From the IMG/VR virus record IMGVR_UViG_3300009068_000052, positions 1 to 53,914 of that record: a stretch of DNA of 53,914 bases. One strand, written 5' to 3'. Source of the DNA: a virus (Duplodnaviria > Caudoviricetes). Under the pieces are notes generated by a model. The model was not told the DNA's origin. It searched no databases and saw nothing but the letters and a program-made list of their open reading frames with translations. Position 1 is the stretch's first letter; each line of letters begins with the position of its first letter. Positions 1-53,914 of the stretch are shown here, one piece after another. Both the position numbers and the translations under genes were made by a program.

Positions 1-123
1 GGCAGCAATTTCTTCACCGCCTATAGACGCAATTTTGCTGTACAACAAACGGTCACGCGAATCCATTGGGAAGGTGCCAGCAATGGTGGTGGTGTCTTTG
101 GGGTCTACACCGGGTTCTGGCAA
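1..123. repeat. Terminal direct repeat (identical to 53792-53914); circular-assembly overlap
   Basis: Bases 1-123 (ggcagcaatt...ttctggcaa) are identical to 53792-53914, and a reading frame continues through the join. Confidence 0.97.
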
Positions 124-738
124 GCCAATAGGTGTAAGGCGAATTGCAGTGTTATCGCCTGTGTGGTACAGCACGCCATCTACAATTTTATATCTGGCGT
201 CTTCTATTTGCAGCAGCTTAATTGCTGCATCGCTTTCTGGGGTTGGCCCAAACTTTCGTATGTGTGCAGCAATTGCCTGTGGCGTGATTTTGTTTGGCTT
301 CCCAGAGGCAGGTTGTGACAATGCATTTGGGTCAACAGGTGCATTTGGGTCAACAGGCGCATTTTTTATTGCACCGCTTCCTGTAAGCATTTCGTCTGTG
401 CCTGCCATTCTTTGGCGTATGAGAGCTTGCTCACGACGTGACTGCGCAAGCTGGAGGTTTGCTGCGGCGGTGTCTATCTCTTCTTGGCCGAGCCTTGCCC
501 GCGTGTCCTCGTAGTTCTTTGCGGCCATTCCAACGGCTTCACCAAAGTTTCCTTTGGAAGACAGCAGCCCTTGGCCGATTGCCATGAGGTAGGGGTCGTA
601 GTTGCGCTGTTGACGCGCTGAGTAGGCACCCATGACCCGCTGCATAGCCGCGTCAACGTCATCGTCCTCTTCAACCGGCACGCCATACGCTAACTTTACC
701 TTCAACGTGGACAAGGCTCCTGATTGTTTATCAGCCAT
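1..738 (-). CDS. 5' part of origin-spanning internal virion/ejection-type protein (~716 aa in total, continues at 53791-52379)
   Basis: Translated by hand: ATG at 738 with AAGGA RBS, MADKQSGALSTLKVKLAYGVPVEEDDD..., open to base 1 and in frame with LPEPGVDPKDTTTIAG of the 52379..53914 ORF. Missed by the ORF track because it has no stop inside the window. Confidence 0.85.
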   Translation of the reverse strand, partial: MADKQSGALSTLKVKLAYGVPVEEDDDVDAAMQRVMGAYSARQQRNYDPYLMAIGQGLLSSKGNFGEAVGMAAKNYEDTRARLGQEEIDTAAANLQLAQSRREQALIRQRMAGTDEMLTGSGAIKNAPVDPNAPVDPNALSQPASGKPNKITPQAIAAHIRKFGPTPESDAAIKLLQIEDARYKIVDGVLYHTGDNTAIRLTPIGLPEPGVDPKDTTTIAGTFPMDSRDRLLYSKIASIGGEEIAA

Positions 739-751
739 GATTTATGTCCTT

Positions 752-1948
752 TTAGCCAAACGTGTTGTAGTAATCGTAGTAGGCATCACTATTCATGCCC
801 GTATTTGGGTCAACGGTTGTGTCAACAGGCGGCGTAAAAGGGGGGGCAACGTAACCGGGCGTTGGATTTCCATAATCATCAAACGGCGTGCCTGTTATTG
901 GCCCAGAACCACCACCTCCGCTTGGGTTGTATGTTCCAGAACCACTGGTATTGCCGCTATTGATACCTTTGATGTAGTTAGAGAGGCTGCTACCGGCAGC
1001 AGACGCTAGTCCAGAAATTCCTGTGCTGTTAAGAATGCTTTGCAAGCTGTTGGGCGTCATGATTATTTCGTTTGTCACGGGGTCGCGCAGGAATTCTCCT
1101 TTTGCATTCCGCGCTGGGCTTGAGCCAAAGCCACTGGCAATCTGTGCGCCAACGCCAAGCGTTTGAGCCAGTGGTGAGCCTTGGTAGTAGCTTGTCTGCA
1201 TTGGCCCCGTGGTGGCCGTTGTAGAGCCTCCGGGCACGGTGAAGCCACGCATCAAGCCAGCCACATTGGTGGCGGTCTTCAGTGGCGCGTCAATCAACGA
1301 CTGGTTGTACAACTGCTGCTCTGTACCGGCCTTGGTTAAAGCACCGGCACCAGTTAGGCCAAGCGTCTGTTCAGACGTAGCAAGGTCACCTTGCGTTCTT
1401 GCTGCTTGGTTCTGCAACTGGGCATTGTTCATTGCAGCCGTCACGGCAGCGTTGTAGCCTTTGTCCAGTGCGCCAAATTGTTGACCAGTAAGGTTAGACT
1501 GCAAGTCAGACATTGTTTGACCCATTGCATTGGCGTAGCGCTGGCTACCAAGACCGCCCGTGCTGACAAAGCCAGCCTTGAGTTGCGGCATCAGGTTGCG
1601 CTGGATGTTCTGCTGTTGCAAACGAGCCATCTCGTCCACTACGTTGGTGGTGTACGGACTCATGAAACTTTGTATCTGCGGCGCTGCACCAGCGGCTGCG
1701 GTGTTGGCCGTAGTAGTGGCGGCGGCAAGACCGGGCCTGTAGGCTGTTGCGGCACCGGGCGTTGCAGCAAAACCTTGCTGCTGCATCTCCGTTAGGGGAG
1801 CTACTTGATTGGGGTTCGCTATGGCCGTCTGACCAGCTTGAGACAAGCCAGACAAGTAGTTGGTGTAATAACTAGGCGCGGCGCTAGTAGTGGTTGCGGT
1901 TGTGGTTACGTCTGGATTCGCCCGCGTGTCAAAAATGCTATCAGCCAT
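752..1948 (-). CDS. Putative DNA ejection/pilot (internal virion) protein, Gln/Ala/Gly-rich
   Basis: 398 aa with AGGAG RBS. The segment 'FMSPYTTNVVD...QQQ...GGLGSQR' and the position after the tail genes are typical of podovirus ejection proteins. Confidence 0.6.
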   Translation of the reverse strand: MADSIFDTRANPDVTTTATTTSAAPSYYTNYLSGLSQAGQTAIANPNQVAPLTEMQQQGFAATPGAATAYRPGLAAATTTANTAAAGAAPQIQSFMSPYTTNVVDEMARLQQQNIQRNLMPQLKAGFVSTGGLGSQRYANAMGQTMSDLQSNLTGQQFGALDKGYNAAVTAAMNNAQLQNQAARTQGDLATSEQTLGLTGAGALTKAGTEQQLYNQSLIDAPLKTATNVAGLMRGFTVPGGSTTATTGPMQTSYYQGSPLAQTLGVGAQIASGFGSSPARNAKGEFLRDPVTNEIIMTPNSLQSILNSTGISGLASAAGSSLSNYIKGINSGNTSGSGTYNPSGGGGSGPITGTPFDDYGNPTPGYVAPPFTPPVDTTVDPNTGMNSDAYYDYYNTFG

Positions 1949-1950
1949 GT

Positions 1951-4900
1951 TTAGCTCCTTGCCTTAGTGCGCTTGGTGTTCTTCAGGAAATCCAGCGGTG
2001 ACTTAATCTCGGGCGGCAAATCTTTGGGTTTTGCTGACCGCGCATGGGCACGAATGCCGTGCATCATGTCATATAGTTTATCCGACCCTGCTTTTGTGGA
2101 GCCGTTTCCAATTGCCGCTACCACATCGGCTGGAAATACAAACTCACCGTCCGCCAGCATGGCCGGGATGTCGTCCGACTGGCCGTCTCCAGCGCCTGTC
2201 ACAGCATCCCCGTCGCGGAAGTCCACTCGCATCTTGCCGCCATGCGCCATCAGGGGCACGCTCAAGCCGCCTTGGGCATACCGGCCATATCTTGTCCCGC
2301 CAATTGCTCCACCAGCGGCAGCAGTCTTTAGGTTAGTCCTCATAAATGGAGAGGAATTTTCTGAGGCGTACCCGTAGTCATCGTAAGGTAGTTCATTCTC
2401 CCCCGGCGACAAAATATCTTGAATGGGTCGGTCAAGGCCGTAGGTGTAAGAGTTCATGTTGTTTCCTTGCGGAGCTTGATTACTCAATGCGTTTTGAACG
2501 GCATTTGGGTCATTTGATTGCTGGAATTTAACGAATTTATCCAAAGCACTCTCAAATTTAGGTTGATTAACAAGTGTCGTTTGGAAGTCGGGCGACACAT
2601 TGCTTTTAGGGGTGGCCGACTCGCTGTAGTTGGCCGCAGCCAAAGAGCCAATGCCAAAGGCCGCATTCCCAAGAGCGTTAAGGGATGTGCTAGTTGGTTT
2701 CTTTACAGGGACAACAGGCTTTACAACGGGCGGCACCACAGGCGGCACCACGGGCGGAATTACTGGTGGAACCACAGGAGGAGTAACCGGCGGAGTAACC
2801 GGAGGAACCACGGGTGGCGTTACAGGCGGGGTGACTGTTGGGGTGACTGGCGGAGCCACAGGCTCTGGAACAGGCTCAGGGGTAGGCTCAGGGGTTGGTT
2901 CAGGAACAGGTTCAGGAACAACAATAGGGGTAGGAACAGGTTCAGGAGCGGGGATAGGCTCAAGAACAGGAATAGGTTCAGGAACGGGGACAGGGGCAGG
3001 CGGCGTTAATAATTCATTTTGCCTTTTTAGGCGTTCCGCTTCTGCCTCAGATTGATTCGGCATAGTGCTGTCATACAACTCGGTAACCGGAGCTTGCTCT
3101 ATTGGAATAGTGCCAACGCTAGGCTCAGGTACAGGAGGAGTAACAGGAATAGGCTCAGGAACGGGGACAGGCTCAGGAACAGGCTCAGGAGCGGGTGTAG
3201 GCACCGGCTCGGGAACAGGAGCGACTTCCGCTACTGGAGTGGAGACAACAGGGTTTGCTATTGCGTCCAATATTTCCTCAACCGTTTTCGGCAAAGGAGA
3301 AGGTTCAGGAGTGGGCGCAGGTTCAGGAACAGGTTCTGGAGTAGGTGCAGGCTCAGGAACGGGAGTAGGTTCAGGAATGGGTTGAAGAACGGGAGCAAGT
3401 TCAGGTGCAGGAACTGGCTGGGGGGCAACTTCAGGAATGGGAGAAGGTTCAGGAACAGGCTCGGTAACAACTTCCTCTACTGGAGGGGGTGTAACTGGAT
3501 TGGCTATCGCGTCCAATATTTCTTGAATTGTTGGCGACGCAGGAGTAGGTTCAGCAACAGGAGCGGTAACAGGCTCGGGGGCTGGCACAACAACAGTCGA
3601 GCCAACTGACGCATCAGGACTCACTTGCACAGTAGAAATATTTCCGTTTTCAGCTACAACAATGGCAGAACCGGTGTAGCGGTCTACTTGAATAATCGTT
3701 GCCTCCGTCTCCTTCGGAGGCTCTGGTACAGGCTCAGGAATGGGTTCAGGGATAGGCTCTGGCACAGGCGTTGGAGCAGGAACCGGCTCAAGGACGGGAG
3801 CGGGGGCGGGTAAAACTTCGGGAACAGAAATAGGTTCAGGAACAAGCTCAGGAGCAGGGATGGGTGCAGGCTCAGGAGCGGGAGCAGGGGCCGGTTCAGG
3901 AGTTGGTTCAGGGGCAGGCTCTGGAACAAACTCAGGAATAGGTTCAGGAACGGGAACAACTTCCTCCACTGGAGGAGGACTAATTGGATTTGCTATTGCG
4001 TCCAGAAATTCCTGTACTGTTGTCGGCGCAGGGGGAGATTCAGGAGTGGGTTCAGAAACAGGTTCAAGAACAGGTTCGGGAGCGGGTACTACAACGGTAG
4101 ACCCGACCGATGCGTCAGGGCTTACCTGTACAGTGGAGATGCTTCCATCTGGAGCGAGAACAAGAGCATCGCCAGTGTAACGATCCACTTGGATGATGGT
4201 TGCCTCTGTTTCTGCTGGGGGAGTCTCAGGTACAGGCGCAGGTGTTGGAAAAACAAGTGGCTCCGTTGGAGGAGTCTCAACTATGGGCGCAGGCTCTATA
4301 GGAGCAGGTGATGCCAATGATTGATTTAATCTTGCCAAGCGTTCTGTTTCTGCTTGTGATTGCTCTTGAGTAATGTCCAAACCGCCAACAGGGGCAGACT
4401 GAATGGGCGTTGTCTCAATTGGCGTGAGTGCGCTTGGCAGCTTGATGCCATAGTCTTTGAATATCTGCGCCATCTTTGCATCTTCATCAGGGTCACCAGC
4501 GTTGGGGCTGAATGTCGCTAATTGAGCGGCTAAAAAGGCGGGGTTTAATCTTGATGCAACTTCGGCAATGGTCAGTCCAAATTGACCAAGGCTCCGCTCT
4601 AGGGCAGGCAGCATTACCTTGTAGTTGGGGTCATTGGCTGCTTCTTTAACTAATTGAATCAATCTTTCTGGTTGCTGCAATAGCGCACTTGCCGACATTT
4701 CTGCAAGAGGCAACGCACCGGCAACTTGAACGCCGGGAGATTCCAAAATAATGTCGTCAATCCGAGATGACATTTGAGCAGTGGCCTCGTTATTAGCCTG
4801 CACCTGTGCATCAGCTACCGCTTGAGCGGCGGAGGCTGCTTGCGCTTCTGCTGCAAATATTGCTGCTTGAGCCTGCTCTGCCGCCGCTGCTGCCGCTCTG

Positions 4901-7155
4901 AATTCCGCTGCTGTTGTTGCTTGCGCTTCTGCTTCTGCCGCAGCTTGAGCTTGAGCTGCTGCCTCTGCCCGTGCATTCTCAGCCGCTTCTGCTTGCGCCT
5001 GCGCTGCTATTTGCGCTTGTTCGGCGTTTCTTGCATCCTCCGCCATTTTTGCTTCCGCTTGTTCTCTGGCCGCTTGCGCTCGTGAGGCTTCCTCTGCTGC
5101 TATTTGGGCATCTCGGGCGTCTCTAGCTGCTTGCTCTCTGGCTTCTTGTTCGCGGGCTGCTTGCTCCCTAGCGGATTGAGCAGCGTCAGCAGCAGCTTTT
5201 GCGTCCGCTGCCATTTTTGCGTCCGCCGCTTTTGCGGCATCTCTAGCCGCTTGCTCACGGTCAGCTTGAGCTTTTGCTTCACTAATTTTTTGGTTTGCAA
5301 AATTGCTGATGGCGTCGGTATTTGCTGCCCCATAAGCAGTGCCAGCAAATTGCTTGGCCTCTTCTTCAGAAACATCAAGACCAAAGTCACGCTTCAATCC
5401 AGCCTGAACGTCGGTGATTGACATCTCACGACCAGCGCCTTCATTGAATTTAACTTTAGAGCCATCCTGAGCCGTAAAGTTCATGTCCTTCTGTTCGACG
5501 CCAGCAGCGTCTGTGAAAACTTGTTTGCCGTCTTGAACAAACTTGCCTTGAGTGGTCAGCGACATGCCGTTGGAAAGCGCCCAATTGCCGTCAGCATCTT
5601 TGCCCGTGACCTTGAGTGCGCCAGAATTCAGGGCGTCAATAGTTGCATCGCGTGTGGCTACCGAAGCCAATGCCTTGGTGTAGTTCTCAGAAGAACGGTC
5701 AGCGGCCTCCTTGGTTCTAGACCAAGCGTCATATTTTGTTTGATAGGCTTCGGATGAGGCTTTTAAGTTGGCAGCAGTAGAGCCTCCAATGGAAGTGTCC
5801 TCAACGTCTCTCCTGATAGCGGCAAGACTGGCGATTTTTGAATCAACAGAATTTTTGGTGGCAGTCAAGCTATCAAGAGTTGGCTTGATGCTTTCGTACA
5901 GTTGGTTTGCTTGTTCGGAAATAGATTTTGAGTTTGCAGCAGCAGCATTTGCGGCATTGGCGGCTGCACGGGCGGCACCTTCAAATGATTCTTTTTCTGG
6001 AGGATTGAAGTCATATACAGGAAAAGTTCCTCCGTTCCTTCCGCCTCTGTCTTCATAGCCAATTAGCTTGCCCATGCGGGTGTCATCTCGGCCCATTCTG
6101 ATTTCGCTATATCCAAGTTGGCGCAACTTCTGGTCGTAATTTTCAGAAGCCCACTTGTTGTCCTCGTATATCGCCTTTTGCTGGTTGAACGTATTGACAG
6201 CGTTGTTGTTCTCAGCAGTTAACTGGTCGTATCGGGCTTTGAACGGGTTGTATTTTTCTTCAATGGTTTTTTGATAACTGGCGGATTCACTGTTGATTTC
6301 ATTGCGCAGGCTTTCGCCTTTTTTAAGCTGCGTGTCGTATTGGGCTTTATCTGCAAGGTACTTGTCCTGAGCAGACTTTGCTGCGTCAGTATTTGTTGTC
6401 AGCGCTTTGTAGGTCTCTTTGGCTTTATCCAAAAGAGCACTGCTTCCCATGTTGATGGTGGCGTAAGCAATGTAATTCCCAAGAGCTTGTGCAGGGTCTC
6501 CCTTGCCAGAAACAAGGGTGTTCAAAGCGGTGCTGGTTGCACCCTTCATCATGTTCAAAGCCTGCGGGCTAAAGCCCCAGTTCGGGTCTTTGTTAAGGGA
6601 GTTGAAGTAACTGTCAGTGGACGAGTAAACCAAGCCAGATGTAAAACCAGAACCAATGGCTTGGTCAATTGGCTTGCCTGTAAGCGCTGCACCAATACCG
6701 CCCACAAGAGCAGAGTTCATGCTTGTAGTGGCAATCTTTGCAATCTGCACAGCTTGGTCAACAGGCAGATTAAATTTCTCCATCATGGAGTCAGTGAAGT
6801 CGCCCGCCCACGCATTGCTGGTGTAGTTCTTGATGTCCATGCCAATTTGCGTGTTGGACATGAAAGACGTTGTTGCATACGACACGGCAGCAGACTTTGC
6901 TATGTCCTCAAGATTGCCGCCTCTTGCTCCGGTAATCACCGCAGCAGTCACATAAGGAGGGATACCCAAATAGGCACCACCAACCTGCACTAAGGTCGGC
7001 ACAGGGTCTTTGGCAATGGCTTCAAGGTTTTTACCAAGAGAATTTACCGTGCTTGTAACGGCGTTTCCAATGCTATTGAGCGCGTCACCGGCAATGTTTA
7101 TGACGCCGCCAATTATGTTTCCAATGCCACCAATAGCACCTGATACGGCTCCCAT
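1951..7155 (-). CDS. Large internal virion protein: hydrophobic N-terminus, coiled coils, Pro/Glu-rich repeats, C-terminal xAxGG...GDGQSDDIPAMLADGEFV module
   Basis: 1734-aa ORF with AGGAG RBS. The C-terminal motif resembles the 'GG...SDSIPA.LS.GEFV' module seen at the ends of tape-measure and ejection proteins. Confidence 0.7.
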   Translation of the reverse strand: MGAVSGAIGGIGNIIGGVINIAGDALNSIGNAVTSTVNSLGKNLEAIAKDPVPTLVQVGGAYLGIPPYVTAAVITGARGGNLEDIAKSAAVSYATTSFMSNTQIGMDIKNYTSNAWAGDFTDSMMEKFNLPVDQAVQIAKIATTSMNSALVGGIGAALTGKPIDQAIGSGFTSGLVYSSTDSYFNSLNKDPNWGFSPQALNMMKGATSTALNTLVSGKGDPAQALGNYIAYATINMGSSALLDKAKETYKALTTNTDAAKSAQDKYLADKAQYDTQLKKGESLRNEINSESASYQKTIEEKYNPFKARYDQLTAENNNAVNTFNQQKAIYEDNKWASENYDQKLRQLGYSEIRMGRDDTRMGKLIGYEDRGGRNGGTFPVYDFNPPEKESFEGAARAAANAANAAAANSKSISEQANQLYESIKPTLDSLTATKNSVDSKIASLAAIRRDVEDTSIGGSTAANLKASSEAYQTKYDAWSRTKEAADRSSENYTKALASVATRDATIDALNSGALKVTGKDADGNWALSNGMSLTTQGKFVQDGKQVFTDAAGVEQKDMNFTAQDGSKVKFNEGAGREMSITDVQAGLKRDFGLDVSEEEAKQFAGTAYGAANTDAISNFANQKISEAKAQADREQAARDAAKAADAKMAADAKAAADAAQSAREQAAREQEAREQAARDARDAQIAAEEASRAQAAREQAEAKMAEDARNAEQAQIAAQAQAEAAENARAEAAAQAQAAAEAEAQATTAAEFRAAAAAAEQAQAAIFAAEAQAASAAQAVADAQVQANNEATAQMSSRIDDIILESPGVQVAGALPLAEMSASALLQQPERLIQLVKEAANDPNYKVMLPALERSLGQFGLTIAEVASRLNPAFLAAQLATFSPNAGDPDEDAKMAQIFKDYGIKLPSALTPIETTPIQSAPVGGLDITQEQSQAETERLARLNQSLASPAPIEPAPIVETPPTEPLVFPTPAPVPETPPAETEATIIQVDRYTGDALVLAPDGSISTVQVSPDASVGSTVVVPAPEPVLEPVSEPTPESPPAPTTVQEFLDAIANPISPPPVEEVVPVPEPIPEFVPEPAPEPTPEPAPAPAPEPAPIPAPELVPEPISVPEVLPAPAPVLEPVPAPTPVPEPIPEPIPEPVPEPPKETEATIIQVDRYTGSAIVVAENGNISTVQVSPDASVGSTVVVPAPEPVTAPVAEPTPASPTIQEILDAIANPVTPPPVEEVVTEPVPEPSPIPEVAPQPVPAPELAPVLQPIPEPTPVPEPAPTPEPVPEPAPTPEPSPLPKTVEEILDAIANPVVSTPVAEVAPVPEPVPTPAPEPVPEPVPVPEPIPVTPPVPEPSVGTIPIEQAPVTELYDSTMPNQSEAEAERLKRQNELLTPPAPVPVPEPIPVLEPIPAPEPVPTPIVVPEPVPEPTPEPTPEPVPEPVAPPVTPTVTPPVTPPVVPPVTPPVTPPVVPPVIPPVVPPVVPPVVKPVVPVKKPTSTSLNALGNAAFGIGSLAAANYSESATPKSNVSPDFQTTLVNQPKFESALDKFVKFQQSNDPNAVQNALSNQAPQGNNMNSYTYGLDRPIQDILSPGENELPYDDYGYASENSSPFMRTNLKTAAAGGAIGGTRYGRYAQGGLSVPLMAHGGKMRVDFRDGDAVTGAGDGQSDDIPAMLADGEFVFPADVVAAIGNGSTKAGSDKLYDMMHGIRAHARSAKPKDLPPEIKSPLDFLKNTKRTKARS
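2690..4320 (-). repeat. Coding low-complexity repeats (PEP/PVP/VTPP) with duplicated modules
   Basis: Many (ggt/ggc)tcagga(ac) units. ETEATIIQVDRYTG...STVQVSPDASVGSTVVVPAPEPV occurs twice and (F/I)LDAIANP three times. Confidence 0.9.
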
Positions 7156-7157
7156 GT

Positions 7158-7643
7158 TTAGCTCCTCTTTTTGCCAGTAGACATGGCAAATAAACCGTTG
7201 GTGCTATTGAAATTTGTCTTGATGGCGGGGTCGTTTAGTTTTTTTGCGGCCATCTTCAAAACCCTGACAATCTCAGGTGTGTGCGTAATAGCAAAGAGAA
7301 CATCAAAGCCCATCTTGCGGGCCGACTGCATGAACTCAATCATGTTGTTGACCAAGTTGTCTGCGGTATCGCCGTTGTAGCTCCGCACCCAGCCAACCCG
7401 ACCCTCAAAGGCGGCGATGGTGAACAGCGTATTGCCCGCACGGATGCGAATCAAAGCCTTGTCGCTGTACTCTTTAATCATCATAGAGTAGAGCATTCTT
7501 TCAGTGGAAACGCGCCCTTTTTTTGCCGCCTTCTCAACAACTTTTTGGCTGTGCTTGTCTTCATGCGCGGCCACCGCAAAAATGTCGGTGGGGTTAAGCA
7601 TATGCTCCTTAGAGCTAACCGGGCGGATACTTGCAACGCTCAT
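7158..7643 (-). CDS. Hypothetical protein in the tail/ejection module
   Basis: 161 aa, ATGA-coupled to the upstream gene. A GNAT-like fold is possible but unverified. Confidence 0.65.
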   Translation of the reverse strand: MSVASIRPVSSKEHMLNPTDIFAVAAHEDKHSQKVVEKAAKKGRVSTERMLYSMMIKEYSDKALIRIRAGNTLFTIAAFEGRVGWVRSYNGDTADNLVNNMIEFMQSARKMGFDVLFAITHTPEIVRVLKMAAKKLNDPAIKTNFNSTNGLFAMSTGKKRS

Positions 7644-8326
7644 GCTGTAACCTCCAGATAGCGTCGGTCATCCACCTTGTTGGGATGGAAGTTAGGCAAA
7701 TAAATCTTGAGCATTGGCACAAATACCTTGACTGTCATGTGCCACACCCATTGGAAAAAGTCAGTCCAGTCCTTCAGCCGCCTGAAGCTGACGCCTCTGA
7801 GGGTGTAGCCCACAATAAATTTGATGACGTAGACCTGATTTTGCCTTGCAATTGCCCGCAGGTCAGCATCTGAGTAGCCCAAACTGCGCCAAAGGTCAAT
7901 GGCTAAGTCCTTGTGGCCAATTTCTTCACGGGCGTGCCAAGCAAAAAGTTTGTGTTCACGTCCCTTGCGGCCCTTGAACCAGTCAAGGTACATCCGACCC
8001 ATGCAGGCCGCAAAATGCTCAATAGAGACCATTGTGCCCAACCAAACCTTGTTGCCGGGGCGGCGGTGAATAATGCGGGTCTTCCGGTACTCACCGTTTG
8101 CAATCTCAGTGATTCTAGCCCGTGCGTTGTAGGCATCGTGAGCGCTGGCATGAGCCAACTCCTCACGCACAAACTGTTCAATTCTGACCCTTAGTGATTC
8201 ATCTTTGACCAGCGGCAAATGGTGCTTGGCTACAGCGACGAACGCACGCTCCCATGCCGGGAACAGGATGCTTACCGCATCACAGTGCCGGGTAAAGAGC
8301 TTTGAGTCATCGCACCAGTTTGTCAT
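7640..8326 (-). CDS. Predicted metal-dependent hydrolase, ferritin-like di-metal family
   Basis: Motifs S.LFP..ERAFV, REELAHASAH, SIEHF and WHAREEIGHKDLA.D match the bacterial 'metal-dependent hydrolase' (PF10118-type) pattern. Confidence 0.75.
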   Translation of the reverse strand: MTNWCDDSKLFTRHCDAVSILFPAWERAFVAVAKHHLPLVKDESLRVRIEQFVREELAHASAHDAYNARARITEIANGEYRKTRIIHRRPGNKVWLGTMVSIEHFAACMGRMYLDWFKGRKGREHKLFAWHAREEIGHKDLAIDLWRSLGYSDADLRAIARQNQVYVIKFIVGYTLRGVSFRRLKDWTDFFQWVWHMTVKVFVPMLKIYLPNFHPNKVDDRRYLEVTA

Positions 8327-8583
8327 GTTGATGAAGTTGCAGGGTTAACTGCGCTCACAAGTGCCTCTGCCCATTCGTGCCAATCGTCGTACTGATCCGT
8401 CCTCGGGATCGCCTCGTTGGTAAACACATCAATTGCGGACAGGCCATTGCCCCAAGTCTTCCAGTCGGTATGGGCATTGGGTATCTCAAGCTGCTGCGGG
8501 GCGTAAAGCTCACACATGATGCTTGCCCACGACTCAAATGTATGGAACCGTGGGTCGTATACGAGAGCAGGGTTAAGAGCCAT
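8323..8583 (-). CDS. Conserved phage hypothetical protein (tail module)
   Basis: Likely start MALNPALVYDPR. The Trp-rich 'W..WG..L...F....P....DDW.EWA' pattern is typical of the gene after the nozzle. Confidence 0.65.
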   Translation of the reverse strand: MALNPALVYDPRFHTFESWASIMCELYAPQQLEIPNAHTDWKTWGNGLSAIDVFTNEAIPRTDQYDDWHEWAEALVSAVNPATSST

Positions 8584-10786
8584 ACGGTCTTGTGTCCCCA
8601 ACGTCTGCGTGCAGCAAGGTCTTGCCTAGTTGGTAGTCGCCGCCCGCAACGTCAGAAGTGAAAATTAAGCGTATCTCGCGGCGCTGTTCACGCATGTCAA
8701 TCTTGCCGGTGTTCTTGTCAAACAAATAGGGCGTGCTTTCAACATCCTGCCCTTGCGCAAAGGGCCGACCAGTGACAACCAAACTCATCTCGCCCTCCAT
8801 GATGAAGTCAGGCTCAACGCGCTCCAGCCGGTTCCATTTGTTGAGACCAACAGGCGCGGTTTCAGATGGGCCACCGGCCACCCAGCCAAGGTCGCTGGTC
8901 TCAAAGAAGCTCTCAATTGCCAGCACATCCTGACCGTTGACGCTGTCCACGCCAATCTCATGCTGAAATAGTTGGATGAGGTCTGGCTGGGTAGAGAAGG
9001 TCAGCGTTGTGGTTGCGGAAGCGGTAGCCGCCGCAGATAACAAAACCGCCTGCTGGTAAATGGTCTGCACCTTGATGGAAAAACCCGACCCAGTTCCGCC
9101 AATTGATGCCGCCGAAGCGCTCAAAACATTGTCAATGGCATAGGCAGCGCCACGGGAGGTGATGGTCACGGATGTGACTGCCGCACCAGACACCACCACG
9201 GTGGCCCTTGCGCCCGTTCCAGAGCCTCCAGTGAGGATGACGTTGGTGTAGGTGCCGTTGGTGTACAAAGACCCGCCCACGAGCGTGTACAGGGCTTTGA
9301 TGTTGCTGGATGTAATGCCGTTGACCAGCGACCCAGAAACAATACCGGCACCAGACACCAGTTGCTCAAGGATGATGTTGCCGTCATAGGTGTCCGTGTA
9401 CACCAGAGCGCTGCCTGAAGTGACAAGGAAAGAGCCTGTTGTCACAGGTGCCTCAACGGTTGCGTCCCATGACGCCTCCACGGGGTAGGCAAAAACTTGG
9501 GAGAAGTACCCAGCAGAGCGCCGAGCGCCTTCTGCTTCCCCGGCGTCATACCATATGTTTTCACGGACGTTGTAGATGATGGCGTCGGTGCATTCGGTTG
9601 CGTTGCCACGGGGATAAAACCACCACACCTCGCCGAACCGTGGCACCTTGCTCACCCAGACCTTTTGACGCTCTGCGTAGTTCAGGTTGTCAAAGAAGTA
9701 GTTCTGGTTCATGGTGTTGGGGATTTCCTTGACCACGCCGTTGTACAGCAGGAAACGGTCAACGCCACACCAGTAATACACGCCGTCGTACTCAATGGCA
9801 GACTGCGAAGACAAAATGGAAGACTGGCTGCTGATGATGTCGTAGCGCCAGTATTGCGCAGGAGTTCCCTGTCCGCCGATGTAGGACACTCGGACTAGGC
9901 TGTCAAGGCTCCAGAACAGCCCAGAAGGCGCGTTTGAGCCGCCCCTGACTGGTAGCCCTTGGACAATCTTTCCGGTCGCTACGTTGGTCTCATTGGCATC
10001 CGCAGAAACCCAGTCTTGGGCGTTGCCTGCGGCAGAGTTTCTAATCAACCCGTCATTGCCATACACAAAGACGTAGGGGTGAAGCGAGACCACCCCGCCC
10101 GACACTGCGACGTTGTTGTTGAAGGTCAGCGTCACCGTGCCGCTTGCGGTAGCTGGCAAGGACATGACCACAGTGGTGGTGACAACAGATACCACTCGTG
10201 TACCCGACGAAATACCTACACCAGAAATGGTTTGCCCTGCGCCAATAAGAGGATTTGACGCAGCCAAGGTAATGGTGGCGTTGGTGTTGACCGTGGTGGC
10301 AGAGGCGGTAAACACGCCAATCTGGCTCATGGTTGTGCCAGCGATGTCGCCAATCAGTACAGGGGTGTTTACCGTGCTACTGATGCTGTTTAGGTTTTGG
10401 CATGGCGCGGCAAGAATGGCCCGCAAGCCAGAGCCAGAAACATCGTAGAAACCATCGAACTGCCACAGGTTGTTGTCGCTGGCGGTAAAATCACTAAGGG
10501 TAAAATCTTGAACACCAGAGCCGATGCCGTTCTCGTCAATGGTCAGGACTTGCAGCCCATCGTTGTACCCGCTAAAAATGGACGTAAGCGCGTTCTGGGT
10601 GTTTACCCAGATGCCACGGGAAGGGCCGGTCAATTGGCTGGATATGACCCTGTATCCGCCCATCTTGCGCGGGCGACCACGCTGAAACCGAACCCACTTT
10701 CCGTCTACATAAAAACTCATGTCAAACACCGTCCCATCCCGCTGAATTCCAGCAAGGGTGTCAATGGTGAAAACTTTTTGGGTCAT
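8573..10786 (-). CDS. Tail nozzle / packaged-DNA stabilisation protein (P22 gp10-like, beta-propeller)
   Basis: 737 aa, beta-rich, with 'WVRF.RG.P.K.GG', 'F.Y.G.V..IP' and 'F.EVWWFYP' motifs. It follows the adaptor and tail genes. Confidence 0.65.
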   Translation of the reverse strand: MTQKVFTIDTLAGIQRDGTVFDMSFYVDGKWVRFQRGRPRKMGGYRVISSQLTGPSRGIWVNTQNALTSIFSGYNDGLQVLTIDENGIGSGVQDFTLSDFTASDNNLWQFDGFYDVSGSGLRAILAAPCQNLNSISSTVNTPVLIGDIAGTTMSQIGVFTASATTVNTNATITLAASNPLIGAGQTISGVGISSGTRVVSVVTTTVVMSLPATASGTVTLTFNNNVAVSGGVVSLHPYVFVYGNDGLIRNSAAGNAQDWVSADANETNVATGKIVQGLPVRGGSNAPSGLFWSLDSLVRVSYIGGQGTPAQYWRYDIISSQSSILSSQSAIEYDGVYYWCGVDRFLLYNGVVKEIPNTMNQNYFFDNLNYAERQKVWVSKVPRFGEVWWFYPRGNATECTDAIIYNVRENIWYDAGEAEGARRSAGYFSQVFAYPVEASWDATVEAPVTTGSFLVTSGSALVYTDTYDGNIILEQLVSGAGIVSGSLVNGITSSNIKALYTLVGGSLYTNGTYTNVILTGGSGTGARATVVVSGAAVTSVTITSRGAAYAIDNVLSASAASIGGTGSGFSIKVQTIYQQAVLLSAAATASATTTLTFSTQPDLIQLFQHEIGVDSVNGQDVLAIESFFETSDLGWVAGGPSETAPVGLNKWNRLERVEPDFIMEGEMSLVVTGRPFAQGQDVESTPYLFDKNTGKIDMREQRREIRLIFTSDVAGGDYQLGKTLLHADVGDTRPYGS

Positions 10787-12033
10787 ACGAAGGTGCCGCC
10801 AGCAACGCCGCCTGTGAAGTTGCCTGTGCCGACAATAGCCAAGCCGGTGGCCGACAAAGTGGAACGCAACACACCCAAGATGGAAGTGTTGAACTCGCCC
10901 GAAGCGGCGCGATAAACGCCAGTTGATGTTTCGGAAGAAAAATTCAAAGCTGGAGCGCCGACAGTTCCGTTGGTCAGTGAAATGCTACTTGCGCCAGCCA
11001 GCACGGTGTTTGCGTTCAGTAAGTTGACCGAGTCACAAAGCAGGGTGGACTGCTGCCCTGCGGGGACTGTAGCCACGCTTCCACCCGTGTTGGTGGTGAA
11101 GGTGATGGTGAAGTTGGACGCCGTTCCGTCCGTCTGGTTGGTGATGTAGTACACCTGAATGGTCTGAGGCACGATGATGGTCACGTTGCCAGTCAAAGTG
11201 CCTGTGTACTTCTGAACCACGTTTGACGCTTCTGCCGATGTCAGGGTGTAAGTTCCCGTCACCACCGCTTTGGTCAACTGGGTAAAGTTGAACTGCGCCG
11301 CTTGGCCTAAGCCGACGGTGTAGAAAGCAATCCCAGAGCAGCAAATCATGCAGGAGTCGGCTGGCTGCAAAACAATTGAGGCAGAGCCGTTGATAAGTCC
11401 AGAGGCCGGGGTCACCGTCAAGGTGCCAGTGCCTTGGTTGCGCACCAGCATGTACCAGTCATCGCCCAAAGTGGTGGCTGCGGTAAGACCAAGCGTTGCA
11501 GCGCCGCCAGTCCAAACATAGGATGCCGCTCGGTCAGAGGCAAGTGCGGTGTACGCGGAGGCAAACGTGGTTACCGGATGGGCGGTGTTTAGGGTGTTGC
11601 TAATTGCCTTGATTCCATACCCAGCAAGTGCGGCCGCGTCCACGTTGGAAGAACCGACGCCAAACTGAATCAGACCCCAAGTGCCCGAGGTAGTGCTGTT
11701 GGTTCTGATGTAGATGTAAACAGCCGAGCTTGGGGCAACGGTGGCAATCGGGTTAACACCAAGGTAGTCCTTGACCGTGAACGAGTACGAGCCGGTGTTG
11801 CGAATCAAGGCGTCCTGACCAACCGATGTCTGGTTGGCTGGCGGCATCAGAAGCGAGAAGGCACCCGTGGTGGACGTCGAGGACACATCCATGATGCGTG
11901 CCGCAGCGTCATTCAACGCGCTGCCGTTAATAGGCCACGTTAGTTGGCTGGTGGCCGTCAGGGAAATAGAACGGTACGAGACATCCGTGGGCTGGATGAC
12001 TTGGCCCGTAAAGGGGGAGGTAAAAGTAGTCAT
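10783..12033 (-). CDS. Tail structural protein
   Basis: 416 aa, Thr/Ser/Gly-rich beta content, ATGA-coupled within the tail operon. Confidence 0.6.
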   Translation of the reverse strand: MTTFTSPFTGQVIQPTDVSYRSISLTATSQLTWPINGSALNDAAARIMDVSSTSTTGAFSLLMPPANQTSVGQDALIRNTGSYSFTVKDYLGVNPIATVAPSSAVYIYIRTNSTTSGTWGLIQFGVGSSNVDAAALAGYGIKAISNTLNTAHPVTTFASAYTALASDRAASYVWTGGAATLGLTAATTLGDDWYMLVRNQGTGTLTVTPASGLINGSASIVLQPADSCMICCSGIAFYTVGLGQAAQFNFTQLTKAVVTGTYTLTSAEASNVVQKYTGTLTGNVTIIVPQTIQVYYITNQTDGTASNFTITFTTNTGGSVATVPAGQQSTLLCDSVNLLNANTVLAGASSISLTNGTVGAPALNFSSETSTGVYRAASGEFNTSILGVLRSTLSATGLAIVGTGNFTGGVAGGTFV

Positions 12034-12665
12034 ACGTCCTTCGCAATTGCTTGGCGGTCAGCTATACGGATAGCGTTTTCATTCTGCAAGACAGCAATAA
12101 TTTTGTCGTACTGCGCTTGCCACATTGGGATGCGCTCGTCGTTCTTCAGGAAGGGCATTGCTTGCAGCAGTGAGCCGTACAAAAGAGCTTGCGGGGCGTA
12201 CTCGGTGAACCAGTTGGACTGGTTGGAAGAATCAAGGGGCTGGTTGCGCTCGTAGTACAGCACCTCGTAGGTGTACCCAGTTGCAGGGGTCGGAACCACC
12301 AGCCAGTGGTCGTAGTCGTAGTCGCCAAAATATTTGGGAATGTCCGTCATGGTCTGGTCGGGCCAGTATTCACGCAGGTACTCATAGGTGCGCAGCAGGA
12401 CTGGTTGACGGACTCCGGCCACCGAGACGTTCATGGAAACCGTCTTGCGCCAGCGGGCGGGCTTGGGAATGATGTTCTCGGCCTGCGTCATGGTGCTGGA
12501 GACCACCACCAAGTTACCCAAGAACTTGATTTCGGACGCAATAATCTGCTCCGCAAACATGATGAACTGCGGAATCTTGTCAATCGTTTGCGTGTCGGTA
12601 CGCTCTAGATAGGTCGTGATGTCATCGACCAAGCTGTCATACGTCATTACTGCTGCTACGGTCAT
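12030..12665 (-). CDS. Head-tail adaptor / tail tubular protein A-like
   Basis: 211 aa with 'MTY..L...I..YL.R', 'P.Y', 'P.P...Y..E..YY' and 'NW....AP.ALLYG.L..A.PFLKND' motifs. Confidence 0.7.
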   Translation of the reverse strand: MTVAAVMTYDSLVDDITTYLERTDTQTIDKIPQFIMFAEQIIASEIKFLGNLVVVSSTMTQAENIIPKPARWRKTVSMNVSVAGVRQPVLLRTYEYLREYWPDQTMTDIPKYFGDYDYDHWLVVPTPATGYTYEVLYYERNQPLDSSNQSNWFTEYAPQALLYGSLLQAMPFLKNDERIPMWQAQYDKIIAVLQNENAIRIADRQAIAKDV

Positions 12666-12703
12666 GGTTCAGTCCTTGTGTAGAGCGATTGTAAGGTTGG
12701 GGT

Positions 12704-13228
12704 TTAAGCAATCATTGACTCGGCGGCGTCTTGAACGTGGTCTACGCGGGCTAACCAGCCCTTCAGGAACTTTTGTTGAGACGGATTGGTGGTGGCGAGG
12801 CCGTTGTAGAAGCGTTGCTTTTGCTCGGCAAAGTTCTTCAGCAGCACGGCGGGGTCGGTCTTGGCTACGCGCCCCAAAGTCCCGGAGCCGATAACACCGT
12901 CATCCACGGCTCCCACAGCCCGCTGGAGGAACTTCGCAGCCCGGCCAACCCCTGCGTTCACCGCGAAGTCAAAAACGGCGTAATCGACGCCTACGGGCAG
13001 GTCGTCGCACTTCACCAAGTCCCAATACATCTGCTTGTAGAACGGCTTGACGGTTTCCTGCTTCAACGCCTTCATCTCGCCGGGCTGGATGGCTCGTTTG
13101 AGATATGCGCCCCAAGCGTCGATGGTCACGCCTAAATTGGTCTCTCCGCCACGGTCTGCCGGGTCGTTGACGTACCCGCCTTCGGACTTGATGATGCGGG
13201 CGAAGGAGGCATCAAAGTTTTCTTTCAC
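12704..13228 (-). CDS. Endolysin, glycoside hydrolase family 108 with peptidoglycan-binding C-terminus
   Basis: EGGYVNDPADRGGETNLGVT catalytic motif, plus FDFAVNAG, DG.IG..T and FLKGWLAR. Confidence 0.92.
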   Translation of the reverse strand: MKENFDASFARIIKSEGGYVNDPADRGGETNLGVTIDAWGAYLKRAIQPGEMKALKQETVKPFYKQMYWDLVKCDDLPVGVDYAVFDFAVNAGVGRAAKFLQRAVGAVDDGVIGSGTLGRVAKTDPAVLLKNFAEQKQRFYNGLATTNPSQQKFLKGWLARVDHVQDAAESMIA

Positions 13229-13458
13229 GGCGTTGGCTCCTTGTCAGTCTCGCCGTGGGACAGTTTCACACCAGCCAACAAACCGATGAAGCCGCCCACA
13301 ATCGTTTGGAACGCAGGCGAGATAAGTTTGAAAATCTCGGCGTTGTCCACTTTTTCGTCAAACAAGCCTGCCATCAAAACTCCAACCATGCCAACGACAA
13401 CAATGCATAGGGTAAAGCTGACCATAAGGGTTACAAGAAACGTCAGTTTGGCTTTCAT
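13225..13458 (-). CDS. Small two-TM membrane protein in the lysis cassette
   Basis: 77 aa with two hydrophobic stretches, lying between the holin and the endolysin. Confidence 0.7.
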   Translation of the reverse strand: MKAKLTFLVTLMVSFTLCIVVVGMVGVLMAGLFDEKVDNAEIFKLISPAFQTIVGGFIGLLAGVKLSHGETDKEPTP

Positions 13459-13862
13459 TTTGCTGCAACCCCATTGATTTTTTCCGCAGTTCTAAGGGTT
13501 CCAAGCCCAAGCATCCCAATTAAAAGTGGCATCATTGTGCCAACATCCATTTGGGGAAACTTGACGGGATTACCGTATAGCGCACTACCCCACTCAGCAA
13601 TTGGGCCAATGACGAATTGAATGGCAAACCCGCTGCCGCATACCCAACCAATAAATGGTCGCCATCCGCTGACAAAAACATTTGGGTTTGCGGCCTCTTC
13701 TTTGTTGATGGCTAGTTGGCCTGCCATCTGGGCAAGCTCACCCGACTGCTGCATCTTGAACAGTTCCAGCTTTGCAGCCGCAGCCTTCTCGGGGTCGGGC
13801 CAGACCCGGTCAATTACTTTGCCGCCAATGTCAAGCAGCGCGGATAGTGGGTCAAGTGCCAT
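13455..13862 (-). CDS. Holin (3TM, gene-transfer-agent holin family)
   Basis: Motifs 'GKVIDRVWPDP', 'N..EA...FVSGWRPFIGWVCG' and 'GMLGLG.LRT.EK..GVA'. Confidence 0.85.
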   Translation of the reverse strand: MALDPLSALLDIGGKVIDRVWPDPEKAAAAKLELFKMQQSGELAQMAGQLAINKEEAANPNVFVSGWRPFIGWVCGSGFAIQFVIGPIAEWGSALYGNPVKFPQMDVGTMMPLLIGMLGLGTLRTAEKINGVAAK

Positions 13863-13871
13863 GCGGTTCTC

Positions 13872-14093
13872 CTATTTGTCAGCCTTGCTGTCGAGCTTGT
13901 CAAAAATCTGCTTCAGGATGGTCTTAACCTCCGCAATGTCCTCGCGGTAGTCACCCTTGATGACGTAGGTGGTCGGCAACGCATTGACCTTGTCTTCGAG
14001 CTTCTGTATTTGGCGGGTCATGCTGTTCAGCACATAAACAGCAAAGAACCCGGCAATCGCTATGACGATGTTGAATAGCTGCTGGTTTTCCAT
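13872..14093 (-). CDS. Small membrane-anchored coiled-coil protein (lysis region)
   Basis: Likely start MENQQLFNIVIAIAGFFAVYVL at 14093. One TM helix followed by 'YV.K.DY..D..E.K..L..IFDKLD.KADK'. Confidence 0.7.
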   Translation of the reverse strand: MENQQLFNIVIAIAGFFAVYVLNSMTRQIQKLEDKVNALPTTYVIKGDYREDIAEVKTILKQIFDKLDSKADK

Positions 14094-14095
14094 TT

Positions 14096-17000
14096 TTACC
14101 CAAACACAAAGAAAAACTTGCCGCCGCTGCCCGTTGCGGGAGAGGCAGAACTGAATATCCAACCCAGCGACCCGTTGTTGGTTGAGTTTGCCCCGGCGTA
14201 AAAAGTGTCCGCAAGAGAATATGCACGAACGCCCGTTATGGTTAGGTAGTCAGTTGTGGCGGATGTGGCCTGCCCAACGCCTGTGTAGACCAACGTGCAG
14301 GGGCTGGATGCTGATGAGCCTTGAACCGTCAACACCCGTCCAACTTCGCCTGATGCGGTGAAGCTACCCACCGTTTGAGTGGTTGTGCCAAGAGTGATGT
14401 TGGTAGCACCCGTGGCTTTGTAGGTGTTGCTGATGTTAGCAAAGGTGTTGTTGTTCGTGATTGTCAGCGTACCCGCGCCGCCTTGGTCGAGGGTAATGCC
14501 TGAGTAGGAAAGACCACCGCCAATAAAACTTTTAGCCGTTGCTCCAGTTAAGGTAATTGTTCCAGTGCCGGTAATCGTAAGGTTGGTGGGTGTTGCTCCA
14601 GCGTTCCATGCACCAGCATTTGTACCGGGTACAGTCCACGTTCCAGAACCAACAGCCATAGTCCTAACATTTGATGTAGAGGAAAAATTTAACTGAGTGG
14701 TTGTTCCAGTAAAAGTGACGTTATATACATTAGCGTTAAATGTTCCGTAGGCAAGAGTAAGTGCGCCTGTAGTATTGTTAGATGATGAAAAATTATCTTG
14801 CAACGTAACAGAACCACCCGGCGTGCTAATTGTGAATCCTTGTGTAAAAGTCCTACCCGCATTGGTAATTGTTTGACTGGTACGGCCCGCAAAAATCAAC
14901 GTACCCGCTCCCGACAGCGTAGTGCCAGTGCCGTTGACCCAGTTACCGTAAACACCATGAGTTTGACCATCGGCCAACGTCATCGTATTTGTTGTACGGG
15001 CAGCCATATTTATCGTGCCAATGTTATAGGCAGCGTTAATAGTGACCGTGTTTCCGCTGGTCAAACCCGTTGCTTCAAAAAGGCAGGTATCTTGGGCAAG
15101 AGGGAAGTTGTTGATTGCTGGCGCACCGCCGCTAGATGTAGCCCAGCCTATTGCGCTCCAGTTTCCACCGGCAGCAAGGTTCCAATATTTTGTAGTCCCT
15201 GCGCCGAACGTGATGCCACTGTTGCCTTTGCAATCCCCAAGTCGAGTGCCGCTTGCAGGAGCCGCAGCGCCAGCAATAGTGATGTCGCGGAAGTCAGCAT
15301 CAGTTCCAGCAAATGCAGCGCAGGTCAGTGTTCGTGTCGTGCCAAGGGTGTTGGACTGCACAAACGTCCGCATGGTTGCGTCTGTCCCTGCCGAGATTGT
15401 CAAAGTTCCGTTAATGGTTTGATTGGCACTAATAACTTTATTATTGATGGTGCTGGTAGTTGAAGCTCCCAGCACTAAGTTATTAAATGTGTTAACCCCC
15501 GTCATGTTTGCAAGTAGTTCTCCAGTAAGGCTAACATTATAAAAAGTTTGGTTGTTGCCTTGAAAATTTAGATTAGATACGGCTATGTTTATCTGTGAAG
15601 TACCTGCATTAAAAGTAAGGCTTGCCCGACTAGTTTCAGTTGTGCCAAAACCAATTGCAGAGCTACTACCGTTCATGGTTAACGTAGAGGAGCCAAGAGT
15701 AATAGCTGTGATGTTTTGGCCTGAAGCCCTCATGTATGAGGTTGTCAACGAATAGTTTGCGGTTGAAAAAGACCCGTTTACTACGTTAAATCCTGCATTG
15801 TTTCCAAGGTCTGCTGCGCTACCTAAAGTCCAGCCGCATCCAACACCGTTAATTTGTACGGTGTCTGTGCCACCCGCTGAAAGACTAACTCCGTTTGTTG
15901 TAAATGTTTTACCTGTTGCAGAACCAGATAAAATAATTCCACCAGTATACGACCGAGTAATACCAGTAGCCGCCAAGCTCACATTACCGTGAATTGCTAA
16001 TGGTGCAGTACCCGCCCATGTCACGTTGCCCGTTGCAGGGCCAGCCATAGTCAAGGCAGCGCAACGAAGTTGTGTGGCTGTGCAAGTGACGGTGTAGGCT
16101 GTGGCGTTGGACAGCGTGTCAAATATCACCGCATCGGCAGAGGTGGGTACGGAAGCCCCGCTAACGCCTCCAGAGGAGGTTGACCAGTTGGTTGTGCTTG
16201 CCGCAGTCCATGTACCCGTACCGCCTACCCAGTAGCGGGTTGTGGCGGTAGGAGCAGCGGTAAGAATAACGCCTGTGCCTGTACCTGTGCTGTTGGCTCC
16301 AGCGTAGAACTCTCCGGGGCTTGTGGCTATGAAGCCAATCGTTCCCATCGCAAGGTAGTCAACACCCGACACACGAGCGCCAGCAATGACATGGCTTACC
16401 CCTGTACCCGTCACCGTGACTACGTTGCCAACAGTACCTGTCACTGTCCAAGCGCCAAATGTTTGGGTAGTTGTTCCGAGGGCAATGGTGTGCGCTACGG
16501 TTTTGGTGCTGGCAAGTTCGGTGAATTGATTGTCGCCTGTGATTGTGGTTGTGGATATTCCAGTTGCGCCACCGATAGTGAGTTTGTTGTAAGAAAAAGA
16601 CTGCCCCGAAAATGTTCGGTCGGTGGTGGTAGTGTTGGATAAAACAATATTAGCTGTGCCTTTGTATAAAACAGAACTAGCGTTAAATGACCATACACTT
16701 CCGGTTCCAGATAGCGTCCACGTTCCAGAACCCATTTTTAATATTGCAGCACTGGATGGGCCACTAAGTGCATCTGCTGTAAAGTTGTACGCCACAGCAT
16801 CAAACGTACCACTAAGATGGGTAAAACCTCTACCTGCTATAAGCGTCAAAGCATCAGCAAGTTGAACAGTTCCTGTGCTGGAGTCAACGGCTACAAGGCA
16901 ACCAAAAGACACACCGTTGCTGGTAATAGTTTGAGTTCCTCGACCCCCAAAAGTAATTGTGTTTGCATTGCTGGATGGCGAAACGCCTGTACCAAACGTC

Positions 17001-19276
17001 CAGTTGCCGTAAACCGTTGATGCGGCACTGGCTGTCAACGTCATTGCACTGGTTCGTGCTGATGCGTCAAATGTACCGATGTTCCACACGGCCTCAACAG
17101 TAATTACTCCCGTCACGCTTCCTGTATTGTCAAAGACAGCGGTGTCTTGAGCTAATGGGAAATTGTTAAGCGCAGGAGTGCCGCCAGAGCTTGTGGCCCA
17201 AGCCGTGGCAGACCAGTTCTGCGCTCCTGCCAAGTTCCAGTAAACAGTTTTTGCACCGGGAAATGTAATACCTGTGTTCCCGCCGCAGTTACCGGCGCGG
17301 GTTGGGGAGCTACCAGCGGCTGCTCCTGCAATAGTGATGTCGCGGAAGTCGCAATCGTCAGCAGACAGCGTTGCTACGGTAAGGGTGCGGGTAGTGCCAA
17401 CGGTGTCAGAGCGCAAGAAAATGCGGCGAACAGCCGAAGCGCCCGCACAGGTCAGTGTTCCCGTGATGGTTGCAGTTCCAGAAAATAAATATCTGAGAGC
17501 GCCCGCAGATGCTGGTGCAGTAAACGAAAGATTCCTGTATGTGTTGTTGCCGGTTATTGTGGCTGATATTGCACCAGAAGTGCCTGTAAAAGATACATCA
17601 TAAAAAGTTAAATTTGCACTAGTTAATTGTGTTCCTGAAGACGCTCCAGAAAAAACAATGCTTGATGTTCCTGCATTAAATGTTAAATTAGTAATTGTTC
17701 CCGCATCTATGGCAGAAGAAGTGCCACTCAAAGTTACCGTACTAGAGCCAAGAGTAATAGTTCTTACATTGCTGTTACTAGATATCAATGATTGTGCAGT
17801 GACGTTGTAGTTCTTGGTGTCAAACGTGCCGTTGGTGACAGTTAAGGCGGTTGTGCCAATATTTAACGCATCAGCAAGTTCAACTGAGCCGCCGTAGGAA
17901 TCAACGGTTAACGCTTGAGTAAATGTTCTGGTTGCACTAGTAATTGTTTGAGTGTTACGCCCTGAATAAGTAAGTGCGGCTGTGCCAGATAGAGTTGTTC
18001 CAGACCCGTTTGTCCAATTGCCATAAATAGCAAATGCGGTTGTAGCCAACGTCATCGCACTTGTGCGACCAGACATATCTACCGTCCCCGTGTAGGGAAT
18101 GGCAGCATCCATCGTGATGGTTCCAGTAACACTACCCGCATTAGTAAATGTTGCGGTATCTTGCGCTAACGGGAAGTTGTCTGTTGATGGCGTTCCTGCG
18201 GATGTAGTTGCCCAGCCTGTCGCTGACCAGTTCTGCGCCCCTGCAAGGTTCCAGTACACAATCTTGGCGGTGCTGAATGTAATGCCAGAGCAGCCCCGCA
18301 GGTTGCCTATACGAGTCCCAGAGATGGGCGCAGCAGTGCCAACAACGTAAAGGTCACGGAAGTCTGCGTCAGTCAGGCTTGCTGCGCTGTTGACGGTAAG
18401 AGTTTGGGCAACGCCGTAGGTCGCTCCTTGGAACAAGACTCGGCGGTTTCCTGCTGTGCCTGTGGTAGAAAGTGCGCCGCTAATTGTTTGGCGAGAATCA
18501 AAGGTTAGTATTATCACTCCCGCAGAGGAGGGGCCAGTAACTGATAAATTGTTAAATGTGTTTATTGACCTAATGCCGTTGGTTCCCGCCGATGTACCAG
18601 TTAATGATACATTGTAAAAAGTAACTCCAGTTGCACCAGTTGGCCCACCTGTAATTATTGAGCTAATTGATGAGCCAATTATTGTTGACGTTCCAGCGTT
18701 AAAAGTTAAATTTGTATTTGTTGAAAAACTTACCACTGACGAGCTACTTAGCGTAACCGTACTGCTACCCAAATTGATTGCACGGACGTTGCTATTACTA
18801 GAATTTATAGATGTTGCAGTTACATTGAAGTTGTTGGTGGTAAAAGTTCCCTGCGTAAGAACAATTTGATTAGAAGACGTAAACGCATCGCCTAATGTCA
18901 CAGTAATGCCGCTGCCGCTGATTGACAAAATCCCACTAAAGGTTTTGCCCGCGCTAGTCAGAGTTCCTGTTCCATCGAAGGTTAATGTGCCACTATATGT
19001 AAACGTCATCCCTGATACAAGGGTAAAACTTCCAGACACTGTAATTGCAGCACTACCAGCTAGAGTTCCAGTAAACCCAGTGCAAGTGATTGATTTAGCG
19101 CCTGTATTGCCAGTAGAGATAGTACAAGTCACTGCACCAGAAGCGGCATCAAAGAACACATCATCAGCAGACGTAGGGATGGCAGAGCCACCAGCGCCGC
19201 CAGACGTAGTGGCCCATTTAGACCCCGCCGTACCGTCCCAGTTTGCAGTACCACCAACCCAGAAACGGTTAGCCAT
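14096..19276 (-). CDS. Giant repeat-built fibre/adhesin-like virion protein
   Basis: 1726 aa, T/S/G/A-rich. Five ~330-aa modules begin with (F/Y)WVGGT..W or YWNLA...NWS...WAT(S/T)S. Confidence 0.7.
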   Translation of the reverse strand: MANRFWVGGTANWDGTAGSKWATTSGGAGGSAIPTSADDVFFDAASGAVTCTISTGNTGAKSITCTGFTGTLAGSAAITVSGSFTLVSGMTFTYSGTLTFDGTGTLTSAGKTFSGILSISGSGITVTLGDAFTSSNQIVLTQGTFTTNNFNVTATSINSSNSNVRAINLGSSTVTLSSSSVVSFSTNTNLTFNAGTSTIIGSSISSIITGGPTGATGVTFYNVSLTGTSAGTNGIRSINTFNNLSVTGPSSAGVIILTFDSRQTISGALSTTGTAGNRRVLFQGATYGVAQTLTVNSAASLTDADFRDLYVVGTAAPISGTRIGNLRGCSGITFSTAKIVYWNLAGAQNWSATGWATTSAGTPSTDNFPLAQDTATFTNAGSVTGTITMDAAIPYTGTVDMSGRTSAMTLATTAFAIYGNWTNGSGTTLSGTAALTYSGRNTQTITSATRTFTQALTVDSYGGSVELADALNIGTTALTVTNGTFDTKNYNVTAQSLISSNSNVRTITLGSSTVTLSGTSSAIDAGTITNLTFNAGTSSIVFSGASSGTQLTSANLTFYDVSFTGTSGAISATITGNNTYRNLSFTAPASAGALRYLFSGTATITGTLTCAGASAVRRIFLRSDTVGTTRTLTVATLSADDCDFRDITIAGAAAGSSPTRAGNCGGNTGITFPGAKTVYWNLAGAQNWSATAWATSSGGTPALNNFPLAQDTAVFDNTGSVTGVITVEAVWNIGTFDASARTSAMTLTASAASTVYGNWTFGTGVSPSSNANTITFGGRGTQTITSNGVSFGCLVAVDSSTGTVQLADALTLIAGRGFTHLSGTFDAVAYNFTADALSGPSSAAILKMGSGTWTLSGTGSVWSFNASSVLYKGTANIVLSNTTTTDRTFSGQSFSYNKLTIGGATGISTTTITGDNQFTELASTKTVAHTIALGTTTQTFGAWTVTGTVGNVVTVTGTGVSHVIAGARVSGVDYLAMGTIGFIATSPGEFYAGANSTGTGTGVILTAAPTATTRYWVGGTGTWTAASTTNWSTSSGGVSGASVPTSADAVIFDTLSNATAYTVTCTATQLRCAALTMAGPATGNVTWAGTAPLAIHGNVSLAATGITRSYTGGIILSGSATGKTFTTNGVSLSAGGTDTVQINGVGCGWTLGSAADLGNNAGFNVVNGSFSTANYSLTTSYMRASGQNITAITLGSSTLTMNGSSSAIGFGTTETSRASLTFNAGTSQINIAVSNLNFQGNNQTFYNVSLTGELLANMTGVNTFNNLVLGASTTSTINNKVISANQTINGTLTISAGTDATMRTFVQSNTLGTTRTLTCAAFAGTDADFRDITIAGAAAPASGTRLGDCKGNSGITFGAGTTKYWNLAAGGNWSAIGWATSSGGAPAINNFPLAQDTCLFEATGLTSGNTVTINAAYNIGTINMAARTTNTMTLADGQTHGVYGNWVNGTGTTLSGAGTLIFAGRTSQTITNAGRTFTQGFTISTPGGSVTLQDNFSSSNNTTGALTLAYGTFNANVYNVTFTGTTTQLNFSSTSNVRTMAVGSGTWTVPGTNAGAWNAGATPTNLTITGTGTITLTGATAKSFIGGGLSYSGITLDQGGAGTLTITNNNTFANISNTYKATGATNITLGTTTQTVGSFTASGEVGRVLTVQGSSASSPCTLVYTGVGQATSATTDYLTITGVRAYSLADTFYAGANSTNNGSLGWIFSSASPATGSGGKFFFVFG

Positions 19277-19278
19277 GC

Positions 19279-19473
19279 TTACACCTCTTCAGAGGGAGGT
19301 GCTTCTTCAGTCACTTCTTCTACGGGAGGTGCAGTCACCACGGCAATCCAGTTGTCCACGCGCTGCTGCTTCATGGCTTGGATTTCTGCATCGGTGAATG
19401 CGTGGTCATCCGGTAAATGCAAGGCATCGCGGAACATGCCGTGAGCGGTATCAAATTCAAAGTCAATCTTCAT
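19279..19473 (-). CDS. Small fibre-associated hypothetical protein
   Basis: 64 aa with AGGAG RBS, located between fibre genes. Confidence 0.75.
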   Translation of the reverse strand: MKIDFEFDTAHGMFRDALHLPDDHAFTDAEIQAMKQQRVDNWIAVVTAPPVEEVTEEAPPSEEV

Positions 19474-19483
19474 ATCATGCTCC

Positions 19484-20440
19484 TTATGCTTGAGTCGTTA
19501 CTGCGACCACATCCCAGCGGGTGTTCGTGCTGTTGTAGATGCAGCCAACATAAACCATTTTATTCGCGGTGGTGGTCGCTGGAAGCGTAACACCGATGAC
19601 GGTGTAGGTTGCGTTCCAAGAGATGGTCTGGGCCGTGCCGTTGTCCAAGATGCGGAGTGTCAGCCTGTTCCCGTCTACCGGGGTTCCTGTGGGTGCAGCT
19701 ACGGTCAATCCCACCGCCTGCGCGGTCAGGTTGTACTGGTCAAAGGACGATATGTCAGGCGTCAGCGTGGCCGTCGATGCGGTGCTGGAAGTCCTTGGGT
19801 CGATGCGCTTGTTGGTTAACGTGGCAGTCCCGCTGCCAGTTGGGACGCCGCTTGCTGTGTTTGCGTTATTCCCAAGCGCTGTAGCCACCCCGGTGCCCAG
19901 ACCGGACACGCCCGTGGATATTGGCAATCCCGTTGCGTTGGTCAGAGTCCCGCTGCTGGGTGTGCCCAGAGCGCCGCCGTTGACTACAAAGGAGCCTGCC
20001 GTTCCGGTATTCACACCCAAAGCCGTAACAACCCCAGTGCCCGTGGTGGTGGTTGCGGGAGCGGCCCCTGCTCCTCCGCCCAAAACAATTGAGCTTGCAG
20101 CCAATGCGGCAGAGGTAGCCCAAGTGGTTCCGCTTGAGAAATATGGAATGCCTCCGCTTGTTCCCGCAACAGTCAGGGCCAAGGTGCCGCTCGTGGTGAT
20201 GGGAGAACCTGTAACAGAAACAATACCACCAGTAAACGTCTGGGCAACCGATGACACGGTGGCGCTAGATGCCGTAGCTGACGCCAACAGCTTGACGGTT
20301 CCTGCACTATTTTTGAAGTACAGCTTCTCATCCACGGTGTTGAGGGCAAGCTCTCCAGCAACCAAATTAGCGGCAAGCGGGGCAGCCGCAGCCGTGGTGC
20401 TGTAGTACAGCGATATGGGGGTGTAGCCAGTTGCAGCCAT
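19484..20440 (-). CDS. Fibre-like structural protein
   Basis: 318 aa. N-terminal 'L..GELALN..D.KLYFKN..G' motif common in fibre proteins; shares a ~125-aa block with the upstream gene. Confidence 0.7.
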   Translation of the reverse strand: MAATGYTPISLYYSTTAAAAPLAANLVAGELALNTVDEKLYFKNSAGTVKLLASATASSATVSSVAQTFTGGIVSVTGSPITTSGTLALTVAGTSGGIPYFSSGTTWATSAALAASSIVLGGGAGAAPATTTTGTGVVTALGVNTGTAGSFVVNGGALGTPSSGTLTNATGLPISTGVSGLGTGVATALGNNANTASGVPTGSGTATLTNKRIDPRTSSTASTATLTPDISSFDQYNLTAQAVGLTVAAPTGTPVDGNRLTLRILDNGTAQTISWNATYTVIGVTLPATTTANKMVYVGCIYNSTNTRWDVVAVTTQA

Positions 20441-22218
20441 TAGAAAGTACCTCCGAAGATTCCAGTTGTAGCCGTCACAGTTGTGAACGCGCCAGTTGTT
20501 GCAGTAGTAGCCCCGACAGTGCCGTTGATGTTAATTGATGCAGTTCCGGTCAGGTTGGTGACCGTGCCGCTGCTTGGCGTACCAAGAGCGCCGTTAAAAG
20601 TGATTGGCGCACCAGCAGAACCAATGGAAATTGCCAACGCGGTAGCCACGCCAGTTCCAAGGCCCGAAACACCTGTAGATATTGGCAAACCTGTTGCGCT
20701 CGTCAGGGTGCCGCTGCTTGGGGTTCCTAGTGCCCCACCGTTGACCACAAAAGCCCCGGCAGAGCCTGTATTCACGCTCAAGGCAGTTACAACGCCCGTT
20801 CCCGTGGTTGTCGTTGCCGGTGCGGCCCCAGCACCGCCGCCAAGCACGATTGCATTTGCGGCCAGTGCCGCGCTGGTGGCCCAAGTCGTTCCGCTGCTGA
20901 AATACGGAACACCGCCGCTGGTTCCTGCCACGGTCAGCGCAAGAGTGCCGCTGGATGTGATTGGGGAGCCAGCAACAGAAATTAAGCCGCCAGTGAAGGA
21001 CTGCGCTACGCTGGTGACGGTTCCGCTTGTCGCTGGCGCAGCCCAAGTAGGTGCGCCGCCTGTGGTGGCCGTCAGGACTTGCCCCGTCGTTCCCGCCGCC
21101 GTTGCCACTGGTGTAGCGCCTGCGCCGCCGCCGTACACAACCCCGTACTGGGTCAGGGCTGCACTGGACGCCCATGTGCTGGAGCTGCTGAAATAAGGGA
21201 TGCCGCCGCTGGTTCCAGCAACCGTAAACGCCGGGGTCGTAGTGGCATTTGCCACCGAAATGATGCCGCCAGTGAAGCTGACGCTGGTGACCGTGCCGCC
21301 AGAATTGCTTGCGTTAATAGTCTGGTTGGGCCAAGTTCCGGTAATGACGACGTTTGTGCCAGCCACCAAGGAGGGGGTTGCAGTTCCGGTGCCGCCGTTC
21401 AAAACATTAAGCACGCCGTCCAACACAACCGGCCCTGTTGTCGGAGAGGAGGGTGTAAGCCCAGTTGTGCCGCCGCTGAAGCTGCTGACGTCAATATTTG
21501 ACGCAAAATTAGCCCAAGCGCCGTTGATGTAACCCTCAAACACATCGGTTTCTGTGTTGTAGCGGATCATCCCGTCAAAAGGACTGACGGGGCGGTCTGC
21601 TGTGGCACCAGCGGGCACGGTCACGCTGGCCGCGCCGGGGATTATGGGGTTGTTAGCCAAGGCAACAGTTGGGGAGCCACCTACTGCGTTTCCAAAGCTC
21701 ACCGCAATCTGACTTGCTGTTCCCTGAAGGGTTACCGCTCCCACTCCGCCCGCTGTGGTGATAGTCAGGAGTCCATTGGCACTAAGGTTTGCAAGGTTCA
21801 GCGGCGCTCCAATCAACGAGATGACCGGGTCACCGGCTACGCCGTTTCCGTTGGTGATGCTCAGGCCAGTTCCAGAAACCGTGAAGGAACGGGCCGCAAT
21901 GGCCGTCCCAGACGTTTTTACTTGAAATCCAGTGCCGGAGTTCACCAAAGACAACAACGCGCCTGTAGAGCTGATATTGAACAGGCCCTGCGCACCGCCA
22001 TCGGTGATGGTCAGGCCGTTGGTCACGCCAACATAGCGGCTGTTTGCCAACTGCGGGGTTTGGGTGACCGTCAGATAGCTGTAGGTCTGGACAGGTGAGC
22101 CAGCAAGCGCCGCAGTCGTGGTCTGGACTGTCACCCCATTTTGGACGATAGGAACCGCCTCAGTGCCCGTAATAGCACCAGCGGTTGGGAGTTGGAGTAT
22201 GGTGACTTGTGCGGACAT
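20440..22218 (-). CDS. Fibre-like structural protein
   Basis: 592 aa with 'P.G.TA.RP....GMIRYNT....FEGY..GAW' and 'GVL.V.NGGTG' fibre motifs. Confidence 0.7.
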   Translation of the reverse strand: MSAQVTILQLPTAGAITGTEAVPIVQNGVTVQTTTAALAGSPVQTYSYLTVTQTPQLANSRYVGVTNGLTITDGGAQGLFNISSTGALLSLVNSGTGFQVKTSGTAIAARSFTVSGTGLSITNGNGVAGDPVISLIGAPLNLANLSANGLLTITTAGGVGAVTLQGTASQIAVSFGNAVGGSPTVALANNPIIPGAASVTVPAGATADRPVSPFDGMIRYNTETDVFEGYINGAWANFASNIDVSSFSGGTTGLTPSSPTTGPVVLDGVLNVLNGGTGTATPSLVAGTNVVITGTWPNQTINASNSGGTVTSVSFTGGIISVANATTTPAFTVAGTSGGIPYFSSSSTWASSAALTQYGVVYGGGAGATPVATAAGTTGQVLTATTGGAPTWAAPATSGTVTSVAQSFTGGLISVAGSPITSSGTLALTVAGTSGGVPYFSSGTTWATSAALAANAIVLGGGAGAAPATTTTGTGVVTALSVNTGSAGAFVVNGGALGTPSSGTLTSATGLPISTGVSGLGTGVATALAISIGSAGAPITFNGALGTPSSGTVTNLTGTASININGTVGATTATTGAFTTVTATTGIFGGTF

Positions 22219-22577
22219 TATGTACTCGTATTGCTAGGTGGGCTGGGTGCAATCGTATCCTTGTTCCCCGTCTGCGTAGGCGTCTGCGTGTTCTGCTCGG
22301 TGGAGATTTGAAACTCGTTGTTGCCGCCAGTCAGCAGGTAGTCATCGTTCGCCGCAACGCTCAAATCTGGGCGGGGAAAGCGGATGTTGATGCGCTCTGT
22401 TTTCCTTGCGGGCAGGCGGTACGGGTCAAGCTCGTCAGCGCAACCTTCATTGCACACACGCAGGCCGGGAAGGTTGGGGTCATTCCTCATCACCGAATGG
22501 GCACGCTTCATCTTGCACCTATCACAAACCGCAATAGAAAGCGTGGAGTTGCCAAGGGTGTCGAGGAAGATTGGCAT
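22218..22577 (-). CDS. Conserved phage protein with Cys cluster (CDRC...C...C.D..DP)
   Basis: 119 aa, translationally coupled on both sides. Confidence 0.7.
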   Translation of the reverse strand: MPIFLDTLGNSTLSIAVCDRCKMKRAHSVMRNDPNLPGLRVCNEGCADELDPYRLPARKTERINIRFPRPDLSVAANDDYLLTGGNNEFQISTEQNTQTPTQTGNKDTIAPSPPSNTST

Positions 22578-23638
22578 TACCGTGTGTACACAGAAATGTT
22601 GGGAGCGAAGTAGATAGGCGACTTGTCGCGCTCCTCATCCTCAGCCATCGACAGGTACTTTGCAGCCTGTCCTTCAAGGTATGTCACTCGATTTAAGTCC
22701 ACACCGGGCAACTCCTGCGACATCTGGTGCGCCAACATGCTCAACACGGCCATGTACCAGCGCTGTGGCACTTCCAGTTCGCCGTACAGGTCGCCCACGT
22801 CCATGATTTGGCGCGAGTACCACACCGTCATTTGGTAGAAAGCATTCTGCGGGGTCGGCCACAGCCAGATTTGCGACTGCGGGATGGTGCGGTTAAACCA
22901 GAACTGGAACGGCTGGTTGGCCGTGAAGTTCTTGTTGGGCAGGTTGGTGTAGTCGTCGCGGTTCAGGCGCGACATCGTAATTTCAGTTGAGTTGTTGCCG
23001 AAGTACAGTTCGCGCAGACTCAGCGTGGTGGTGTTGTAGGCGCGGATGCGGTAGAAGCTGACGTTCTGCCCGTACTCAATGTCCGTCCAAACCCACTCGT
23101 TGTTGACCACAACAATGCTGCCCAAGTCCACGAGGGTTTGCCAAGTAGTGCCGTCAATCGAGTATTCGTAGATGATTGACCATGTGCCAGACGCTGCGGG
23201 CAAAAACCCGATGGAGCCAACGTAGATGGGGTTGGCCGTACCGAAGTTGACCGAGATGTTTCCATTCGCCGATGTCTGGGTGCAGATGGTGTCCACATCG
23301 CCGTCATACAGGTTGGCCGTTGTGCCGCCAGCAGACGAGGTGTACGAGCCGTTGGGCCTGTCCAGATAGCGGTACAGGGCATTCAGGACATCGTTGCCGC
23401 CCAGAGGCAGGTCGTAGATGTACTTGTCCGCCGTGAAGCCGTAGACCTTCTTGTCGATGGCCCAGTATTGGATGCCGATGTTGATGAGGTTGGACAGCAA
23501 GAAGAACAGCGACTCGCGGGCAGACAGCACCTGCTCCGAAGTCAGTTCTTCCGCCAGCTTGCCACAGCGACGAGCGCCGTGGTCAATCAGGGTCTGTACC
23601 GTTATGACGGTAGTGCCAGTCGTACCAGAGTAAGCCAT
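22577..23638 (-). CDS. Head-completion/adaptor-type virion protein with inserted discoidin-like domain
   Basis: 353 aa. Adaptor-like N-terminus (A.RRCG...SAR.SL..L...L.N.G) and C-terminus (R.DY..LPNK...P.Q.W..R...LWP.P). Central LYDGD...EYS.DG.TW...YRIR segment. Confidence 0.6.
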   Translation of the reverse strand: MAYSGTTGTTVITVQTLIDHGARRCGKLAEELTSEQVLSARESLFFLLSNLINIGIQYWAIDKKVYGFTADKYIYDLPLGGNDVLNALYRYLDRPNGSYTSSAGGTTANLYDGDVDTICTQTSANGNISVNFGTANPIYVGSIGFLPAASGTWSIIYEYSIDGTTWQTLVDLGSIVVVNNEWVWTDIEYGQNVSFYRIRAYNTTTLSLRELYFGNNSTEITMSRLNRDDYTNLPNKNFTANQPFQFWFNRTIPQSQIWLWPTPQNAFYQMTVWYSRQIMDVGDLYGELEVPQRWYMAVLSMLAHQMSQELPGVDLNRVTYLEGQAAKYLSMAEDEERDKSPIYFAPNISVYTR

Positions 23639-23647
23639 TGGTGTTCC

Positions 23648-24157
23648 TTACCAGCCGGGACAATTCCACCGCTGCATTGAAGCCCTTGAACGGCTTCCCT
23701 TATCGCTTTTCTCAGCTACTGGCTCCATCCGAGCGCAGAAAGAATCGCGTCTTGAACCGCCCTGTGGCTGGGGAGCCTTCAGGTTGGAACCAGTCTCACG
23801 ATTGTACTTCTCGCGGCCCTTTGCGGTCAGTCCTGCGCCTTGTTTGGCGGGCAGTTTTTCACCACGCCCAATAGCCAAGCTCGGGCCACCATTCTTCAGT
23901 TTGGCGGTTTTGGCTGACTCTCGGAAGGCTTCAGCCGTTGGCGCACCTTTGCTGCCCACTCGGCGCATTTTTTCGCCAGAGCCTTCAGCAATTCTTTCAC
24001 GTTTTGCAGCGATGTTGGCATACAAGCCACCTTCCTTCATGTTCTTGTCGGCCTTGACAAACTCTTTGCCGACCTTCTGCGGGACGCCACCAAACCCGCC
24101 CTTGGTGTGGGCCGCAGCCGCCATCAGGCGGTGCTGGGCAGCAGATTTGCTGGGCAT
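23648..24157 (-). CDS. Basic three-module protein with modules joined by MKEGG and LKNGG
   Basis: 169 aa: MPSKSAAQHRLM.. / GGLYANI.AKR.RI..GSGEKMR / GGPSL...GLTAKGR...RRDSFCARM...RWNC. Confidence 0.8.
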   Translation of the reverse strand: MPSKSAAQHRLMAAAAHTKGGFGGVPQKVGKEFVKADKNMKEGGLYANIAAKRERIAEGSGEKMRRVGSKGAPTAEAFRESAKTAKLKNGGPSLAIGRGEKLPAKQGAGLTAKGREKYNRETGSNLKAPQPQGGSRRDSFCARMEPVAEKSDKGSRSRASMQRWNCPGW

Positions 24158-24159
24158 GA

Positions 24160-24585
24160 TTACAACGTGCTGTAGGGGTTGACGTAGTGCTTTTGCATCT
24201 CCAGCACTATGGTGTAGGTGTCGCCTGCGGAACCATCTAGTGTGGTGAAAGAAATGCCGCCCGTTTTTCCTGCGCCAGCATTGTTCGTCAAACCACCAAT
24301 TTTTGAATAGTCCTGCGTGTAGGAGTTGTTCTGAGGTATGACCTCAATCACAACAGGCGCGGTAGCAACCCAGTTCATTTGAACTTCCAGTCCGTGGGTC
24401 AACCCAGTCACCTTCAAAATGGACACAGCATCGCAAGCCCCACCAGCAGCAGATGCTGCCAAGTTTGCTGGGTTTACCTTGACGACGTTGGTCTCATTTT
24501 CAGTCGCGCTCATGGTCGCGTAAAACTTCATGATGGCAATGCGCTCACCATCAAAAAGCGTTTGAGAGGTAGCTGTAATAGCCAT
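24160..24585 (-). CDS. Virion structural protein (hypothetical)
   Basis: Likely start MAITATSQTLFDG after a GGAGA RBS. C-terminal 'G.TG.I.FTT...GD.YTIVLE..K'. Confidence 0.7.
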   Translation of the reverse strand: MAITATSQTLFDGERIAIMKFYATMSATENETNVVKVNPANLAASAAGGACDAVSILKVTGLTHGLEVQMNWVATAPVVIEVIPQNNSYTQDYSKIGGLTNNAGAGKTGGISFTTLDGSAGDTYTIVLEMQKHYVNPYSTL

Positions 24586-24600
24586 AAAAATCTCCAAAGA

Positions 24601-24625
24601 AAGCGGGGGCCGAAGCCCCCACTTG
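24601..24625 (-). terminator. Rho-independent terminator
   Basis: Minus strand reads AAGTGGGGGC-TTCG-GCCCCCGCTT followed by TCTTT, right after the stop at 24628. Confidence 0.75.
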
Positions 24626-24627
24626 TT

Positions 24628-25875
24628 TTAACAAACGCTTCCGCCGCGTTTCTTGCCGGGGGAGACAGTCACAGACTCCTTGGTCTTGGTGACGCTGCCT
24701 GCTGCATCGCGCTCCTTGTTAGTCACAGAGCCTTTAGAACCAAACGCACCACGCGCTTTGTTGTATAGCTCTTCCACCATGCTCAACGGGTTCAACGCCT
24801 CTTCAAGCTCACGGCTCTCCTTGTCAGTCACAGCCTTGGGGTCTTTGAGAACGTACTTGTCGTTGGGTGAACCACCTTCAGCCAGCTTCAGCTTGTTGGC
24901 CGGGCCGTACTTCAGGTTGCTATCCATCTTGGCTTGGCGCATCGCGGTAGCGTTTTCCATCTTGTTGACTGCCTGCAACTGGCGGTTACCCGGAGCGACT
25001 TTGCCGCCCTTTTTGTAGGTTCCAGCCAGTTGAGTGATTTCAACAGGAGAAGGGATAGGCTTGCGACCTTGCGGCATTGCCACGGCAGAACCAGCGCTGT
25101 TAACACTGCCCCCCGTGGCGAAGTGCTTTTTTGTTGCACCTCCGCGCTTGAAGCCACCAGCATTGCCGTAACTCACGCCACCAGTTTTGGCGGGAGAGTT
25201 GTCGTACTTGCCGGTGTCCACAATGGTCGTGGCAGGTGAACCAGAGATGCTTTCTGAAGGAATCATGCCGCCAGTTGCGTAGCCAGCTTGGCCCTTCACG
25301 ACGCCGCCAGTAGCCATCTTCTTCATGGCTCCGCCACGTTTGAAGCCGCCAGCGTTGCCGTTCTTCACGCCGCCAGTGGTAGCAGGCGAGTTGTCGGGCT
25401 TGGCTTGGTACATCTTGGTGGTTGCGTAGTCACCCGAAGAAGTCTCGCTCTGGATGGAGCCACCAGTGGCAAACTTCTTCATCTTGCCGCCTTTTTTCAA
25501 AGCCAGCTTGGTGCCCTTGCCGCCCTTATGCTCTTGCATGTCGTGCTGCTTGAAGGCTTTCTGAATCATGGCCTTGTCTTGGGCCTTGTCAGACTTACCG
25601 CCCTCTTTCATCATGCGGCTTGCTGCCAAGCCAACAGGAGCGGATGGGCCAGCACCCATCGAGCGCATAGCGCGGCGACGAGCGGCCAAGGAAGGAGCCA
25701 TAGGGGTAGCAGCCTTTGCCATGCCGCCACGGGCAGGCATAGCGCCCATAGGAGCAGGTGGCATAGCGCCCATCATGCCGCCATCGGCCTTCTTGACGCT
25801 GCCGCCTTTTTTGAGCTTCAGTTCGACTGAAGGCTCAGTGGTCATCATTTTGACCATTGGTTTGAATTGACCCAT
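24628..25875 (-). CDS. Lys/Met/Gly-rich protein with ~15 x[AK]xGG motifs
   Basis: Likely start MGQFKPMVK at 25875 (TAAGGAG RBS). Motifs include LKKGG, MKEGG, FATGG, FKRGG, MATGG, YATGG, YKKGG and LAEGG. Confidence 0.8.
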   Translation of the reverse strand: MGQFKPMVKMMTTEPSVELKLKKGGSVKKADGGMMGAMPPAPMGAMPARGGMAKAATPMAPSLAARRRAMRSMGAGPSAPVGLAASRMMKEGGKSDKAQDKAMIQKAFKQHDMQEHKGGKGTKLALKKGGKMKKFATGGSIQSETSSGDYATTKMYQAKPDNSPATTGGVKNGNAGGFKRGGAMKKMATGGVVKGQAGYATGGMIPSESISGSPATTIVDTGKYDNSPAKTGGVSYGNAGGFKRGGATKKHFATGGSVNSAGSAVAMPQGRKPIPSPVEITQLAGTYKKGGKVAPGNRQLQAVNKMENATAMRQAKMDSNLKYGPANKLKLAEGGSPNDKYVLKDPKAVTDKESRELEEALNPLSMVEELYNKARGAFGSKGSVTNKERDAAGSVTKTKESVTVSPGKKRGGSVC

Positions 25876-25885
25876 GATTTGCTCC

Positions 25886-26863
25886 TTATGCTTGTGTGAC
25901 GCCAAACGCGCCGACACGGGTTGCATTCGGGCCTGCCGCGATTGCTGGCAGGGCTATACCCATCACAAGGCGCTTGACACCGTCCGCCGCCGAAGATGGG
26001 AGGTAAGTGCCTCGCACATCGCCAGTAGTGGTGGTTGCTGTGGCGGTAGCGGCAACGGTCATGGTGCCAGCATCTTCAGCCAAGGTGTTGTCCCAGCCAG
26101 CGCGGGTTATGTAACCTCGGTCAATCACTCGCAAAGGCAGACCCAGAATATCAGTTGTGCCGACAGCCACGGTCACTACGCTGGCTCCCGAAGAAACAAC
26201 GCTGGAGATTTGGAAGAAGGCTTTCTTACCGCTGACAGTCGTTGACGCAACCGTTCCTGTTGCAATCACTTCGCTCATGGCCTGACCGTAGTAGTCGTAG
26301 CCCGAGACAGTGATGTTGACACTGGTTGGGCTACCTGCTCCTGTGGTGGTAGAAACAGCACGGGGGCAGTCCAATTGCAGTCCGGTAGCGCCGTTTACGA
26401 GGGTTGCCGACCTAACTCCAGCACCAGCGGCAAGAGTCAAAGTTGTGGCGGTGGTAATCACTGCCGCAACAATGTTGGTTGTCAGCTTGGCCTGTGGCAC
26501 CACATCCCAGATGTACAAACGACCCAAGGGGCCAACGCCCACATCCATTGGGGCAGGGTTTTGCAACAAGGCATTACCAGAACCAACGATGGTGGAGCTT
26601 GCAACAGTCTGCGAAGCACTTACGGTGTAGGTGCCTACGCCGCCAGCGCCAGTACCAAATGCCGTGATGTAGGTTCCATTGGTCAGCGAGGTCGAGCTGT
26701 CAATGTACATACCCAGAACAATTGGGTCGCCCGACAGCATTGCCGTGACGGTCAGTGTGGTGGTGGCTATGGAGCCAGTAAAAGTGGCGGTATTGGGGTA
26801 AGCGTCTGTGCCTTGATAGGCGACAGCCGTTCCCAGAAATAGATCATCTGAAAATTGAGGCAT
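25886..26863 (-). CDS. Minor head/decoration-type structural protein
   Basis: 325 aa directly after the MCP, with AAGGAG RBS. Beta-rich, ending '[21 protein letters not shown]'. Confidence 0.6.
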
Positions 26864-26902
26864 GGTCTGCTCCTTGAAAAGTTTGACCGATGTTGATAAT
26901 GG

Positions 26903-26929
26903 TCAGGGGTGGTTAAGGCCCACCCCTGA
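26903..26929 (-). promoter_or_regulatory. Perfect 10-bp hairpin after the major capsid gene (mRNA stabiliser or attenuator)
   Basis: TCAGGGGTGG-gccttaa-CCACCCCTGA with no U-tract. Confidence 0.55.
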
Positions 26930-26942
26930 AAGCCTTGTGACT

Positions 26943-27857
26943 TTACAGTCCGGGCGTGCCGTACATAGCGCGTGGGTCGGTAAATCCGGGGATATAACGC
27001 TCAGTTGCCTTGTAGCGCATTGAGTCAGTCTCGAAGTCGCCTTCCATAGTCTTCTCCAGCTTACGGCGCATCAAGAGCTTCATGCCCTCGGGTGCGTCGG
27101 TTTGGACGAAGAATGCGGTTGCGGAGGTCAGACGCGACAGAACAGCGGCACCCTCGTCCAGCAAGCCGATGGACTTGATGGGGTTGATGTCGTTGTTGGC
27201 GTTGCCAGCACGCAGAACCGATTTCAGCAGAACTTCGGCTTGGAAGACGTTGCCGGGGGCGACCACCAATTGGCGGGGCACCAGACGAATCTTCTTGCCG
27301 TTGTTGTCCACAGCTTGACGAATCTGAATCAGCGTTTGCTCCAAGGAGGTCTGGCTCAGGTTCGCAGCGGTAGCGAGTTGGTTGCTGAAGGTACCGTTCA
27401 CGATAGGGTGAGCGGTGTTAATCAGAGACACGCCATCGCCGCCGGGGTAGCTGGAGTTGAACGCACGATTCAAAATGTTCGCGCACAGGGTCTCTTTGGT
27501 CTCGATGAGAGACTGAGCCAAGTGACGAGCATAGACCTGACCAATGCGGATATGGTCGCCGTCTTCAACCAGAACTTTGGTCAACGCGAAGGCAAGGCCA
27601 TACACGTTGTACACATAGCGCTGAAGGAAGAGTACGCCGCCCTGCTGGTACGAAACAGGAGTTCCGTCTGGCAGTTGAGGCGCAGCGCCAAATCCGTACA
27701 GGACAGGCTCTTCGTGGTAGTTGCGGGGGATACCGTCTTGCTCACGGAAAACCCGTGACCATTCGTCGGTACGTTGGTCGTAGACGCCATCGAAACATTC
27801 GTTCAGGATTGGTTCAACAATCGAACGGAAGTCCGTACTTCTCATTGGAGCAGCCAT
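26943..27857 (-). CDS. Major capsid protein
   Basis: 304 aa with strong AGGAGG RBS and biased codons. Motifs 'EE....GFG.A....G..V.Y', 'GGDGV.L....HP', 'P..L.V.P' and 'EGDF.T...RYKA.ERY..G..DPR..YG.PG'. Confidence 0.88.
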   Translation of the reverse strand: MAAPMRSTDFRSIVEPILNECFDGVYDQRTDEWSRVFREQDGIPRNYHEEPVLYGFGAAPQLPDGTPVSYQQGGVLFLQRYVYNVYGLAFALTKVLVEDGDHIRIGQVYARHLAQSLIETKETLCANILNRAFNSSYPGGDGVSLINTAHPIVNGTFSNQLATAANLSQTSLEQTLIQIRQAVDNNGKKIRLVPRQLVVAPGNVFQAEVLLKSVLRAGNANNDINPIKSIGLLDEGAAVLSRLTSATAFFVQTDAPEGMKLLMRRKLEKTMEGDFETDSMRYKATERYIPGFTDPRAMYGTPGL

Positions 27858-27870
27858 TTTTTAGACCTCC

Positions 27871-28443
27871 TTAAATTGCGTTGATGGTGGCAACATACTG
27901 GCTTCGGCTCACTTGAACCTGTACCACGGTGTATGCATCACCCCAAGCGTTATCGACACCGGGCGACAGGTTGATGATTCGCAAATCACCAACAGCGCTC
28001 GAACCCACCAAGCTCGTAGAGATGGTGCATTGCGACAGACCCGTGGTTGTGGAACCAGCGGTGATGTTGCTGAAGTTGGCTTGGTCTCCAATGGAGGTCT
28101 GGGCCAAAGAACCATCTGCCTGAATGTCGTACACGATGTTTGGGTCAGAGTAGTAGTACGCGATGCACGAACCAGTGACATACGCGGTAGACGCAGGCCA
28201 GTAGTTAGAAACACGCACACGGCCAGTGGTATCAGTCCACTGCACACCAGCAAAAGCACCTTGATAGGCGCTGCCAGCAGTAGCAGCAATCAGAACACCA
28301 GAGGTGTTTAATGCTACAGGTTGGCCTTTCAAAATAGCCGAACTGTAGCCAGAGGCAATACCGTCAGTCAGCGCAACCGCTCTATCCAAACCAGTTGGAT
28401 GGAAGGAGGGACGCAGACCGAACGGAGCATTTGTCGAAGACAT
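27871..28443 (-). CDS. Capsid-associated (decoration/stabilising) protein
   Basis: 190 aa immediately upstream of the MCP, with 'N.PFGLRP', 'I..G.PV' and 'DP...Y.IQ.D' motifs. Confidence 0.65.
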   Translation of the reverse strand: MSSTNAPFGLRPSFHPTGLDRAVALTDGIASGYSSAILKGQPVALNTSGVLIAATAGSAYQGAFAGVQWTDTTGRVRVSNYWPASTAYVTGSCIAYYYSDPNIVYDIQADGSLAQTSIGDQANFSNITAGSTTTGLSQCTISTSLVGSSAVGDLRIINLSPGVDNAWGDAYTVVQVQVSRSQYVATINAI

Positions 28444-28461
28444 AAGTAACTCCTAAGTTAA

Positions 28462-29010
28462 TTACCCGTAAAACACGGGAAGTTTCACATTGTTCCGGTC
28501 AAACTCGCCAAAACCTTCGCCTTCGACGTTGACAAGAGACTTGCCATTGCTATCGCGTCCAGAACCTTGAAGCTGCTCAACTTGGAGTCGAACTTTGTCC
28601 GCCTCGTCCATCGGTAACTCATGGTGCATCTGCAACATAGCTTCCTGATAAATCTCCATAGGGAGCTTATAAAGAACCATTTCATTGCACGCAATAAAAC
28701 CAGTTTGCTCTCCAGCCTTTACGCGGTAATTGTCGAATCCGGGGAACTCATCCGCCATAACGGGAACGTACCCTAGTCGCATCCGCTTATCAATGCTGTC
28801 GTAGCTATTGGTTGTCGATAACCAGCAAAGGTGCCACCCCGGTAATTCCGGGACTTTTGGCAAAGCACTTTGTGTCCACTCATCGCTCCACATCTTCCGA
28901 CGTTCCTGCGCTGACATGAACTTTCCCTCTGGGGCTGCACGGCTGGCGTCCTCACTTGCGCGAGTTTCGCGTCCACCTGCGGACAGAGATTTTTTAAGAC
29001 GAGAATCCAT
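28462..29010 (-). CDS. Conserved head-module protein
   Basis: 182 aa with 'LP..P..PGW...W.......D....RMRLGY.PV', between scaffold and capsid genes. Confidence 0.7.
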   Translation of the reverse strand: MDSRLKKSLSAGGRETRASEDASRAAPEGKFMSAQERRKMWSDEWTQSALPKVPELPGWHLCWLSTTNSYDSIDKRMRLGYVPVMADEFPGFDNYRVKAGEQTGFIACNEMVLYKLPMEIYQEAMLQMHHELPMDEADKVRLQVEQLQGSGRDSNGKSLVNVEGEGFGEFDRNNVKLPVFYG

Positions 29011-29015
29011 AATGT

Positions 29016-29948
29016 TTAGCTCCTTTTGTTTCGTGCTTCTAGGGCGTACCGCTTGATCATTCGGTTACGCTTTTCAAGGTTGTCCCACATGCCCGCATCT
29101 TTCATGGCCCGAACCTGTTCTGGTTCAAGCACAAAGGTGTTGCCACCTCCTCGGATGCTGGACTCGCGGCCCGACCCCGTCACTACACTTCTGGGAGGAC
29201 TCCTTCTGGTTCGTTCGTCTCGTGATAGTGTATACCTATTGGGAAGCCGTTTTTCTAAGCGTTTGTCTAACTCCTGCCAATATTCTTCAGTTTCAGGGTT
29301 AAAACCCTCTTGAACTAGGCGATTGTCAATGACTTTGGCAATCTGGGAGTCCTCGTCGGCTCCATTTGGGTCATACCAGTCATTGCGCTCCATCCAGTTA
29401 TTGGCAAGGCGCTGGAGGCGGGGATTGACCGCGCCACCATCTTTTTGACCCTCGGCAGAACGAGTCTTGAAGTTCTGCATGGCCTCCAACTTCCGTTTGG
29501 TCTCGTACCAAAGCTCTTGAGCCTCTGCGAGAGCGGCACCGTCAGCGTTGTCGGTAGCTTCCCGCAGCTTGGCTGTGGCGTACCGCAGACGGAGTTGCTC
29601 GTCTTCGATAGCCTTGTCAAACCGGGCAAGGTCTGCGCCGTGGGTCTTGCGTTCCACGACGGACAGGCGCTCCATCAGTTCTTGGTTCTGGCGCTGCAAC
29701 AGGGTCAGACGTTGGTCTTTCTCCACGTTGGTGCGCTTGATGTACTCCTTCTTGGCGCGGCGGCGATTGCGTCGAGCTTCCCGCACCGCCTCGGTGTCAT
29801 CGGGGTGGTCAACGTCATCGGCGTCAGCTTGTTTGCCGCCATCAGAGTCATCGTCATGGACTGCCAAATCATCTGGCAGGTCAACGGTGGCAGAACCGTC
29901 CGTCTCCTCAACAACGTCGAGGAGTTCTTCCGTGTTTTTTTCACTCAT
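29016..29948 (-). CDS. Putative capsid scaffolding protein
   Basis: Likely start MSEKNTEELL at 29948. Acidic N-terminus, coiled coil, 'W...N.WY' and 'EYW.ELDKRL..R.P'. Confidence 0.65.
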   Translation of the reverse strand: MSEKNTEELLDVVEETDGSATVDLPDDLAVHDDDSDGGKQADADDVDHPDDTEAVREARRNRRRAKKEYIKRTNVEKDQRLTLLQRQNQELMERLSVVERKTHGADLARFDKAIEDEQLRLRYATAKLREATDNADGAALAEAQELWYETKRKLEAMQNFKTRSAEGQKDGGAVNPRLQRLANNWMERNDWYDPNGADEDSQIAKVIDNRLVQEGFNPETEEYWQELDKRLEKRLPNRYTLSRDERTRRSPPRSVVTGSGRESSIRGGGNTFVLEPEQVRAMKDAGMWDNLEKRNRMIKRYALEARNKRS

Positions 29949-30388
29949 AGGTAAGCCCTCATAGCAAGTGGGTCGCCGGTCAGCTTGGCGATAACTTCGT
30001 GGTCGTTCAAGACCATGAACAAGGCTGGGTCGTCGTGGTCGTGAGAGCCGGGAACGCGAACTTCCCAACGGTCACCACCCCACTTCGGTACGCGGATGTA
30101 CTCACCCACGCTGCACCAAGAGCCTTCAGGCCACCCCTGCATCGTGTCCCGATGCTTGAATGCCAGTGGGCCAATCTCGATGACCTTCGCCACCATGTTC
30201 TGCCACTTTTCGGTTTCTTTAGTTTCTTCAACCAAGATAATTCCCGCGCTAGTCGTCTTTTGCTTCGTGCGGCGGAGTTGCACCAAGATACGTCCGCCAA
30301 GAGGTTTTGCGCCGGGGTCTACGCTCGGAAATGCCCAAGCTATTTCAGCCGCGTTAGCGACTTCCGGTTCGTTCATGTTCATCTTCAT
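29945..30388 (-). CDS. groES: GroES-like co-chaperonin
   Basis: KPLGGRILVQ...KTTSAGIIL...AKVIEIGP...VGE.I...K.GG...LNDHEVIAKL matches the Cpn10 pattern. Confidence 0.85.
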   Translation of the reverse strand: MKMNMNEPEVANAAEIAWAFPSVDPGAKPLGGRILVQLRRTKQKTTSAGIILVEETKETEKWQNMVAKVIEIGPLAFKHRDTMQGWPEGSWCSVGEYIRVPKWGGDRWEVRVPGSHDHDDPALFMVLNDHEVIAKLTGDPLAMRAYL

Positions 30389-30554
30389 CTTTCAAGAGTT
30401 TGTTAAGTATGTCGAGGGCTTCTTGCAAGCCCGCGAAATGACCGACCATCCGGTGGTAAGACTCCCAGTTAGCTGCATTTCCAGCAGCAAGGGACGCGGC
30501 TATTTCAGCCTGCCTAGCCTTGACTCCTCCGATAAGGTCGCCTACGGTTCTCAT
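30354..30554 (-). CDS. Small head-module protein
   Basis: 66 aa, 'L..G.A.NWE.Y..MVG...GL..A'; commonly sits before phage groES. Confidence 0.7.
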   Translation of the reverse strand: MRTVGDLIGGVKARQAEIAASLAAGNAANWESYHRMVGHFAGLQEALDILNKLLKDEDEHERTGSR

Positions 30555-30706
30555 TTTTTCTTAGCTTGCGATAAGCCTCCTTGTGGTTTTGCGGGTTGGT
30601 TTTCGCCCTTGGTTTGCATGGACTGGCCCGTAATAGGCACGCCCATTGCCATGCGCTTGTGCTGGGGCACATTCACGCTCTTTTGCTCTGCATCACTGGT
30701 AGCCAT
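30551..30706 (-). CDS. Small basic hypothetical protein
   Basis: Likely start MATSDAEQKSVNVPQHKRMAMG at 30706 with AAGGAG RBS. Confidence 0.6.
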   Translation of the reverse strand: MATSDAEQKSVNVPQHKRMAMGVPITGQSMQTKGENQPAKPQGGLSQAKKK

Positions 30707-33230
30707 AAGGTACTCCTTGGGTTGGTTTAGGTACAGACTTGCTTTGCTCAAAGTTGAGCTTGGCCGCATCCCGTGTTAAGCGGGCTGTTTCGATGCGTTC
30801 TTTGGTCTCTTGGTCGCCCTTGGCGATGGCAAGGCGCAGTTGCAGTTCTTCCATGTCGATTTGCTGCTGCTGCTGTAGTTTGTCCATGTCCATCTTGATG
30901 CGGGCCTGAAGCTCCTGACCCTTGAGGCCCATCTCGGCTTGGTCGCGCTGGGTGCGGCGTTGGGTCTCGGCCATGCTGGTGTCGAGCAGGACTTTGGTCT
31001 CTGCCGACATCTGTGGCTGCGGCTGGAACTGCTGCAACTGCTGCTGCATCTGCTGGATGGCGGGCATGACCTTTTGCAAAGCCTCGTCGCTGTCCATGCG
31101 AACGTGCTGGGACACGGCAGAGAACAGCTTGTCGAGCTTGGCTGGGTTCTTGACCATGTCGTAGTCTTGGGTCTTGTTGTCCATCGACATATCCACATAG
31201 CCGTTCATGCGGTTCAAGTACCACAAGACCAAGTGCTGTTTGATGTGTTCCATCGCACGCGGCAGGTAGGTCTGCGCAATTGCGGGGTTGCCGCCCAGCA
31301 CTGGGTTGTTGGCAAAGTCCAGAATGACTTGAATGTGGGAAAGGTGGTCTTGTTCGATGTAGGCGTAGGCCGCTTGACCCAAAGCCATTGCCACGTTCTC
31401 GTTGGCAGCGTCCAGCTTGGTGGGAGAAGGTACATCGACCATGAGTTCGTTGACACCGGGCACCTTTATCTGCTTCAAAAAGCGCTCCAGCACGACTTTT
31501 TGGTTGAACTGGGCGGGATACTTCTCCATCAGCGACATCACGGCCTGCGTTTGGGCCATGCGCTGAGTTTCAGAGAAGATGTGCGGGTCGGAGACGGGTA
31601 TCACGTCCGTGATGCGGGCAAAATCCTCTTTGGTGATGTCCAAGTCTTCCACAACCTCGCCACGGCGCATGTCATCCAAGTACCAGCGGTTGATTCGACT
31701 TAAAACACGCAGCACACGGCCCTGAGACTCGTGCAAACGGGCGTGGATGGCCGAGAAAACAACTGCGCCCTGCTCAATCAACGCCTGAGTGGTGCCAACA
31801 GGGGTGTTTGAGTTGAGGTCAGCAATTTTTTCCTCTGCCGTAGTCACCACACCCTTGGCGGCGTTGGTCAGAAAGCCCAAAAGCTCAAACAGAACGGGCG
31901 ATGGCGGGTTAAATGGCATGGGCATAGCCAGCTTGCGGACATCGTCCACCCCCGGCGCACCCTCAATCTCCACCACTTGGGTGACTTCGACCTCTTGGGA
32001 CTGCCCAGAAATCTTGCCGCCCTTGAGCTTCAGGAGCGTCGCAGCGTTGTTGATGTGGGCAGAGTCCAGCAAGGCCCGCAAAGCGCCTGTGAGGGCCGCA
32101 GAAAGCCCGCCAATTAGCTGTGGCAGGCCAACAGCGAGTGCGCCACGCCACGGAATGAACTTGAACTCGACAATCCAGTCGAGCTTGGTCATTGTTTCGT
32201 CGCCTTCTTCCCAGTTCCGGTACAGGCCGATGACCTCGCTGGACAGGTCGTCAATCATCAGAATGTACGGAGCGGCCTCACCCTTGGAAATACCGTCCTC
32301 TTCCAGTTCCAACGTGGTGTAGATGTGATAGACGGTGCGCATCCCGTCTTCGTTGTCGTTCTCGGACTTGCCCTCAATCTTGTTGGTGGCCTTTTGCGAG
32401 AGCGAAATCTCCGGGTTCATGGTTGCCCGGATGTAGCTGGTGTCGCGGTACAGGCCAGAAGCCACGCGGCTCTTGTACTTTGCTTCCGAGATGATGTCCA
32501 CCTCGGTCACGCGCTCGGCGTTGTAGAAGTTGCTGGCCGAGTACGGCAGGATGACGTTGTCTACAGGTAGAAATTCAGCACATGGTCGCTTCTTCTTCTC
32601 GTCGTACCAGAGCTTCATGTACTGACTGCCGCCCAGTGGTAGCTGAGTCAGCATCTGCTCCTGCTCGTCGCGGAACTCTTCAATCTGCTCGGTCAATTGC
32701 CAGTTCATAAAGTCGCGCTTGCGCTCGGCAATCTCAACCTTGTCGTCGTCCACATCACCCAAAATCTTGGTGCGGGTTGGGCCGTCAGGCGGGAACATCT
32801 CTTTGATGGCGCGGGATGCGAAGTCGATACAGGCTTCGGCCATGACAGGATGCACCACCTTGCTTGCGCCGTTGAAGTTGGCTCCGCCGGGGGCGTCCTT
32901 GCCCATGCCGGTGCGCTTGATGCCCTCTTCGTACTGCTTGTCGCGCTCCTTGCGGGCTTCCTTGTCCTTCTCGACCAGTTCGATGTATTTCAGCGGGAGC
33001 TTGTCGAGGTCATATGGGTCGAACGAGTCGGCCAAGTTCTGGTAGAAATCCTCGTCCTCCATTGGGCCTTTGTCGCCAGTGTGGACAATGACCGAGCCGT
33101 CTGGCAACTCTTCGATGGTCGAGTCATCCAACTCAGGCATCTCTACCTCTACGCCTTCACTTTCCGCGTCAGGCGGCTCACCGCCGATGAAGCGCTGGAA
33201 CTCTGGGTCAATTGGGAACTGTGTTGCCAT
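30693..33230 (-). CDS. Portal protein
   Basis: 845 aa with 'F.GAS.V.HP..AEA...F..RA..E.FP..GP', 'LPL.GS...K...D' and 'PVGTT.AL.EQG..V.SAIH.RLH', ending in a Gln-rich coiled-coil barrel (P22-like). Confidence 0.88.
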   Translation of the reverse strand: MATQFPIDPEFQRFIGGEPPDAESEGVEVEMPELDDSTIEELPDGSVIVHTGDKGPMEDEDFYQNLADSFDPYDLDKLPLKYIELVEKDKEARKERDKQYEEGIKRTGMGKDAPGGANFNGASKVVHPVMAEACIDFASRAIKEMFPPDGPTRTKILGDVDDDKVEIAERKRDFMNWQLTEQIEEFRDEQEQMLTQLPLGGSQYMKLWYDEKKKRPCAEFLPVDNVILPYSASNFYNAERVTEVDIISEAKYKSRVASGLYRDTSYIRATMNPEISLSQKATNKIEGKSENDNEDGMRTVYHIYTTLELEEDGISKGEAAPYILMIDDLSSEVIGLYRNWEEGDETMTKLDWIVEFKFIPWRGALAVGLPQLIGGLSAALTGALRALLDSAHINNAATLLKLKGGKISGQSQEVEVTQVVEIEGAPGVDDVRKLAMPMPFNPPSPVLFELLGFLTNAAKGVVTTAEEKIADLNSNTPVGTTQALIEQGAVVFSAIHARLHESQGRVLRVLSRINRWYLDDMRRGEVVEDLDITKEDFARITDVIPVSDPHIFSETQRMAQTQAVMSLMEKYPAQFNQKVVLERFLKQIKVPGVNELMVDVPSPTKLDAANENVAMALGQAAYAYIEQDHLSHIQVILDFANNPVLGGNPAIAQTYLPRAMEHIKQHLVLWYLNRMNGYVDMSMDNKTQDYDMVKNPAKLDKLFSAVSQHVRMDSDEALQKVMPAIQQMQQQLQQFQPQPQMSAETKVLLDTSMAETQRRTQRDQAEMGLKGQELQARIKMDMDKLQQQQQIDMEELQLRLAIAKGDQETKERIETARLTRDAAKLNFEQSKSVPKPTQGVPYGYQ

Positions 33231-36200
33231 GTCGTTTTACCTTTTTGGGTTTGCAGTGGGCGAGGCCACCAGCCATTTTTACTTCGCCGCCTTCTTTGCG
33301 CTGGAGGCCCGTCTGTCTGACATCAGGCATTCCTTCTTTGCGGTACCACGGCAATAAATCTCCTTCGCCTGTGCTTATCTGCCGCAGCACTTCAGCGCGG
33401 ACATTTGCAGGGTTGGGCTGAATTCCTTTTTTGTTGAGAGTGTACGCAACCTGCTTCTCCAGCAAATCAAGGGCATCACCCCGTGGTGAACGCAACCCCG
33501 TCAACTCTCCGCCACCAAACCAGCGGCCAGCCTGCGCCATACCGCCGGGGATGCCAAGGTCTTGCGCAATTCCCAGCAAGCCTTGCTCACCTGCGTTGTA
33601 CTCGGTGTTGCCAAAGCCGCCTGCTTCTTTGAAGTAGGGGTGAAACCGACTGCCTTGCGTTTGCCCTGCGGCCTCATGGACATCCAGCACCACGGACTTG
33701 GCAAAGTCACCCGCCTTCTGGGTGCCGTAGGTTGGAATCTTGTAGTTGGTTGGAATGTTGGCCTTGCTCATCTCGCGCAAGTTTTGCCCGCCTTCAAGGA
33801 CGTTTTGCACACCTTGCCGATGAACTGGCATCAACGGCACGCCAATGCCAAACTTCTCCTGAAACTCAACCATCTGCCGCTCAACGTTTTCCTCTGTCAA
33901 CGGGATGCCACGGGCATTCATGTCGCGCATCAACTGTCCCACTGACATTTCGTTCATGATGGAGTTGCGTGCAGATGCCGGGGCAAGCGAGTGAATCCAT
34001 TGCTCAAACTTCTCCGCAGGCATCCCTGCTTCCATCACTGCTTGCTTCACCGGGTAGAGCGAAGCATAGAACGTCTCGCCACCCAACGGCAGGCCACGCT
34101 TGATTTGTCTCTCAATCAAGGAACGGTTTTCTGGGTCGTTGTACAACTCTTCCACATGAGAGATGTTGGCGCGGGGTGGGATGTCTCGTGGGAATGCTGT
34201 TTGTTCAACGCCGGGAAACCCTTCTAATGCGTCCTTGATGGACGAGCGGTCAAATGCCTGCAACTCAGGAGGCGGCGGATTCCACGGCTCGGTGGGGATG
34301 GACAGAAACTCGTTAGCTTTGCGCTTGCGCTCCGCCACCACCTCTGGTGTGTTCTGCAATTTTTTGGGCTTGCTGTCTGCGTAAGACGATTTCACCAATG
34401 CCCCGTACACTTTTTGCAATTCTGGTTTTTGAGTTCGCTCCCAATCCAGCTTACTCTTAGCTTGCTTTGTGGCTTTGCTCATCACCTCTGCATCACTCAG
34501 CTTTGGGTTGGCTGCGGCAATATTGTCGGCAAACTTGGCTGCTGTTGAGTCCAGTATTTTTTGGCTGTATGGAGCAACGTCTTTAGATTTTTTTGCAGCC
34601 TTTGCAGCCTTCTGCGCCTTGAGTGCTGCGCCACCAATGCCCATGTGCGGCTCTTCTGCAATCATGTCCAGCAGGCGTTGCTTGGCATCGGATACCGAGC
34701 CACCTGCGGCCATGCGAATTTCGCCACCTTTTTTGCGGCGCTGCACCGGGGTCTTGTTAAACATGATTGCCATCGGCTTGGACGCCTTGGGGTTTGCCAT
34801 GCCCTCGTAGCCATACTCACGGACGAGGCGCTCAATGTCGTTGGCGTCCTGCGCGGGGTAGGCGATGCCTTGGTTGTACTTGGCGGTGTAGGGCGTGCGG
34901 TTGGACTCGCGGGCCAGCACGTTGAAGTTCAACGGGTCTTGCGTGATGTCGTACAGGTTTGACGACTCACCACGGTAGCGGTTGACGCCAAGCCCCGGCT
35001 CCGGAAGGACTGTTCCGGGTTCGCCCATGTAGAAGTAAGAGCGGTCACGCACCGCGCCGGGGTAGTTTATCAGGCGCTCGGCCTCGGCACCCTTGATGCC
35101 CGTGCCGTACTTCCGGGGGTCAGTAAAAGTCAGACCCGGCTCGTTGCTGAAGTGAGTTAGGGGCGATTGAATAGAAGTTCCCGGCATTGGCTTGTTTGCG
35201 GCAGCAAGGTAGTCAGGAATGCCTCCAGCAAACTGGGGATTCATAAACTCAGGTGGCAGTAGCACGGCTTTGTTGGGAGCAAACTCCAACCCGGAATACG
35301 CTTGGCGCTTTAGCTCCGCAATTTTATTTACAAGGGCTTTATCACCGCGCCTGCTGGCCTCGTTTCCTAAGCGCTCGTACTCCGATATGGTTTGCTTGAG
35401 CTTGGCGTTCAGCGGGCTGTAGTTCACCACCGAATTTTGCCCACGGGTCTCAGCCGTCATAGCCATCCGCGCAAGTGGAGAGTACATCTGCTGGTGAACA
35501 GCCCATGCCATCTCTTCGCCCTTGGGGCCAAACTCGTTGCCGTAAATGGCGTGACCCAAAAGATCATGGACGGCCCGGAACTTTTCGTTCTCATTTAGGC
35601 CGCTTTGCGGATCGACGTTGTGCAAGAAGTCGTGTTTGTCGCCACCTTGATAAACGTACAAGTGCTTGTTTCCATGCACATCAGAGGCCATGTCCTTGGC
35701 CCCGTTGTAGTTGCCCTCACCAGCGCGGTGGTACGAGAAGTTGTACGGCAGTCTCTTGAATTGATCGTCAGTCTCCTTTGCCATCTGACGGTAAGCCTTC
35801 TCCATCAGGTCGTCGTAGTTCTTTGCGCCAATCCTCTCCATCAACTCAGGCATTTCCCGGCCATAAGCCCCAAAGATTGCAGACTTGTATTCGGGCGATC
35901 CTTGGACGGCTAAATCAAAAGTGCGGGCAATGCCCGACTGTTTTGCCAACGAGCTACTGGGAACCTGCGGAACTCCAAAATCTGCCCCTTGAGTGTCTCG
36001 CGTGTACTTCCTTGCAATGTTAAGCGGCTCGTTCGCAACTGGGTCAGCAATTATTCGACCCACCTCTTCTGACGATAGGAATTTCGGAACTTCGCGTCCA
36101 GCTTGTTCTGCTCCTCCTCCGTCAAGGGCGGAGCCTCGTAGCCCATCAGTTTCTTTAATTCCGCGAGTTGTTGCCTTGCTCGTGTCAAGTGCTGTTGGGC

Positions 36201-37632
36201 TGACTCGGAAGAACGGGCCTTCTTGTTTTGTTGCATAAGTAGCTCCTGTTTCTAAGGGTGTAATTTTGCTTGGGGTTAAAGCCTGTGTTGTTTTCTTTGC
36301 AGCACCAGCAGCCGCACTGCCAGCCTTAGCTCCCGCTTTGACTGCGCCATACCCTAGAGCAGCCACGCTTGCGGCGTCTAGCATGTCAAACGCATCAGGC
36401 ATCTGGCCGTAGCCAATGTCCTCGGCCACCTTGCTCAGGCCGGGTGTGCCCACAAGGTCGGACATTTTTATTGCCTCCAGTACGTCCTTGGTTGGCACGG
36501 TGGTCGTGGAGATGCCGGGTTTCTTGTACTGCATCGGCTGGCCGTACTCATAGTCCTCGGCAGGCACGTTCGAGCCAAAAGTGATGTCAGTCGGGATGGA
36601 GATGTTGGACGACTCCATCCGCTTGCGCATATCAGGGCCGACAAAGGGGACTGCACCGACTAGATTACCGACTAGGTTGGACAGCGACGGGCCTTTGTCA
36701 ATCAACTGGGTCGCGTAGTCAGCGCCGCTCTTGATTGCGCCAGCAATGGGGTTGATTTGGCGGGCACGCATCTCCGCTTCTTTCTTGGGCTGCTCGTAGC
36801 GCTCCCACGGGTACTTCGGGGTGCGACCACCACCAGCCATGTGGACAGCGCCACCACTAGCCTTGGTGATGTCAGGGTCGTTTAGGTCGTAGGTGCCACG
36901 GTTGCCGATGGCGGACTTGATTTGCGTAGCGTTGAAGGGCGCGTAAACCTCCGAGCCGTTCTCAATAGCAATTACGCCATCATGACCTAGTCGCTTCATC
37001 GCGTCGGTTGCCACTGTGGACTTTACAAGGTCAAACCCCCTTGGCATATGCTCACGTTCGTAGCCAGAGGCTTTGTATTTGATGGCCTTGGGGATGTCTT
37101 CAAGTAACTCCTCAACACCAACGCCCAAAGCCTTTGCCACAGCCGTGGCCTCATCCATATTCAGTTCGCCAGATAGGTTTTTAATAAGGCCGGTTGCGTA
37201 GAAAGGATTTTCAATTGACAAATGCACGGGCATGATGTTCACGCCTTGTGGAACATTGGGGTCTTCTTCCCAAGGTCTATGCTGGGTTTTCCAATACCTA
37301 AACTTCTGAGACGCAAAGTCGTTTGCAAACTCCGGGTCGTTTGTCATCCACCCGGCAATGTTGGTGCTGTTCTCTGTTTTTGGGTCTTCTTTTGGGTCAA
37401 ACCGTTTGACATTCTGATTTGTTGCGTGATACGCCCTGTTCTTGACCTTGCTGCCTTCCAGCATCTTGGCTAGGTTGGCTTCACGCTCTGCTGCCGGGAG
37501 GATGGCTTTGGCTCCGGTCTCTGCCGCCTTGGCTACCTTCTGAGCTTTGCCGATGGCCTTCAGCAATCCACCCCCGGCCATGTGAGGTTCGTCGGCAATC
37601 ATCTGTAGCAGGCGTGCTTTGGCGTCAGTCAT
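33208..37632 (-). CDS. Large polyvalent (multidomain) protein, putative head cargo
   Basis: 1474 aa. ART-like 'YHAT...F...QIKSAIGNRGTYD..DPDI' domain, 'FRAVHDLLGH...GEE...ETRGQNS' domain, 'THFS...DP..YGTG' domain and a glycosylase-like C-terminal domain. The main modules are separated by xxxGG linkers. Confidence 0.75.
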   Translation of the reverse strand: MTDAKARLLQMIADEPHMAGGGLLKAIGKAQKVAKAAETGAKAILPAAEREANLAKMLEGSKVKNRAYHATNQNVKRFDPKEDPKTENSTNIAGWMTNDPEFANDFASQKFRYWKTQHRPWEEDPNVPQGVNIMPVHLSIENPFYATGLIKNLSGELNMDEATAVAKALGVGVEELLEDIPKAIKYKASGYEREHMPRGFDLVKSTVATDAMKRLGHDGVIAIENGSEVYAPFNATQIKSAIGNRGTYDLNDPDITKASGGAVHMAGGGRTPKYPWERYEQPKKEAEMRARQINPIAGAIKSGADYATQLIDKGPSLSNLVGNLVGAVPFVGPDMRKRMESSNISIPTDITFGSNVPAEDYEYGQPMQYKKPGISTTTVPTKDVLEAIKMSDLVGTPGLSKVAEDIGYGQMPDAFDMLDAASVAALGYGAVKAGAKAGSAAAGAAKKTTQALTPSKITPLETGATYATKQEGPFFRVSPTALDTSKATTRGIKETDGLRGSALDGGGAEQAGREVPKFLSSEEVGRIIADPVANEPLNIARKYTRDTQGADFGVPQVPSSSLAKQSGIARTFDLAVQGSPEYKSAIFGAYGREMPELMERIGAKNYDDLMEKAYRQMAKETDDQFKRLPYNFSYHRAGEGNYNGAKDMASDVHGNKHLYVYQGGDKHDFLHNVDPQSGLNENEKFRAVHDLLGHAIYGNEFGPKGEEMAWAVHQQMYSPLARMAMTAETRGQNSVVNYSPLNAKLKQTISEYERLGNEASRRGDKALVNKIAELKRQAYSGLEFAPNKAVLLPPEFMNPQFAGGIPDYLAAANKPMPGTSIQSPLTHFSNEPGLTFTDPRKYGTGIKGAEAERLINYPGAVRDRSYFYMGEPGTVLPEPGLGVNRYRGESSNLYDITQDPLNFNVLARESNRTPYTAKYNQGIAYPAQDANDIERLVREYGYEGMANPKASKPMAIMFNKTPVQRRKKGGEIRMAAGGSVSDAKQRLLDMIAEEPHMGIGGAALKAQKAAKAAKKSKDVAPYSQKILDSTAAKFADNIAAANPKLSDAEVMSKATKQAKSKLDWERTQKPELQKVYGALVKSSYADSKPKKLQNTPEVVAERKRKANEFLSIPTEPWNPPPPELQAFDRSSIKDALEGFPGVEQTAFPRDIPPRANISHVEELYNDPENRSLIERQIKRGLPLGGETFYASLYPVKQAVMEAGMPAEKFEQWIHSLAPASARNSIMNEMSVGQLMRDMNARGIPLTEENVERQMVEFQEKFGIGVPLMPVHRQGVQNVLEGGQNLREMSKANIPTNYKIPTYGTQKAGDFAKSVVLDVHEAAGQTQGSRFHPYFKEAGGFGNTEYNAGEQGLLGIAQDLGIPGGMAQAGRWFGGGELTGLRSPRGDALDLLEKQVAYTLNKKGIQPNPANVRAEVLRQISTGEGDLLPWYRKEGMPDVRQTGLQRKEGGEVKMAGGLAHCKPKKVKRHGNTVPN

Positions 37633-37795
37633 GTCCAGCCTCTTGTGGGGAGATGCTCGGGATTACACCATAGGTGGGTGGGGTCGTTTTTTCCCCAGTA
37701 GTCTCCACCCTCTTGCAACTCCTGCACACCCACCTAACCCTACCCCCGATTAGGTCATATGACTCTACTATCCCTCCACACTTGCATATCTTCAT
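37625..37795 (-). CDS. Small zinc-ribbon protein (not in ORF track)
   Basis: Translated by hand as MKICKCGGIVESYDLIGGRVRWVCRSCKRVETTGEK...(56 aa), with CxC and CxxC. Its end overlaps the start of the 1474-aa gene. Confidence 0.6.
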   Translation of the reverse strand: MKICKCGGIVESYDLIGGRVRWVCRSCKRVETTGEKTTPPTYGVIPSISPQEAGHD

Positions 37796-37799
37796 TTAA

Positions 37800-38196
37800 T
37801 GCTCTTTGGTGAATGTTGGAGCAAAGCGCAGCCTTTACCGTGACTCATCACAGTTCCGCTACGCTTTGACGGGATGCTCTTCGGAGCCATGCCATCGCTT
37901 ACGCTGGACAGACTTGCAGACCTTTCGGCCCTACCACCGCGCTCTATCCTTAGCCCACGCTCCCTGCCTTGGCTTGCTCGTGCAGCAGGGTATCCCAAAC
38001 GCAACCACCGACGTACCGCATTGCGTCGGCCAAAAGCAAAAACCCCGCAAGATGCTCTGTGGTCTTGGCTCTTGGCGAGAGCAACAGCAAGACGATTGAA
38101 CAGATGGTCAAAAGACTCGCTTGCCGTACGACAAGACCACACAGTACCCTGCGGGGTTATTTTCATCTGTTCATCGTCTAGTTGCCACACCAGACG
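37800..38196 (-). ncRNA. Large structured RNA (C4-like multibranch domain plus further helices)
   Basis: At least eight helices, including a 27-bp stem (38041-38067/38132-38158). Non-Watson-Crick positions mostly read as G-U on the minus strand. GAAA- and CGAA-capped hairpins; promoter directly upstream. Confidence 0.6.
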
Positions 38197-38202
38197 GGCG
38201 GG

Positions 38203-38232
38203 AGTATAGCACAGGTTCGGAAGTGTTGGCAA
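38203..38232 (-). promoter_or_regulatory. Sigma70-type promoter
   Basis: TTGCCA-N18-TATACT with extended -10 TG, just downstream of the terL stop and pointing into the structured region. Confidence 0.7.
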
Positions 38233-38245
38233 GCGTTGAGTCTCC

Positions 38246-39667
38246 TTAGATTGCATATGGGTTCACACGGCGGCTCTTCTTGCCTGAGTCCTCGTAGTCG
38301 TCCTCGTCGTAGTCTTCCCGTGGCGGTGGGTCAACGTCGAGCCAGCCGCCGTCTCGTAGGTAGCGCAGGGCTTGGGTACACATATCCACGAAGTCGTCGT
38401 GGGTGGTCTCGGGGAAGCTGCATATCTGGGACACAAACGGTTCGGCCCAGTCCTTGACGTAGCCCTTGCGGGCGTCGGACTCAGGTATCCACACCCTCCC
38501 ACGGGAGATGATGTTGGACACGATGTTTAGGCGCTGCACCTTGTCGGCCTTGCCGGGGTTGTAGCCCATGACGGGCAGGTGGCCGCGCTGTAGGTCTTGA
38601 ATCAGGCTGATGCCTGCGCTCTTGTCCTCGACCAGCACGAGGTCAACACGCTTCTTGTTCTTGCCCTCGCCGTAGATTACCTCGTACTCCTCCATGACCT
38701 TGGGGCGCAGGTCGGGGTACTGGAGCCTGTCCTGCCAGCAGTCGATGAGCATGACCGACATCGGGCCGTCCAGTGGCTTGAAGATTCCCCACGTTCCAGC
38801 AGCCGTCGGGTCGTTCTGGGTCTTCTCGCTGGTAGCGCAGTCGTAGCTTTGCAGGATGTACTCGAACTTGGGGAACTCCTTGCCAGCAGGCCAGAGTTTG
38901 AACATATTGCGCTTGACGATGCCGCCTTCCTCGGGGTCGATGATTTCGGCGTGAATCTCTTGCCGCCCTAGCTTGGTGCCCTCGAATTGCAAGATTTGTT
39001 TCTGGAAGTTCTTGGACAGGTTGGCGAGGTTGGTGTAGGTGGAGGCCGTGGTCAGCACGACATCGTCTCCATCCCGCCCCACTAAGTCCACGATGAGGTC
39101 TTTTGGTCGCGGGGTCGTAGTGCAGATGATGCGCGTCCTGTCGCCCAGACGGACGGAGAACATGATTTGGTTCCACGCTTCGTCGAGGTAGTCCCAAGCG
39201 GCAAGCTCATCGCACCAAGCCCCGTGGAACTGCGGGCCACGGAAGCGCTCAGGCTCGGAGGCTGGGATGCCCTTGATGAGCGACCCGTTGGTCAATCTCA
39301 ACTCGTGCGCGGTCTTGTTGTAGTCGGCCTGTAACGCCTTGGGTATGACGGCCAGCAGCCCGGAGTCGCCCTCGAAGGCCACCGCCCGGACATCTGCCGA
39401 GGTGGGAGCGGCCACCAGCCATCGGGTGTTTGGCTCGGTGAATGCCCACCACCCTACCTGTTCGGCGGCGGTACGGGTCTTCCCGGCACCACGCCCTGCC
39501 AGAAGGAGCCAGATGCTCCACCAGTCGCCGTGGGGCAGTATTTGGTGGTCATGGGCCTGCGTGAGCCACTTCATGCGCCACGCCCATGCTATGACGTACT
39601 GAGGGCTGGCGTTGGCTAGGTCTTTCTTGACCGCCGGGTCTGCCAACAATTCAACAAGGTCATTCAT
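38246..39667 (-). CDS. terL: Terminase large subunit
   Basis: Walker A AGRGAGKT, 'RFRGPQ...AWCDE' Walker B, TTTP coupling motif, and nuclease 'QSYD.A', 'EDKSAG' and 'FP...HDD.VD'. Confidence 0.96.
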   Translation of the reverse strand: MNDLVELLADPAVKKDLANASPQYVIAWAWRMKWLTQAHDHQILPHGDWWSIWLLLAGRGAGKTRTAAEQVGWWAFTEPNTRWLVAAPTSADVRAVAFEGDSGLLAVIPKALQADYNKTAHELRLTNGSLIKGIPASEPERFRGPQFHGAWCDELAAWDYLDEAWNQIMFSVRLGDRTRIICTTTPRPKDLIVDLVGRDGDDVVLTTASTYTNLANLSKNFQKQILQFEGTKLGRQEIHAEIIDPEEGGIVKRNMFKLWPAGKEFPKFEYILQSYDCATSEKTQNDPTAAGTWGIFKPLDGPMSVMLIDCWQDRLQYPDLRPKVMEEYEVIYGEGKNKKRVDLVLVEDKSAGISLIQDLQRGHLPVMGYNPGKADKVQRLNIVSNIISRGRVWIPESDARKGYVKDWAEPFVSQICSFPETTHDDFVDMCTQALRYLRDGGWLDVDPPPREDYDEDDYEDSGKKSRRVNPYAI

Positions 39668-40268
39668 TGACGGCCAACTGGCGTTTCATCTCAATCTGCT
39701 TGACAAGTTCAGCCAGCCCCTGCTCGGCCTCGGTCTTGACTTCAATCTTCAGGGGGTTGTTGGGGTCACCACCCAACTCTAGTTTGTCACCGTACTTTTT
39801 AGGTCTGAGCTTCATGGCCGTCCACTTGCGGGCCTCAATGCGGTTCTTCTGCCAAGCGATGTAGGAGGCGCTCAGGTCAATGCTCAGAACCTCCCCGGTC
39901 TTCTTGTCAATCAACTCGTTCACCTCTGGCCGCTCATCAGCAATGTCCACTATTTCATCAGCCAGTGTGTCAGCCTGCTCTTCGCGTGCGCGTGTGTACT
40001 GCTCCAAAAAGTCAGGCTTCTGCTGCAACCACAAATAAACCACAGCCTGACTGGGCATGTCATCGTCCTTCACGATGGAGCGGAGGCTCTCTCCCTGACT
40101 AAGTCGCACACAGATGGCGTCTGCTATGGCTTGGTTGTACTTGGTTGGTGTTCCCATGATGGCTGGGACTACAGGAGCTTTTGTGGCCTTGGTGGTAGCT
40201 ACCCCTTGGCTTTGGGGCGTTTTGGGCTTGGTGGCCCGTTTGGGTGGCTTGGCGGTAGTTTCTGGCAT
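39660..40268 (-). CDS. terS: Terminase small subunit (Sf6-like)
   Basis: 'PTKY....AD.IC.RL..GESLR.I...MPS...VY.WL....F.EQY.RARE...D...DEI..IAD...RKW...KL.PKKYGDK'. Confidence 0.88.
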   Translation of the reverse strand: MPETTAKPPKRATKPKTPQSQGVATTKATKAPVVPAIMGTPTKYNQAIADAICVRLSQGESLRSIVKDDDMPSQAVVYLWLQQKPDFLEQYTRAREEQADTLADEIVDIADERPEVNELIDKKTGEVLSIDLSASYIAWQKNRIEARKWTAMKLRPKKYGDKLELGGDPNNPLKIEVKTEAEQGLAELVKQIEMKRQLAVNE

Positions 40269-40307
40269 GGTGAATCCTTATTCCTATGCGGGCCAGTGTA
40301 ACAAGTT

Positions 40308-40376
40308 GTTGGCACAGGGAGCTTCAGTAAGGTGTCTCGTGACAGAAAGCAGCCCGTCCGATTACTTTGCGCCAAC
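40308..40376 (-). ncRNA. Putative ~70-nt structured RNA upstream of terS
   Basis: Closing stem GUUGGCGCA/UGUGCCAAC (G-U on minus strand) with inner UGUC-ACGA-GACA hairpin. TGtTAGAAT extended -10 lies just upstream (40383-40391). Confidence 0.4.
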
Positions 40377-40398
40377 GAATGTATTCTAACACAAAGTT

Positions 40399-40413
40399 GC
40401 CCCTTACGGGGGC
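40399..40413 (-). terminator. GC hairpin, possible terminator ending the early arm
   Basis: GCCCC-CGTAA-GGGGC followed by AACTTTGTG (weak U-tract). Confidence 0.4.
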
Positions 40414-40509
40414 GAGTCGGTCAAATAACAGAGGGTAAGGTGCCCACTGCTTTGACTGACGCGGTTAAGAGGGGAGATTCAAAAAAAACCCTCGGTGCCC
40501 ACTCACGCC

Positions 40510-40638
40510 TTACAGCAAACTTACTATAAAGAAAAAAATGGCACCGAAACCGACGATGGCAAAGAGCATGACCATGACACCAAACACCGTATACAAGATG
40601 TCGAAAAGGTACTCGTAGTCATCTTCGTCGTCAATCAT
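40510..40638 (-). CDS. Small membrane protein (not in ORF track)
   Basis: MIDDEDDYEYLFDILYTVFGVMVMLFAIVGFGAIFFFIVSLL (42 aa), ATGA-coupled. Confidence 0.6.
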   Translation of the reverse strand: MIDDEDDYEYLFDILYTVFGVMVMLFAIVGFGAIFFFIVSLL

Positions 40639-40880
40639 CTAGTGCCCCTTGCTCTGATTGCATCAACAATCCTTTGTTTAACGTACTCAACGCCTTGGTG
40701 TTCTGTGCCAAACCCCTCATATTGCTGTAAGACGTTTTGTACGCACTCTTCACGCTCATGTGCGGCTACCAACTCGGCAAAGCGTGTAAGTTCTTCAACC
40801 CAATATCCAGTCTCAATCCGAATGCCGTCATTGTTTGATTCTGTTAGCCGAGCTTGTTTTGCAAGTTCTTTGATGTTCAT
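40635..40880 (-). CDS. Hypothetical protein
   Basis: 81 aa; 'L.RFAELVAAHERE.C...DAIRARG' is a common small phage family. Confidence 0.75.
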   Translation of the reverse strand: MNIKELAKQARLTESNNDGIRIETGYWVEELTRFAELVAAHEREECVQNVLQQYEGFGTEHQGVEYVKQRIVDAIRARGTR

Positions 40881-41368
40881 TTCGCCTCCCTCGCTTTCAG
40901 CATTGCGTCTGCATCCATGTACGCTTGCTCAGTTAATTCGTTGAGTTTCCAATCGGTAGATTGGGCAAGGTTTATTCCGAAGGAAAGACCAGCAAAGTGG
41001 TCACGCAGAGTCATGTCTCGGGCATAGCCGCCTGTCCTTGCCATCCATGTTGACTGCTCTTCTGTCTCGCTCTCTCTGTAATTTAATTCTGCCTTCATGT
41101 TTGCCAGTCCTTTTAATTGTCGGTTAACTTGCTTGCCCATTTGCACCCAGCGATAGTGGTCTTCAGGGCCGATGCTTAATGACAGTCCTATCTGCGCCAG
41201 AGCCTCAACAATCTCTTGTACGGATTTTCTGCCAAGGTTTGGCAGCATCAACAAGTCAAACTTTGTCATTTTGGTGAGGTCTGCAAGAGTTTGAATGCCA
41301 TTGCGCTTAAAAATGTTATGGCACCGCTGAGTTACAGGCAATGCCCAAAGCTCAAATTCAATGTTCAT
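40877..41368 (-). CDS. RNA polymerase alpha-CTD-like domain fused to a small phage domain
   Basis: 'LPVTQRCHNIFKRNGIQTLADL......DLL.LPNLGRKSVQEI.EAL...GLSL' aligns by eye with the RpoA CTD. C-terminal 'MTLRDHFAG...AY..ADAMLKARE'. Confidence 0.8.
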   Translation of the reverse strand: MNIEFELWALPVTQRCHNIFKRNGIQTLADLTKMTKFDLLMLPNLGRKSVQEIVEALAQIGLSLSIGPEDHYRWVQMGKQVNRQLKGLANMKAELNYRESETEEQSTWMARTGGYARDMTLRDHFAGLSFGINLAQSTDWKLNELTEQAYMDADAMLKAREAK

Positions 41369-41544
41369 GCCTGCTCCTCAATTGCTGCGGCCAACTTGGC
41401 CATGTTCTGCTTGTAGATGGTGTCGAACACAATAATTGCTCCCGCTCTGGTGATAGTGCCGTCCATCATCCGCGTGATGATTGCGGCCAAGTACGCTGGC
41501 GGCATCAGGGCGTTCATCAGTTGCCACTTTTGGTCTTCGGTCAT
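41365..41544 (-). CDS. Hypothetical protein (not in ORF track)
   Basis: MTEDQKWQLMNALMPP... (59 aa), ATGA overlaps at both ends. Confidence 0.6.
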   Translation of the reverse strand: MTEDQKWQLMNALMPPAYLAAIITRMMDGTITRAGAIIVFDTIYKQNMAKLAAAIEEQA

Positions 41545-41738
41545 GCTTGCTCTTTCTCAATTGGCACATCGCGCCATTCGCCTTGGGTTTTTCCAGCAGC
41601 CCTATCAATGATGTTTTGCTCTAGCTCCCACCATTGTTGAAGAATAGGAACTATTTTTGATTCCGTTACGTTTTTGTAGTCTTCAAACGGCACTTGTACT
41701 GTGCGCTCAACAAAGCGCAGTCTGGATGTTGGTGTCAT
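41541..41738 (-). CDS. Hypothetical protein
   Basis: Start MTPTSRLRFVER; 'ILQQWW...GEWRDVP' small phage family. Confidence 0.7.
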   Translation of the reverse strand: MTPTSRLRFVERTVQVPFEDYKNVTESKIVPILQQWWELEQNIIDRAAGKTQGEWRDVPIEKEQA

Positions 41739-41884
41739 CTGCACTCCTTGGTGAACAACGCCCGTGCGGTGAAGCACTCAGGGACGTATTGGTAGTAGTG
41801 GTAAGCGTAGCCAGCCACCATCAGAGTTGCGACGAAGCCAATGGCCGCACAGGCAAGGGCACACAGGTTAAGGATGGTTCTCAT
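41735..41884 (-). CDS. Small membrane protein (not in ORF track)
   Basis: MRTILNLCALACAAIGFVATLMVAGYAYHYYQ... (49 aa), ATGA-coupled with GGAGG RBS. Confidence 0.55.
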   Translation of the reverse strand: MRTILNLCALACAAIGFVATLMVAGYAYHYYQYVPECFTARALFTKECR

Positions 41885-42090
41885 GCTTCCTCCAGTGTCT
41901 CGTTGATGGCTTGCAAGATTTTGTAGATGTGGTCAATCTCTTCGGCCACCAGTTGCCAGCGGGGCACAACATTGCCGATGCTGCCGTCAACATTGAAACG
42001 CATGACATCGTAGTCAGCGGGTAGCCCCCGCAGGGCACAGAGCTTGCGGGCGGCTTTTTCGCGGTTAAACGGGGTCATAAATTTTCTCAC
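41881..42090 (-). CDS. Hypothetical protein
   Basis: 69 aa, 'EKAARKLCALRGL'. Confidence 0.6.
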   Translation of the reverse strand: MRKFMTPFNREKAARKLCALRGLPADYDVMRFNVDGSIGNVVPRWQLVAEEIDHIYKILQAINETLEEA

Positions 42091-42373
42091 GATACTGCCT
42101 TGCTATGTCGAACATGACGCGCTGCATCATCTCGGGCGGCATAATTTTGAAAAGTTCTGAGTCGATGTCTCTCTTCATAACAACCAAACCATCTGGTGCG
42201 GTGTACTTCATAACCACAACAACTTTATCCCTCGGAGTTGAAGAGTCTCTTTTTGCCATCCACACCTGAAGTAAATTTGAATAGCGACCCAAAAGCTCCA
42301 GAAATTTTGGCTCCGTCATCAAGTCACCAAAACCAGCTTTTTTACCAATTGACTGAAGAACCTGTCTATCCAT
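42065..42373 (-). CDS. Hypothetical protein
   Basis: Likely start MDRQVLQ at 42373 with GGAGG RBS. Confidence 0.6.
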   Translation of the reverse strand: MDRQVLQSIGKKAGFGDLMTEPKFLELLGRYSNLLQVWMAKRDSSTPRDKVVVVMKYTAPDGLVVMKRDIDSELFKIMPPEMMQRVMFDIARQYREKIYDPV

Positions 42374-42374
42374 A

Positions 42375-42548
42375 TCAACCTCCAATGCCAATCTGGCCCG
42401 TCATGCTCAGGTAGTGGTTCTGGCGCTGCACTTGCAGCCACTCAATGCGGCGGGCTTCCGCCTCCTGCTCTTCCCAGCGCTTGGCACCCTGCTCGATGAG
42501 GCGCTGGGCGTCTTGGGCTACTTGCTTGTCGAATTCTGCTTGTGTCAT
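42375..42548 (-). CDS. Hypothetical protein (not in ORF track)
   Basis: MTQAEFDKQVAQDAQRLIEQG... (57 aa) with TAAGGA RBS, first gene after a promoter cassette. Confidence 0.65.
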   Translation of the reverse strand: MTQAEFDKQVAQDAQRLIEQGAKRWEEQEAEARRIEWLQVQRQNHYLSMTGQIGIGG

Positions 42549-42554
42549 TCTCTA

Positions 42555-42648
42555 TCCTTAGTTGCCTGCGTATTGCAGTGAGGTTATTGTAACAAGAAAT
42601 TAGAACTGTGCGGTTTTTTGTAAAAAAAGTTCTAGGTAGTTTCCCTAA
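42555..42648 (-). promoter_or_regulatory. Repeated early promoter cassette, copy 1
   Basis: TTAGGGAAACTACCTAGAA...TAATTTCTTGTTACAAT-N6-CACTGCAATACGCAGGCAACTAAGGA. Confidence 0.7.
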
Positions 42649-42651
42649 TTT

Positions 42652-42676
42652 TAAGGAAGGGGCTTTTGCCCCCCCC
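42652..42676 (-). terminator. Terminator after the peptidase-like gene
   Basis: GGGGC-AAAA-GCCCC followed by TTCCTT. Confidence 0.5.
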
Positions 42677-42684
42677 TCTTCTCT

Positions 42685-43155
42685 TTACGCCTTGGCCCAG
42701 TACCCGTAGACACACCTACGGGAAACATGCCGATTCCCGTCAGCGTTCACTGCATACGACTCTCGCTGAGGGTTCCATGTATCGTTGACCACGCCATCAA
42801 TCACGGCGGTGTAATGCTTACTGACCGACACCACCAAGTGGCCCATCGGCAATTCGCCATCATGCAGGTGAACTTTGCACCCAGTGCCAATGCCCATCGT
42901 AGGAGTCCAAGCAAAGCCAATCGAGGCCATGTAGTCCTTAAACCACTTGCGCGTCACGCTAATGCCACTGCGGGCAGAGGCGGAGCGTTTGCCACGCTTG
43001 CCTGCTGTCTGGCTTCCTGTGCCCTTGGCAAGAGCCGCGTACACCTCAGCATATGGCAGGCCAGAGGCAACTGCAATTGCACGAGCTACGCAGTCGCCTG
43101 CTTTGCCCTTGAAGCCTGCGGCCTCTCGGCCTCCATCGTTGTATTGATATTTCAT
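42685..43155 (-). CDS. Papain-fold/C39-like cysteine peptidase-like protein
   Basis: Likely start MKYQYNDGGR. GDCVARAIAVA (Cys) and SKHYTAVIDG...DTW (His, Asp) give the catalytic order of C39-like peptidases. Confidence 0.55.
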   Translation of the reverse strand: MKYQYNDGGREAAGFKGKAGDCVARAIAVASGLPYAEVYAALAKGTGSQTAGKRGKRSASARSGISVTRKWFKDYMASIGFAWTPTMGIGTGCKVHLHDGELPMGHLVVSVSKHYTAVIDGVVNDTWNPQRESYAVNADGNRHVSRRCVYGYWAKA

Positions 43156-43171
43156 TTCGCTGTCTTTCTGT

Positions 43172-43263
43172 GTTACCTGCTTATTGCAGTGATTGGAAGT
43201 GTAACACCAAATTAAACAGCGCAAACACTTCCAACCAAAATATTTTCTAAGTAGTTTCCCTAA
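43172..43263 (-). promoter_or_regulatory. Repeated early promoter cassette, copy 2
   Basis: TTAGGGAAACTACTTAGAA...TAATTTGGTGTTACACT-N6-CACTGCAATAAGCAGGTAAC. Confidence 0.7.
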
Positions 43264-43568
43264 TGCTTGAGGTAATCCAGCAGCCGCTCTAGGATGTCCG
43301 TGTGCTGGTCGTAAGGGGGTAGGCTCATCTGCTGCTCAAAGGCGTGCAGGACAAACGATATGCCTGCCTCAAAGCCCTGCTCGTACTCGCTGGGCGGCGG
43401 GGATGCATCGGTGGGCGCTTTGCAATCCATGTGAGCAGCGCTGAACATATCCATATGGTCTAGCAGGCTGTCGATGGGCAGGGGCATCTTAGGCGGGGAC
43501 TGAGTGGCACCGCAGTGCTGGCACTCGTACCGGCCTGTCTCGACGTTGATAAATAGGTGGTCGGTCAT
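43260..43568 (-). CDS. Hypothetical protein with CxxC/H..C (possible Zn finger)
   Basis: 102 aa, 'YECQHCG...H..C'. Confidence 0.65.
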   Translation of the reverse strand: MTDHLFINVETGRYECQHCGATQSPPKMPLPIDSLLDHMDMFSAAHMDCKAPTDASPPPSEYEQGFEAGISFVLHAFEQQMSLPPYDQHTDILERLLDYLKH

Positions 43569-43759
43569 GCTGTCACCTCTTCTTTTAATATTGCGGTCAG
43601 CGCGTCAATCATTTGCTGTGCGTTTTCCTTGCTGAATGCGGCATAGCAGCTTGCGCCGGGGCGGCTAATTGAAATCCAGACACCTTCTTCATGCGAGGTG
43701 ACAAAAATGTGGGGAGAGTCCAATTCTTCCCCTTTGATGTAAAACTCTAAATCGCTCAT
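43565..43759 (-). CDS. Hypothetical protein
   Basis: Likely start MSDLEFYIKG at 43759. Confidence 0.6.
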   Translation of the reverse strand: MSDLEFYIKGEELDSPHIFVTSHEEGVWISISRPGASCYAAFSKENAQQMIDALTAILKEEVTA

Positions 43760-43773
43760 GATGGTTTCTTTCT

Positions 43774-43787
43774 GGGGCCGAAGCCCC
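43774..43787 (-). promoter_or_regulatory. UUCG-tetraloop hairpin between early genes
   Basis: GGGGC-TTCG-GCCCC with no U-tract; same core as the 24601 terminator. Confidence 0.5.
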
Positions 43788-43796
43788 GTTGGTTGA

Positions 43797-44105
43797 TTAA
43801 CGTGCGGTGACCTTGACGGTGAACACTGCGGTGGTCTTGGTGTACTGAGCCACTTGGTCAGCAGTGATGCCAAGGGCTGCATACAAAGCTTTGTGGTCAA
43901 CGGTGGAGCGGTTGGACTCGCTATAAGTAGCCTTGAACAAAGAGCCTTCGACAACTTTGTCGCCGCCTGCGCTGGCGCTGTCCTTGATGCCGTCCTTGAT
44001 GGCGTCAGCTTGCTTGGTCAGTTCGGCGATTTGCGCGAGGAGGTGACCGAGGGTGTCCACGTTGCTGGTGGAGACTGCGGACATTTCGACTTGAGAGACT
44101 TGCAT
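43797..44105 (-). CDS. Hypothetical protein
   Basis: 102 aa with strongly biased codons, 'VDTLG.LLAQIA.L.KQAD.IKD..K...EG.LFKAT'. Confidence 0.8.
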   Translation of the reverse strand: MQVSQVEMSAVSTSNVDTLGHLLAQIAELTKQADAIKDGIKDSASAGGDKVVEGSLFKATYSESNRSTVDHKALYAALGITADQVAQYTKTTAVFTVKVTAR

Positions 44106-44112
44106 GATGTTT

Positions 44113-44175
44113 TCCTTAGTTGCCTGCCTTGCGGTATTGCTTGGTCAGTGCCTGTAGTGTAACAAGGAATTACAC
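44113..44175 (-). promoter_or_regulatory. Repeated early promoter cassette, copy 3
   Basis: TAATTCCTTGTTACACT-N6-CACTG...GCAATA...GCAGGCAACTAAGGA. Confidence 0.7.
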
Positions 44176-44213
44176 TAAAAACCATCTCTCTCAAAAATAT
44201 TTCACAATTTTTT

Positions 44214-44519
44214 CTATCGAATTCTCAAACCGATTAGTTTTTTTAATTCTGCTCTGGTGTCCTCCAGAAGCTCGGCCTCCCCGTACCCCCAATGCTTAGG
44301 GAATCCCTTGGTGCCCAGTCCGTGGACGCCCGTCTTGCCCCGGTGATGCTCCGGGCACAGGGGTATCACATCCATATGACTGGCGCGTCTCCCAGCCCCT
44401 GTCCCGGCCCTTGGATGGTGTAGTTCTGCCGGGGTGCCCTCGTAGCCCATCCTTCTGCACACGGCGCAGCCAAGCTCCGCTACCAGCGACATGTGGCGCT
44501 GCTCGTCTTTGGTGGTCAT
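44214..44519 (-). CDS. Ref-like (recombination enhancement) HNH-family nuclease
   Basis: Start MTTKDEQRHM; 'VAELGC.VC....TPAELHH.R.G.G...R.SH..VIPLCPEHHRG..G.H'. Confidence 0.75.
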   Translation of the reverse strand: MTTKDEQRHMSLVAELGCAVCRRMGYEGTPAELHHPRAGTGAGRRASHMDVIPLCPEHHRGKTGVHGLGTKGFPKHWGYGEAELLEDTRAELKKLIGLRIR

Positions 44520-44767
44520 CTCTTCCTCTTCGGGCGGGGGCAGTCTTCCGGTATCACTACCACGCACCAGATGGCCTCTGGCGGGCGTTGATGACGGCCC
44601 AGTATCCATCGGTCAATGTAGGCGTCTGCCATTTTCTTGAGGCACGTTCTTGCCACGCGCTCGTCGATGTTGGTTCTGACGCAGATGTCCGACACACTCA
44701 AGCCGTCGGTGTATTCCCTTAGCAGCGCTCGGATGATGGGCGGCTTAGGCTTGTAGCGCTCATTCAT
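44516..44767 (-). CDS. Small HTH-like protein
   Basis: 83 aa, 'IR.LL....DGL.V..I........L..M.DAYIDRW...A.WCVV..PE.CP.P'. Confidence 0.7.
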   Translation of the reverse strand: MNERYKPKPPIIRALLREYTDGLSVSDICVRTNIDERVARTCLKKMADAYIDRWILGRHQRPPEAIWCVVVIPEDCPRPKRKR

Positions 44768-44789
44768 TGTGGCGGTGTGCGGGTAGCGG

Positions 44790-45308
44790 TCATGTGTTCT
44801 TCTCCTTCAATGCGGCTTCATGGGCGCGGGCAAATTCCATCCAGTCAAGCGATTCCTTGTACCAAAGGTCAGCTAGTTCATCATCCGTCAGCCCTGCCCA
44901 CGGGCGTTTGCGTTCTTTTATGCTTGCGTCTAACCATTGGCCCAATCGGTCAATGTGCAGCATCCCTGTCGGCTCCTGCACAGGTGCTACGGGTGGGGTG
45001 GTTCGTTTAGACATCATGTGCGTCAGCAACGGGCTATGCCTCCCGTTTGATTGCACAATGTGTAAAGGCTCCTGCACTGGCTGTGCCTCAAATTCAGACA
45101 TCACTTTATGCGTAGCGCGAACCACTGCGTCTTCAAAGCTTGCCCGCGTGTCGCGTTTAATTGATGCCAACTGCTTTTCAGCGATCACATCCCAATCTTC
45201 CTCTTGCAACTTGTCCGCAGCCGCCGCACGCTTGGCCCGATAGCCACCGCCCCACGCACCCTGCCTGCGGGCCAGCTCGTCAAACGCTTCGTCTTCTTCA
45301 TTTTTCAT
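44790..45308 (-). CDS. Hypothetical mosaic protein
   Basis: Likely start MKNEEDEAFDELARRQG. QEP repeats and C-terminal 'W.GLTD.E...FARA.EA.LKEKNT'. Confidence 0.65.
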   Translation of the reverse strand: MKNEEDEAFDELARRQGAWGGGYRAKRAAAADKLQEEDWDVIAEKQLASIKRDTRASFEDAVVRATHKVMSEFEAQPVQEPLHIVQSNGRHSPLLTHMMSKRTTPPVAPVQEPTGMLHIDRLGQWLDASIKERKRPWAGLTDDELADLWYKESLDWMEFARAHEAALKEKNT

Positions 45309-45517
45309 AGCATTCCATTTCGTAACGTGATGCAAGTGCCCTCAAGCTGCGTGATCATCTGACCACCTTTGAGAGACATCTTGCGAAAGTTTTCTTTCTG
45401 CGACTCCAGTGCAGCGCGGCACTCCACCTCGCGGGTGAAATACTTCATCGACTGCGCAAAATCGCAGTTCCCGTTGAGGCAGACAAACAAGACGGGGATG
45501 TAGATTACTTGAATCAC
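45305..45517 (-). CDS. Hypothetical protein
   Basis: 70 aa, 'IPVLFVC.NG.C.F.Q...C', coupled to neighbours. Confidence 0.65.
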   Translation of the reverse strand: MIQVIYIPVLFVCLNGNCDFAQSMKYFTREVECRAALESQKENFRKMSLKGGQMITQLEGTCITLRNGML

Positions 45518-45843
45518 AATGTTGCCTTTCCTTCTGCGCGATCATTTGCAGATTGTGTACGCCATATTTCCACGCGGGCCTGTGCGCCAATCAAGTCCCA
45601 TCGGAGCTTTTCTTCAACCTCCACAGCGGCCCTCAAGCCATCTAGTAGCTGCAAGTATTCATCGTGAGCATAGGCGTCTCGTTCCTGCGCCGCAATCACC
45701 TTCTCGTCGCTGCGCTTCATCAGAATAGCCTTCAGGCTCTTGCGGTACTCTTCTATGTATGTTCTCTCTGCCCGTGCTTTAGCAAAGCGTTTGCCGTGGA
45801 TAAGGATGTAGTCCACCGCCTCATTTGGGTCAACTTCTCTCAT
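45514..45843 (-). CDS. Conserved phage protein (coiled coil)
   Basis: 109 aa, 'A.A.R.Y.EE.RKS.KA.LM...AQER.AYA..EY...L.GL..AVE.EE.L.W...A..R.E.WRT..A..R'. Confidence 0.8.
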   Translation of the reverse strand: MREVDPNEAVDYILIHGKRFAKARAERTYIEEYRKSLKAILMKRSDEKVIAAQERDAYAHDEYLQLLDGLRAAVEVEEKLRWDLIGAQARVEIWRTQSANDRAEGKATL

Positions 45844-46193
45844 TCCATCTCCTCAATTGTAATTTTCAACATGCCACCGATGTCGGGTGCCCAGTAGATG
45901 CGCAGGTCGTGTATCTGCGAGTCGTCTTCGTACACCCCGGCGTGGGCCAGCGAGTCCAGCGTGGCTTTCAGGAGGTTGTCTAAGTCGCGTCGGCGGTTGT
46001 CTGGGCGGTAAGCCTCCACCGTAAGCTGTAGCGGCCCGTCAAAGTGCTTCTGGGAACGCTGTATCAGCATCTGGTCGGCCACAGCCGTGCGGTAGGCGCG
46101 GCCATCGGCAGAGATGAGCATCCGCCCATTGACGGTGCGCCAGTAGGCGTTGACGCTGGGAGGCCAAGGCAGGGTGATGTTCAGGGGCATCAT
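45840..46193 (-). CDS. rusA: RusA-family Holliday junction resolvase
   Basis: LPWPPSVN.YWR...PD.RRRDLDNLLKA.LD.L..AGV..DDSQI. Confidence 0.93.
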   Translation of the reverse strand: MMPLNITLPWPPSVNAYWRTVNGRMLISADGRAYRTAVADQMLIQRSQKHFDGPLQLTVEAYRPDNRRRDLDNLLKATLDSLAHAGVYEDDSQIHDLRIYWAPDIGGMLKITIEEME

Positions 46194-46429
46194 TGGCGCT
46201 GCTCCGGTATGCGGTTGCGGATGGCGTCACCAAGCTCTTCGATGTTCACGCACTCGTCAGCCATCTTGGCGCAGGCTTCTCTCTCCAACATGATTGCCAT
46301 CATGGTGGCCTGCATGGCGTAGGCCATGATTTCCTTCTTCACATCCTCAAGCGCTTCGTTGAACTCCTGCTGGGTGAACAGGGTCTGACCCTGACTGAAC
46401 ACGTTTTTCCTGAACGGATTTTCTTGCAT
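46190..46429 (-). CDS. Hypothetical protein
   Basis: 79 aa, 'EREACAK.A......DAIR.R'. Confidence 0.7.
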   Translation of the reverse strand: MQENPFRKNVFSQGQTLFTQQEFNEALEDVKKEIMAYAMQATMMAIMLEREACAKMADECVNIEELGDAIRNRIPEQRQ

Positions 46430-46691
46430 TGATTTGCTCCTGTTTCATTGTTTTGACCAACTCGTCAACGGCTGGCTTGCCCCGTGACTTCTCCATTCTT
46501 TCCTTGAGGTCGTACCACCATTTTTGCGTTTCTCCAATTCCAATCTCACTCACTTTTTTGTTGAACCTTGCTATCCACTCACGGGCCTCGCACTCATGCA
46601 TGTACTGAATGATTGCAGGGTCTTGCTGTATCCGTACATGGTCTTCCTCCACCCAGATGGATACCTGCTTTTTTGCGCGTGGCTTTCTCAC
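46347..46691 (-). CDS. Hypothetical protein
   Basis: 114 aa, 'M..CEAREWI.R......G......WW......EK.RG'. Confidence 0.6.
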   Translation of the reverse strand: MRKPRAKKQVSIWVEEDHVRIQQDPAIIQYMHECEAREWIARFNKKVSEIGIGETQKWWYDLKERMEKSRGKPAVDELVKTMKQEQINARKSVQEKRVQSGSDPVHPAGVQRSA

Positions 46692-47049
46692 CCCTTCACC
46701 TTTGCAATCAACTCGGCAATGCGCTGCTTGTTTTTTGCAATCTGCTCGGCAGTGAGCTTGTTCTCCAGCCGCAGGGCAGATGGCTCGACATAGGAGCGGC
46801 GCAGCAAGGACAGGAACTGCGGCAGGGTAGGTGGCTCCTCGGGTAGCTGCTCTAACGCACGCTTGATGGTCTCAGCACTGGTGCCAGCCATCTTCTCCGA
46901 CCAGTGGTTCATCGCGTTGATCACACCAGCGTCCGTGCCGTCAGCCAGCGTCTGACCCGTCTTCCACATGTTTAAGAAGCGAGTCCCGTAGTGACCCTGC
47001 ATGGTCGCAAAGACTCTCTGAATCCAGCCTTCAGGTAAGCGCTGCATAT
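46688..47049 (-). CDS. Putative replication protein (lambda P / helicase-loader position)
   Basis: Follows the initiator; 'F..M...YG.RF...W...W...L...PPTLPQF..L.R'. Confidence 0.55.
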
Positions 47050-47681
47050 GCCCCCCGCTCGTCTCCAAAGATGGCCCGAGCCGCGCTCAGTTGCGCTGGC
47101 TGGTACTTGGTCTGGTCTTTGTTCATCCACTCGGCCTTGAAACTTGCCCAACCGCGCTCACAGCACACTTCCAGAGCTTGCTGGAGGTCGATGCCCGCTT
47201 TTTGAGCTTCACGCTCAATACCCCGCAGGGCAGTCTGTGTGATAGGACTCTTCTTTGCATTGCGCAGCTTGACAAAGTCACGCCACACTGCATCGGTAAC
47301 GCCGTCAGGCGTTGTATTCTTTGGTTCTTTTACAGGTTGAACTTCCTGTTTTGTAGCCAGATTCTGACCCACCACCCGGTCAGCTTCTGACCTACCCTCC
47401 GTCAGATTCTGACCCACCCCGTTGAGCTTGTACTGGTTCGGGAGAGAGACCCCTTCCATCGTCTTGTGAATGATGGTCAAGTAGCCAGCACTTTGTAGGT
47501 CGAGGAGATGACCCTTGAGGGTTGATACGCCCATCGCGCACTCTTGCGCTAGGAGCTTGTGGCTGGGGTTGCACTGGCCTGTGTGGCCGTTCGAGTGGTT
47601 TGCCAGCATCAGCAGAACCAGTTTCTGTCCTGCGCTGGTGCAGGGCTGCTCTATTGCCCATGTCATTGCCTGAAAGCTCAT
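47031..47681 (-). CDS. Replication initiator (N-terminal winged HTH)
   Basis: 'MSF.AM.WA......KLVLL.LA......G.C.PS...LA..C.M...T....L..L...G.L'; C-terminal 'W.DF..LR.AKK.P.T..A......A.KAG..L..AL..C..RGW..F'. Confidence 0.8.
   Translation of the reverse strand: MSFQAMTWAIEQPCTSAGQKLVLLMLANHSNGHTGQCNPSHKLLAQECAMGVSTLKGHLLDLQSAGYLTIIHKTMEGVSLPNQYKLNGVGQNLTEGRSEADRVVGQNLATKQEVQPVKEPKNTTPDGVTDAVWRDFVKLRNAKKSPITQTALRGIEREAQKAGIDLQQALEVCCERGWASFKAEWMNKDQTKYQPAQLSAARAIFGDERGAYAALT
47358..47418. repeat. Three iteron-like direct repeats inside the initiator gene (probable ori)
   Basis: CAGATTCTGACCCACC (47358), CAGCTTCTGACCTACC (47381) and CAGATTCTGACCCACC (47403), spaced 22-23 bp apart. Confidence 0.7.
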
Positions 47682-47684
47682 TTG

Positions 47685-47781
47685 TCACCTTACGTTGTTG
47701 GCCGTTACTAGGAGACAAGGCAGGACGGTAACGAAACGTCTTTTCGGGAGCTAACCTAGCCATGTCGCAGTTAGTGTAACA
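47685..47781 (-). promoter_or_regulatory. Promoter plus structured leader of the initiator gene
   Basis: TGTTACACT extended -10 (47773-47781), then GACATGGC...GCCTTGTC enclosing GACG-TTTCGTTAC-CGTC. The loop CGTTAC is complementary to a downstream GTAACG. Confidence 0.55.
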
Positions 47782-47979
47782 TCAAAATAAATCAGGGCGC
47801 AACTCTTTCTTTTTAACTGCCTTGCGGGTGTACTGTTCGATTTGTACAGCAAGGGCTGCGCTGGGCCTGCGGGTGCCAGCTATCAGCAGCGCAATCCATG
47901 TCTTGGTCACGCCTAGCTCCTTTGCCATTGCTGACTTGGCTCCACGGGGGAGAGGCTGGAAATACTCGACGAGTGTCAT
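47782..47979 (-). CDS. Cro/YdaS-like HTH regulator
   Basis: 'MTL.EYF...PRG.K..MA..LGVT.TW...LI.G.R.PS..LA..IE..T...V....LRPDLF'. Confidence 0.8.
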   Translation of the reverse strand: MTLVEYFQPLPRGAKSAMAKELGVTKTWIALLIAGTRRPSAALAVQIEQYTRKAVKKKELRPDLF

Positions 47980-48097
47980 TGGTGGAATCCTTTTTTTAAC
48001 ACCCCATCATACCATATAAAAAATATTTTTTGAAAGATGTCGAACATCAAGTTAAACATGCTATAGTGCAGTCCTGTTTAACTTTCTGGAGCGTGTT
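47980..48097. promoter_or_regulatory. Divergent AT-rich promoter region
   Basis: Strand switch point. Plus-strand TGcTATAGT (48059-48067); palindromes GATGT-CGA-ACATC (48036-48048) and AAAAAATATTTTTT. Confidence 0.6.
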
Positions 48098-48262
48098 GTG
48101 AGTGAATACGAGGAGCTTGTTTCAGAGAGGCAACAGATGCTTGAGCAGGCTGTTGACCGGGCCGAGGCAGGCAAAGCAACGTGGGATGACTGGAGCCTTA
48201 TCCGGGCAGAGCTTGGATTGCCACGAAGCCCATTTACCAACTTGAACAGGAGTGAAACATGA
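48098..48262 (+). CDS. Hypothetical protein (not in ORF track)
   Basis: GTG start with GGAG RBS, MSEYEELVSERQQMLEQAVDRAEAGKATWDDW.. (54 aa), ATGA-coupled to the next gene. Confidence 0.65.
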   Translation: MSEYEELVSERQQMLEQAVDRAEAGKATWDDWSLIRAELGLPRSPFTNLNRSET

Positions 48263-48909
48263 TAGCGACAGACAGCGGCGGCGGCGACTTCAAGCCCGTA
48301 CCAGCGGGGATGCACCTTGCACGGTGCTACCGCATCATCGACCTTGGCACCCAGAAGACGGAGTTCCAAGGGCAAGTGAAGATGCAGCGGAAAATCATCA
48401 TGCAGTTTGAGGTGCATGGCGAGGATGACAGCGGCAAACCCATCCAAATGGATGACGGCAAGCCCATGAGCATCTCGAAGAACTACACGCTGTCGTTGGC
48501 CGAGAAGGCCACCCTGCGTGCTGATCTGCAATCGTGGCGTGGACGCGACTTCCGCCCAGACGAACTGCGTGGGTTTGAACTCAAGAACGTGTTGGGTGCA
48601 TGGGCCATGATTTCTGTGGTTCAGGCGATGGGCAACAACGGCAAGGAGTACACCAACATTGTCAACGTCAACTCGGTGCCAGCGATGGTCAAGAAGAATG
48701 GCCTACCTAAGGGTCACAACGATTTGCTGCTGTGGTCGTTTGATGACCCCAACATGCAGGTGTTTGAAACCTTCAGCAACAACATCAAGAAGAAGATTCA
48801 GGAGTCCCCTGAGTACAAAGCCAAGATGCAGATTACGCAGGTTCCACAGCGTTCTGCCCCAGTGCCTCAAAGCGGATTTGAGGACATGGACGACGACATC
48901 CCGTTCTGA
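48259..48909 (+). CDS. Single-stranded DNA-binding-like protein
   Basis: 216 aa with 'F...P.G.H.ARC..IIDLGTQ' N-terminus and the acidic SSB tail DMDDDIPF. Confidence 0.7.
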   Translation: MIATDSGGGDFKPVPAGMHLARCYRIIDLGTQKTEFQGQVKMQRKIIMQFEVHGEDDSGKPIQMDDGKPMSISKNYTLSLAEKATLRADLQSWRGRDFRPDELRGFELKNVLGAWAMISVVQAMGNNGKEYTNIVNVNSVPAMVKKNGLPKGHNDLLLWSFDDPNMQVFETFSNNIKKKIQESPEYKAKMQITQVPQRSAPVPQSGFEDMDDDIPF

Positions 48910-48916
48910 TTAAAAC

Positions 48917-48979
48917 GGGGGAAAGCGGATGCTGTGGCGTGACTGTCTGACACGATGCCACAGACGCAGCGAGTACCCC
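48917..48979 (+). ncRNA. Structured RNA element with loop-E-like motif
   Basis: GGGG-GAA...AGUA-CCCC closing, GCG/CGC helix and a 9-bp CUGUGGCGU/AUGCCACAG stem. Confidence 0.5.
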
Positions 48980-48999
48980 ACCTATTTTAAGGATTGAGC

Positions 49000-49287
49000 A
49001 TGTTTGGAGTTTTGACCAGAAAAGAATTGGAAGCGTACCTCGAACAGCAGGTAAAGCAAATGGAAGCCGAGCGATGGCATTTGGAGAATGAGCAGGACAG
49101 ATTTTCTGCCAAGCTCAAAGACCTGCAAGAGCGCGTTGCCATTCTGGAAGACCGCCATCTAGGTGGCTTGATGACGCCCAAAGAGGTTGATGAAAAAATG
49201 CAAAAGCGTGTTGATGCAAATCGCTACGCTCGTAGTCAATATCGTAAACGCAAAGAAAAAAATGCAAAAAGCAAAACGCCAAGCTAA
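49000..49287 (+). CDS. Hypothetical coiled-coil protein
   Basis: Start MFGVLTRKE after an AAGGA RBS; basic C-terminus. Confidence 0.65.
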   Translation: MFGVLTRKELEAYLEQQVKQMEAERWHLENEQDRFSAKLKDLQERVAILEDRHLGGLMTPKEVDEKMQKRVDANRYARSQYRKRKEKNAKSKTPS

Positions 49288-49290
49288 AGT

Positions 49291-49758
49291 ATGACGCCGC
49301 ACAACGAGGACAAGCAAGCGTGGTGCAATGTTGGACAGGAAGCAGAGATTAGGTTTGCTGGCCCACTGTTTTCAGGGGTCAGCATTTTTCAGAACCCGGC
49401 CAAGTCGTTTGACAAATATACGCATGATTTTTACATGATGATGCCGTGTGACCTGAAGACAATCCGAACACGTTTTAACACCTCCGATAGATATGGGATA
49501 CCGCCACTTACAGCTTTCACCCTTAACAAAAAAGACGTTGATAGGTACACTGAAAAGTACCCACACATCATCATCATTTTTGACATTGACTACGGCGACT
49601 ACAAAACATTGAGGTATGCAACACTGCGGGAAATACAACGAACAATACGGCTAAACAAAGCAAAACTGCACGAATACCTTCACCGGGTTGGTGACAACTC
49701 TGGTAACGCAAAAGCGTCTTGGGTTATGGATAGCAAATGGTTCAAAGAACTGAAGTAA
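49291..49758 (+). CDS. Putative PD-(D/E)XK endonuclease
   Basis: 'G..AE..F...HDF....CDLKT' pattern; visibly AT-richer than its neighbours. Confidence 0.5.
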   Translation: MTPHNEDKQAWCNVGQEAEIRFAGPLFSGVSIFQNPAKSFDKYTHDFYMMMPCDLKTIRTRFNTSDRYGIPPLTAFTLNKKDVDRYTEKYPHIIIIFDIDYGDYKTLRYATLREIQRTIRLNKAKLHEYLHRVGDNSGNAKASWVMDSKWFKELK

Positions 49759-49778
49759 ATATTTGAAGGAAATTAAAA

Positions 49779-50543
49779 ATGCAAGCAACAGAACCAAGAG
49801 CGTCTGAGTCACAGCACTGGTACACCCGTGATGGGGTGCCCCGGTACACCGTGATGGGCAAGAACGGCAAGGAGCGCAATACAACGCTCAGAGACGCTCG
49901 AACCGAGAGTCTGGTGCCGTCGGTCACCACCGTCTTAAACGTGGCTGCAAAGCCCGCCCTAACGGCTTGGCTGATGAATCAGGTGCTGATGGCCGCACTG
50001 ACCCTGCCAAAACTGACAGAAGAGTCGGATGACGACTACTGCAAGCGTGTCATGCAGGACTCCAAGGAGCAGGGCAAGGCGGCTGCAAACGAGGGCACAG
50101 ACATCCACGCGGCGATTCAAGGCTATTACGAGGGTCAGGTAGTCCGCGCCCACGAACAGAGCGTACAGGGCTGCGTAGAGGCTCTCAAAGGCCACTTTGG
50201 TTACCATCCTTGGATTGCCGAGCGCTCATTCGGCCACGAGCTTGGCTTTGGCGGAAAGTGCGACCTATACACCACGACTGGTGACGGCATCGTGGTCGAT
50301 GTGAAGAGCAAGGAGTTCAGCGACCCAGACAAGGTGGATGCCTACGACGAACACCTGATGCAGCTTGCGGCCTACCGCGTTGGACTGGGTGTTCCCAAGG
50401 CACGCTGTGCTAACGTCTTTGTATCCCGCTCGGTGCCCGGTTTAGCCGTGGTCAAGGAGTGGGACGCGGCAGACATTGACCGTGGGTGGAAGATGTTCAC
50501 TCACCTTTTATCTTTTTGGCAACTCAAGAACCAACACACATGA
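49779..50543 (+). CDS. PD-(D/E)XK exonuclease (Cas4/RecB-like phage family)
   Basis: PSVTTVL...KP.L..W, A..GT.IH, E......GFGGKCDL, VVDVKSK and QLAAY motifs. Confidence 0.85.
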   Translation: MQATEPRASESQHWYTRDGVPRYTVMGKNGKERNTTLRDARTESLVPSVTTVLNVAAKPALTAWLMNQVLMAALTLPKLTEESDDDYCKRVMQDSKEQGKAAANEGTDIHAAIQGYYEGQVVRAHEQSVQGCVEALKGHFGYHPWIAERSFGHELGFGGKCDLYTTTGDGIVVDVKSKEFSDPDKVDAYDEHLMQLAAYRVGLGVPKARCANVFVSRSVPGLAVVKEWDAADIDRGWKMFTHLLSFWQLKNQHT

Positions 50544-50764
50544 AATACCTGACCGAAGAAACCATTAAGCAGATTTTCTTTCAATCTGACCGCCCACGCC
50601 GTGACGCCATCCTTGCTGACGAGGTAGACATCGTGCAGTTTGCAAATAACCTGATTGCATATGCCCACCCTCATCTTGCAAAAGCAGAGCATGAGCGCTG
50701 CGTAGAGATTGTGCGGGGCATGAACCCCAATGTGGCTACGGTTCTGGCGGAAAAAAAGCCTTAA
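50540..50764 (+). CDS. Hypothetical protein
   Basis: Likely start MKYLTEETIKQIFF (ATGA overlap), 74 aa. Confidence 0.7.
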   Translation: MKYLTEETIKQIFFQSDRPRRDAILADEVDIVQFANNLIAYAHPHLAKAEHERCVEIVRGMNPNVATVLAEKKP

Positions 50765-52377
50765 CGCATGGGTTGGCCGGTCATCTGCCGTCTGGCTCGG
50801 ATGACTGCGTCGCGTTTTTCTTGAGCAACTGCCTCGCGGTCTGTAACGTATTCCCTCATTTTTTGGTTGTAATACTCTGGGTCGTCTCGGTATTCTTGAA
50901 TGGCAGTTGCGCCGAGCGATAGAGGGATTCCAATGGCTGCCGTGGGTGGGAACATGGACAAAGCACCACCAACAATGCCAGTTCCCTTGAGCGCCATCTT
51001 GGTGTAGTCGCGCTGGTCTTCTGGCTTTTCGTACTCGTGGGCCATCTCCATTGCATCCAGCCCCGCTGACAGCCCAGCAAGGGGCGGCAAGGCGTACTTT
51101 CCAACGGTTCCAGCAGCGCCTACCACTGGCCGCATCATGCTCTTGAACGTGTCAGTAACGTAGTCCAGTCCAGACAATGCGCGTGCGGCCATCGTAGGAG
51201 GCGGTGGCGTTGTGGGAACGGGAATGGGGGTTGGCATACGAACCAACGATCCGGGTTGCGGAGGGGTTACTGGTGGCCCCATCTGTCCGGGCGGTATTTC
51301 TATTGTTGGGCCTTGCACCTTGTAGCTGGCGCGAGGGCCACCACCAGCGCCTTGGTCGGGCGTCATCAAGCCGCCGAAACGTGGGTTCTCCACATACTTT
51401 TCGCCGGGGAACATGGTCTGAACTTTGTTCAAGCCTTCGCGGCGCTGCGAGGTCAAGTCGTGGACGCCGCCAGTTTGCTTGGTCATGTCCAGTGCTTGAC
51501 CGGCCTCAATGTCGGTCAATCCCGCTGCTTTGGCATAGTTGTACGGCATTGTTCCAGTCTGACCAGCGGCCATGCGGCCAGCGTCTGCACCGCCAGAAGG
51601 GATGGGTTGGCGCACAACGCCTTGGCCGCTTGGCGCAACACCCGGCAACCCACCGGGGGCTGGAGGAATTACACCAGCGCTTCGTTGCGCAGCAATTCTG
51701 GCCGCTTCTTCAAGGCCAGCACGCTTAACGGCGGCTGCTGTACTTTGGGCACCATAAGCCTTTGCGCCCGTGGCTAAGGTGCCAGCGCCAGCACCAAGGG
51801 CACCGCCAAGGAACCGTTCGCCACGGCTTGCGCCTGAATTGTCAATCTCTGGTGCAGCAGGCGGAGGTGGGGCGTCGGCAATGACCAAGTCGCCTTCTTC
51901 ACTCGACTCTGCCGCAGGTTGGGCCGTAGGATTGAACGGCAACTGCCGGTCTTCTGGAATTGCTTTTTGAGCGTTTGCTACGGCCTGCTCATAATCTTCT
52001 TGCGGAACACCAAAGTACGAACCTTTTACGCCAGCATTTAATCCACGAGTGAATGCACCGATGTCGGGGCCAGTGTTTACTGCCTTGGGGAAGATGCGCT
52101 TAATCATGTCGGCGTAGTACATGCCAAAAACTTCGGGGTCTTCAAAAGCAGCGTACTTGTCCCTAGAGCCAGTCTTGTTGTCCTTGGCTTCTACGCCAGC
52201 ACCGCTGAAGTCTTTGATGCCTGCAATGTTGTGAGACGCGGGAATGGACTGACCCCAGCGGCTCTCCATGCCCCATTGACCAAGAAGCACATTCGGGTCT
52301 ACGTTAATCTCTTTGCTAACCTGCTGGGCAACAGGCCCGTAGGTTGCAATGAACTGCTCAATGTTTTTGTTTGCCAT
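50761..52377 (-). CDS. Internal virion protein with N-terminal GH73 (FlgJ-like) peptidoglycan hydrolase
   Basis: Likely start MANKNIEQFI; 'F......A........P..LLGQW.MES.WG......HN.AGIK...Y..F'. Hydrophobic Gly/Ala helices near the C-terminus. Confidence 0.75.
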   Translation of the reverse strand: MANKNIEQFIATYGPVAQQVSKEINVDPNVLLGQWGMESRWGQSIPASHNIAGIKDFSGAGVEAKDNKTGSRDKYAAFEDPEVFGMYYADMIKRIFPKAVNTGPDIGAFTRGLNAGVKGSYFGVPQEDYEQAVANAQKAIPEDRQLPFNPTAQPAAESSEEGDLVIADAPPPPAAPEIDNSGASRGERFLGGALGAGAGTLATGAKAYGAQSTAAAVKRAGLEEAARIAAQRSAGVIPPAPGGLPGVAPSGQGVVRQPIPSGGADAGRMAAGQTGTMPYNYAKAAGLTDIEAGQALDMTKQTGGVHDLTSQRREGLNKVQTMFPGEKYVENPRFGGLMTPDQGAGGGPRASYKVQGPTIEIPPGQMGPPVTPPQPGSLVRMPTPIPVPTTPPPPTMAARALSGLDYVTDTFKSMMRPVVGAAGTVGKYALPPLAGLSAGLDAMEMAHEYEKPEDQRDYTKMALKGTGIVGGALSMFPPTAAIGIPLSLGATAIQEYRDDPEYYNQKMREYVTDREAVAQEKRDAVIRARRQMTGQPMR

Positions 52378-52378
52378 G

Positions 52379-53914
52379 TTATTCGCCTTCTTTTTTCTTG
52401 CGATAAACACCTGTTTTGGAGTCTTTAATAAATCCAGGACTTGGCTCAACTGCGCCAGTTGATTTTGCGGCAGCTTCTGGTTTTTTGAATGTCTTAGAGC
52501 CTGAAGCAATGTCCGCAATGTTTTGGTAATATTTGTCGTACATGCTCATGTACTGGTCTGAGTCCAAAAACTCTTCGGCTGTCATTTTGGACTTGACGGC
52601 CTTAAATGCTCTTGCTGCTTGACGGTCAAATTGCCCCTTGGCAGTCAGCAGGTCAGCTTTGCGACGAACTGTTTCGGCAGTGTCCTGCGGGCTGATGTTT
52701 GCGTTGCCAAGAATTAAACGCTCACGCTCTGTAGTCGAACCCTTCATGGCCCTTTCTGCATTCAATTGCATTTGAGCCGTGTACATCAAGAACGTGCGAT
52801 ATGTTGCTTGTTCTGCCGGGGAAAGGTCAGCATTGCGCATAACATCTTGAATAGCGGGCACGCCAATTGTAAAATTTTTGCTTCCAATGCCACTTTCAAC
52901 AAGCGCCGCAATTCCAGATGAAATCTTGTTGTTGTTCAAGATACCAGTCATTTTATTGAAGCTCTTGTCTTCAGTAAAACGACGCATTACGTTAGCAGTG
53001 GCCAAGGTTTCAATGGCATCTTTGCCGCGTTGAGTGAAATCTTTACGGGCTTCAACTTCAGCAGCAACTTCAGCAGCTTGTTCAAGTTCTTTCTTTTTCT
53101 GCTCAAGGTCTTTTGAACGAGCCGCATTTGCTGCGGCGGTTCCGTATCGCAATTCATAATCTTTCATGATTGCTTTGTTTTCCTCGTCAACCGCTTTGAC
53201 ACTGTTGTCATACGCCGCTTTTTGTTGAGTTGACACCACTCCGGTTGGAGGCGCAGGGTAAGCCTTCAAGGCTGGCTTTGGGGGCAGTCCATCAGCAGCA
53301 GGAGCGGCGGCCGGGGCGGCGGCCGGGACAGCAGGGGTCGGGGCAGCAGCTTTGACCGCAGGTGCGGCAGCGACTGGTGGAGCAGCTTTGACCTCTGGCG
53401 CTGGAGCGGCAGCAGCGGGGGCAGCCGGGGCAGAGGCGGCTGGAGCGGCAGGAGTTATTGCATCAGACGGTTTAATCTCTGGTTTCTTCATCAAGCCCTG
53501 TGCTGCGGCAAGAACTTGCTGTTCAAAAACGCTCAAATTTTCCACGTTGCCTTGAGCCGCTGTAATTCGACTCAACGCGGTAAGAATTCTGGTTTCTTCT
53601 GGGGTAGGACGAAAATTCTTTACGTCATCAGGGGAGGCATTTTTCAAAGCATTTGTTTTGCCAGCTAAGTCCCGCAATTTAGAAACAAGTTGCTCAGGAG
53701 GAGGTTCTTTCCGGGTTAATTCAGTGTTGTAAAACCTTACTGCCCAATCAGGAGCCACACCGCCGCGCTGTTGGTAATCATCCATGAACTTGGCAGCAAT
53801 TTCTTCACCGCCTATAGACGCAATTTTGCTGTACAACAAACGGTCACGCGAATCCATTGGGAAGGTGCCAGCAATGGTGGTGGTGTCTTTGGGGTCTACA
53901 CCGGGTTCTGGCAA
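52379..53914 (-). CDS. 3' part of origin-spanning internal virion/ejection-type protein
   Basis: Open from the window end and continuous with 1..738. Ala/Pro linker, coiled coil and 'GS.TE.ER' motif. Confidence 0.85.
   Translation of the reverse strand: MPEPGVDPKDTTTIAGTFPMDSRDRLLYSKIASIGGEEIAAKFMDDYQQRGGVAPDWAVRFYNTELTRKEPPPEQLVSKLRDLAGKTNALKNASPDDVKNFRPTPEETRILTALSRITAAQGNVENLSVFEQQVLAAAQGLMKKPEIKPSDAITPAAPAASAPAAPAAAAPAPEVKAAPPVAAAPAVKAAAPTPAVPAAAPAAAPAADGLPPKPALKAYPAPPTGVVSTQQKAAYDNSVKAVDEENKAIMKDYELRYGTAAANAARSKDLEQKKKELEQAAEVAAEVEARKDFTQRGKDAIETLATANVMRRFTEDKSFNKMTGILNNNKISSGIAALVESGIGSKNFTIGVPAIQDVMRNADLSPAEQATYRTFLMYTAQMQLNAERAMKGSTTERERLILGNANISPQDTAETVRRKADLLTAKGQFDRQAARAFKAVKSKMTAEEFLDSDQYMSMYDKYYQNIADIASGSKTFKKPEAAAKSTGAVEPSPGFIKDSKTGVYRKKKEGE
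53792..53914. repeat. Terminal direct repeat (identical to 1-123)
   Basis: Exact 123-bp match to the window start. Confidence 0.97.

Follow-up and report, generated by a model that had tools for sequence, protein, structure and literature searches.

The pentapeptide h-[A/K]-x-G-G, in which h is Met, Phe, Tyr or Leu and sometimes Arg or Lys, is a protein-level junction element in one protein set of this podovirus lineage: a basic protein with many copies of the motif and predicted disorder, small basic modules strung together, the polyvalent protein whose gene lies just ahead of the portal gene, and the C-terminus of a giant ejection or tape-measure-like protein. The motif is found at joints between two modules and at the attachment points of short leaders or tails, and is absent from modules that are encoded alone. 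Our tentative reading, to which we give a probability of roughly 40% on the strength of sequence comparison, is that it is a site-specific processing signal. We found no published description of this junction motif.

The motif is concentrated in four late proteins

The window (the whole 53,914-nt stretch analysed here) is a complete podovirus genome of 53.9 kb. Its 29 late proteins contain 19 instances of the motif core [MFYL][AK]xGG, compared with 2.85 expected from composition (5000 composition-preserving shuffles per protein; standard deviation of the total 1.66; no shuffle reached 19). The position two residues past the Gly-Gly is, as a rule, Val or Ile. Eighteen of the 19 strict motifs fall in four proteins, of 415 aa (11 motifs), 169 aa (2), 1474 aa (3) and 1734 aa (2), and a single LAAGG in a 1726-aa fibre-like protein (1 versus 0.53 expected) is consistent with chance. 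In good agreement with the earlier note on this DNA, the translated portal, MCP, TerL and TerS genes each contain no instance. Since a further 18 early or other ORFs also contain none, the motif is not genome-wide, as that note had proposed, but confined to the four proteins. A T7 control gave one motif versus 1.37 expected (17 proteins).

Most instances are found in the Lys/Gly-rich 415-aa protein (24628..25875, minus strand), for which 5000 shuffles gave a mean of 0.33 and never reached 11. All on the minus strand, the strict motifs are LKKGG at residue 21 (25801..25815), MKEGG at 89 (25597..25611), LKKGG at 126 (25486..25500), FATGG at 135 (25459..25473), FKRGG at 178 (25330..25344), MATGG at 187 (25303..25317), YATGG at 199 (25267..25281), FKRGG at 242 (25138..25152), FATGG at 252 (25108..25122), YKKGG at 287 (25003..25017) and LAEGG at 331 (24871..24885). 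Together with three looser forms (KADGG, AKTGG and KKRGG, the last at residue 408, 24640..24654, minus strand, ahead of a conserved C-terminal xxC) this makes 14, so that the earlier count of about 15 was right about abundance and slightly too high. Across 35 homologues with a mean column identity of 45%, 8 of the 11 strict motifs show no variation in their Gly-Gly pair, among them those at residues 21, 89, 199, 242, 252, 287 and 331; in the same homologues entire motif units are gained or lost. Because a stretch of about 64 residues is duplicated in tandem in this protein (135–198 versus 199–262), some of the 11 sites are not independent. The protein has a pI of 10.15 and is predicted to be disordered (AF2 mean pLDDT 42.4); it has more than 4512 homologues, with a Pfam domain in none among the 120 matches listed. 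An alternative start of this ORF is possible 17 codons upstream, at 25926.

Fusion joints in the 169-aa protein family carry the motif

The 169-aa protein (23648..24157, minus strand) fuses three modules, all of them small and basic, namely A (residues 1–39), B (40–88) and C (DUF6321, 89–169), with profile matches to phrog_16759 (1–41), phrog_16028 (41–88) and DUF6321 (108–163). Its two strict motifs (0.08 expected; P = 0.002, 5000 shuffles) are MKEGG at residue 40 (24026..24040, minus strand) and LKNGG at residue 87 (23885..23899, minus strand). As the earlier note had it, both lie exactly between modules: judged by the PHROG and Pfam limits and by family comparison, they coincide with the points at which A abuts B and B abuts C.

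The family offers a natural experiment in which identical modules are either split or fused. Among 96 distinct proteins, which combine five small modules in 14 architectures, the strict motif is present at 93 of 98 fusion joints (8 joint types) and some Gly-Gly at 96. Free N-termini of module C, in contrast, have it in 0 of 22 cases, and 15 of the 22 proteins that terminate after module B end in AK[VP][KT] without Gly-Gly; the remaining seven have hKxGG followed by a tail of 6–7 residues. The fusion-only part of the joint is x-G-G, as h-K belongs to the upstream module, the free form of which ends in AKVK. T7-like cyanophages, a pelagiphage and phage DSL-LC05 encode these modules as separate genes within their head gene clusters. 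A different lineage attaches DUF6321 by an acidic EEEGP joint that lacks the motif, as seen in 25 of the 44 C modules that are internal, and a fused module can therefore dispense with the motif joint.

Leaders, joints and tails of the polyvalent protein

The 1474-aa ART polyvalent protein (33208..37632, minus strand; PF18760, E = 7.6e-12), the end of which lies 23 nt inside the portal gene, consists of unit A (residues 1–980, with the ART-PolyVal domain at 67–247) and unit B (982–1474). A leader, DAKxRLLxMIAxEPHMxGG, occurs twice, at residues 4–22 and 983–1002, and its second copy opens unit B. The protein has three strict motifs versus 0.41 expected (P = 0.008, 5000 shuffles), and all the flanking motifs listed in the earlier note were located on the minus strand: MAGGG at residue 18 (37567..37581) closes the N-terminal leader, KASGG-AVH-MAGGG (257 and 265; residues 257–269, 36826..36864) lies past the ART domain, RKKGG-EIR-MAAGG (966 and 974; residues 966–978, 34699..34737) marks the joint of units A and B, and RKEGG at 1445 (33286..33300) lies past the unit B core, with EVKMAGG and then the portable tail LAHCKPKKVKRHGNTVPN after it.

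In unit B homologues the core ends in MPDYR, after which [KR][KA]xGG appears no more than a few residues further on and leads into a tail or more domains; distant homologues terminate at PDYR. Their leaders of 20–40 residues have MAGGG, FATGG or FKKGG at the end. At 23 loci with an ORF ending at the start of the portal gene, motif-linked C-terminal tails are found on unrelated upstream domains; sorted by eye, they are mostly of the forms GGLAQxKKxKKVxRHGNTVSN, KKRxGGL[ST]AMxR and GGKVxxTTNRDTMFMELSNKKLKRK, a few of the 23 loci falling outside all three.

The C-terminus of the 1734-aa protein resembles tape-measure cleavage regions

The 1734-aa ejection or tape-measure-like protein (1951..7155, minus strand; two strict motifs versus 0.11 expected, P = 0.006) has a Gly-zipper N-terminus, an Ala/Glu/Gln coiled coil, Pro-rich repeats and a C-terminal motif cluster (residues 1612–1640; 2236..2322, minus strand), followed by DIPAMLADGEFVFP. 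The cluster comprises AAAGG at 1612, YAQGG at 1626 and MAHGG at 1636, again as previously noted, and the last 255 residues have no Pfam match even at E ≤ 5.

The earlier note had named lambda gpH as a processed protein with FATGG/YATGG near its C-terminus, and the 853-residue gpH does have FATGG at 733 and YATGG at 778; the fragment from residue 734 onward has a calculated mass of 12.5 kDa. About 14 kDa is lost from the glycine-rich C-terminal region of gpH, by a cut whose site and catalyst are given as unknown, and the C-terminal fragment remains in the virion (PMC12617516). T5 pb2 (1219 aa) is cut to pb2* and a 92-residue pb2C (PMC12617516; bioRxiv 10.1101/2022.09.20.507954), lengths which place the cut between NSFVPR and AEGGMMYPG; this AEGG is the sole Gly-Gly in the last 700 residues of pb2. 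With gpH losing its C-terminus and T5 cut just before AEGG, the lambda analogy appears stronger than the earlier note knew. The likeness lies in h-A-x-G-G near the C-terminus, then GE-x-V, in a protein ejected before DNA: FATGG...GEFVF in lambda, AEGG...GEHGTEVV in T5 and YAQGG/MAHGG...GEFVFP in the window. It extends to the lack of a known catalyst for the gpH cut, as for any enzyme here. However, no homology is detectable by Pfam in the last 255 residues of the 1734-aa protein, the window phage, being a podovirus, lacks a tail tube, its motif is also found in head-module proteins and in many copies per protein, and the T5 residue at position h is Arg.

Enrichment in relatives, domain boundaries and codon usage

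At 81 related loci we found 881 motifs versus 30.7 expected in homologues of the 415-aa protein, 114 versus 6.0 in those of the 169-aa protein, 10 versus 1.2 in the 1474-aa class and 4 versus 0.2 in the 1734-aa class, counts that overstate independent events because the sequences are kin. Shell and tail classes are at or below expectation (MCP 0 versus 2.5, portal 1 versus 2.1, the 325-aa class 0 versus 5.7, the adaptor class 0 versus 2.4), as are Gly-rich fibre proteins (592-aa class, 4 versus 12). In large proteins the motif lies within 15 residues of 147 of 690 homology-block boundaries, compared with 54.2 under the null (1000 draws; standard deviation 6.7, maximum 73). Two of the checks proposed in the earlier note, against a composition-shuffled null and against domain junctions in homologues, thus came out in favour of the motif.

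The Gly codons of the motif are used as elsewhere (GGC 0.53/0.52 and GGT 0.37/0.32; at other Gly residues, 0.49 and 0.35), and each of the 16 synonymous ways of encoding Gly-Gly is represented in the 995 instances counted; selection is therefore on the protein. The sole biased codon is that of Lys (AAA 0.70 versus 0.45).

Searches for a protease

Pfam, PHROGs and NCBIfam scans of the proteins of the complete 53.9-kb genome detected no protease family, and six-frame searches detected no S78, S49, C39, S77, C48 (Ulp1-like) or M23 peptidase, although the S77 control was silent and the S77 result therefore carries little weight. A conserved 182-aa head-module protein had no fold match, and the genes common to the motif-bearing relative MW202545 and missing from motif-free Caulobacter phage RW included no protease candidate. 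The consensus of C39 leaders, adenain and papain-like proteases has its hydrophobic residue one position nearer the Gly-Gly than the motif here.

Discussion

In this study we describe a motif which marks the joints of unrelated modules in four proteins that are probably virion-internal, and plausibly internal or ejected. If, as we tentatively propose, it is a processing signal, the precursors would be cargo polyproteins, and a cut in or next to the motif, made while the head assembles or later, would release modules and trim N-terminal amphipathic leaders and C-terminal tails, much as capsid-targeting leaders are removed in T4 and as the tape measure of T5, and probably that of lambda, is cut beside an AxGG element. 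The cut may lie between h and [A/K], as in T5, instead of past the Gly-Gly, and candidate agents are a protease of the host, a phage protein that escaped recognition and self-cleavage. Against processing stand the empty protease searches of a complete genome, the spacing of some motif pairs, only 8–12 residues apart, which if cut everywhere would yield very small peptides, and the EEEGP-joined DUF6321. The earlier proposal of a shared protease site or packaging tag accordingly holds as to enrichment and the joining of unrelated modules in plausibly internal proteins, but the protease was not found.

Known systems offer partial parallels. T4 capsid-targeting sequences are removed at (L/I)xE by the prohead protease gp21, encoded in the head cluster; as in T4, a short N-terminal amphipathic leader and then a fixed short motif stand on unrelated internal proteins, and there is a core- or scaffold-like protein with many sites, but the putative processing motif of the window is built on Gly-Gly, and the searches detected no protease gene. 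The Gly-Gly-X sites of African swine fever virus and adenovirus and the LxGG sites of coronavirus papain-like proteases end in Gly-Gly with a hydrophobic residue at P4, and are cut by virus-encoded cysteine proteases. Here too virion core precursors would be cut at Gly-Gly sites preceded at a short distance by a hydrophobic residue, but a cut after Gly-Gly would place that residue at P5, the window yielded no C48-like protease and the virus realm differs. As in C39 double-glycine leaders, a Gly-Gly pair closes a short N-terminal leader, yet no C39 peptidase was found in the genome, most sites are internal or C-terminal, and the hydrophobic residues are not spaced as in the leader consensus. 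Another parallel is offered by the polyvalent proteins of phages and conjugative elements, in which large multidomain ART-PolyVal proteins encoded beside portal and terminase genes are presumed to be packaged and injected, domains are extensively shuffled, and proteolytic release of domains has been proposed (Iyer et al. 2017, PMC5512222). The zincin-like MPTases proposed there as processing enzymes were not detected in the window. The words 'glycine' and 'linker' are absent from the main text of PMC5512222, which therefore does not describe the junction motif.

The motif might instead be an uncut hinge, ending a helix and letting the chain turn flexibly at Gly-Gly between mini-modules that fold independently, so that whole beads-on-a-string proteins might, when ejected, unfold and thread more easily through the portal and the tail channel. 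A Gly-Gly pair that follows Ala or Lys and has hydrophobics on either side is reminiscent of helix C-capping patterns, and the empty protease searches, the restriction of the fusion-specific part to x-G-G (h-K coming from an upstream module that ends AKVK when free), the EEEGP linker and the retention of the lambda fragment in the virion (PMC12617516) all fit a hinge. We nevertheless consider it doubtful, though possible: a generic linker would be expected to differ in length and composition from joint to joint, whereas the same five-residue pattern recurs at 93 of 98 joints, is equally conserved in a 415-aa protein for which hardly any folded modules in need of separation are predicted, and stands ahead of tails of 6–20 residues, too short for domains. 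Less probable still is a docking or packaging tag, by which the motif and the short peptides following it would be bound by a common procapsid receptor (portal, scaffold or inner capsid surface) that recruits unrelated cargo, the 415-aa protein serving as a multivalent adaptor. Its multivalency in a disordered basic protein, the portable tails on unrelated domains and its limitation to probable internal proteins, away from shell and tail, would suit a tag. However, the motif is lacking in all 22 free module-C proteins and in 15 of 22 ending after module B, so it cannot be what packages each module, and exact placing at each joint of two tiny modules is unexplained.

That conserved nucleotides at module borders promote shuffling, with the peptide a by-product, is improbable. 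Modules are shuffled in many orders with always the same joint, and a role of boundary sequences in lambdoid mosaicism has been proposed, but background Gly codon usage with all Gly-Gly codon pairs present largely refutes a DNA-level signal, only the Lys codon is biased, and x and h vary freely. Least credible is that Lys/Gly richness and internal duplication produce the counts without function. The tandem duplication in the 415-aa protein would favour such an artefact, yet composition-keeping shuffles do not reproduce its motifs, the motif also stands at joints of non-repetitive, unrelated modules, and neither T7 nor the Gly-rich 592-aa fibre class shows an excess.

Finally, whether cut, as we tentatively favour, or not, the presence of the motif at nearly every module joint of the four proteins suggests that this podovirus lineage uses a processing or linker code not described before.

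A short Gly-Gly motif is concentrated in four late proteins

The pentapeptide h-[A/K]-x-G-G, in which the hydrophobic residue h is Met, Phe, Tyr or Leu (the strict motif), is found 19 times in 29 late proteins of the window. Since 2.85 occurrences are expected (sd 1.66) and 0 of 5000 composition-preserving shuffles reach 19, the excess stands against a composition-shuffled null. Eighteen of the 19 fall in four proteins, which we name by length: the Lys/Gly-rich 415-aa protein (11 observed, 0.33 expected), the polyvalent 1474-aa protein (3 and 0.41), the 169-aa three-module fusion (2 and 0.08) and the 1734-aa ejection- or tape-measure-like protein (2 and 0.11). The 19th, LAAGG in a Gly-rich 1726-aa protein, is at chance level (0.53 expected). 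An outside control, phage T7, has 1 motif in 17 proteins with 1.37 expected.

An earlier note, made from the sequence alone, had proposed that the pentapeptide is a shared protease site and/or prohead-packaging tag at module boundaries. Every instance it listed is present at the position it gave, and its remark that portal, MCP and terminase lack the motif holds, with none in these and none in 18 further ORFs. Its figure of about 15 copies in the 415-aa protein mixes two patterns: 11 are strict, and the remainder are explained by KADGG, AKTGG and KKRGG, which appear when the first position also takes Arg, Lys or Ala. With the same looser form, the 1474-aa protein gains KASGG, RKKGG and RKEGG, and the 1734-aa protein gains AAAGG. 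The motif observation is real, and stronger than a sequence-only reader could tell.

Genome and late gene order

The window is a whole genome, given that it has a terminal repeat and a gene crossing the record ends. The full virus record of 53,914 bases (CheckV 100% complete) carries 123-bp direct terminal repeats at 1-123 and 53792-53914, and a large minus-strand ORF at 1-738 runs on into 52379-53914. The late genes, on the minus strand, start with Sf6-type TerS (39660-40268) and TerL (38246-39667), followed by a 154-aa ORF, the 1474-aa gene (33208-37632), the portal gene (30693-33230; phrog_1216) and, next to it, a GroES-like co-chaperonin gene (29945-30388; Cpn10, phrog_3188). Then come a charged, scaffold-like 310-aa protein, proteins of 182 aa and 190 aa, the MCP (26943-27857; Phage_capsid_4 / Mu gpT-like), a Thr/Ala/Gly/Val-rich 325-aa protein (25886-26863), the 415-aa protein (24628-25875), a 145-aa protein and the 169-aa protein (23648-24157). 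Next are an adaptor-like 353-aa protein, fibre-like proteins, a holin with a GH108 lysin, an SU10-type adaptor (12030-12665) and more tail proteins. The operon continues with a PF10118 'predicted metal-dependent hydrolase' (7640-8326; E=6.5e-37), which adjoins the 1734-aa gene (1951-7155), and with three further large proteins, one of them with a glucosaminidase/SLT domain. Just upstream of the terminase genes, positions 40877-41368 encode a protein of 163 aa that matches the RNA polymerase alpha C-terminal domain (PF03118, E=2.5e-13).

The presence of the SU10 adaptor together with the absence of tail-tube and tape-measure families suggests a podovirus. By MCP identity, the closest records are the metagenomic phage MW202545 (90%) and Caulobacter phages GB2A, RW, RLK and KcrB (79%); roseophage CRP-901/902 and pelagiphage HTVC023P are more distant (~40%). 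The GroES-like gene is kept in relatives, and in phage DSL-LC05 it adjoins small basic modules.

The motif is conserved as a peptide in relatives

In IMG/VR, 566 of the first 600 pattern matches proved to be relatives, which gives at least 566 contigs; 80 loci were kept and, with MW202545, form a set of 81. Plus-strand ORFs of at least 50 aa were taken from these loci, X-containing ones were removed, the rest were labelled by BLASTP to the window proteins, and motif counts were set against the composition expectation. The 415-aa class has 881 motifs (30.7 expected), the 169-aa class, with 108 ORFs, 114 (6.0), the 1474-aa class 10 (1.2), the 1734-aa class 4 (0.2) and the scaffold-like 310-aa class 8 (0.5). 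Counts are 1 for portal (2.1 expected), 0 for MCP (2.5), 0 for the 325-aa class (5.7), 0 for the 353-aa adaptor class (2.4) and 4 for a 592-aa fibre class (12.0). Unlabelled ORFs, spurious frames included, hold 66 (21 expected); by eye, these are mostly large pre-portal proteins, small proteins ending hKKGG...GGKINLGxCxVST...W, and chance matches in Gly-rich fibres. We dropped the 310-aa protein as a member of the system here: its conserved MAxGG is limited to one subclade (strict in 8/37 homologues) and the window copy lacks the motif.

The 415-aa family is large, with more than 4512 homologues at E<=0.001 among the 8000 candidates scored, all from metagenomes. The best 120 of these carry no Pfam domain and no informative name, and have 7 to 14 strict motifs each (mean 11.0). 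Pooled over the 120, position h is Tyr (0.33), Met (0.23), Leu (0.22) or Phe (0.22), the second residue is Lys (0.59) or Ala (0.41) and the third mostly Lys or Thr; Gly-Gly is followed by any residue and then Val, Ile or Ala. Internal translation starts behind a Met at h were rejected as an explanation, since Tyr, Phe and Leu make up 77% of this position. In an alignment of 35 members chosen for spread (45% mean column identity), Gly-Gly is invariant in 8 of the 11 strict motifs, the first 25 and the last ~20 residues (ending GGxxC) are strongly conserved, and entire motif-bearing units are gained or lost as indels. AlphaFold2 on this alignment predicts an almost entirely disordered chain with few helices (mean pLDDT 42.4, pTM 0.16); the window protein is basic (pI 10.15; 69 Lys+Arg, 30 Asp+Glu). 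Small motif-bearing proteins also have a second signature at the C-terminus, where basic residues lead up to a final Cys and/or Trp (GGSVC, RWNCPGW, RWKC, xxKKxCW and KNKSSSKW in the window 415-aa and 169-aa proteins and related loci); of the 35 aligned 415-aa homologues, 34 have Cys as their last residue.

Over 995 motif instances, the motif Gly codons are GGC at 0.53 and 0.52 (0.49 elsewhere in the same genes) and GGT at 0.37 and 0.32 (0.35 elsewhere), and all 16 synonymous Gly-Gly codon pairs are used. Codon bias is seen at the motif Lys only (AAA 0.70 vs 0.45). Gly codons are therefore at background usage, so that it is the peptide that is conserved, which argues against a recombination signal.

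Caulobacter phage RW has the head module in common with the window, but its genome is without the 415-aa, 325-aa, 169-aa and 1474-aa genes. RW has no motif-rich protein; lone instances of a loosened pattern, with Ile, Val or Trp also accepted at the first position, occur in four ORFs, two of them short. The 325-aa gene accompanies the 415-aa gene (64 labelled ORFs in the 81 loci, and also MW202545), and the two look like a two-gene cassette placed behind the capsid gene. Where they would be, RW has gp085c (12706-14211 of the RW locus), an unrelated Cys-rich 501-aa protein that is annotated as hypothetical and, by its sequence, looked like a homing-endonuclease-type insertion.

The motif marks the joints between modules in the 169-aa family

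The 169-aa protein fuses three small basic modules: A (residues 1-39, phrog_16759), B (40-88, phrog_16028) and C (89-169), the last of which matches DUF6321 (PF19846) over residues 108-163 (53.7 bits vs a gathering threshold of 28.5). T7-like cyanophages, a pelagiphage and phage DSL-LC05 encode the modules as separate genes of 50-85 residues, which sit between scaffold and capsid genes or between terminase and portal genes; free module B begins MAKKGLY... or MSKPGLY..., without Gly-Gly. The 108 homologous ORFs of the 81 loci give 96 distinct proteins and, with two added modules D and E, 14 architectures (ABC 22, C 22, AB 14, AC 9, AD 8, EC 7, B 4, AEB 3, BC 2 and five singletons).

The earlier note had placed the motif at module boundaries, and in this family it does track them: the strict motif is present at 93 of 98 joints, and any Gly-Gly at 96. 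By type, it occupies the A-B joint in 37/37, B-C in 24/26, A-C in 9/9, A-D in 8/8, E-C in 7/7, E-B in 6/6, B-D in 1/1 and A-E in 1/4 cases. Proteins starting with module C have none (0/22) and begin M[SAKT]KK...; among those ending after module B, 15/22 stop at ...AK[VP][KT], and the remaining 7 carry hKxGG plus a 6-7 residue tail ending in [CS]W. Since free ends differ from joints in this way, h-K belongs to the upstream module and x-G-G is present only when something lies downstream. The junction rule itself is established at the level of sequence. Ribosome skipping of the 2A type at GG-P was rejected: the Pro is part of module C, and several joints do not have it.

We also examined the best 120 of 277 longer homologues of the 169-aa protein. 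The fusion partners of modules B and C in this set are ART-PolyVal+SLT giants, an SU10-type adaptor and other domains. In these 120, the loosened motif is present within 30 residues upstream of 56/68 internal B modules but of only 19/44 internal C modules, the other 25 being joined by an acidic ...EEEGP-SLSVGRGEKL link. As several EEEGP-linked proteins carry PF18905 and some are on contigs of 120-250 kb, we take them to be a separate lineage. That module C has an acidic link elsewhere makes the motif a lineage dialect and not a structural requirement of the modules. A further multi-motif family that embeds module B has a conserved cysteine cluster, HKxCxCKACGG, before the motif, which may be a metal site.

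Large proteins carry the motif at leaders, links and tails

The 1474-aa gene lies between TerL and portal and overlaps the portal gene by 23 nt. Unit A of its product (residues 1-980) consists of a leader, an ART-PolyVal domain (PF18760, residues 67-247; E=7.6e-12, 46.6 bits vs a cut-off of 31.2), KASGG-AVH-MAGGG and then ~700 residues without assigned function; an ESM Atlas search with residues 270-980 returned unnamed clusters only (best score 0.83). Unit B (982-1474) starts with a copy of the leader, DAKxRLLxMIAxEPHMxGG. This repeat, at residues 4-22 and 983-1002, is followed by a Lys/Ala-rich stretch, and the layout looks like a fusion of two genes, each with its own leader. RKKGG-EIR-MAAGG links the units, and the C-terminus is RKEGG-EVKMAGG plus an 18-residue tail.

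The 91 homologues of unit B (278-861 residues) have it alone (459-503 aa) or with differing partners (up to 861 aa). Its core ends ...MPDYR, followed in most by [KR][KA]xGG within a few residues and then by a 10-20 residue tail or by domains; many distant homologues end within a few residues of PDYR, motif-free. The leaders of free-standing units are 20-40 residues long and close with MAGGG, FATGG or FKKGG. An ORF ends at the portal start in 23 of the 29 loci with a portal ORF; in five of the other six the portal is at a contig edge, and in the sixth the closest long ORF stops ~200 nt before the portal start. The 23 pre-portal ORFs are heterogeneous, most end in xKxGG plus a tail, and by eye the tails are mostly of three kinds, with few outside them. 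Across related loci and unit B homologues, a vocabulary of 10-30 residue peptides recurs behind the motif on unrelated proteins, with GGKVxxTxNxDxMxxELxxKKxK, GGxxxDDLIIEERPL and GGL[ST]AMxR at C-termini; another, GGxVxYNTxPDMxDGGxIIQGxxF, resembles the tape-measure-like element D-I-P-A-x-L-x-x-G-E-F-V.

Boundaries were also defined without reference to named modules, as internal edges of homology blocks in an all-against-all BLASTP with at least three supporting subjects, for 194 distinct proteins of at least 400 aa, drawn from the unit B homologues, the pre-portal ORFs and the longer 169-aa homologues after removal of shorter sequences and identical copies, together with the window protein. 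The strict motif lies within 15 residues of 147 of the 690 boundaries (in 188 proteins), compared with 54.2 at random (sd 6.7, maximum 73 in 1000 draws), and the looser motif near 232, compared with 91.2; the proteins are related, so these counts are not independent events. A complex prediction for the C-terminal 75 residues of the 1474-aa protein and the portal, the latter from 19 aligned sequences, scored 0.00, which weighs neither way on binding.

Comparison with tape-measure proteins

The 1734-aa protein ends YAQGG (1626)...MAHGG (1636)...DIPAMLADGEFVFP, with GEFVFP at ~1660, and its residues 1480-1734 match no Pfam family at E<=5, tape-measure C-terminal models included. Further upstream (residues ~960-1200) it has a tandem duplication, with ETEATIIQVDRYTG...STVQVSPDASVGSTVVVPAPEP twice, amid several hundred residues of Pro-rich PEP/PVP repeats. 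The earlier note had named FATGG and YATGG in the lambda tape measure gpH, and they are indeed there, at 733 and 778 (2 strict motifs vs 0.23 expected, P=0.02). The order of elements is common to three proteins: YAQGG/MAHGG...GEFVFP in the window, FATGG...GEFVF in lambda and AEGG (1128)...GEHGTEVV in T5 pb2. The window protein is therefore like the tape measures in having h-A-x-G-G and then GE-x-V, although homology is not detectable.

Both tape measures are processed. In T5, pb2C is given as 92 residues (PMC12617516), and mass spectrometry is reported to have located the cut between pb2* and pb2C, with T1085 as the first of the 43 residues at the C-terminus of pb2* (bioRxiv 10.1101/2022.09.20.507954). 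With the 1219 residues of pb2, these published figures place the cut between NSFVPR and AEGGMMYPG, and this AEGG is the sole Gly-Gly within the last 700 residues. If this position holds, the cut would be between h and [A/K]; a cut there would give module products nearer to split-gene lengths than one after Gly-Gly. For lambda gpH, which loses ~14 kDa, site and catalyst were both called unknown in 2025 (PMC12617516). Our computed fragments are 12.5 kDa from residue 734 and 14.2 kDa from a Gly run at 716, so that the lambda site fits the motif without being pinned to it. Both PMC12617516 and bioRxiv 10.1101/2022.09.20.507954 cite a 1973 paper on T5 whose title reports that the host is involved in the tail-protein cut, and on this basis a host enzyme is, speculatively, conceivable.

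Search for a protease and for known processing systems

Pfam, PHROGs and NCBIfam searches with essentially all ORFs of at least 100 aa in the complete genome gave no protease family, and six-frame searches for six peptidase families found none, the S77 result being uninformative because its control was silent in every genome. The C39 peptidase (PF03412) had no six-frame match at E<=0.1, with the control positive in 7/14 genomes, and the Ulp1-like cysteine protease family PF02902 is absent from the complete genome. No prohead protease gene of the S78/U35, S49 or S77 type (the last with the silent control) was found, and the head-module proteins match no protease family. The conserved 182-aa head-module protein, folded from 19 sequences (pLDDT 62.8), has no Foldseek match in the PDB at E<=0.001, and PDB sequence searches with this protein, MCP and portal gave nothing useful. 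Comparing the gene content of the window and MW202545 with that of RW, we found no protease candidate co-occurring with the motif; the PF10118 hydrolase was rejected as a motif-tracking gene, being absent from both MW202545 and RW by tblastn.

In the consensus for C39 substrates, an N-terminal leader of 15-30 residues closes with Gly-Gly and has hydrophobic residues at -4, -7 and -12. Of the 18 strict sites in the four proteins, 15 lie over 30 residues into the chain, and their hydrophobic position is -5. With C39 leaders, prohead-protease systems (T4 gp21, HK97 gp4, lambda gpC) and clan CE Gly-Gly-X systems (ASFV, adenovirus), the motif has only the layout in common; it lacks the features tested. 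The 1474-aa protein shows those features of polyvalent proteins (PMC5512222) that could be compared: an ART-PolyVal domain, at least two unrelated domains, variable architectures and a late-gene setting by portal and terminase. That paper proposes zincin-like domains for processing, none of which was found in the window, and the words 'glycine' and 'linker' are absent from its main text. In the open-access literature we found no description of a Gly-Gly site motif in phage virion proteins and no paper with 'DUF6321', and searches by peptide string returned noise only. We place the system among polyvalent or cargo proteins, as a form in which the joint between modules is fixed.

DISCUSSION

A short conserved motif in disordered context at joints fits three readings: a cut site, an uncut hinge and a docking motif. 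We favour processing, to which we assign a probability of roughly 0.4. In its favour, the motif behaves as an in-frame stand-in for 'stop plus start', and it marks off the short leaders and tails of cargo units that otherwise stand alone. Capsid-targeting leaders of T4 have the same layout of a short leader set off by a motif, and core or scaffold proteins of T4 and adenovirus, which the disordered, basic 415-aa protein with its 11 sites resembles, are chopped during maturation. Tape-measure proteins provide a direct precedent for cutting. Against it stand a complete genome without a recognisable protease, with a conserved 182-aa head-module protein that has no fold match, and the fact that some sites are just 8-12 residues apart.

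A hinge that holds modules apart uncut would likewise be placed at joints, but the pattern is stricter than this role would lead one to expect and it is conserved inside the 415-aa protein, in which almost nothing folded is predicted that could be separated. Both points weaken the hinge, which we consider somewhat doubtful. Docking is weakened in its turn because modules encoded alone carry no motif, and we regard it as improbable. Returning to cutting, its broadest form is that tailed phages share an h-[A/K]-x-G-G cut code for proteins inside the particle or ejected from it, namely tape measures, ejection proteins, polyvalent cargo and small basic head proteins, that a host enzyme or self-cleavage makes the cut without a dedicated phage protease, and that this podovirus lineage expanded it into cargo polyproteins of mini-modules and address peptides. 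We think this generalisation unlikely; it would predict that lambda gpH is cut at or next to FATGG 733-737.

Phages use cargo and ejection proteins to bring enzymes and counter-defence factors into cells and, to our knowledge, how unrelated modules are assembled, packaged and released in such proteins is poorly understood outside T4, P1 and giant phages. The lineage described here is common in metagenomes, judging by its more than 4512 multi-motif homologues and at least 566 IMG/VR contigs; among the records examined, no cultured member has the 415-aa, 169-aa and 1474-aa genes, RW being among the nearest isolates. A fixed five-residue joint that predicts module limits would give a rule by which to annotate thousands of proteins so far without annotation, and a means of engineering cargo fusions. 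The motif also has a testable tie to the decades-old question of where and how lambda gpH is cut, and if it is a cut site, it would offer a route to the enzyme and the site of tape-measure maturation.

Follow-up and report, generated by a model that had tools for sequence, protein, structure and literature searches.

What occupies the interval between the large terminase gene of this phage genome and the genes that follow it is the question raised by the locus described here. The window, by which we mean the whole stretch of DNA analysed (53,914 nucleotides; a virus record of 53.9 kb, complete and bounded by direct terminal repeats), carries terL at 38246-39667 (Terminase_6N/6C) upstream of the interval, and downstream of it a 56-aa open reading frame (ORF; 37795-37625) followed by the gene of a 1474-aa polyvalent protein with an ART-PolyVal domain (33208-37632). 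A first-pass annotation, made from the letters of the window, had proposed a large non-coding RNA (ncRNA) with its own promoter at this place, and the proposal is borne out: covariation, an asymmetry between G-U and A-C cells, insertions and deletions (indels) that ignore codons, and inter-repeat frames of 33/28/34 mark an ncRNA of two domains at 38197-37807 on the minus strand. Comparative sequence evidence indicates that the stretch is a real, widespread and uncatalogued two-domain phage leader RNA, the function of which is putative.

The word uncatalogued refers to several collections. The first-pass annotation had pointed to Rfam as a check, and among the 4227 covariance models of Rfam 15 there was no relevant match at gathering score over the window, nor at E<=10 over 37400-38600, nor at E<=10 over a cassette of the second type described below (locus L003, 2050-2800). 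RNase P, 6S RNA, group I and II introns, self-cleaving ribozymes, GOLLD, ROOL, HEARO, OLE, raiA, and riboswitches were accordingly set aside as identities, as were tRNA, tmRNA, and tRNA-like RNAs, ARAGORN having reported 0 tRNA or tmRNA genes in the window and in six loci. A blastn search of 50,697 GenBank phage records with three queries (the elements of the window and of loci L082 and L078) gave no match, and no cultured phage or host was found. Among the papers listed by a literature search, none describes such a phage RNA, which is not proof of its being unpublished; one survey of IMG/VR 3.0 gives 8495 candidates without names, 29-151 nt in length, which may include pieces of the two-domain RNA (PMC10690425). 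At least half of the sampled words of the window stretch occur in three public runs labelled as freshwater metagenomes, one of which may be its source. The only Rfam match in the window is int-alpA at 47702-47766, which is unrelated to the RNA.

Promoter, strand and fold

The RNA follows a sigma-70 promoter at 38232-38203 on the minus strand, composed of TTGCCA (38232-38227), an 18-nt spacer, and TG-C-TATACT with the -10 hexamer at 38208-38203. This promoter, TTGCCA-N18-TATACT, had been picked out in the first-pass annotation; it scores 10/12, has TG ahead of the -10 (an extended -10), and is the sole promoter-like site within 37300-38600. Inspection by eye of the aligned relatives of the first domain (type d1-A, see below) found a TAnAAT/TAnACT hexamer 5-8 nt ahead of the first hairpin in 40 of 40, preceded in most by a TTGACA-like -35 and with TG before the -10 in 22 of 40; in other types of domain 1, too, a promoter stands right at the 5' end of the RNA. 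Homology among the relatives starts at 38196-38198, which we take as the probable transcript start, and which places the 5' end of the RNA 6-7 nt past the extended -10 promoter.

That the folded strand is the minus strand follows from the excess of G-U over A-C cells in the alignments (566 vs 171 in the second domain and 172 vs 24 in the first), a count that upholds the earlier argument for RNA structure over DNA palindromes; the fold z-score is -2.84 for the minus strand, with 0 of 100 shuffles as good, and -1.82 for the plus strand. RNAalifold, run on a MAFFT alignment, returned a partial and partly implausible structure, so the helices were set by hand and tested by pair counts. Covariation among relatives, which had been named as a check on the RNA, scored above 500 of 500 shuffles in both domains. 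It is unusually rich: the RNA has three pseudoknots overall, one in domain 1 and two in domain 2, and one of them is known in 21 sequence versions.

Domain 1 of type d1-A (38197-38031, minus strand, ~165 nt; 40 distinct sequences aligned) consists, in this order, of a hairpin P1, a single strand S1, a 25-pair long stem that closes a three-way junction, and a U-tract. P1, which together with the probable start covers 38197-38176, reads GUCUGG-UGUGGCAA-CUAGAC at 38195-38176; a hairpin had been noted there from the letters, and P1 is paired in 100% of the alignment. The long closing stem (38158-38132 with 38067-38041), previously read as 27 bp, has 25 pairs and two mismatches, with 99% of cells paired and eight pairs altered on both sides. 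It encloses a junction made of GGCAAGCGA/UCG-CUUGCU, a UUGA/UCAA hairpin, and the invariant hairpin GCUCU-CGCCA-AGAGC (38082-38068); the second-strand CUUGCU pairing with GGCAAG and the latter hairpin had both been seen in the window and are kept in relatives, whereas the proposed GUC-UUUU-GAC gives way to the conserved UUGA/UCAA, which closes a pseudoknot loop. This 8-nt loop, S1' (38106-38099), is the partner of S1, the 5' strand of the pseudoknot (AACAGAUG, 38171-38164). The S1-S1' pairing comprises 8 bp in the window; of 39 extracted elements, 37 have a pairing of 7-10 bp, which takes the form of 21 distinct sequence pairs, against a median of 4 bp in mismatched controls. Over the whole domain, 94.4% of cells are paired vs 89.3% after shuffling, changes on both sides of a pair number 124 vs 44.6, and the covariation score is 0.211 vs 0.124, a value that 0 of 500 shuffles attained and that compares with 0.04-0.11 in slid controls.

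The U-tract UUUUUGCUUUUG (38042-38031), past the G+C-rich foot of the long stem, joins the two domains. Because it follows the stem directly, the end of domain 1 resembles an intrinsic terminator; CCCC...GGGG followed by UUUUUGCUUUU is kept in 40 of 40 d1-A rows, and other types of domain 1 likewise finish in a stem and a U-run. A simple terminator scan (loop of 3-8 nt) did not call the long stem and U-tract, since the loop, with ~65 nt enclosed by the stem, exceeds 8 nt.

Domain 2 of type d2-A (38026-37807, minus strand, ~230 nt; 98 distinct sequences analysed) corresponds to what the first-pass annotation had called an unexplained ~240 nt. It is in fact the more widespread of the two domains. 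Its fold combines seven covarying helices, two of them crossing, with a long-range pseudoknot and an invariant 16-nt loop. Helix H1 (ACGCAA/UUGCGU, 38026-37999, up to four pair types per position), rather than the GCCGACG/CGUCGGU pairing suggested before, is the covarying helix here, and it closes the invariant loop UGCGGUACGUCGGUGG (38020-38005), of consensus UGCGGYACGUCGGUGG with one Y as the only variation among 98 sequences. H2 (CCCUGC/GCAGGG, 37990-37962), already recognized in the window, is 100% paired with five pairs altered on both sides, and its loop is conserved (CACGAGCAAGCC). Within that loop GAGCAA (37979-37974) forms the 5' strand of the long-range pseudoknot, of which UUGCUC (37824-37819) is the 3' strand; the pairing holds in 96%, and its sole changes are from A-U to G-U (29 of 98). 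H3 (37960-37957 with 37942-37939) is 100% paired by CG in 59, GC in 21, AU in 12, and UA in 6 sequences, and it crosses H4 (37949-37943 with 37912-37906), which makes a pseudoknot.

The remaining helices of the earlier description largely hold in relatives. GGAUAGA/UCUGUCC is supported, around a variable insert hairpin (GGCC-GAAA-GGUC in the window, 37931-37918) that ranges in relatives from absent to ~45 nt. Support also extends to H6 (GAUGG/CCGUC, 37896-37868) and to H7 (GCGUAGC/GCUGCGC), the latter enclosing H8 (ACUGUGA-UGAG-UCACGGU); the covariation analysis places H7 and H8 at 37864-37819, UUGCUC included. The hairpin GCUC-CGAA-GAGC that had been drawn inside H6 is peculiar to the window: this part of the RNA forms a conserved loop, of 19 nt in the window and 17-22 nt in relatives, and holds the first copy of the repeat discussed below. 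Domain 2 as a whole has 84.2% of cells paired vs 74.4% after shuffling, 436 vs 140 both-side changes, and a covariation score of 0.277 vs 0.127; none of 500 shuffles reached that score, and slid controls gave 0.05-0.11. Its 3' end is UCACCA, just ahead of the next gene, and as neither a U-tract nor a terminator follows, its transcript should continue into that gene. Inspection by eye revealed no acceptor-type pairing for the UCACCA end, and acceptor-stem or T-box-type pairing of this end, as well as a likeness to boxA, were considered in the same way and rejected.

A protein-coding function for the region, exerted either by a 154-aa ORF at 38256-37792 or by a short ORF starting at an AUG in the conserved H6 loop, has next to no probability. 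An open frame does span the region in the window and in L008, and AUG-GCU-CC is conserved in the loop, but conservation tracks base pairs. The 154-aa ORF, already refuted as a gene, has no Pfam match, and relatives differ by 1-, 2-, 3- and 6-nt indels; for the mini-ORF, the frames between the two repeat copies are distributed 33/28/34, and ORFs from the AUG end anywhere, even after three codons. The non-conserved 154-aa ORF that spans the RNA, two pseudoknots, and the 56-aa ORF at 37795-37625 are items that the first-pass annotation did not contain.

Occurrence, exchange of domain types, and genomic setting

Relatives were gathered by two routes, and since some contigs were obtained by both, the count of loci does not equal the count of contigs. 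The first route started from 314 terL relatives in IMG/VR, of which the best 80 of 314 loci were kept: a profile of the whole element was found at full length in three of these 80 (L008, L061, and L032) and with its 3' domain only in 16 more, so that domain 2 is present in 19 of the best 80 terL-neighbour loci. The second route used an exact 17-mer of the invariant loop, which occurs in at least 119 viral stretches; 118 loci were fetched, and all but one of them (117) contain domain 2. Searched for in 185,579 prokaryote genomes, the same 17-mer gave 120 stretches, only one of which has domain 2 (L233, a 2-kb MAG contig), the others being due to chance. In all, 123 domain 2 matches are of full length, and they comprise 98 distinct sequences; the RNA thus heads gene blocks in well over a hundred contigs of uncultured phages.

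Each domain exists in more than one type. The combinations counted are d1-A with d2-A (45), d1-B with d2-A (53), and d1-B with d2-B (33), and d1-A with d2-B is present on an RNA-library contig. Domain 1 was not found without a domain 2 behind it, the two sense matches that have no known d2 carrying a third type instead. In d1-B, covariation links the loop of the 5' hairpin (GUGGAAA, GUAGGAA, GUAGUGGU, GUCGAAA, GUCGUGU) to a bulge within the 3' half of a long stem, and a U-run again comes at the end of that stem, so that the logic of d1-A is repeated. Type d2-B (19 distinct sequences) ends in UCACCC beside the start codon, and the third d2 type (L060) ends in GUCACCC-GGAGCAGCU-AUG and also contains GGCUCC. 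The closest relatives of the window, with terL 92-98% identical, have the promoter and both flanks in common with it and a different cassette (d1-B with d2-B) in between, which is to say that types are swapped at one identical site under a shared promoter. The RNA is a large uncatalogued superfamily with at least two types of domain 1 and three of domain 2, exchanged like cassettes.

Such exchange invites the thought that the RNA is the guide or recombination RNA of a mobile cassette, its H6 loop specifying the insertion junction. Related phages do carry the same RNA in different places of their genomes, exchange of the cassette takes place at a fixed site, and flanks around a fixed core are reminiscent of guide loops; against this, no recombinase or transposase is consistently nearby, both flanks are direct and are not split between strands, and the left edge of the cassette is the shared promoter and not a repeat. 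We regard this explanation as highly improbable.

The element is always oriented with the genes that follow it, and it is found immediately behind terL, ~1.6 kb downstream of terL, 110-940 nt upstream of terS, or at a divergent junction where it heads a gene block. An ORF of at least 30 aa begins within 80 nt downstream in 110 of 125 rows, and none is nearby in 15 of 125. These ORFs fall into 31 unrelated clusters, the largest being a CxC...CxxC mini-protein or Zn-ribbon (28 rows), a homologue of the C-terminal part of a replication initiator or primosomal protein (19 rows; PHROGs 9474, 270, and 9327), and a 67-aa family (12 rows); further families include PAPS reductase-like and HNH-like proteins, among others. 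The gene next to the RNA in the window encodes the 56-aa CxC...CxxC protein (37795-37625, minus strand), which has no Pfam or PHROG match; its AUG lies 11 nt past UCACCA, within the swappable cassette and outside the RNA. A riboswitch, for which functionally coherent downstream genes would be expected, was rejected on the 31 unrelated protein clusters found instead, a spread that suits a generic expression device and not a metabolite sensor. Among the roles that the first-pass annotation had left side by side, the position at operon heads and the 31 unrelated downstream families favour, as far as sequence can indicate, a generic cis-regulatory one; a role as primer or in an R-loop is possible, and none of the findings speaks to packaging.

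Contigs from RNA libraries (four runs from three studies) cover 38028-38198 at a depth of 9-24 and 37933-38076 at 28-29, and pieces of terL at a depth of 2-8 only, which is weak evidence for expression, as such contigs show neither ends nor strand, DNA may have been present, and a conserved RNA gathers its relatives; uncovered parts of the RNA runs and contig ends were not counted as evidence. This difference in depth, weak as it is, would also suit one or two stable RNAs acting in trans, domain 1 ending at its terminator and domain 2 being cut out at ...CCA, with neighbouring genes that are incidental. Further points in the same direction are the layout of strong promoter, structured RNA, and terminator-like end, the invariant loops CGCCA and UGCGGUACGUCGGUGG, and the exchange of the cassette as a unit. 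Domain 1, on the other hand, was never found without domain 2 behind it, domain 2 lacks a terminator, an ORF lies close behind it in 110 of 125 rows, and the repeat described next ties the RNA to its own 3' flank, so that we consider action in trans distinctly unlikely.

A loop that repeats the 3' junction of the RNA

The loop of H6 contains a copy of the sequence at the RNA's own 3' edge. In the window, copy 1 is CAU-GGCUCC-G-AAGAGCAU with X1 at 37881-37874, and copy 2 (37816-37799, minus strand) is ACAU-UCACC-A, which reaches to 37807 at the 3' edge of the conserved RNA, followed by X2, again AAGAGCAU, at 37806-37799. In general form, the H6 loop reads N4-GGCUCC-R-X1 and the 3' end of domain 2 reads N4-UCACC-A-X2. 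Both cores are present in 95 elements, and in 92 of these X1 and X2 are identical for 6 nt or more (median 8 and up to 11 nt), against a median of 2 nt when copy 1 of one element is compared with copy 2 of another. X takes the form of 46 different strings, mostly purine-rich, and the short left flanks of the two copies also tend to agree, if less strictly (ACAU, ACGU, ACCU, AGAU, GGAU). X2 lies outside the conserved fold and often coincides with the Shine-Dalgarno region of the next gene, the Shine-Dalgarno sequence of a minority of elements being found 2-4 nt further on. To our knowledge there is no counterpart for a loop that copies the sequence at the 3' end of its own RNA, and what is new here is a loop that covaries with that end by identity and not by complementarity.

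No complement of X was found that holds consistently within -200 to +100 nt in cis. Same-strand complements of X in whole loci number 26 of 63, against 14.4 +/- 3.3 in controls (maximum 23), a marginal excess; they were dismissed as partners of X, about six of the 26 being the U-tract UUGCUUUU facing a single X type, AAAAGCAA. Likewise discarded were the seven copies of AAGAGCAT in the window (1.64 expected), the five extra ones being in coding sequence and showing no extended likeness, and the apparent deleted forms without the inter-repeat segment, which are short matches merely cut by the ends of loci. Explanations of X as a CsrA site or as a Shine-Dalgarno sequence were rejected because X often neither contains GGA nor is a Shine-Dalgarno sequence. 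Ordinary alternative pairing or an RNA switch does not explain an identity of X1 and X2 that comes with no complement in cis. Whatever the sequence of X2, the template DNA strand alone would be complementary to it, unless there were a transcript in antisense, and no promoter for such a transcript is conserved; the identity points to the logic of a decoy or to pairing with template DNA.

It is for this reason, the template strand being the only any-sequence complement of X2, that we keep as the boldest rival an RNA that forms an R-loop or acts as a primer: X1 would pair with the template strand at X2, ~75 nt later, and would thereby prime replication or block the start region. A precedent for the principle is RNA II of ColE1, in which an upstream segment identical to a segment transcribed later can pair with the template strand, with a G-run at the plasmid origin. 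The likeness lies in the upstream copy of a later-transcribed sequence, as in X1 and X2; the difference is that X is arbitrary and not a G-run, and that an origin function is putative at most. Template pairing would explain why 46 versions of X are identical in both copies, as the template strand alone is automatically complementary to X2, and it would agree with the mostly purine-rich X and with the replication-initiator-like next gene in 19 of 125 rows. Against it, the sequence holds no evidence of a hybrid, which would be short (~4 + 8 bp) and interrupted, and the element is also found in late regions and before 30 other gene families. We judge this model, on such comparisons, improbable.

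A broader statement, that the RNA is self-addressed in the sense that the loop copy of its own 3' junction either pairs with template DNA or stands in for the junction, we still consider unlikely, if somewhat less so. Were it true, it would amount to a new regulatory principle, namely a protein-independent and sequence-programmable marking of the start of any gene behind the RNA, and possibly to a natural RNA-guided R-loop device carried by a modular family of operon-head RNAs.

The leader reading and known systems

The explanation that we prefer, with about even confidence, is that the RNA would be a cis-acting leader at operon heads, with two separable domains that control read-through and the use of the start site. 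The features that together argue for a generic cis-acting leader are a promoter fused to the 5' end, a terminator-like domain 1, a domain 2 that abuts a gene, the constant tandem of the two domains, the unrelated genes behind them, and the position at the heads of gene blocks. In such a leader, domain 1 would set how many polymerases proceed, either as an attenuator relieved by a factor or by self-antitermination; transcripts that read through would have domain 2 as their 5' untranslated region; domain 2, as a rigid fold, would display the start region at its edge; and the loop copy X1 would compete with the true junction for its recogniser, thus setting the translation or processing of the first gene. 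In favour of this, X1 equals X2 whatever the sequence of the junction. Several observations count against it: the simple scan does not call the long stem as a terminator; the competitor model requires a partner for the repeated sequence, and no complementary one was found; X2 is not the Shine-Dalgarno sequence in a minority of elements, and 15 of 125 rows have no ORF starting nearby; and the window has only one copy of the element, although its late operon has a promoter of its own before terS. Being generic with respect to the downstream gene, the leader could serve as a portable expression part should its function be clarified, and the RNA offers a concrete system in which to study phage control of expression where long operons begin.

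Control at the RNA level by put, by c4 and CI, and by the late leader of lambda is classic but rare in phages, and the two-domain RNA differs from all of these in forming a superfamily, in its covariation, and in its identity loop. The c4 RNA of P1 and P7 and the CI RNA of P4 are phage antisense RNAs made from the leader of the operon that they control; their short specificity sequences vary among phages, one copy overlapping the ribosome-binding site, and direct repeats (a1b1 and a2b2) lie up- and downstream. The first-pass annotation was reminded of them by the first domain, and there is a likeness in the origin from a leader, in variable short repeats with one copy at a ribosome-binding site, and in a CCA near the 3' end. 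The resemblance nevertheless fails on inspection: the Rfam C4 model does not match the two-domain RNA even at E<=10, no loop of this RNA is complementary to the repeats that would be its targets, and its size is four to five times that of a C4 RNA, with three pseudoknots spread over two domains. Of the traits of RNase P-type processing, solely the 3' ...ACCA motif was seen.

The late leader of lambda consists of the promoter PR', a 194-nt 6S transcript, and the terminator tR'. The arrangement of a promoter, a transcript of ~165-190 nt, and an intrinsic terminator in front of late genes is shared; the two-domain RNA, by contrast, has a strongly covarying fold and, behind it, a second structured domain, and we know of no requirement for a conserved fold in the lambda leader.

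The put elements of phage HK022 suggest another explanation, a processive antitermination RNA that binds its own polymerase as it emerges, enabling that polymerase to pass both the RNA's U-tract and the terminators of a long operon. The put RNA is ~70 nt long, with two stem-loops and a triplex, acts in cis and needs no dedicated protein; putL is reported to be situated close behind PL, to exert its effect across 10 kb or more, and to be aided in its folding by the retention of sigma-70 (PMC9378689). The likeness is that of a structured nascent RNA right behind a promoter, at the head of an operon, and generic toward downstream genes; the difference is that there is no likeness in sequence or fold and that put has neither a terminator-like end nor a junction repeat (PMC9378689). 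The position of the two-domain RNA is that of a put element, starting as it does right at a sigma-70 promoter in the manner of putL and heading early-type as well as late-type gene blocks, while its size (165 + 230 nt vs ~70 nt with two stem-loops) and fold are not; the junction repeat has no explanation in the put mechanism, and the window genome holds a single copy. Taken together, these points make a put-like mechanism rather unlikely, though a contender.

The two-domain leader RNA also invites comparison with GOLLD, ROOL, HEARO, OLE, and raiA, which are likewise large and multi-pseudoknotted, came from comparative analysis, and are often found in phages. It differs from them in having no Rfam match to any, in being smaller, and in being tied to a promoter at one end and abutting a gene start at the other.

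Variation among domain-2 elements

The second domain of the leader RNA varies between viral loci, and a variant of the d2-A type that lacks the GGCUCC loop (L168 1056-1237, L091 2678-2854 and L099 1777-1958) carries two copies of a repeat of its own, UUGCCUAAG or UUGCCAGAG. Downstream of this variant, in place of a gene start, come a purine-rich tract of GAUA/AAGA repeats and a terminator. In L167, L139, L130 and L198, an extra structured domain of ~100 nt (GGAACUAGGUCGG...GGGUUAGCGCC...CCGACCUAGUUCC) lies between domain 1 and d2-A. A third type of domain 2 lies 3' of a d1-B element at L060 2160-2440; its sequence includes GGCUCC-UGAGCA, and its 3' end reads GUCACCC-GGAGCAGCU-AUG.

Cassette edge and the gene behind it

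The swappable cassette, to which the leader RNA and its first downstream gene belong, is closed in the window at ~37680 by the same ACCTATGGTGTAATCCC junction that is found at a small gene of ~205 nt in L003. L003 shares this small gene, which has the direct repeat AACCTATGG on both sides, with L002 and L004; L007, L006 and L010 lack it (L003 2520-2740 versus L007 2560-2600). The gene immediately 3' of the window cassette (33208-37632, minus strand), whose distance from the leader RNA varies between relatives, encodes a polyvalent protein of 1474 aa that includes an ADP-ribosyltransferase (ART-PolyVal) domain.

Octamer copies and the terS region

The octamer AAGAGCAT occurs seven times in the window (4162, 25528, 37799, 37874, 40562, 51137 and 52606) against 1.64 copies expected, a count reached by none of 100 shuffles; the five copies outside the leader RNA all fall within coding sequence, and no extended likeness was found around them. 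A second extended -10 promoter (TTGACC...TGTGTTAGAAT) and leader precede terS at 40269-40420 (minus strand); this leader is ~115 nt long and ends in GGAUUCACC-AUG, again with the UUCACC motif beside a start codon. Immediately upstream of the terS region, a gene at 40877-41368 (minus strand) encodes a phage protein of 163 aa that matches the RNA polymerase alpha C-terminal domain in Pfam (E = 2.5e-13); this protein could serve late genes as a transcription factor or as a decoy. In the whole window, the sole match at the Rfam gathering score is an int-alpA RNA at 47702-47766 on the minus strand (36 bits versus a gathering score of 35.8).
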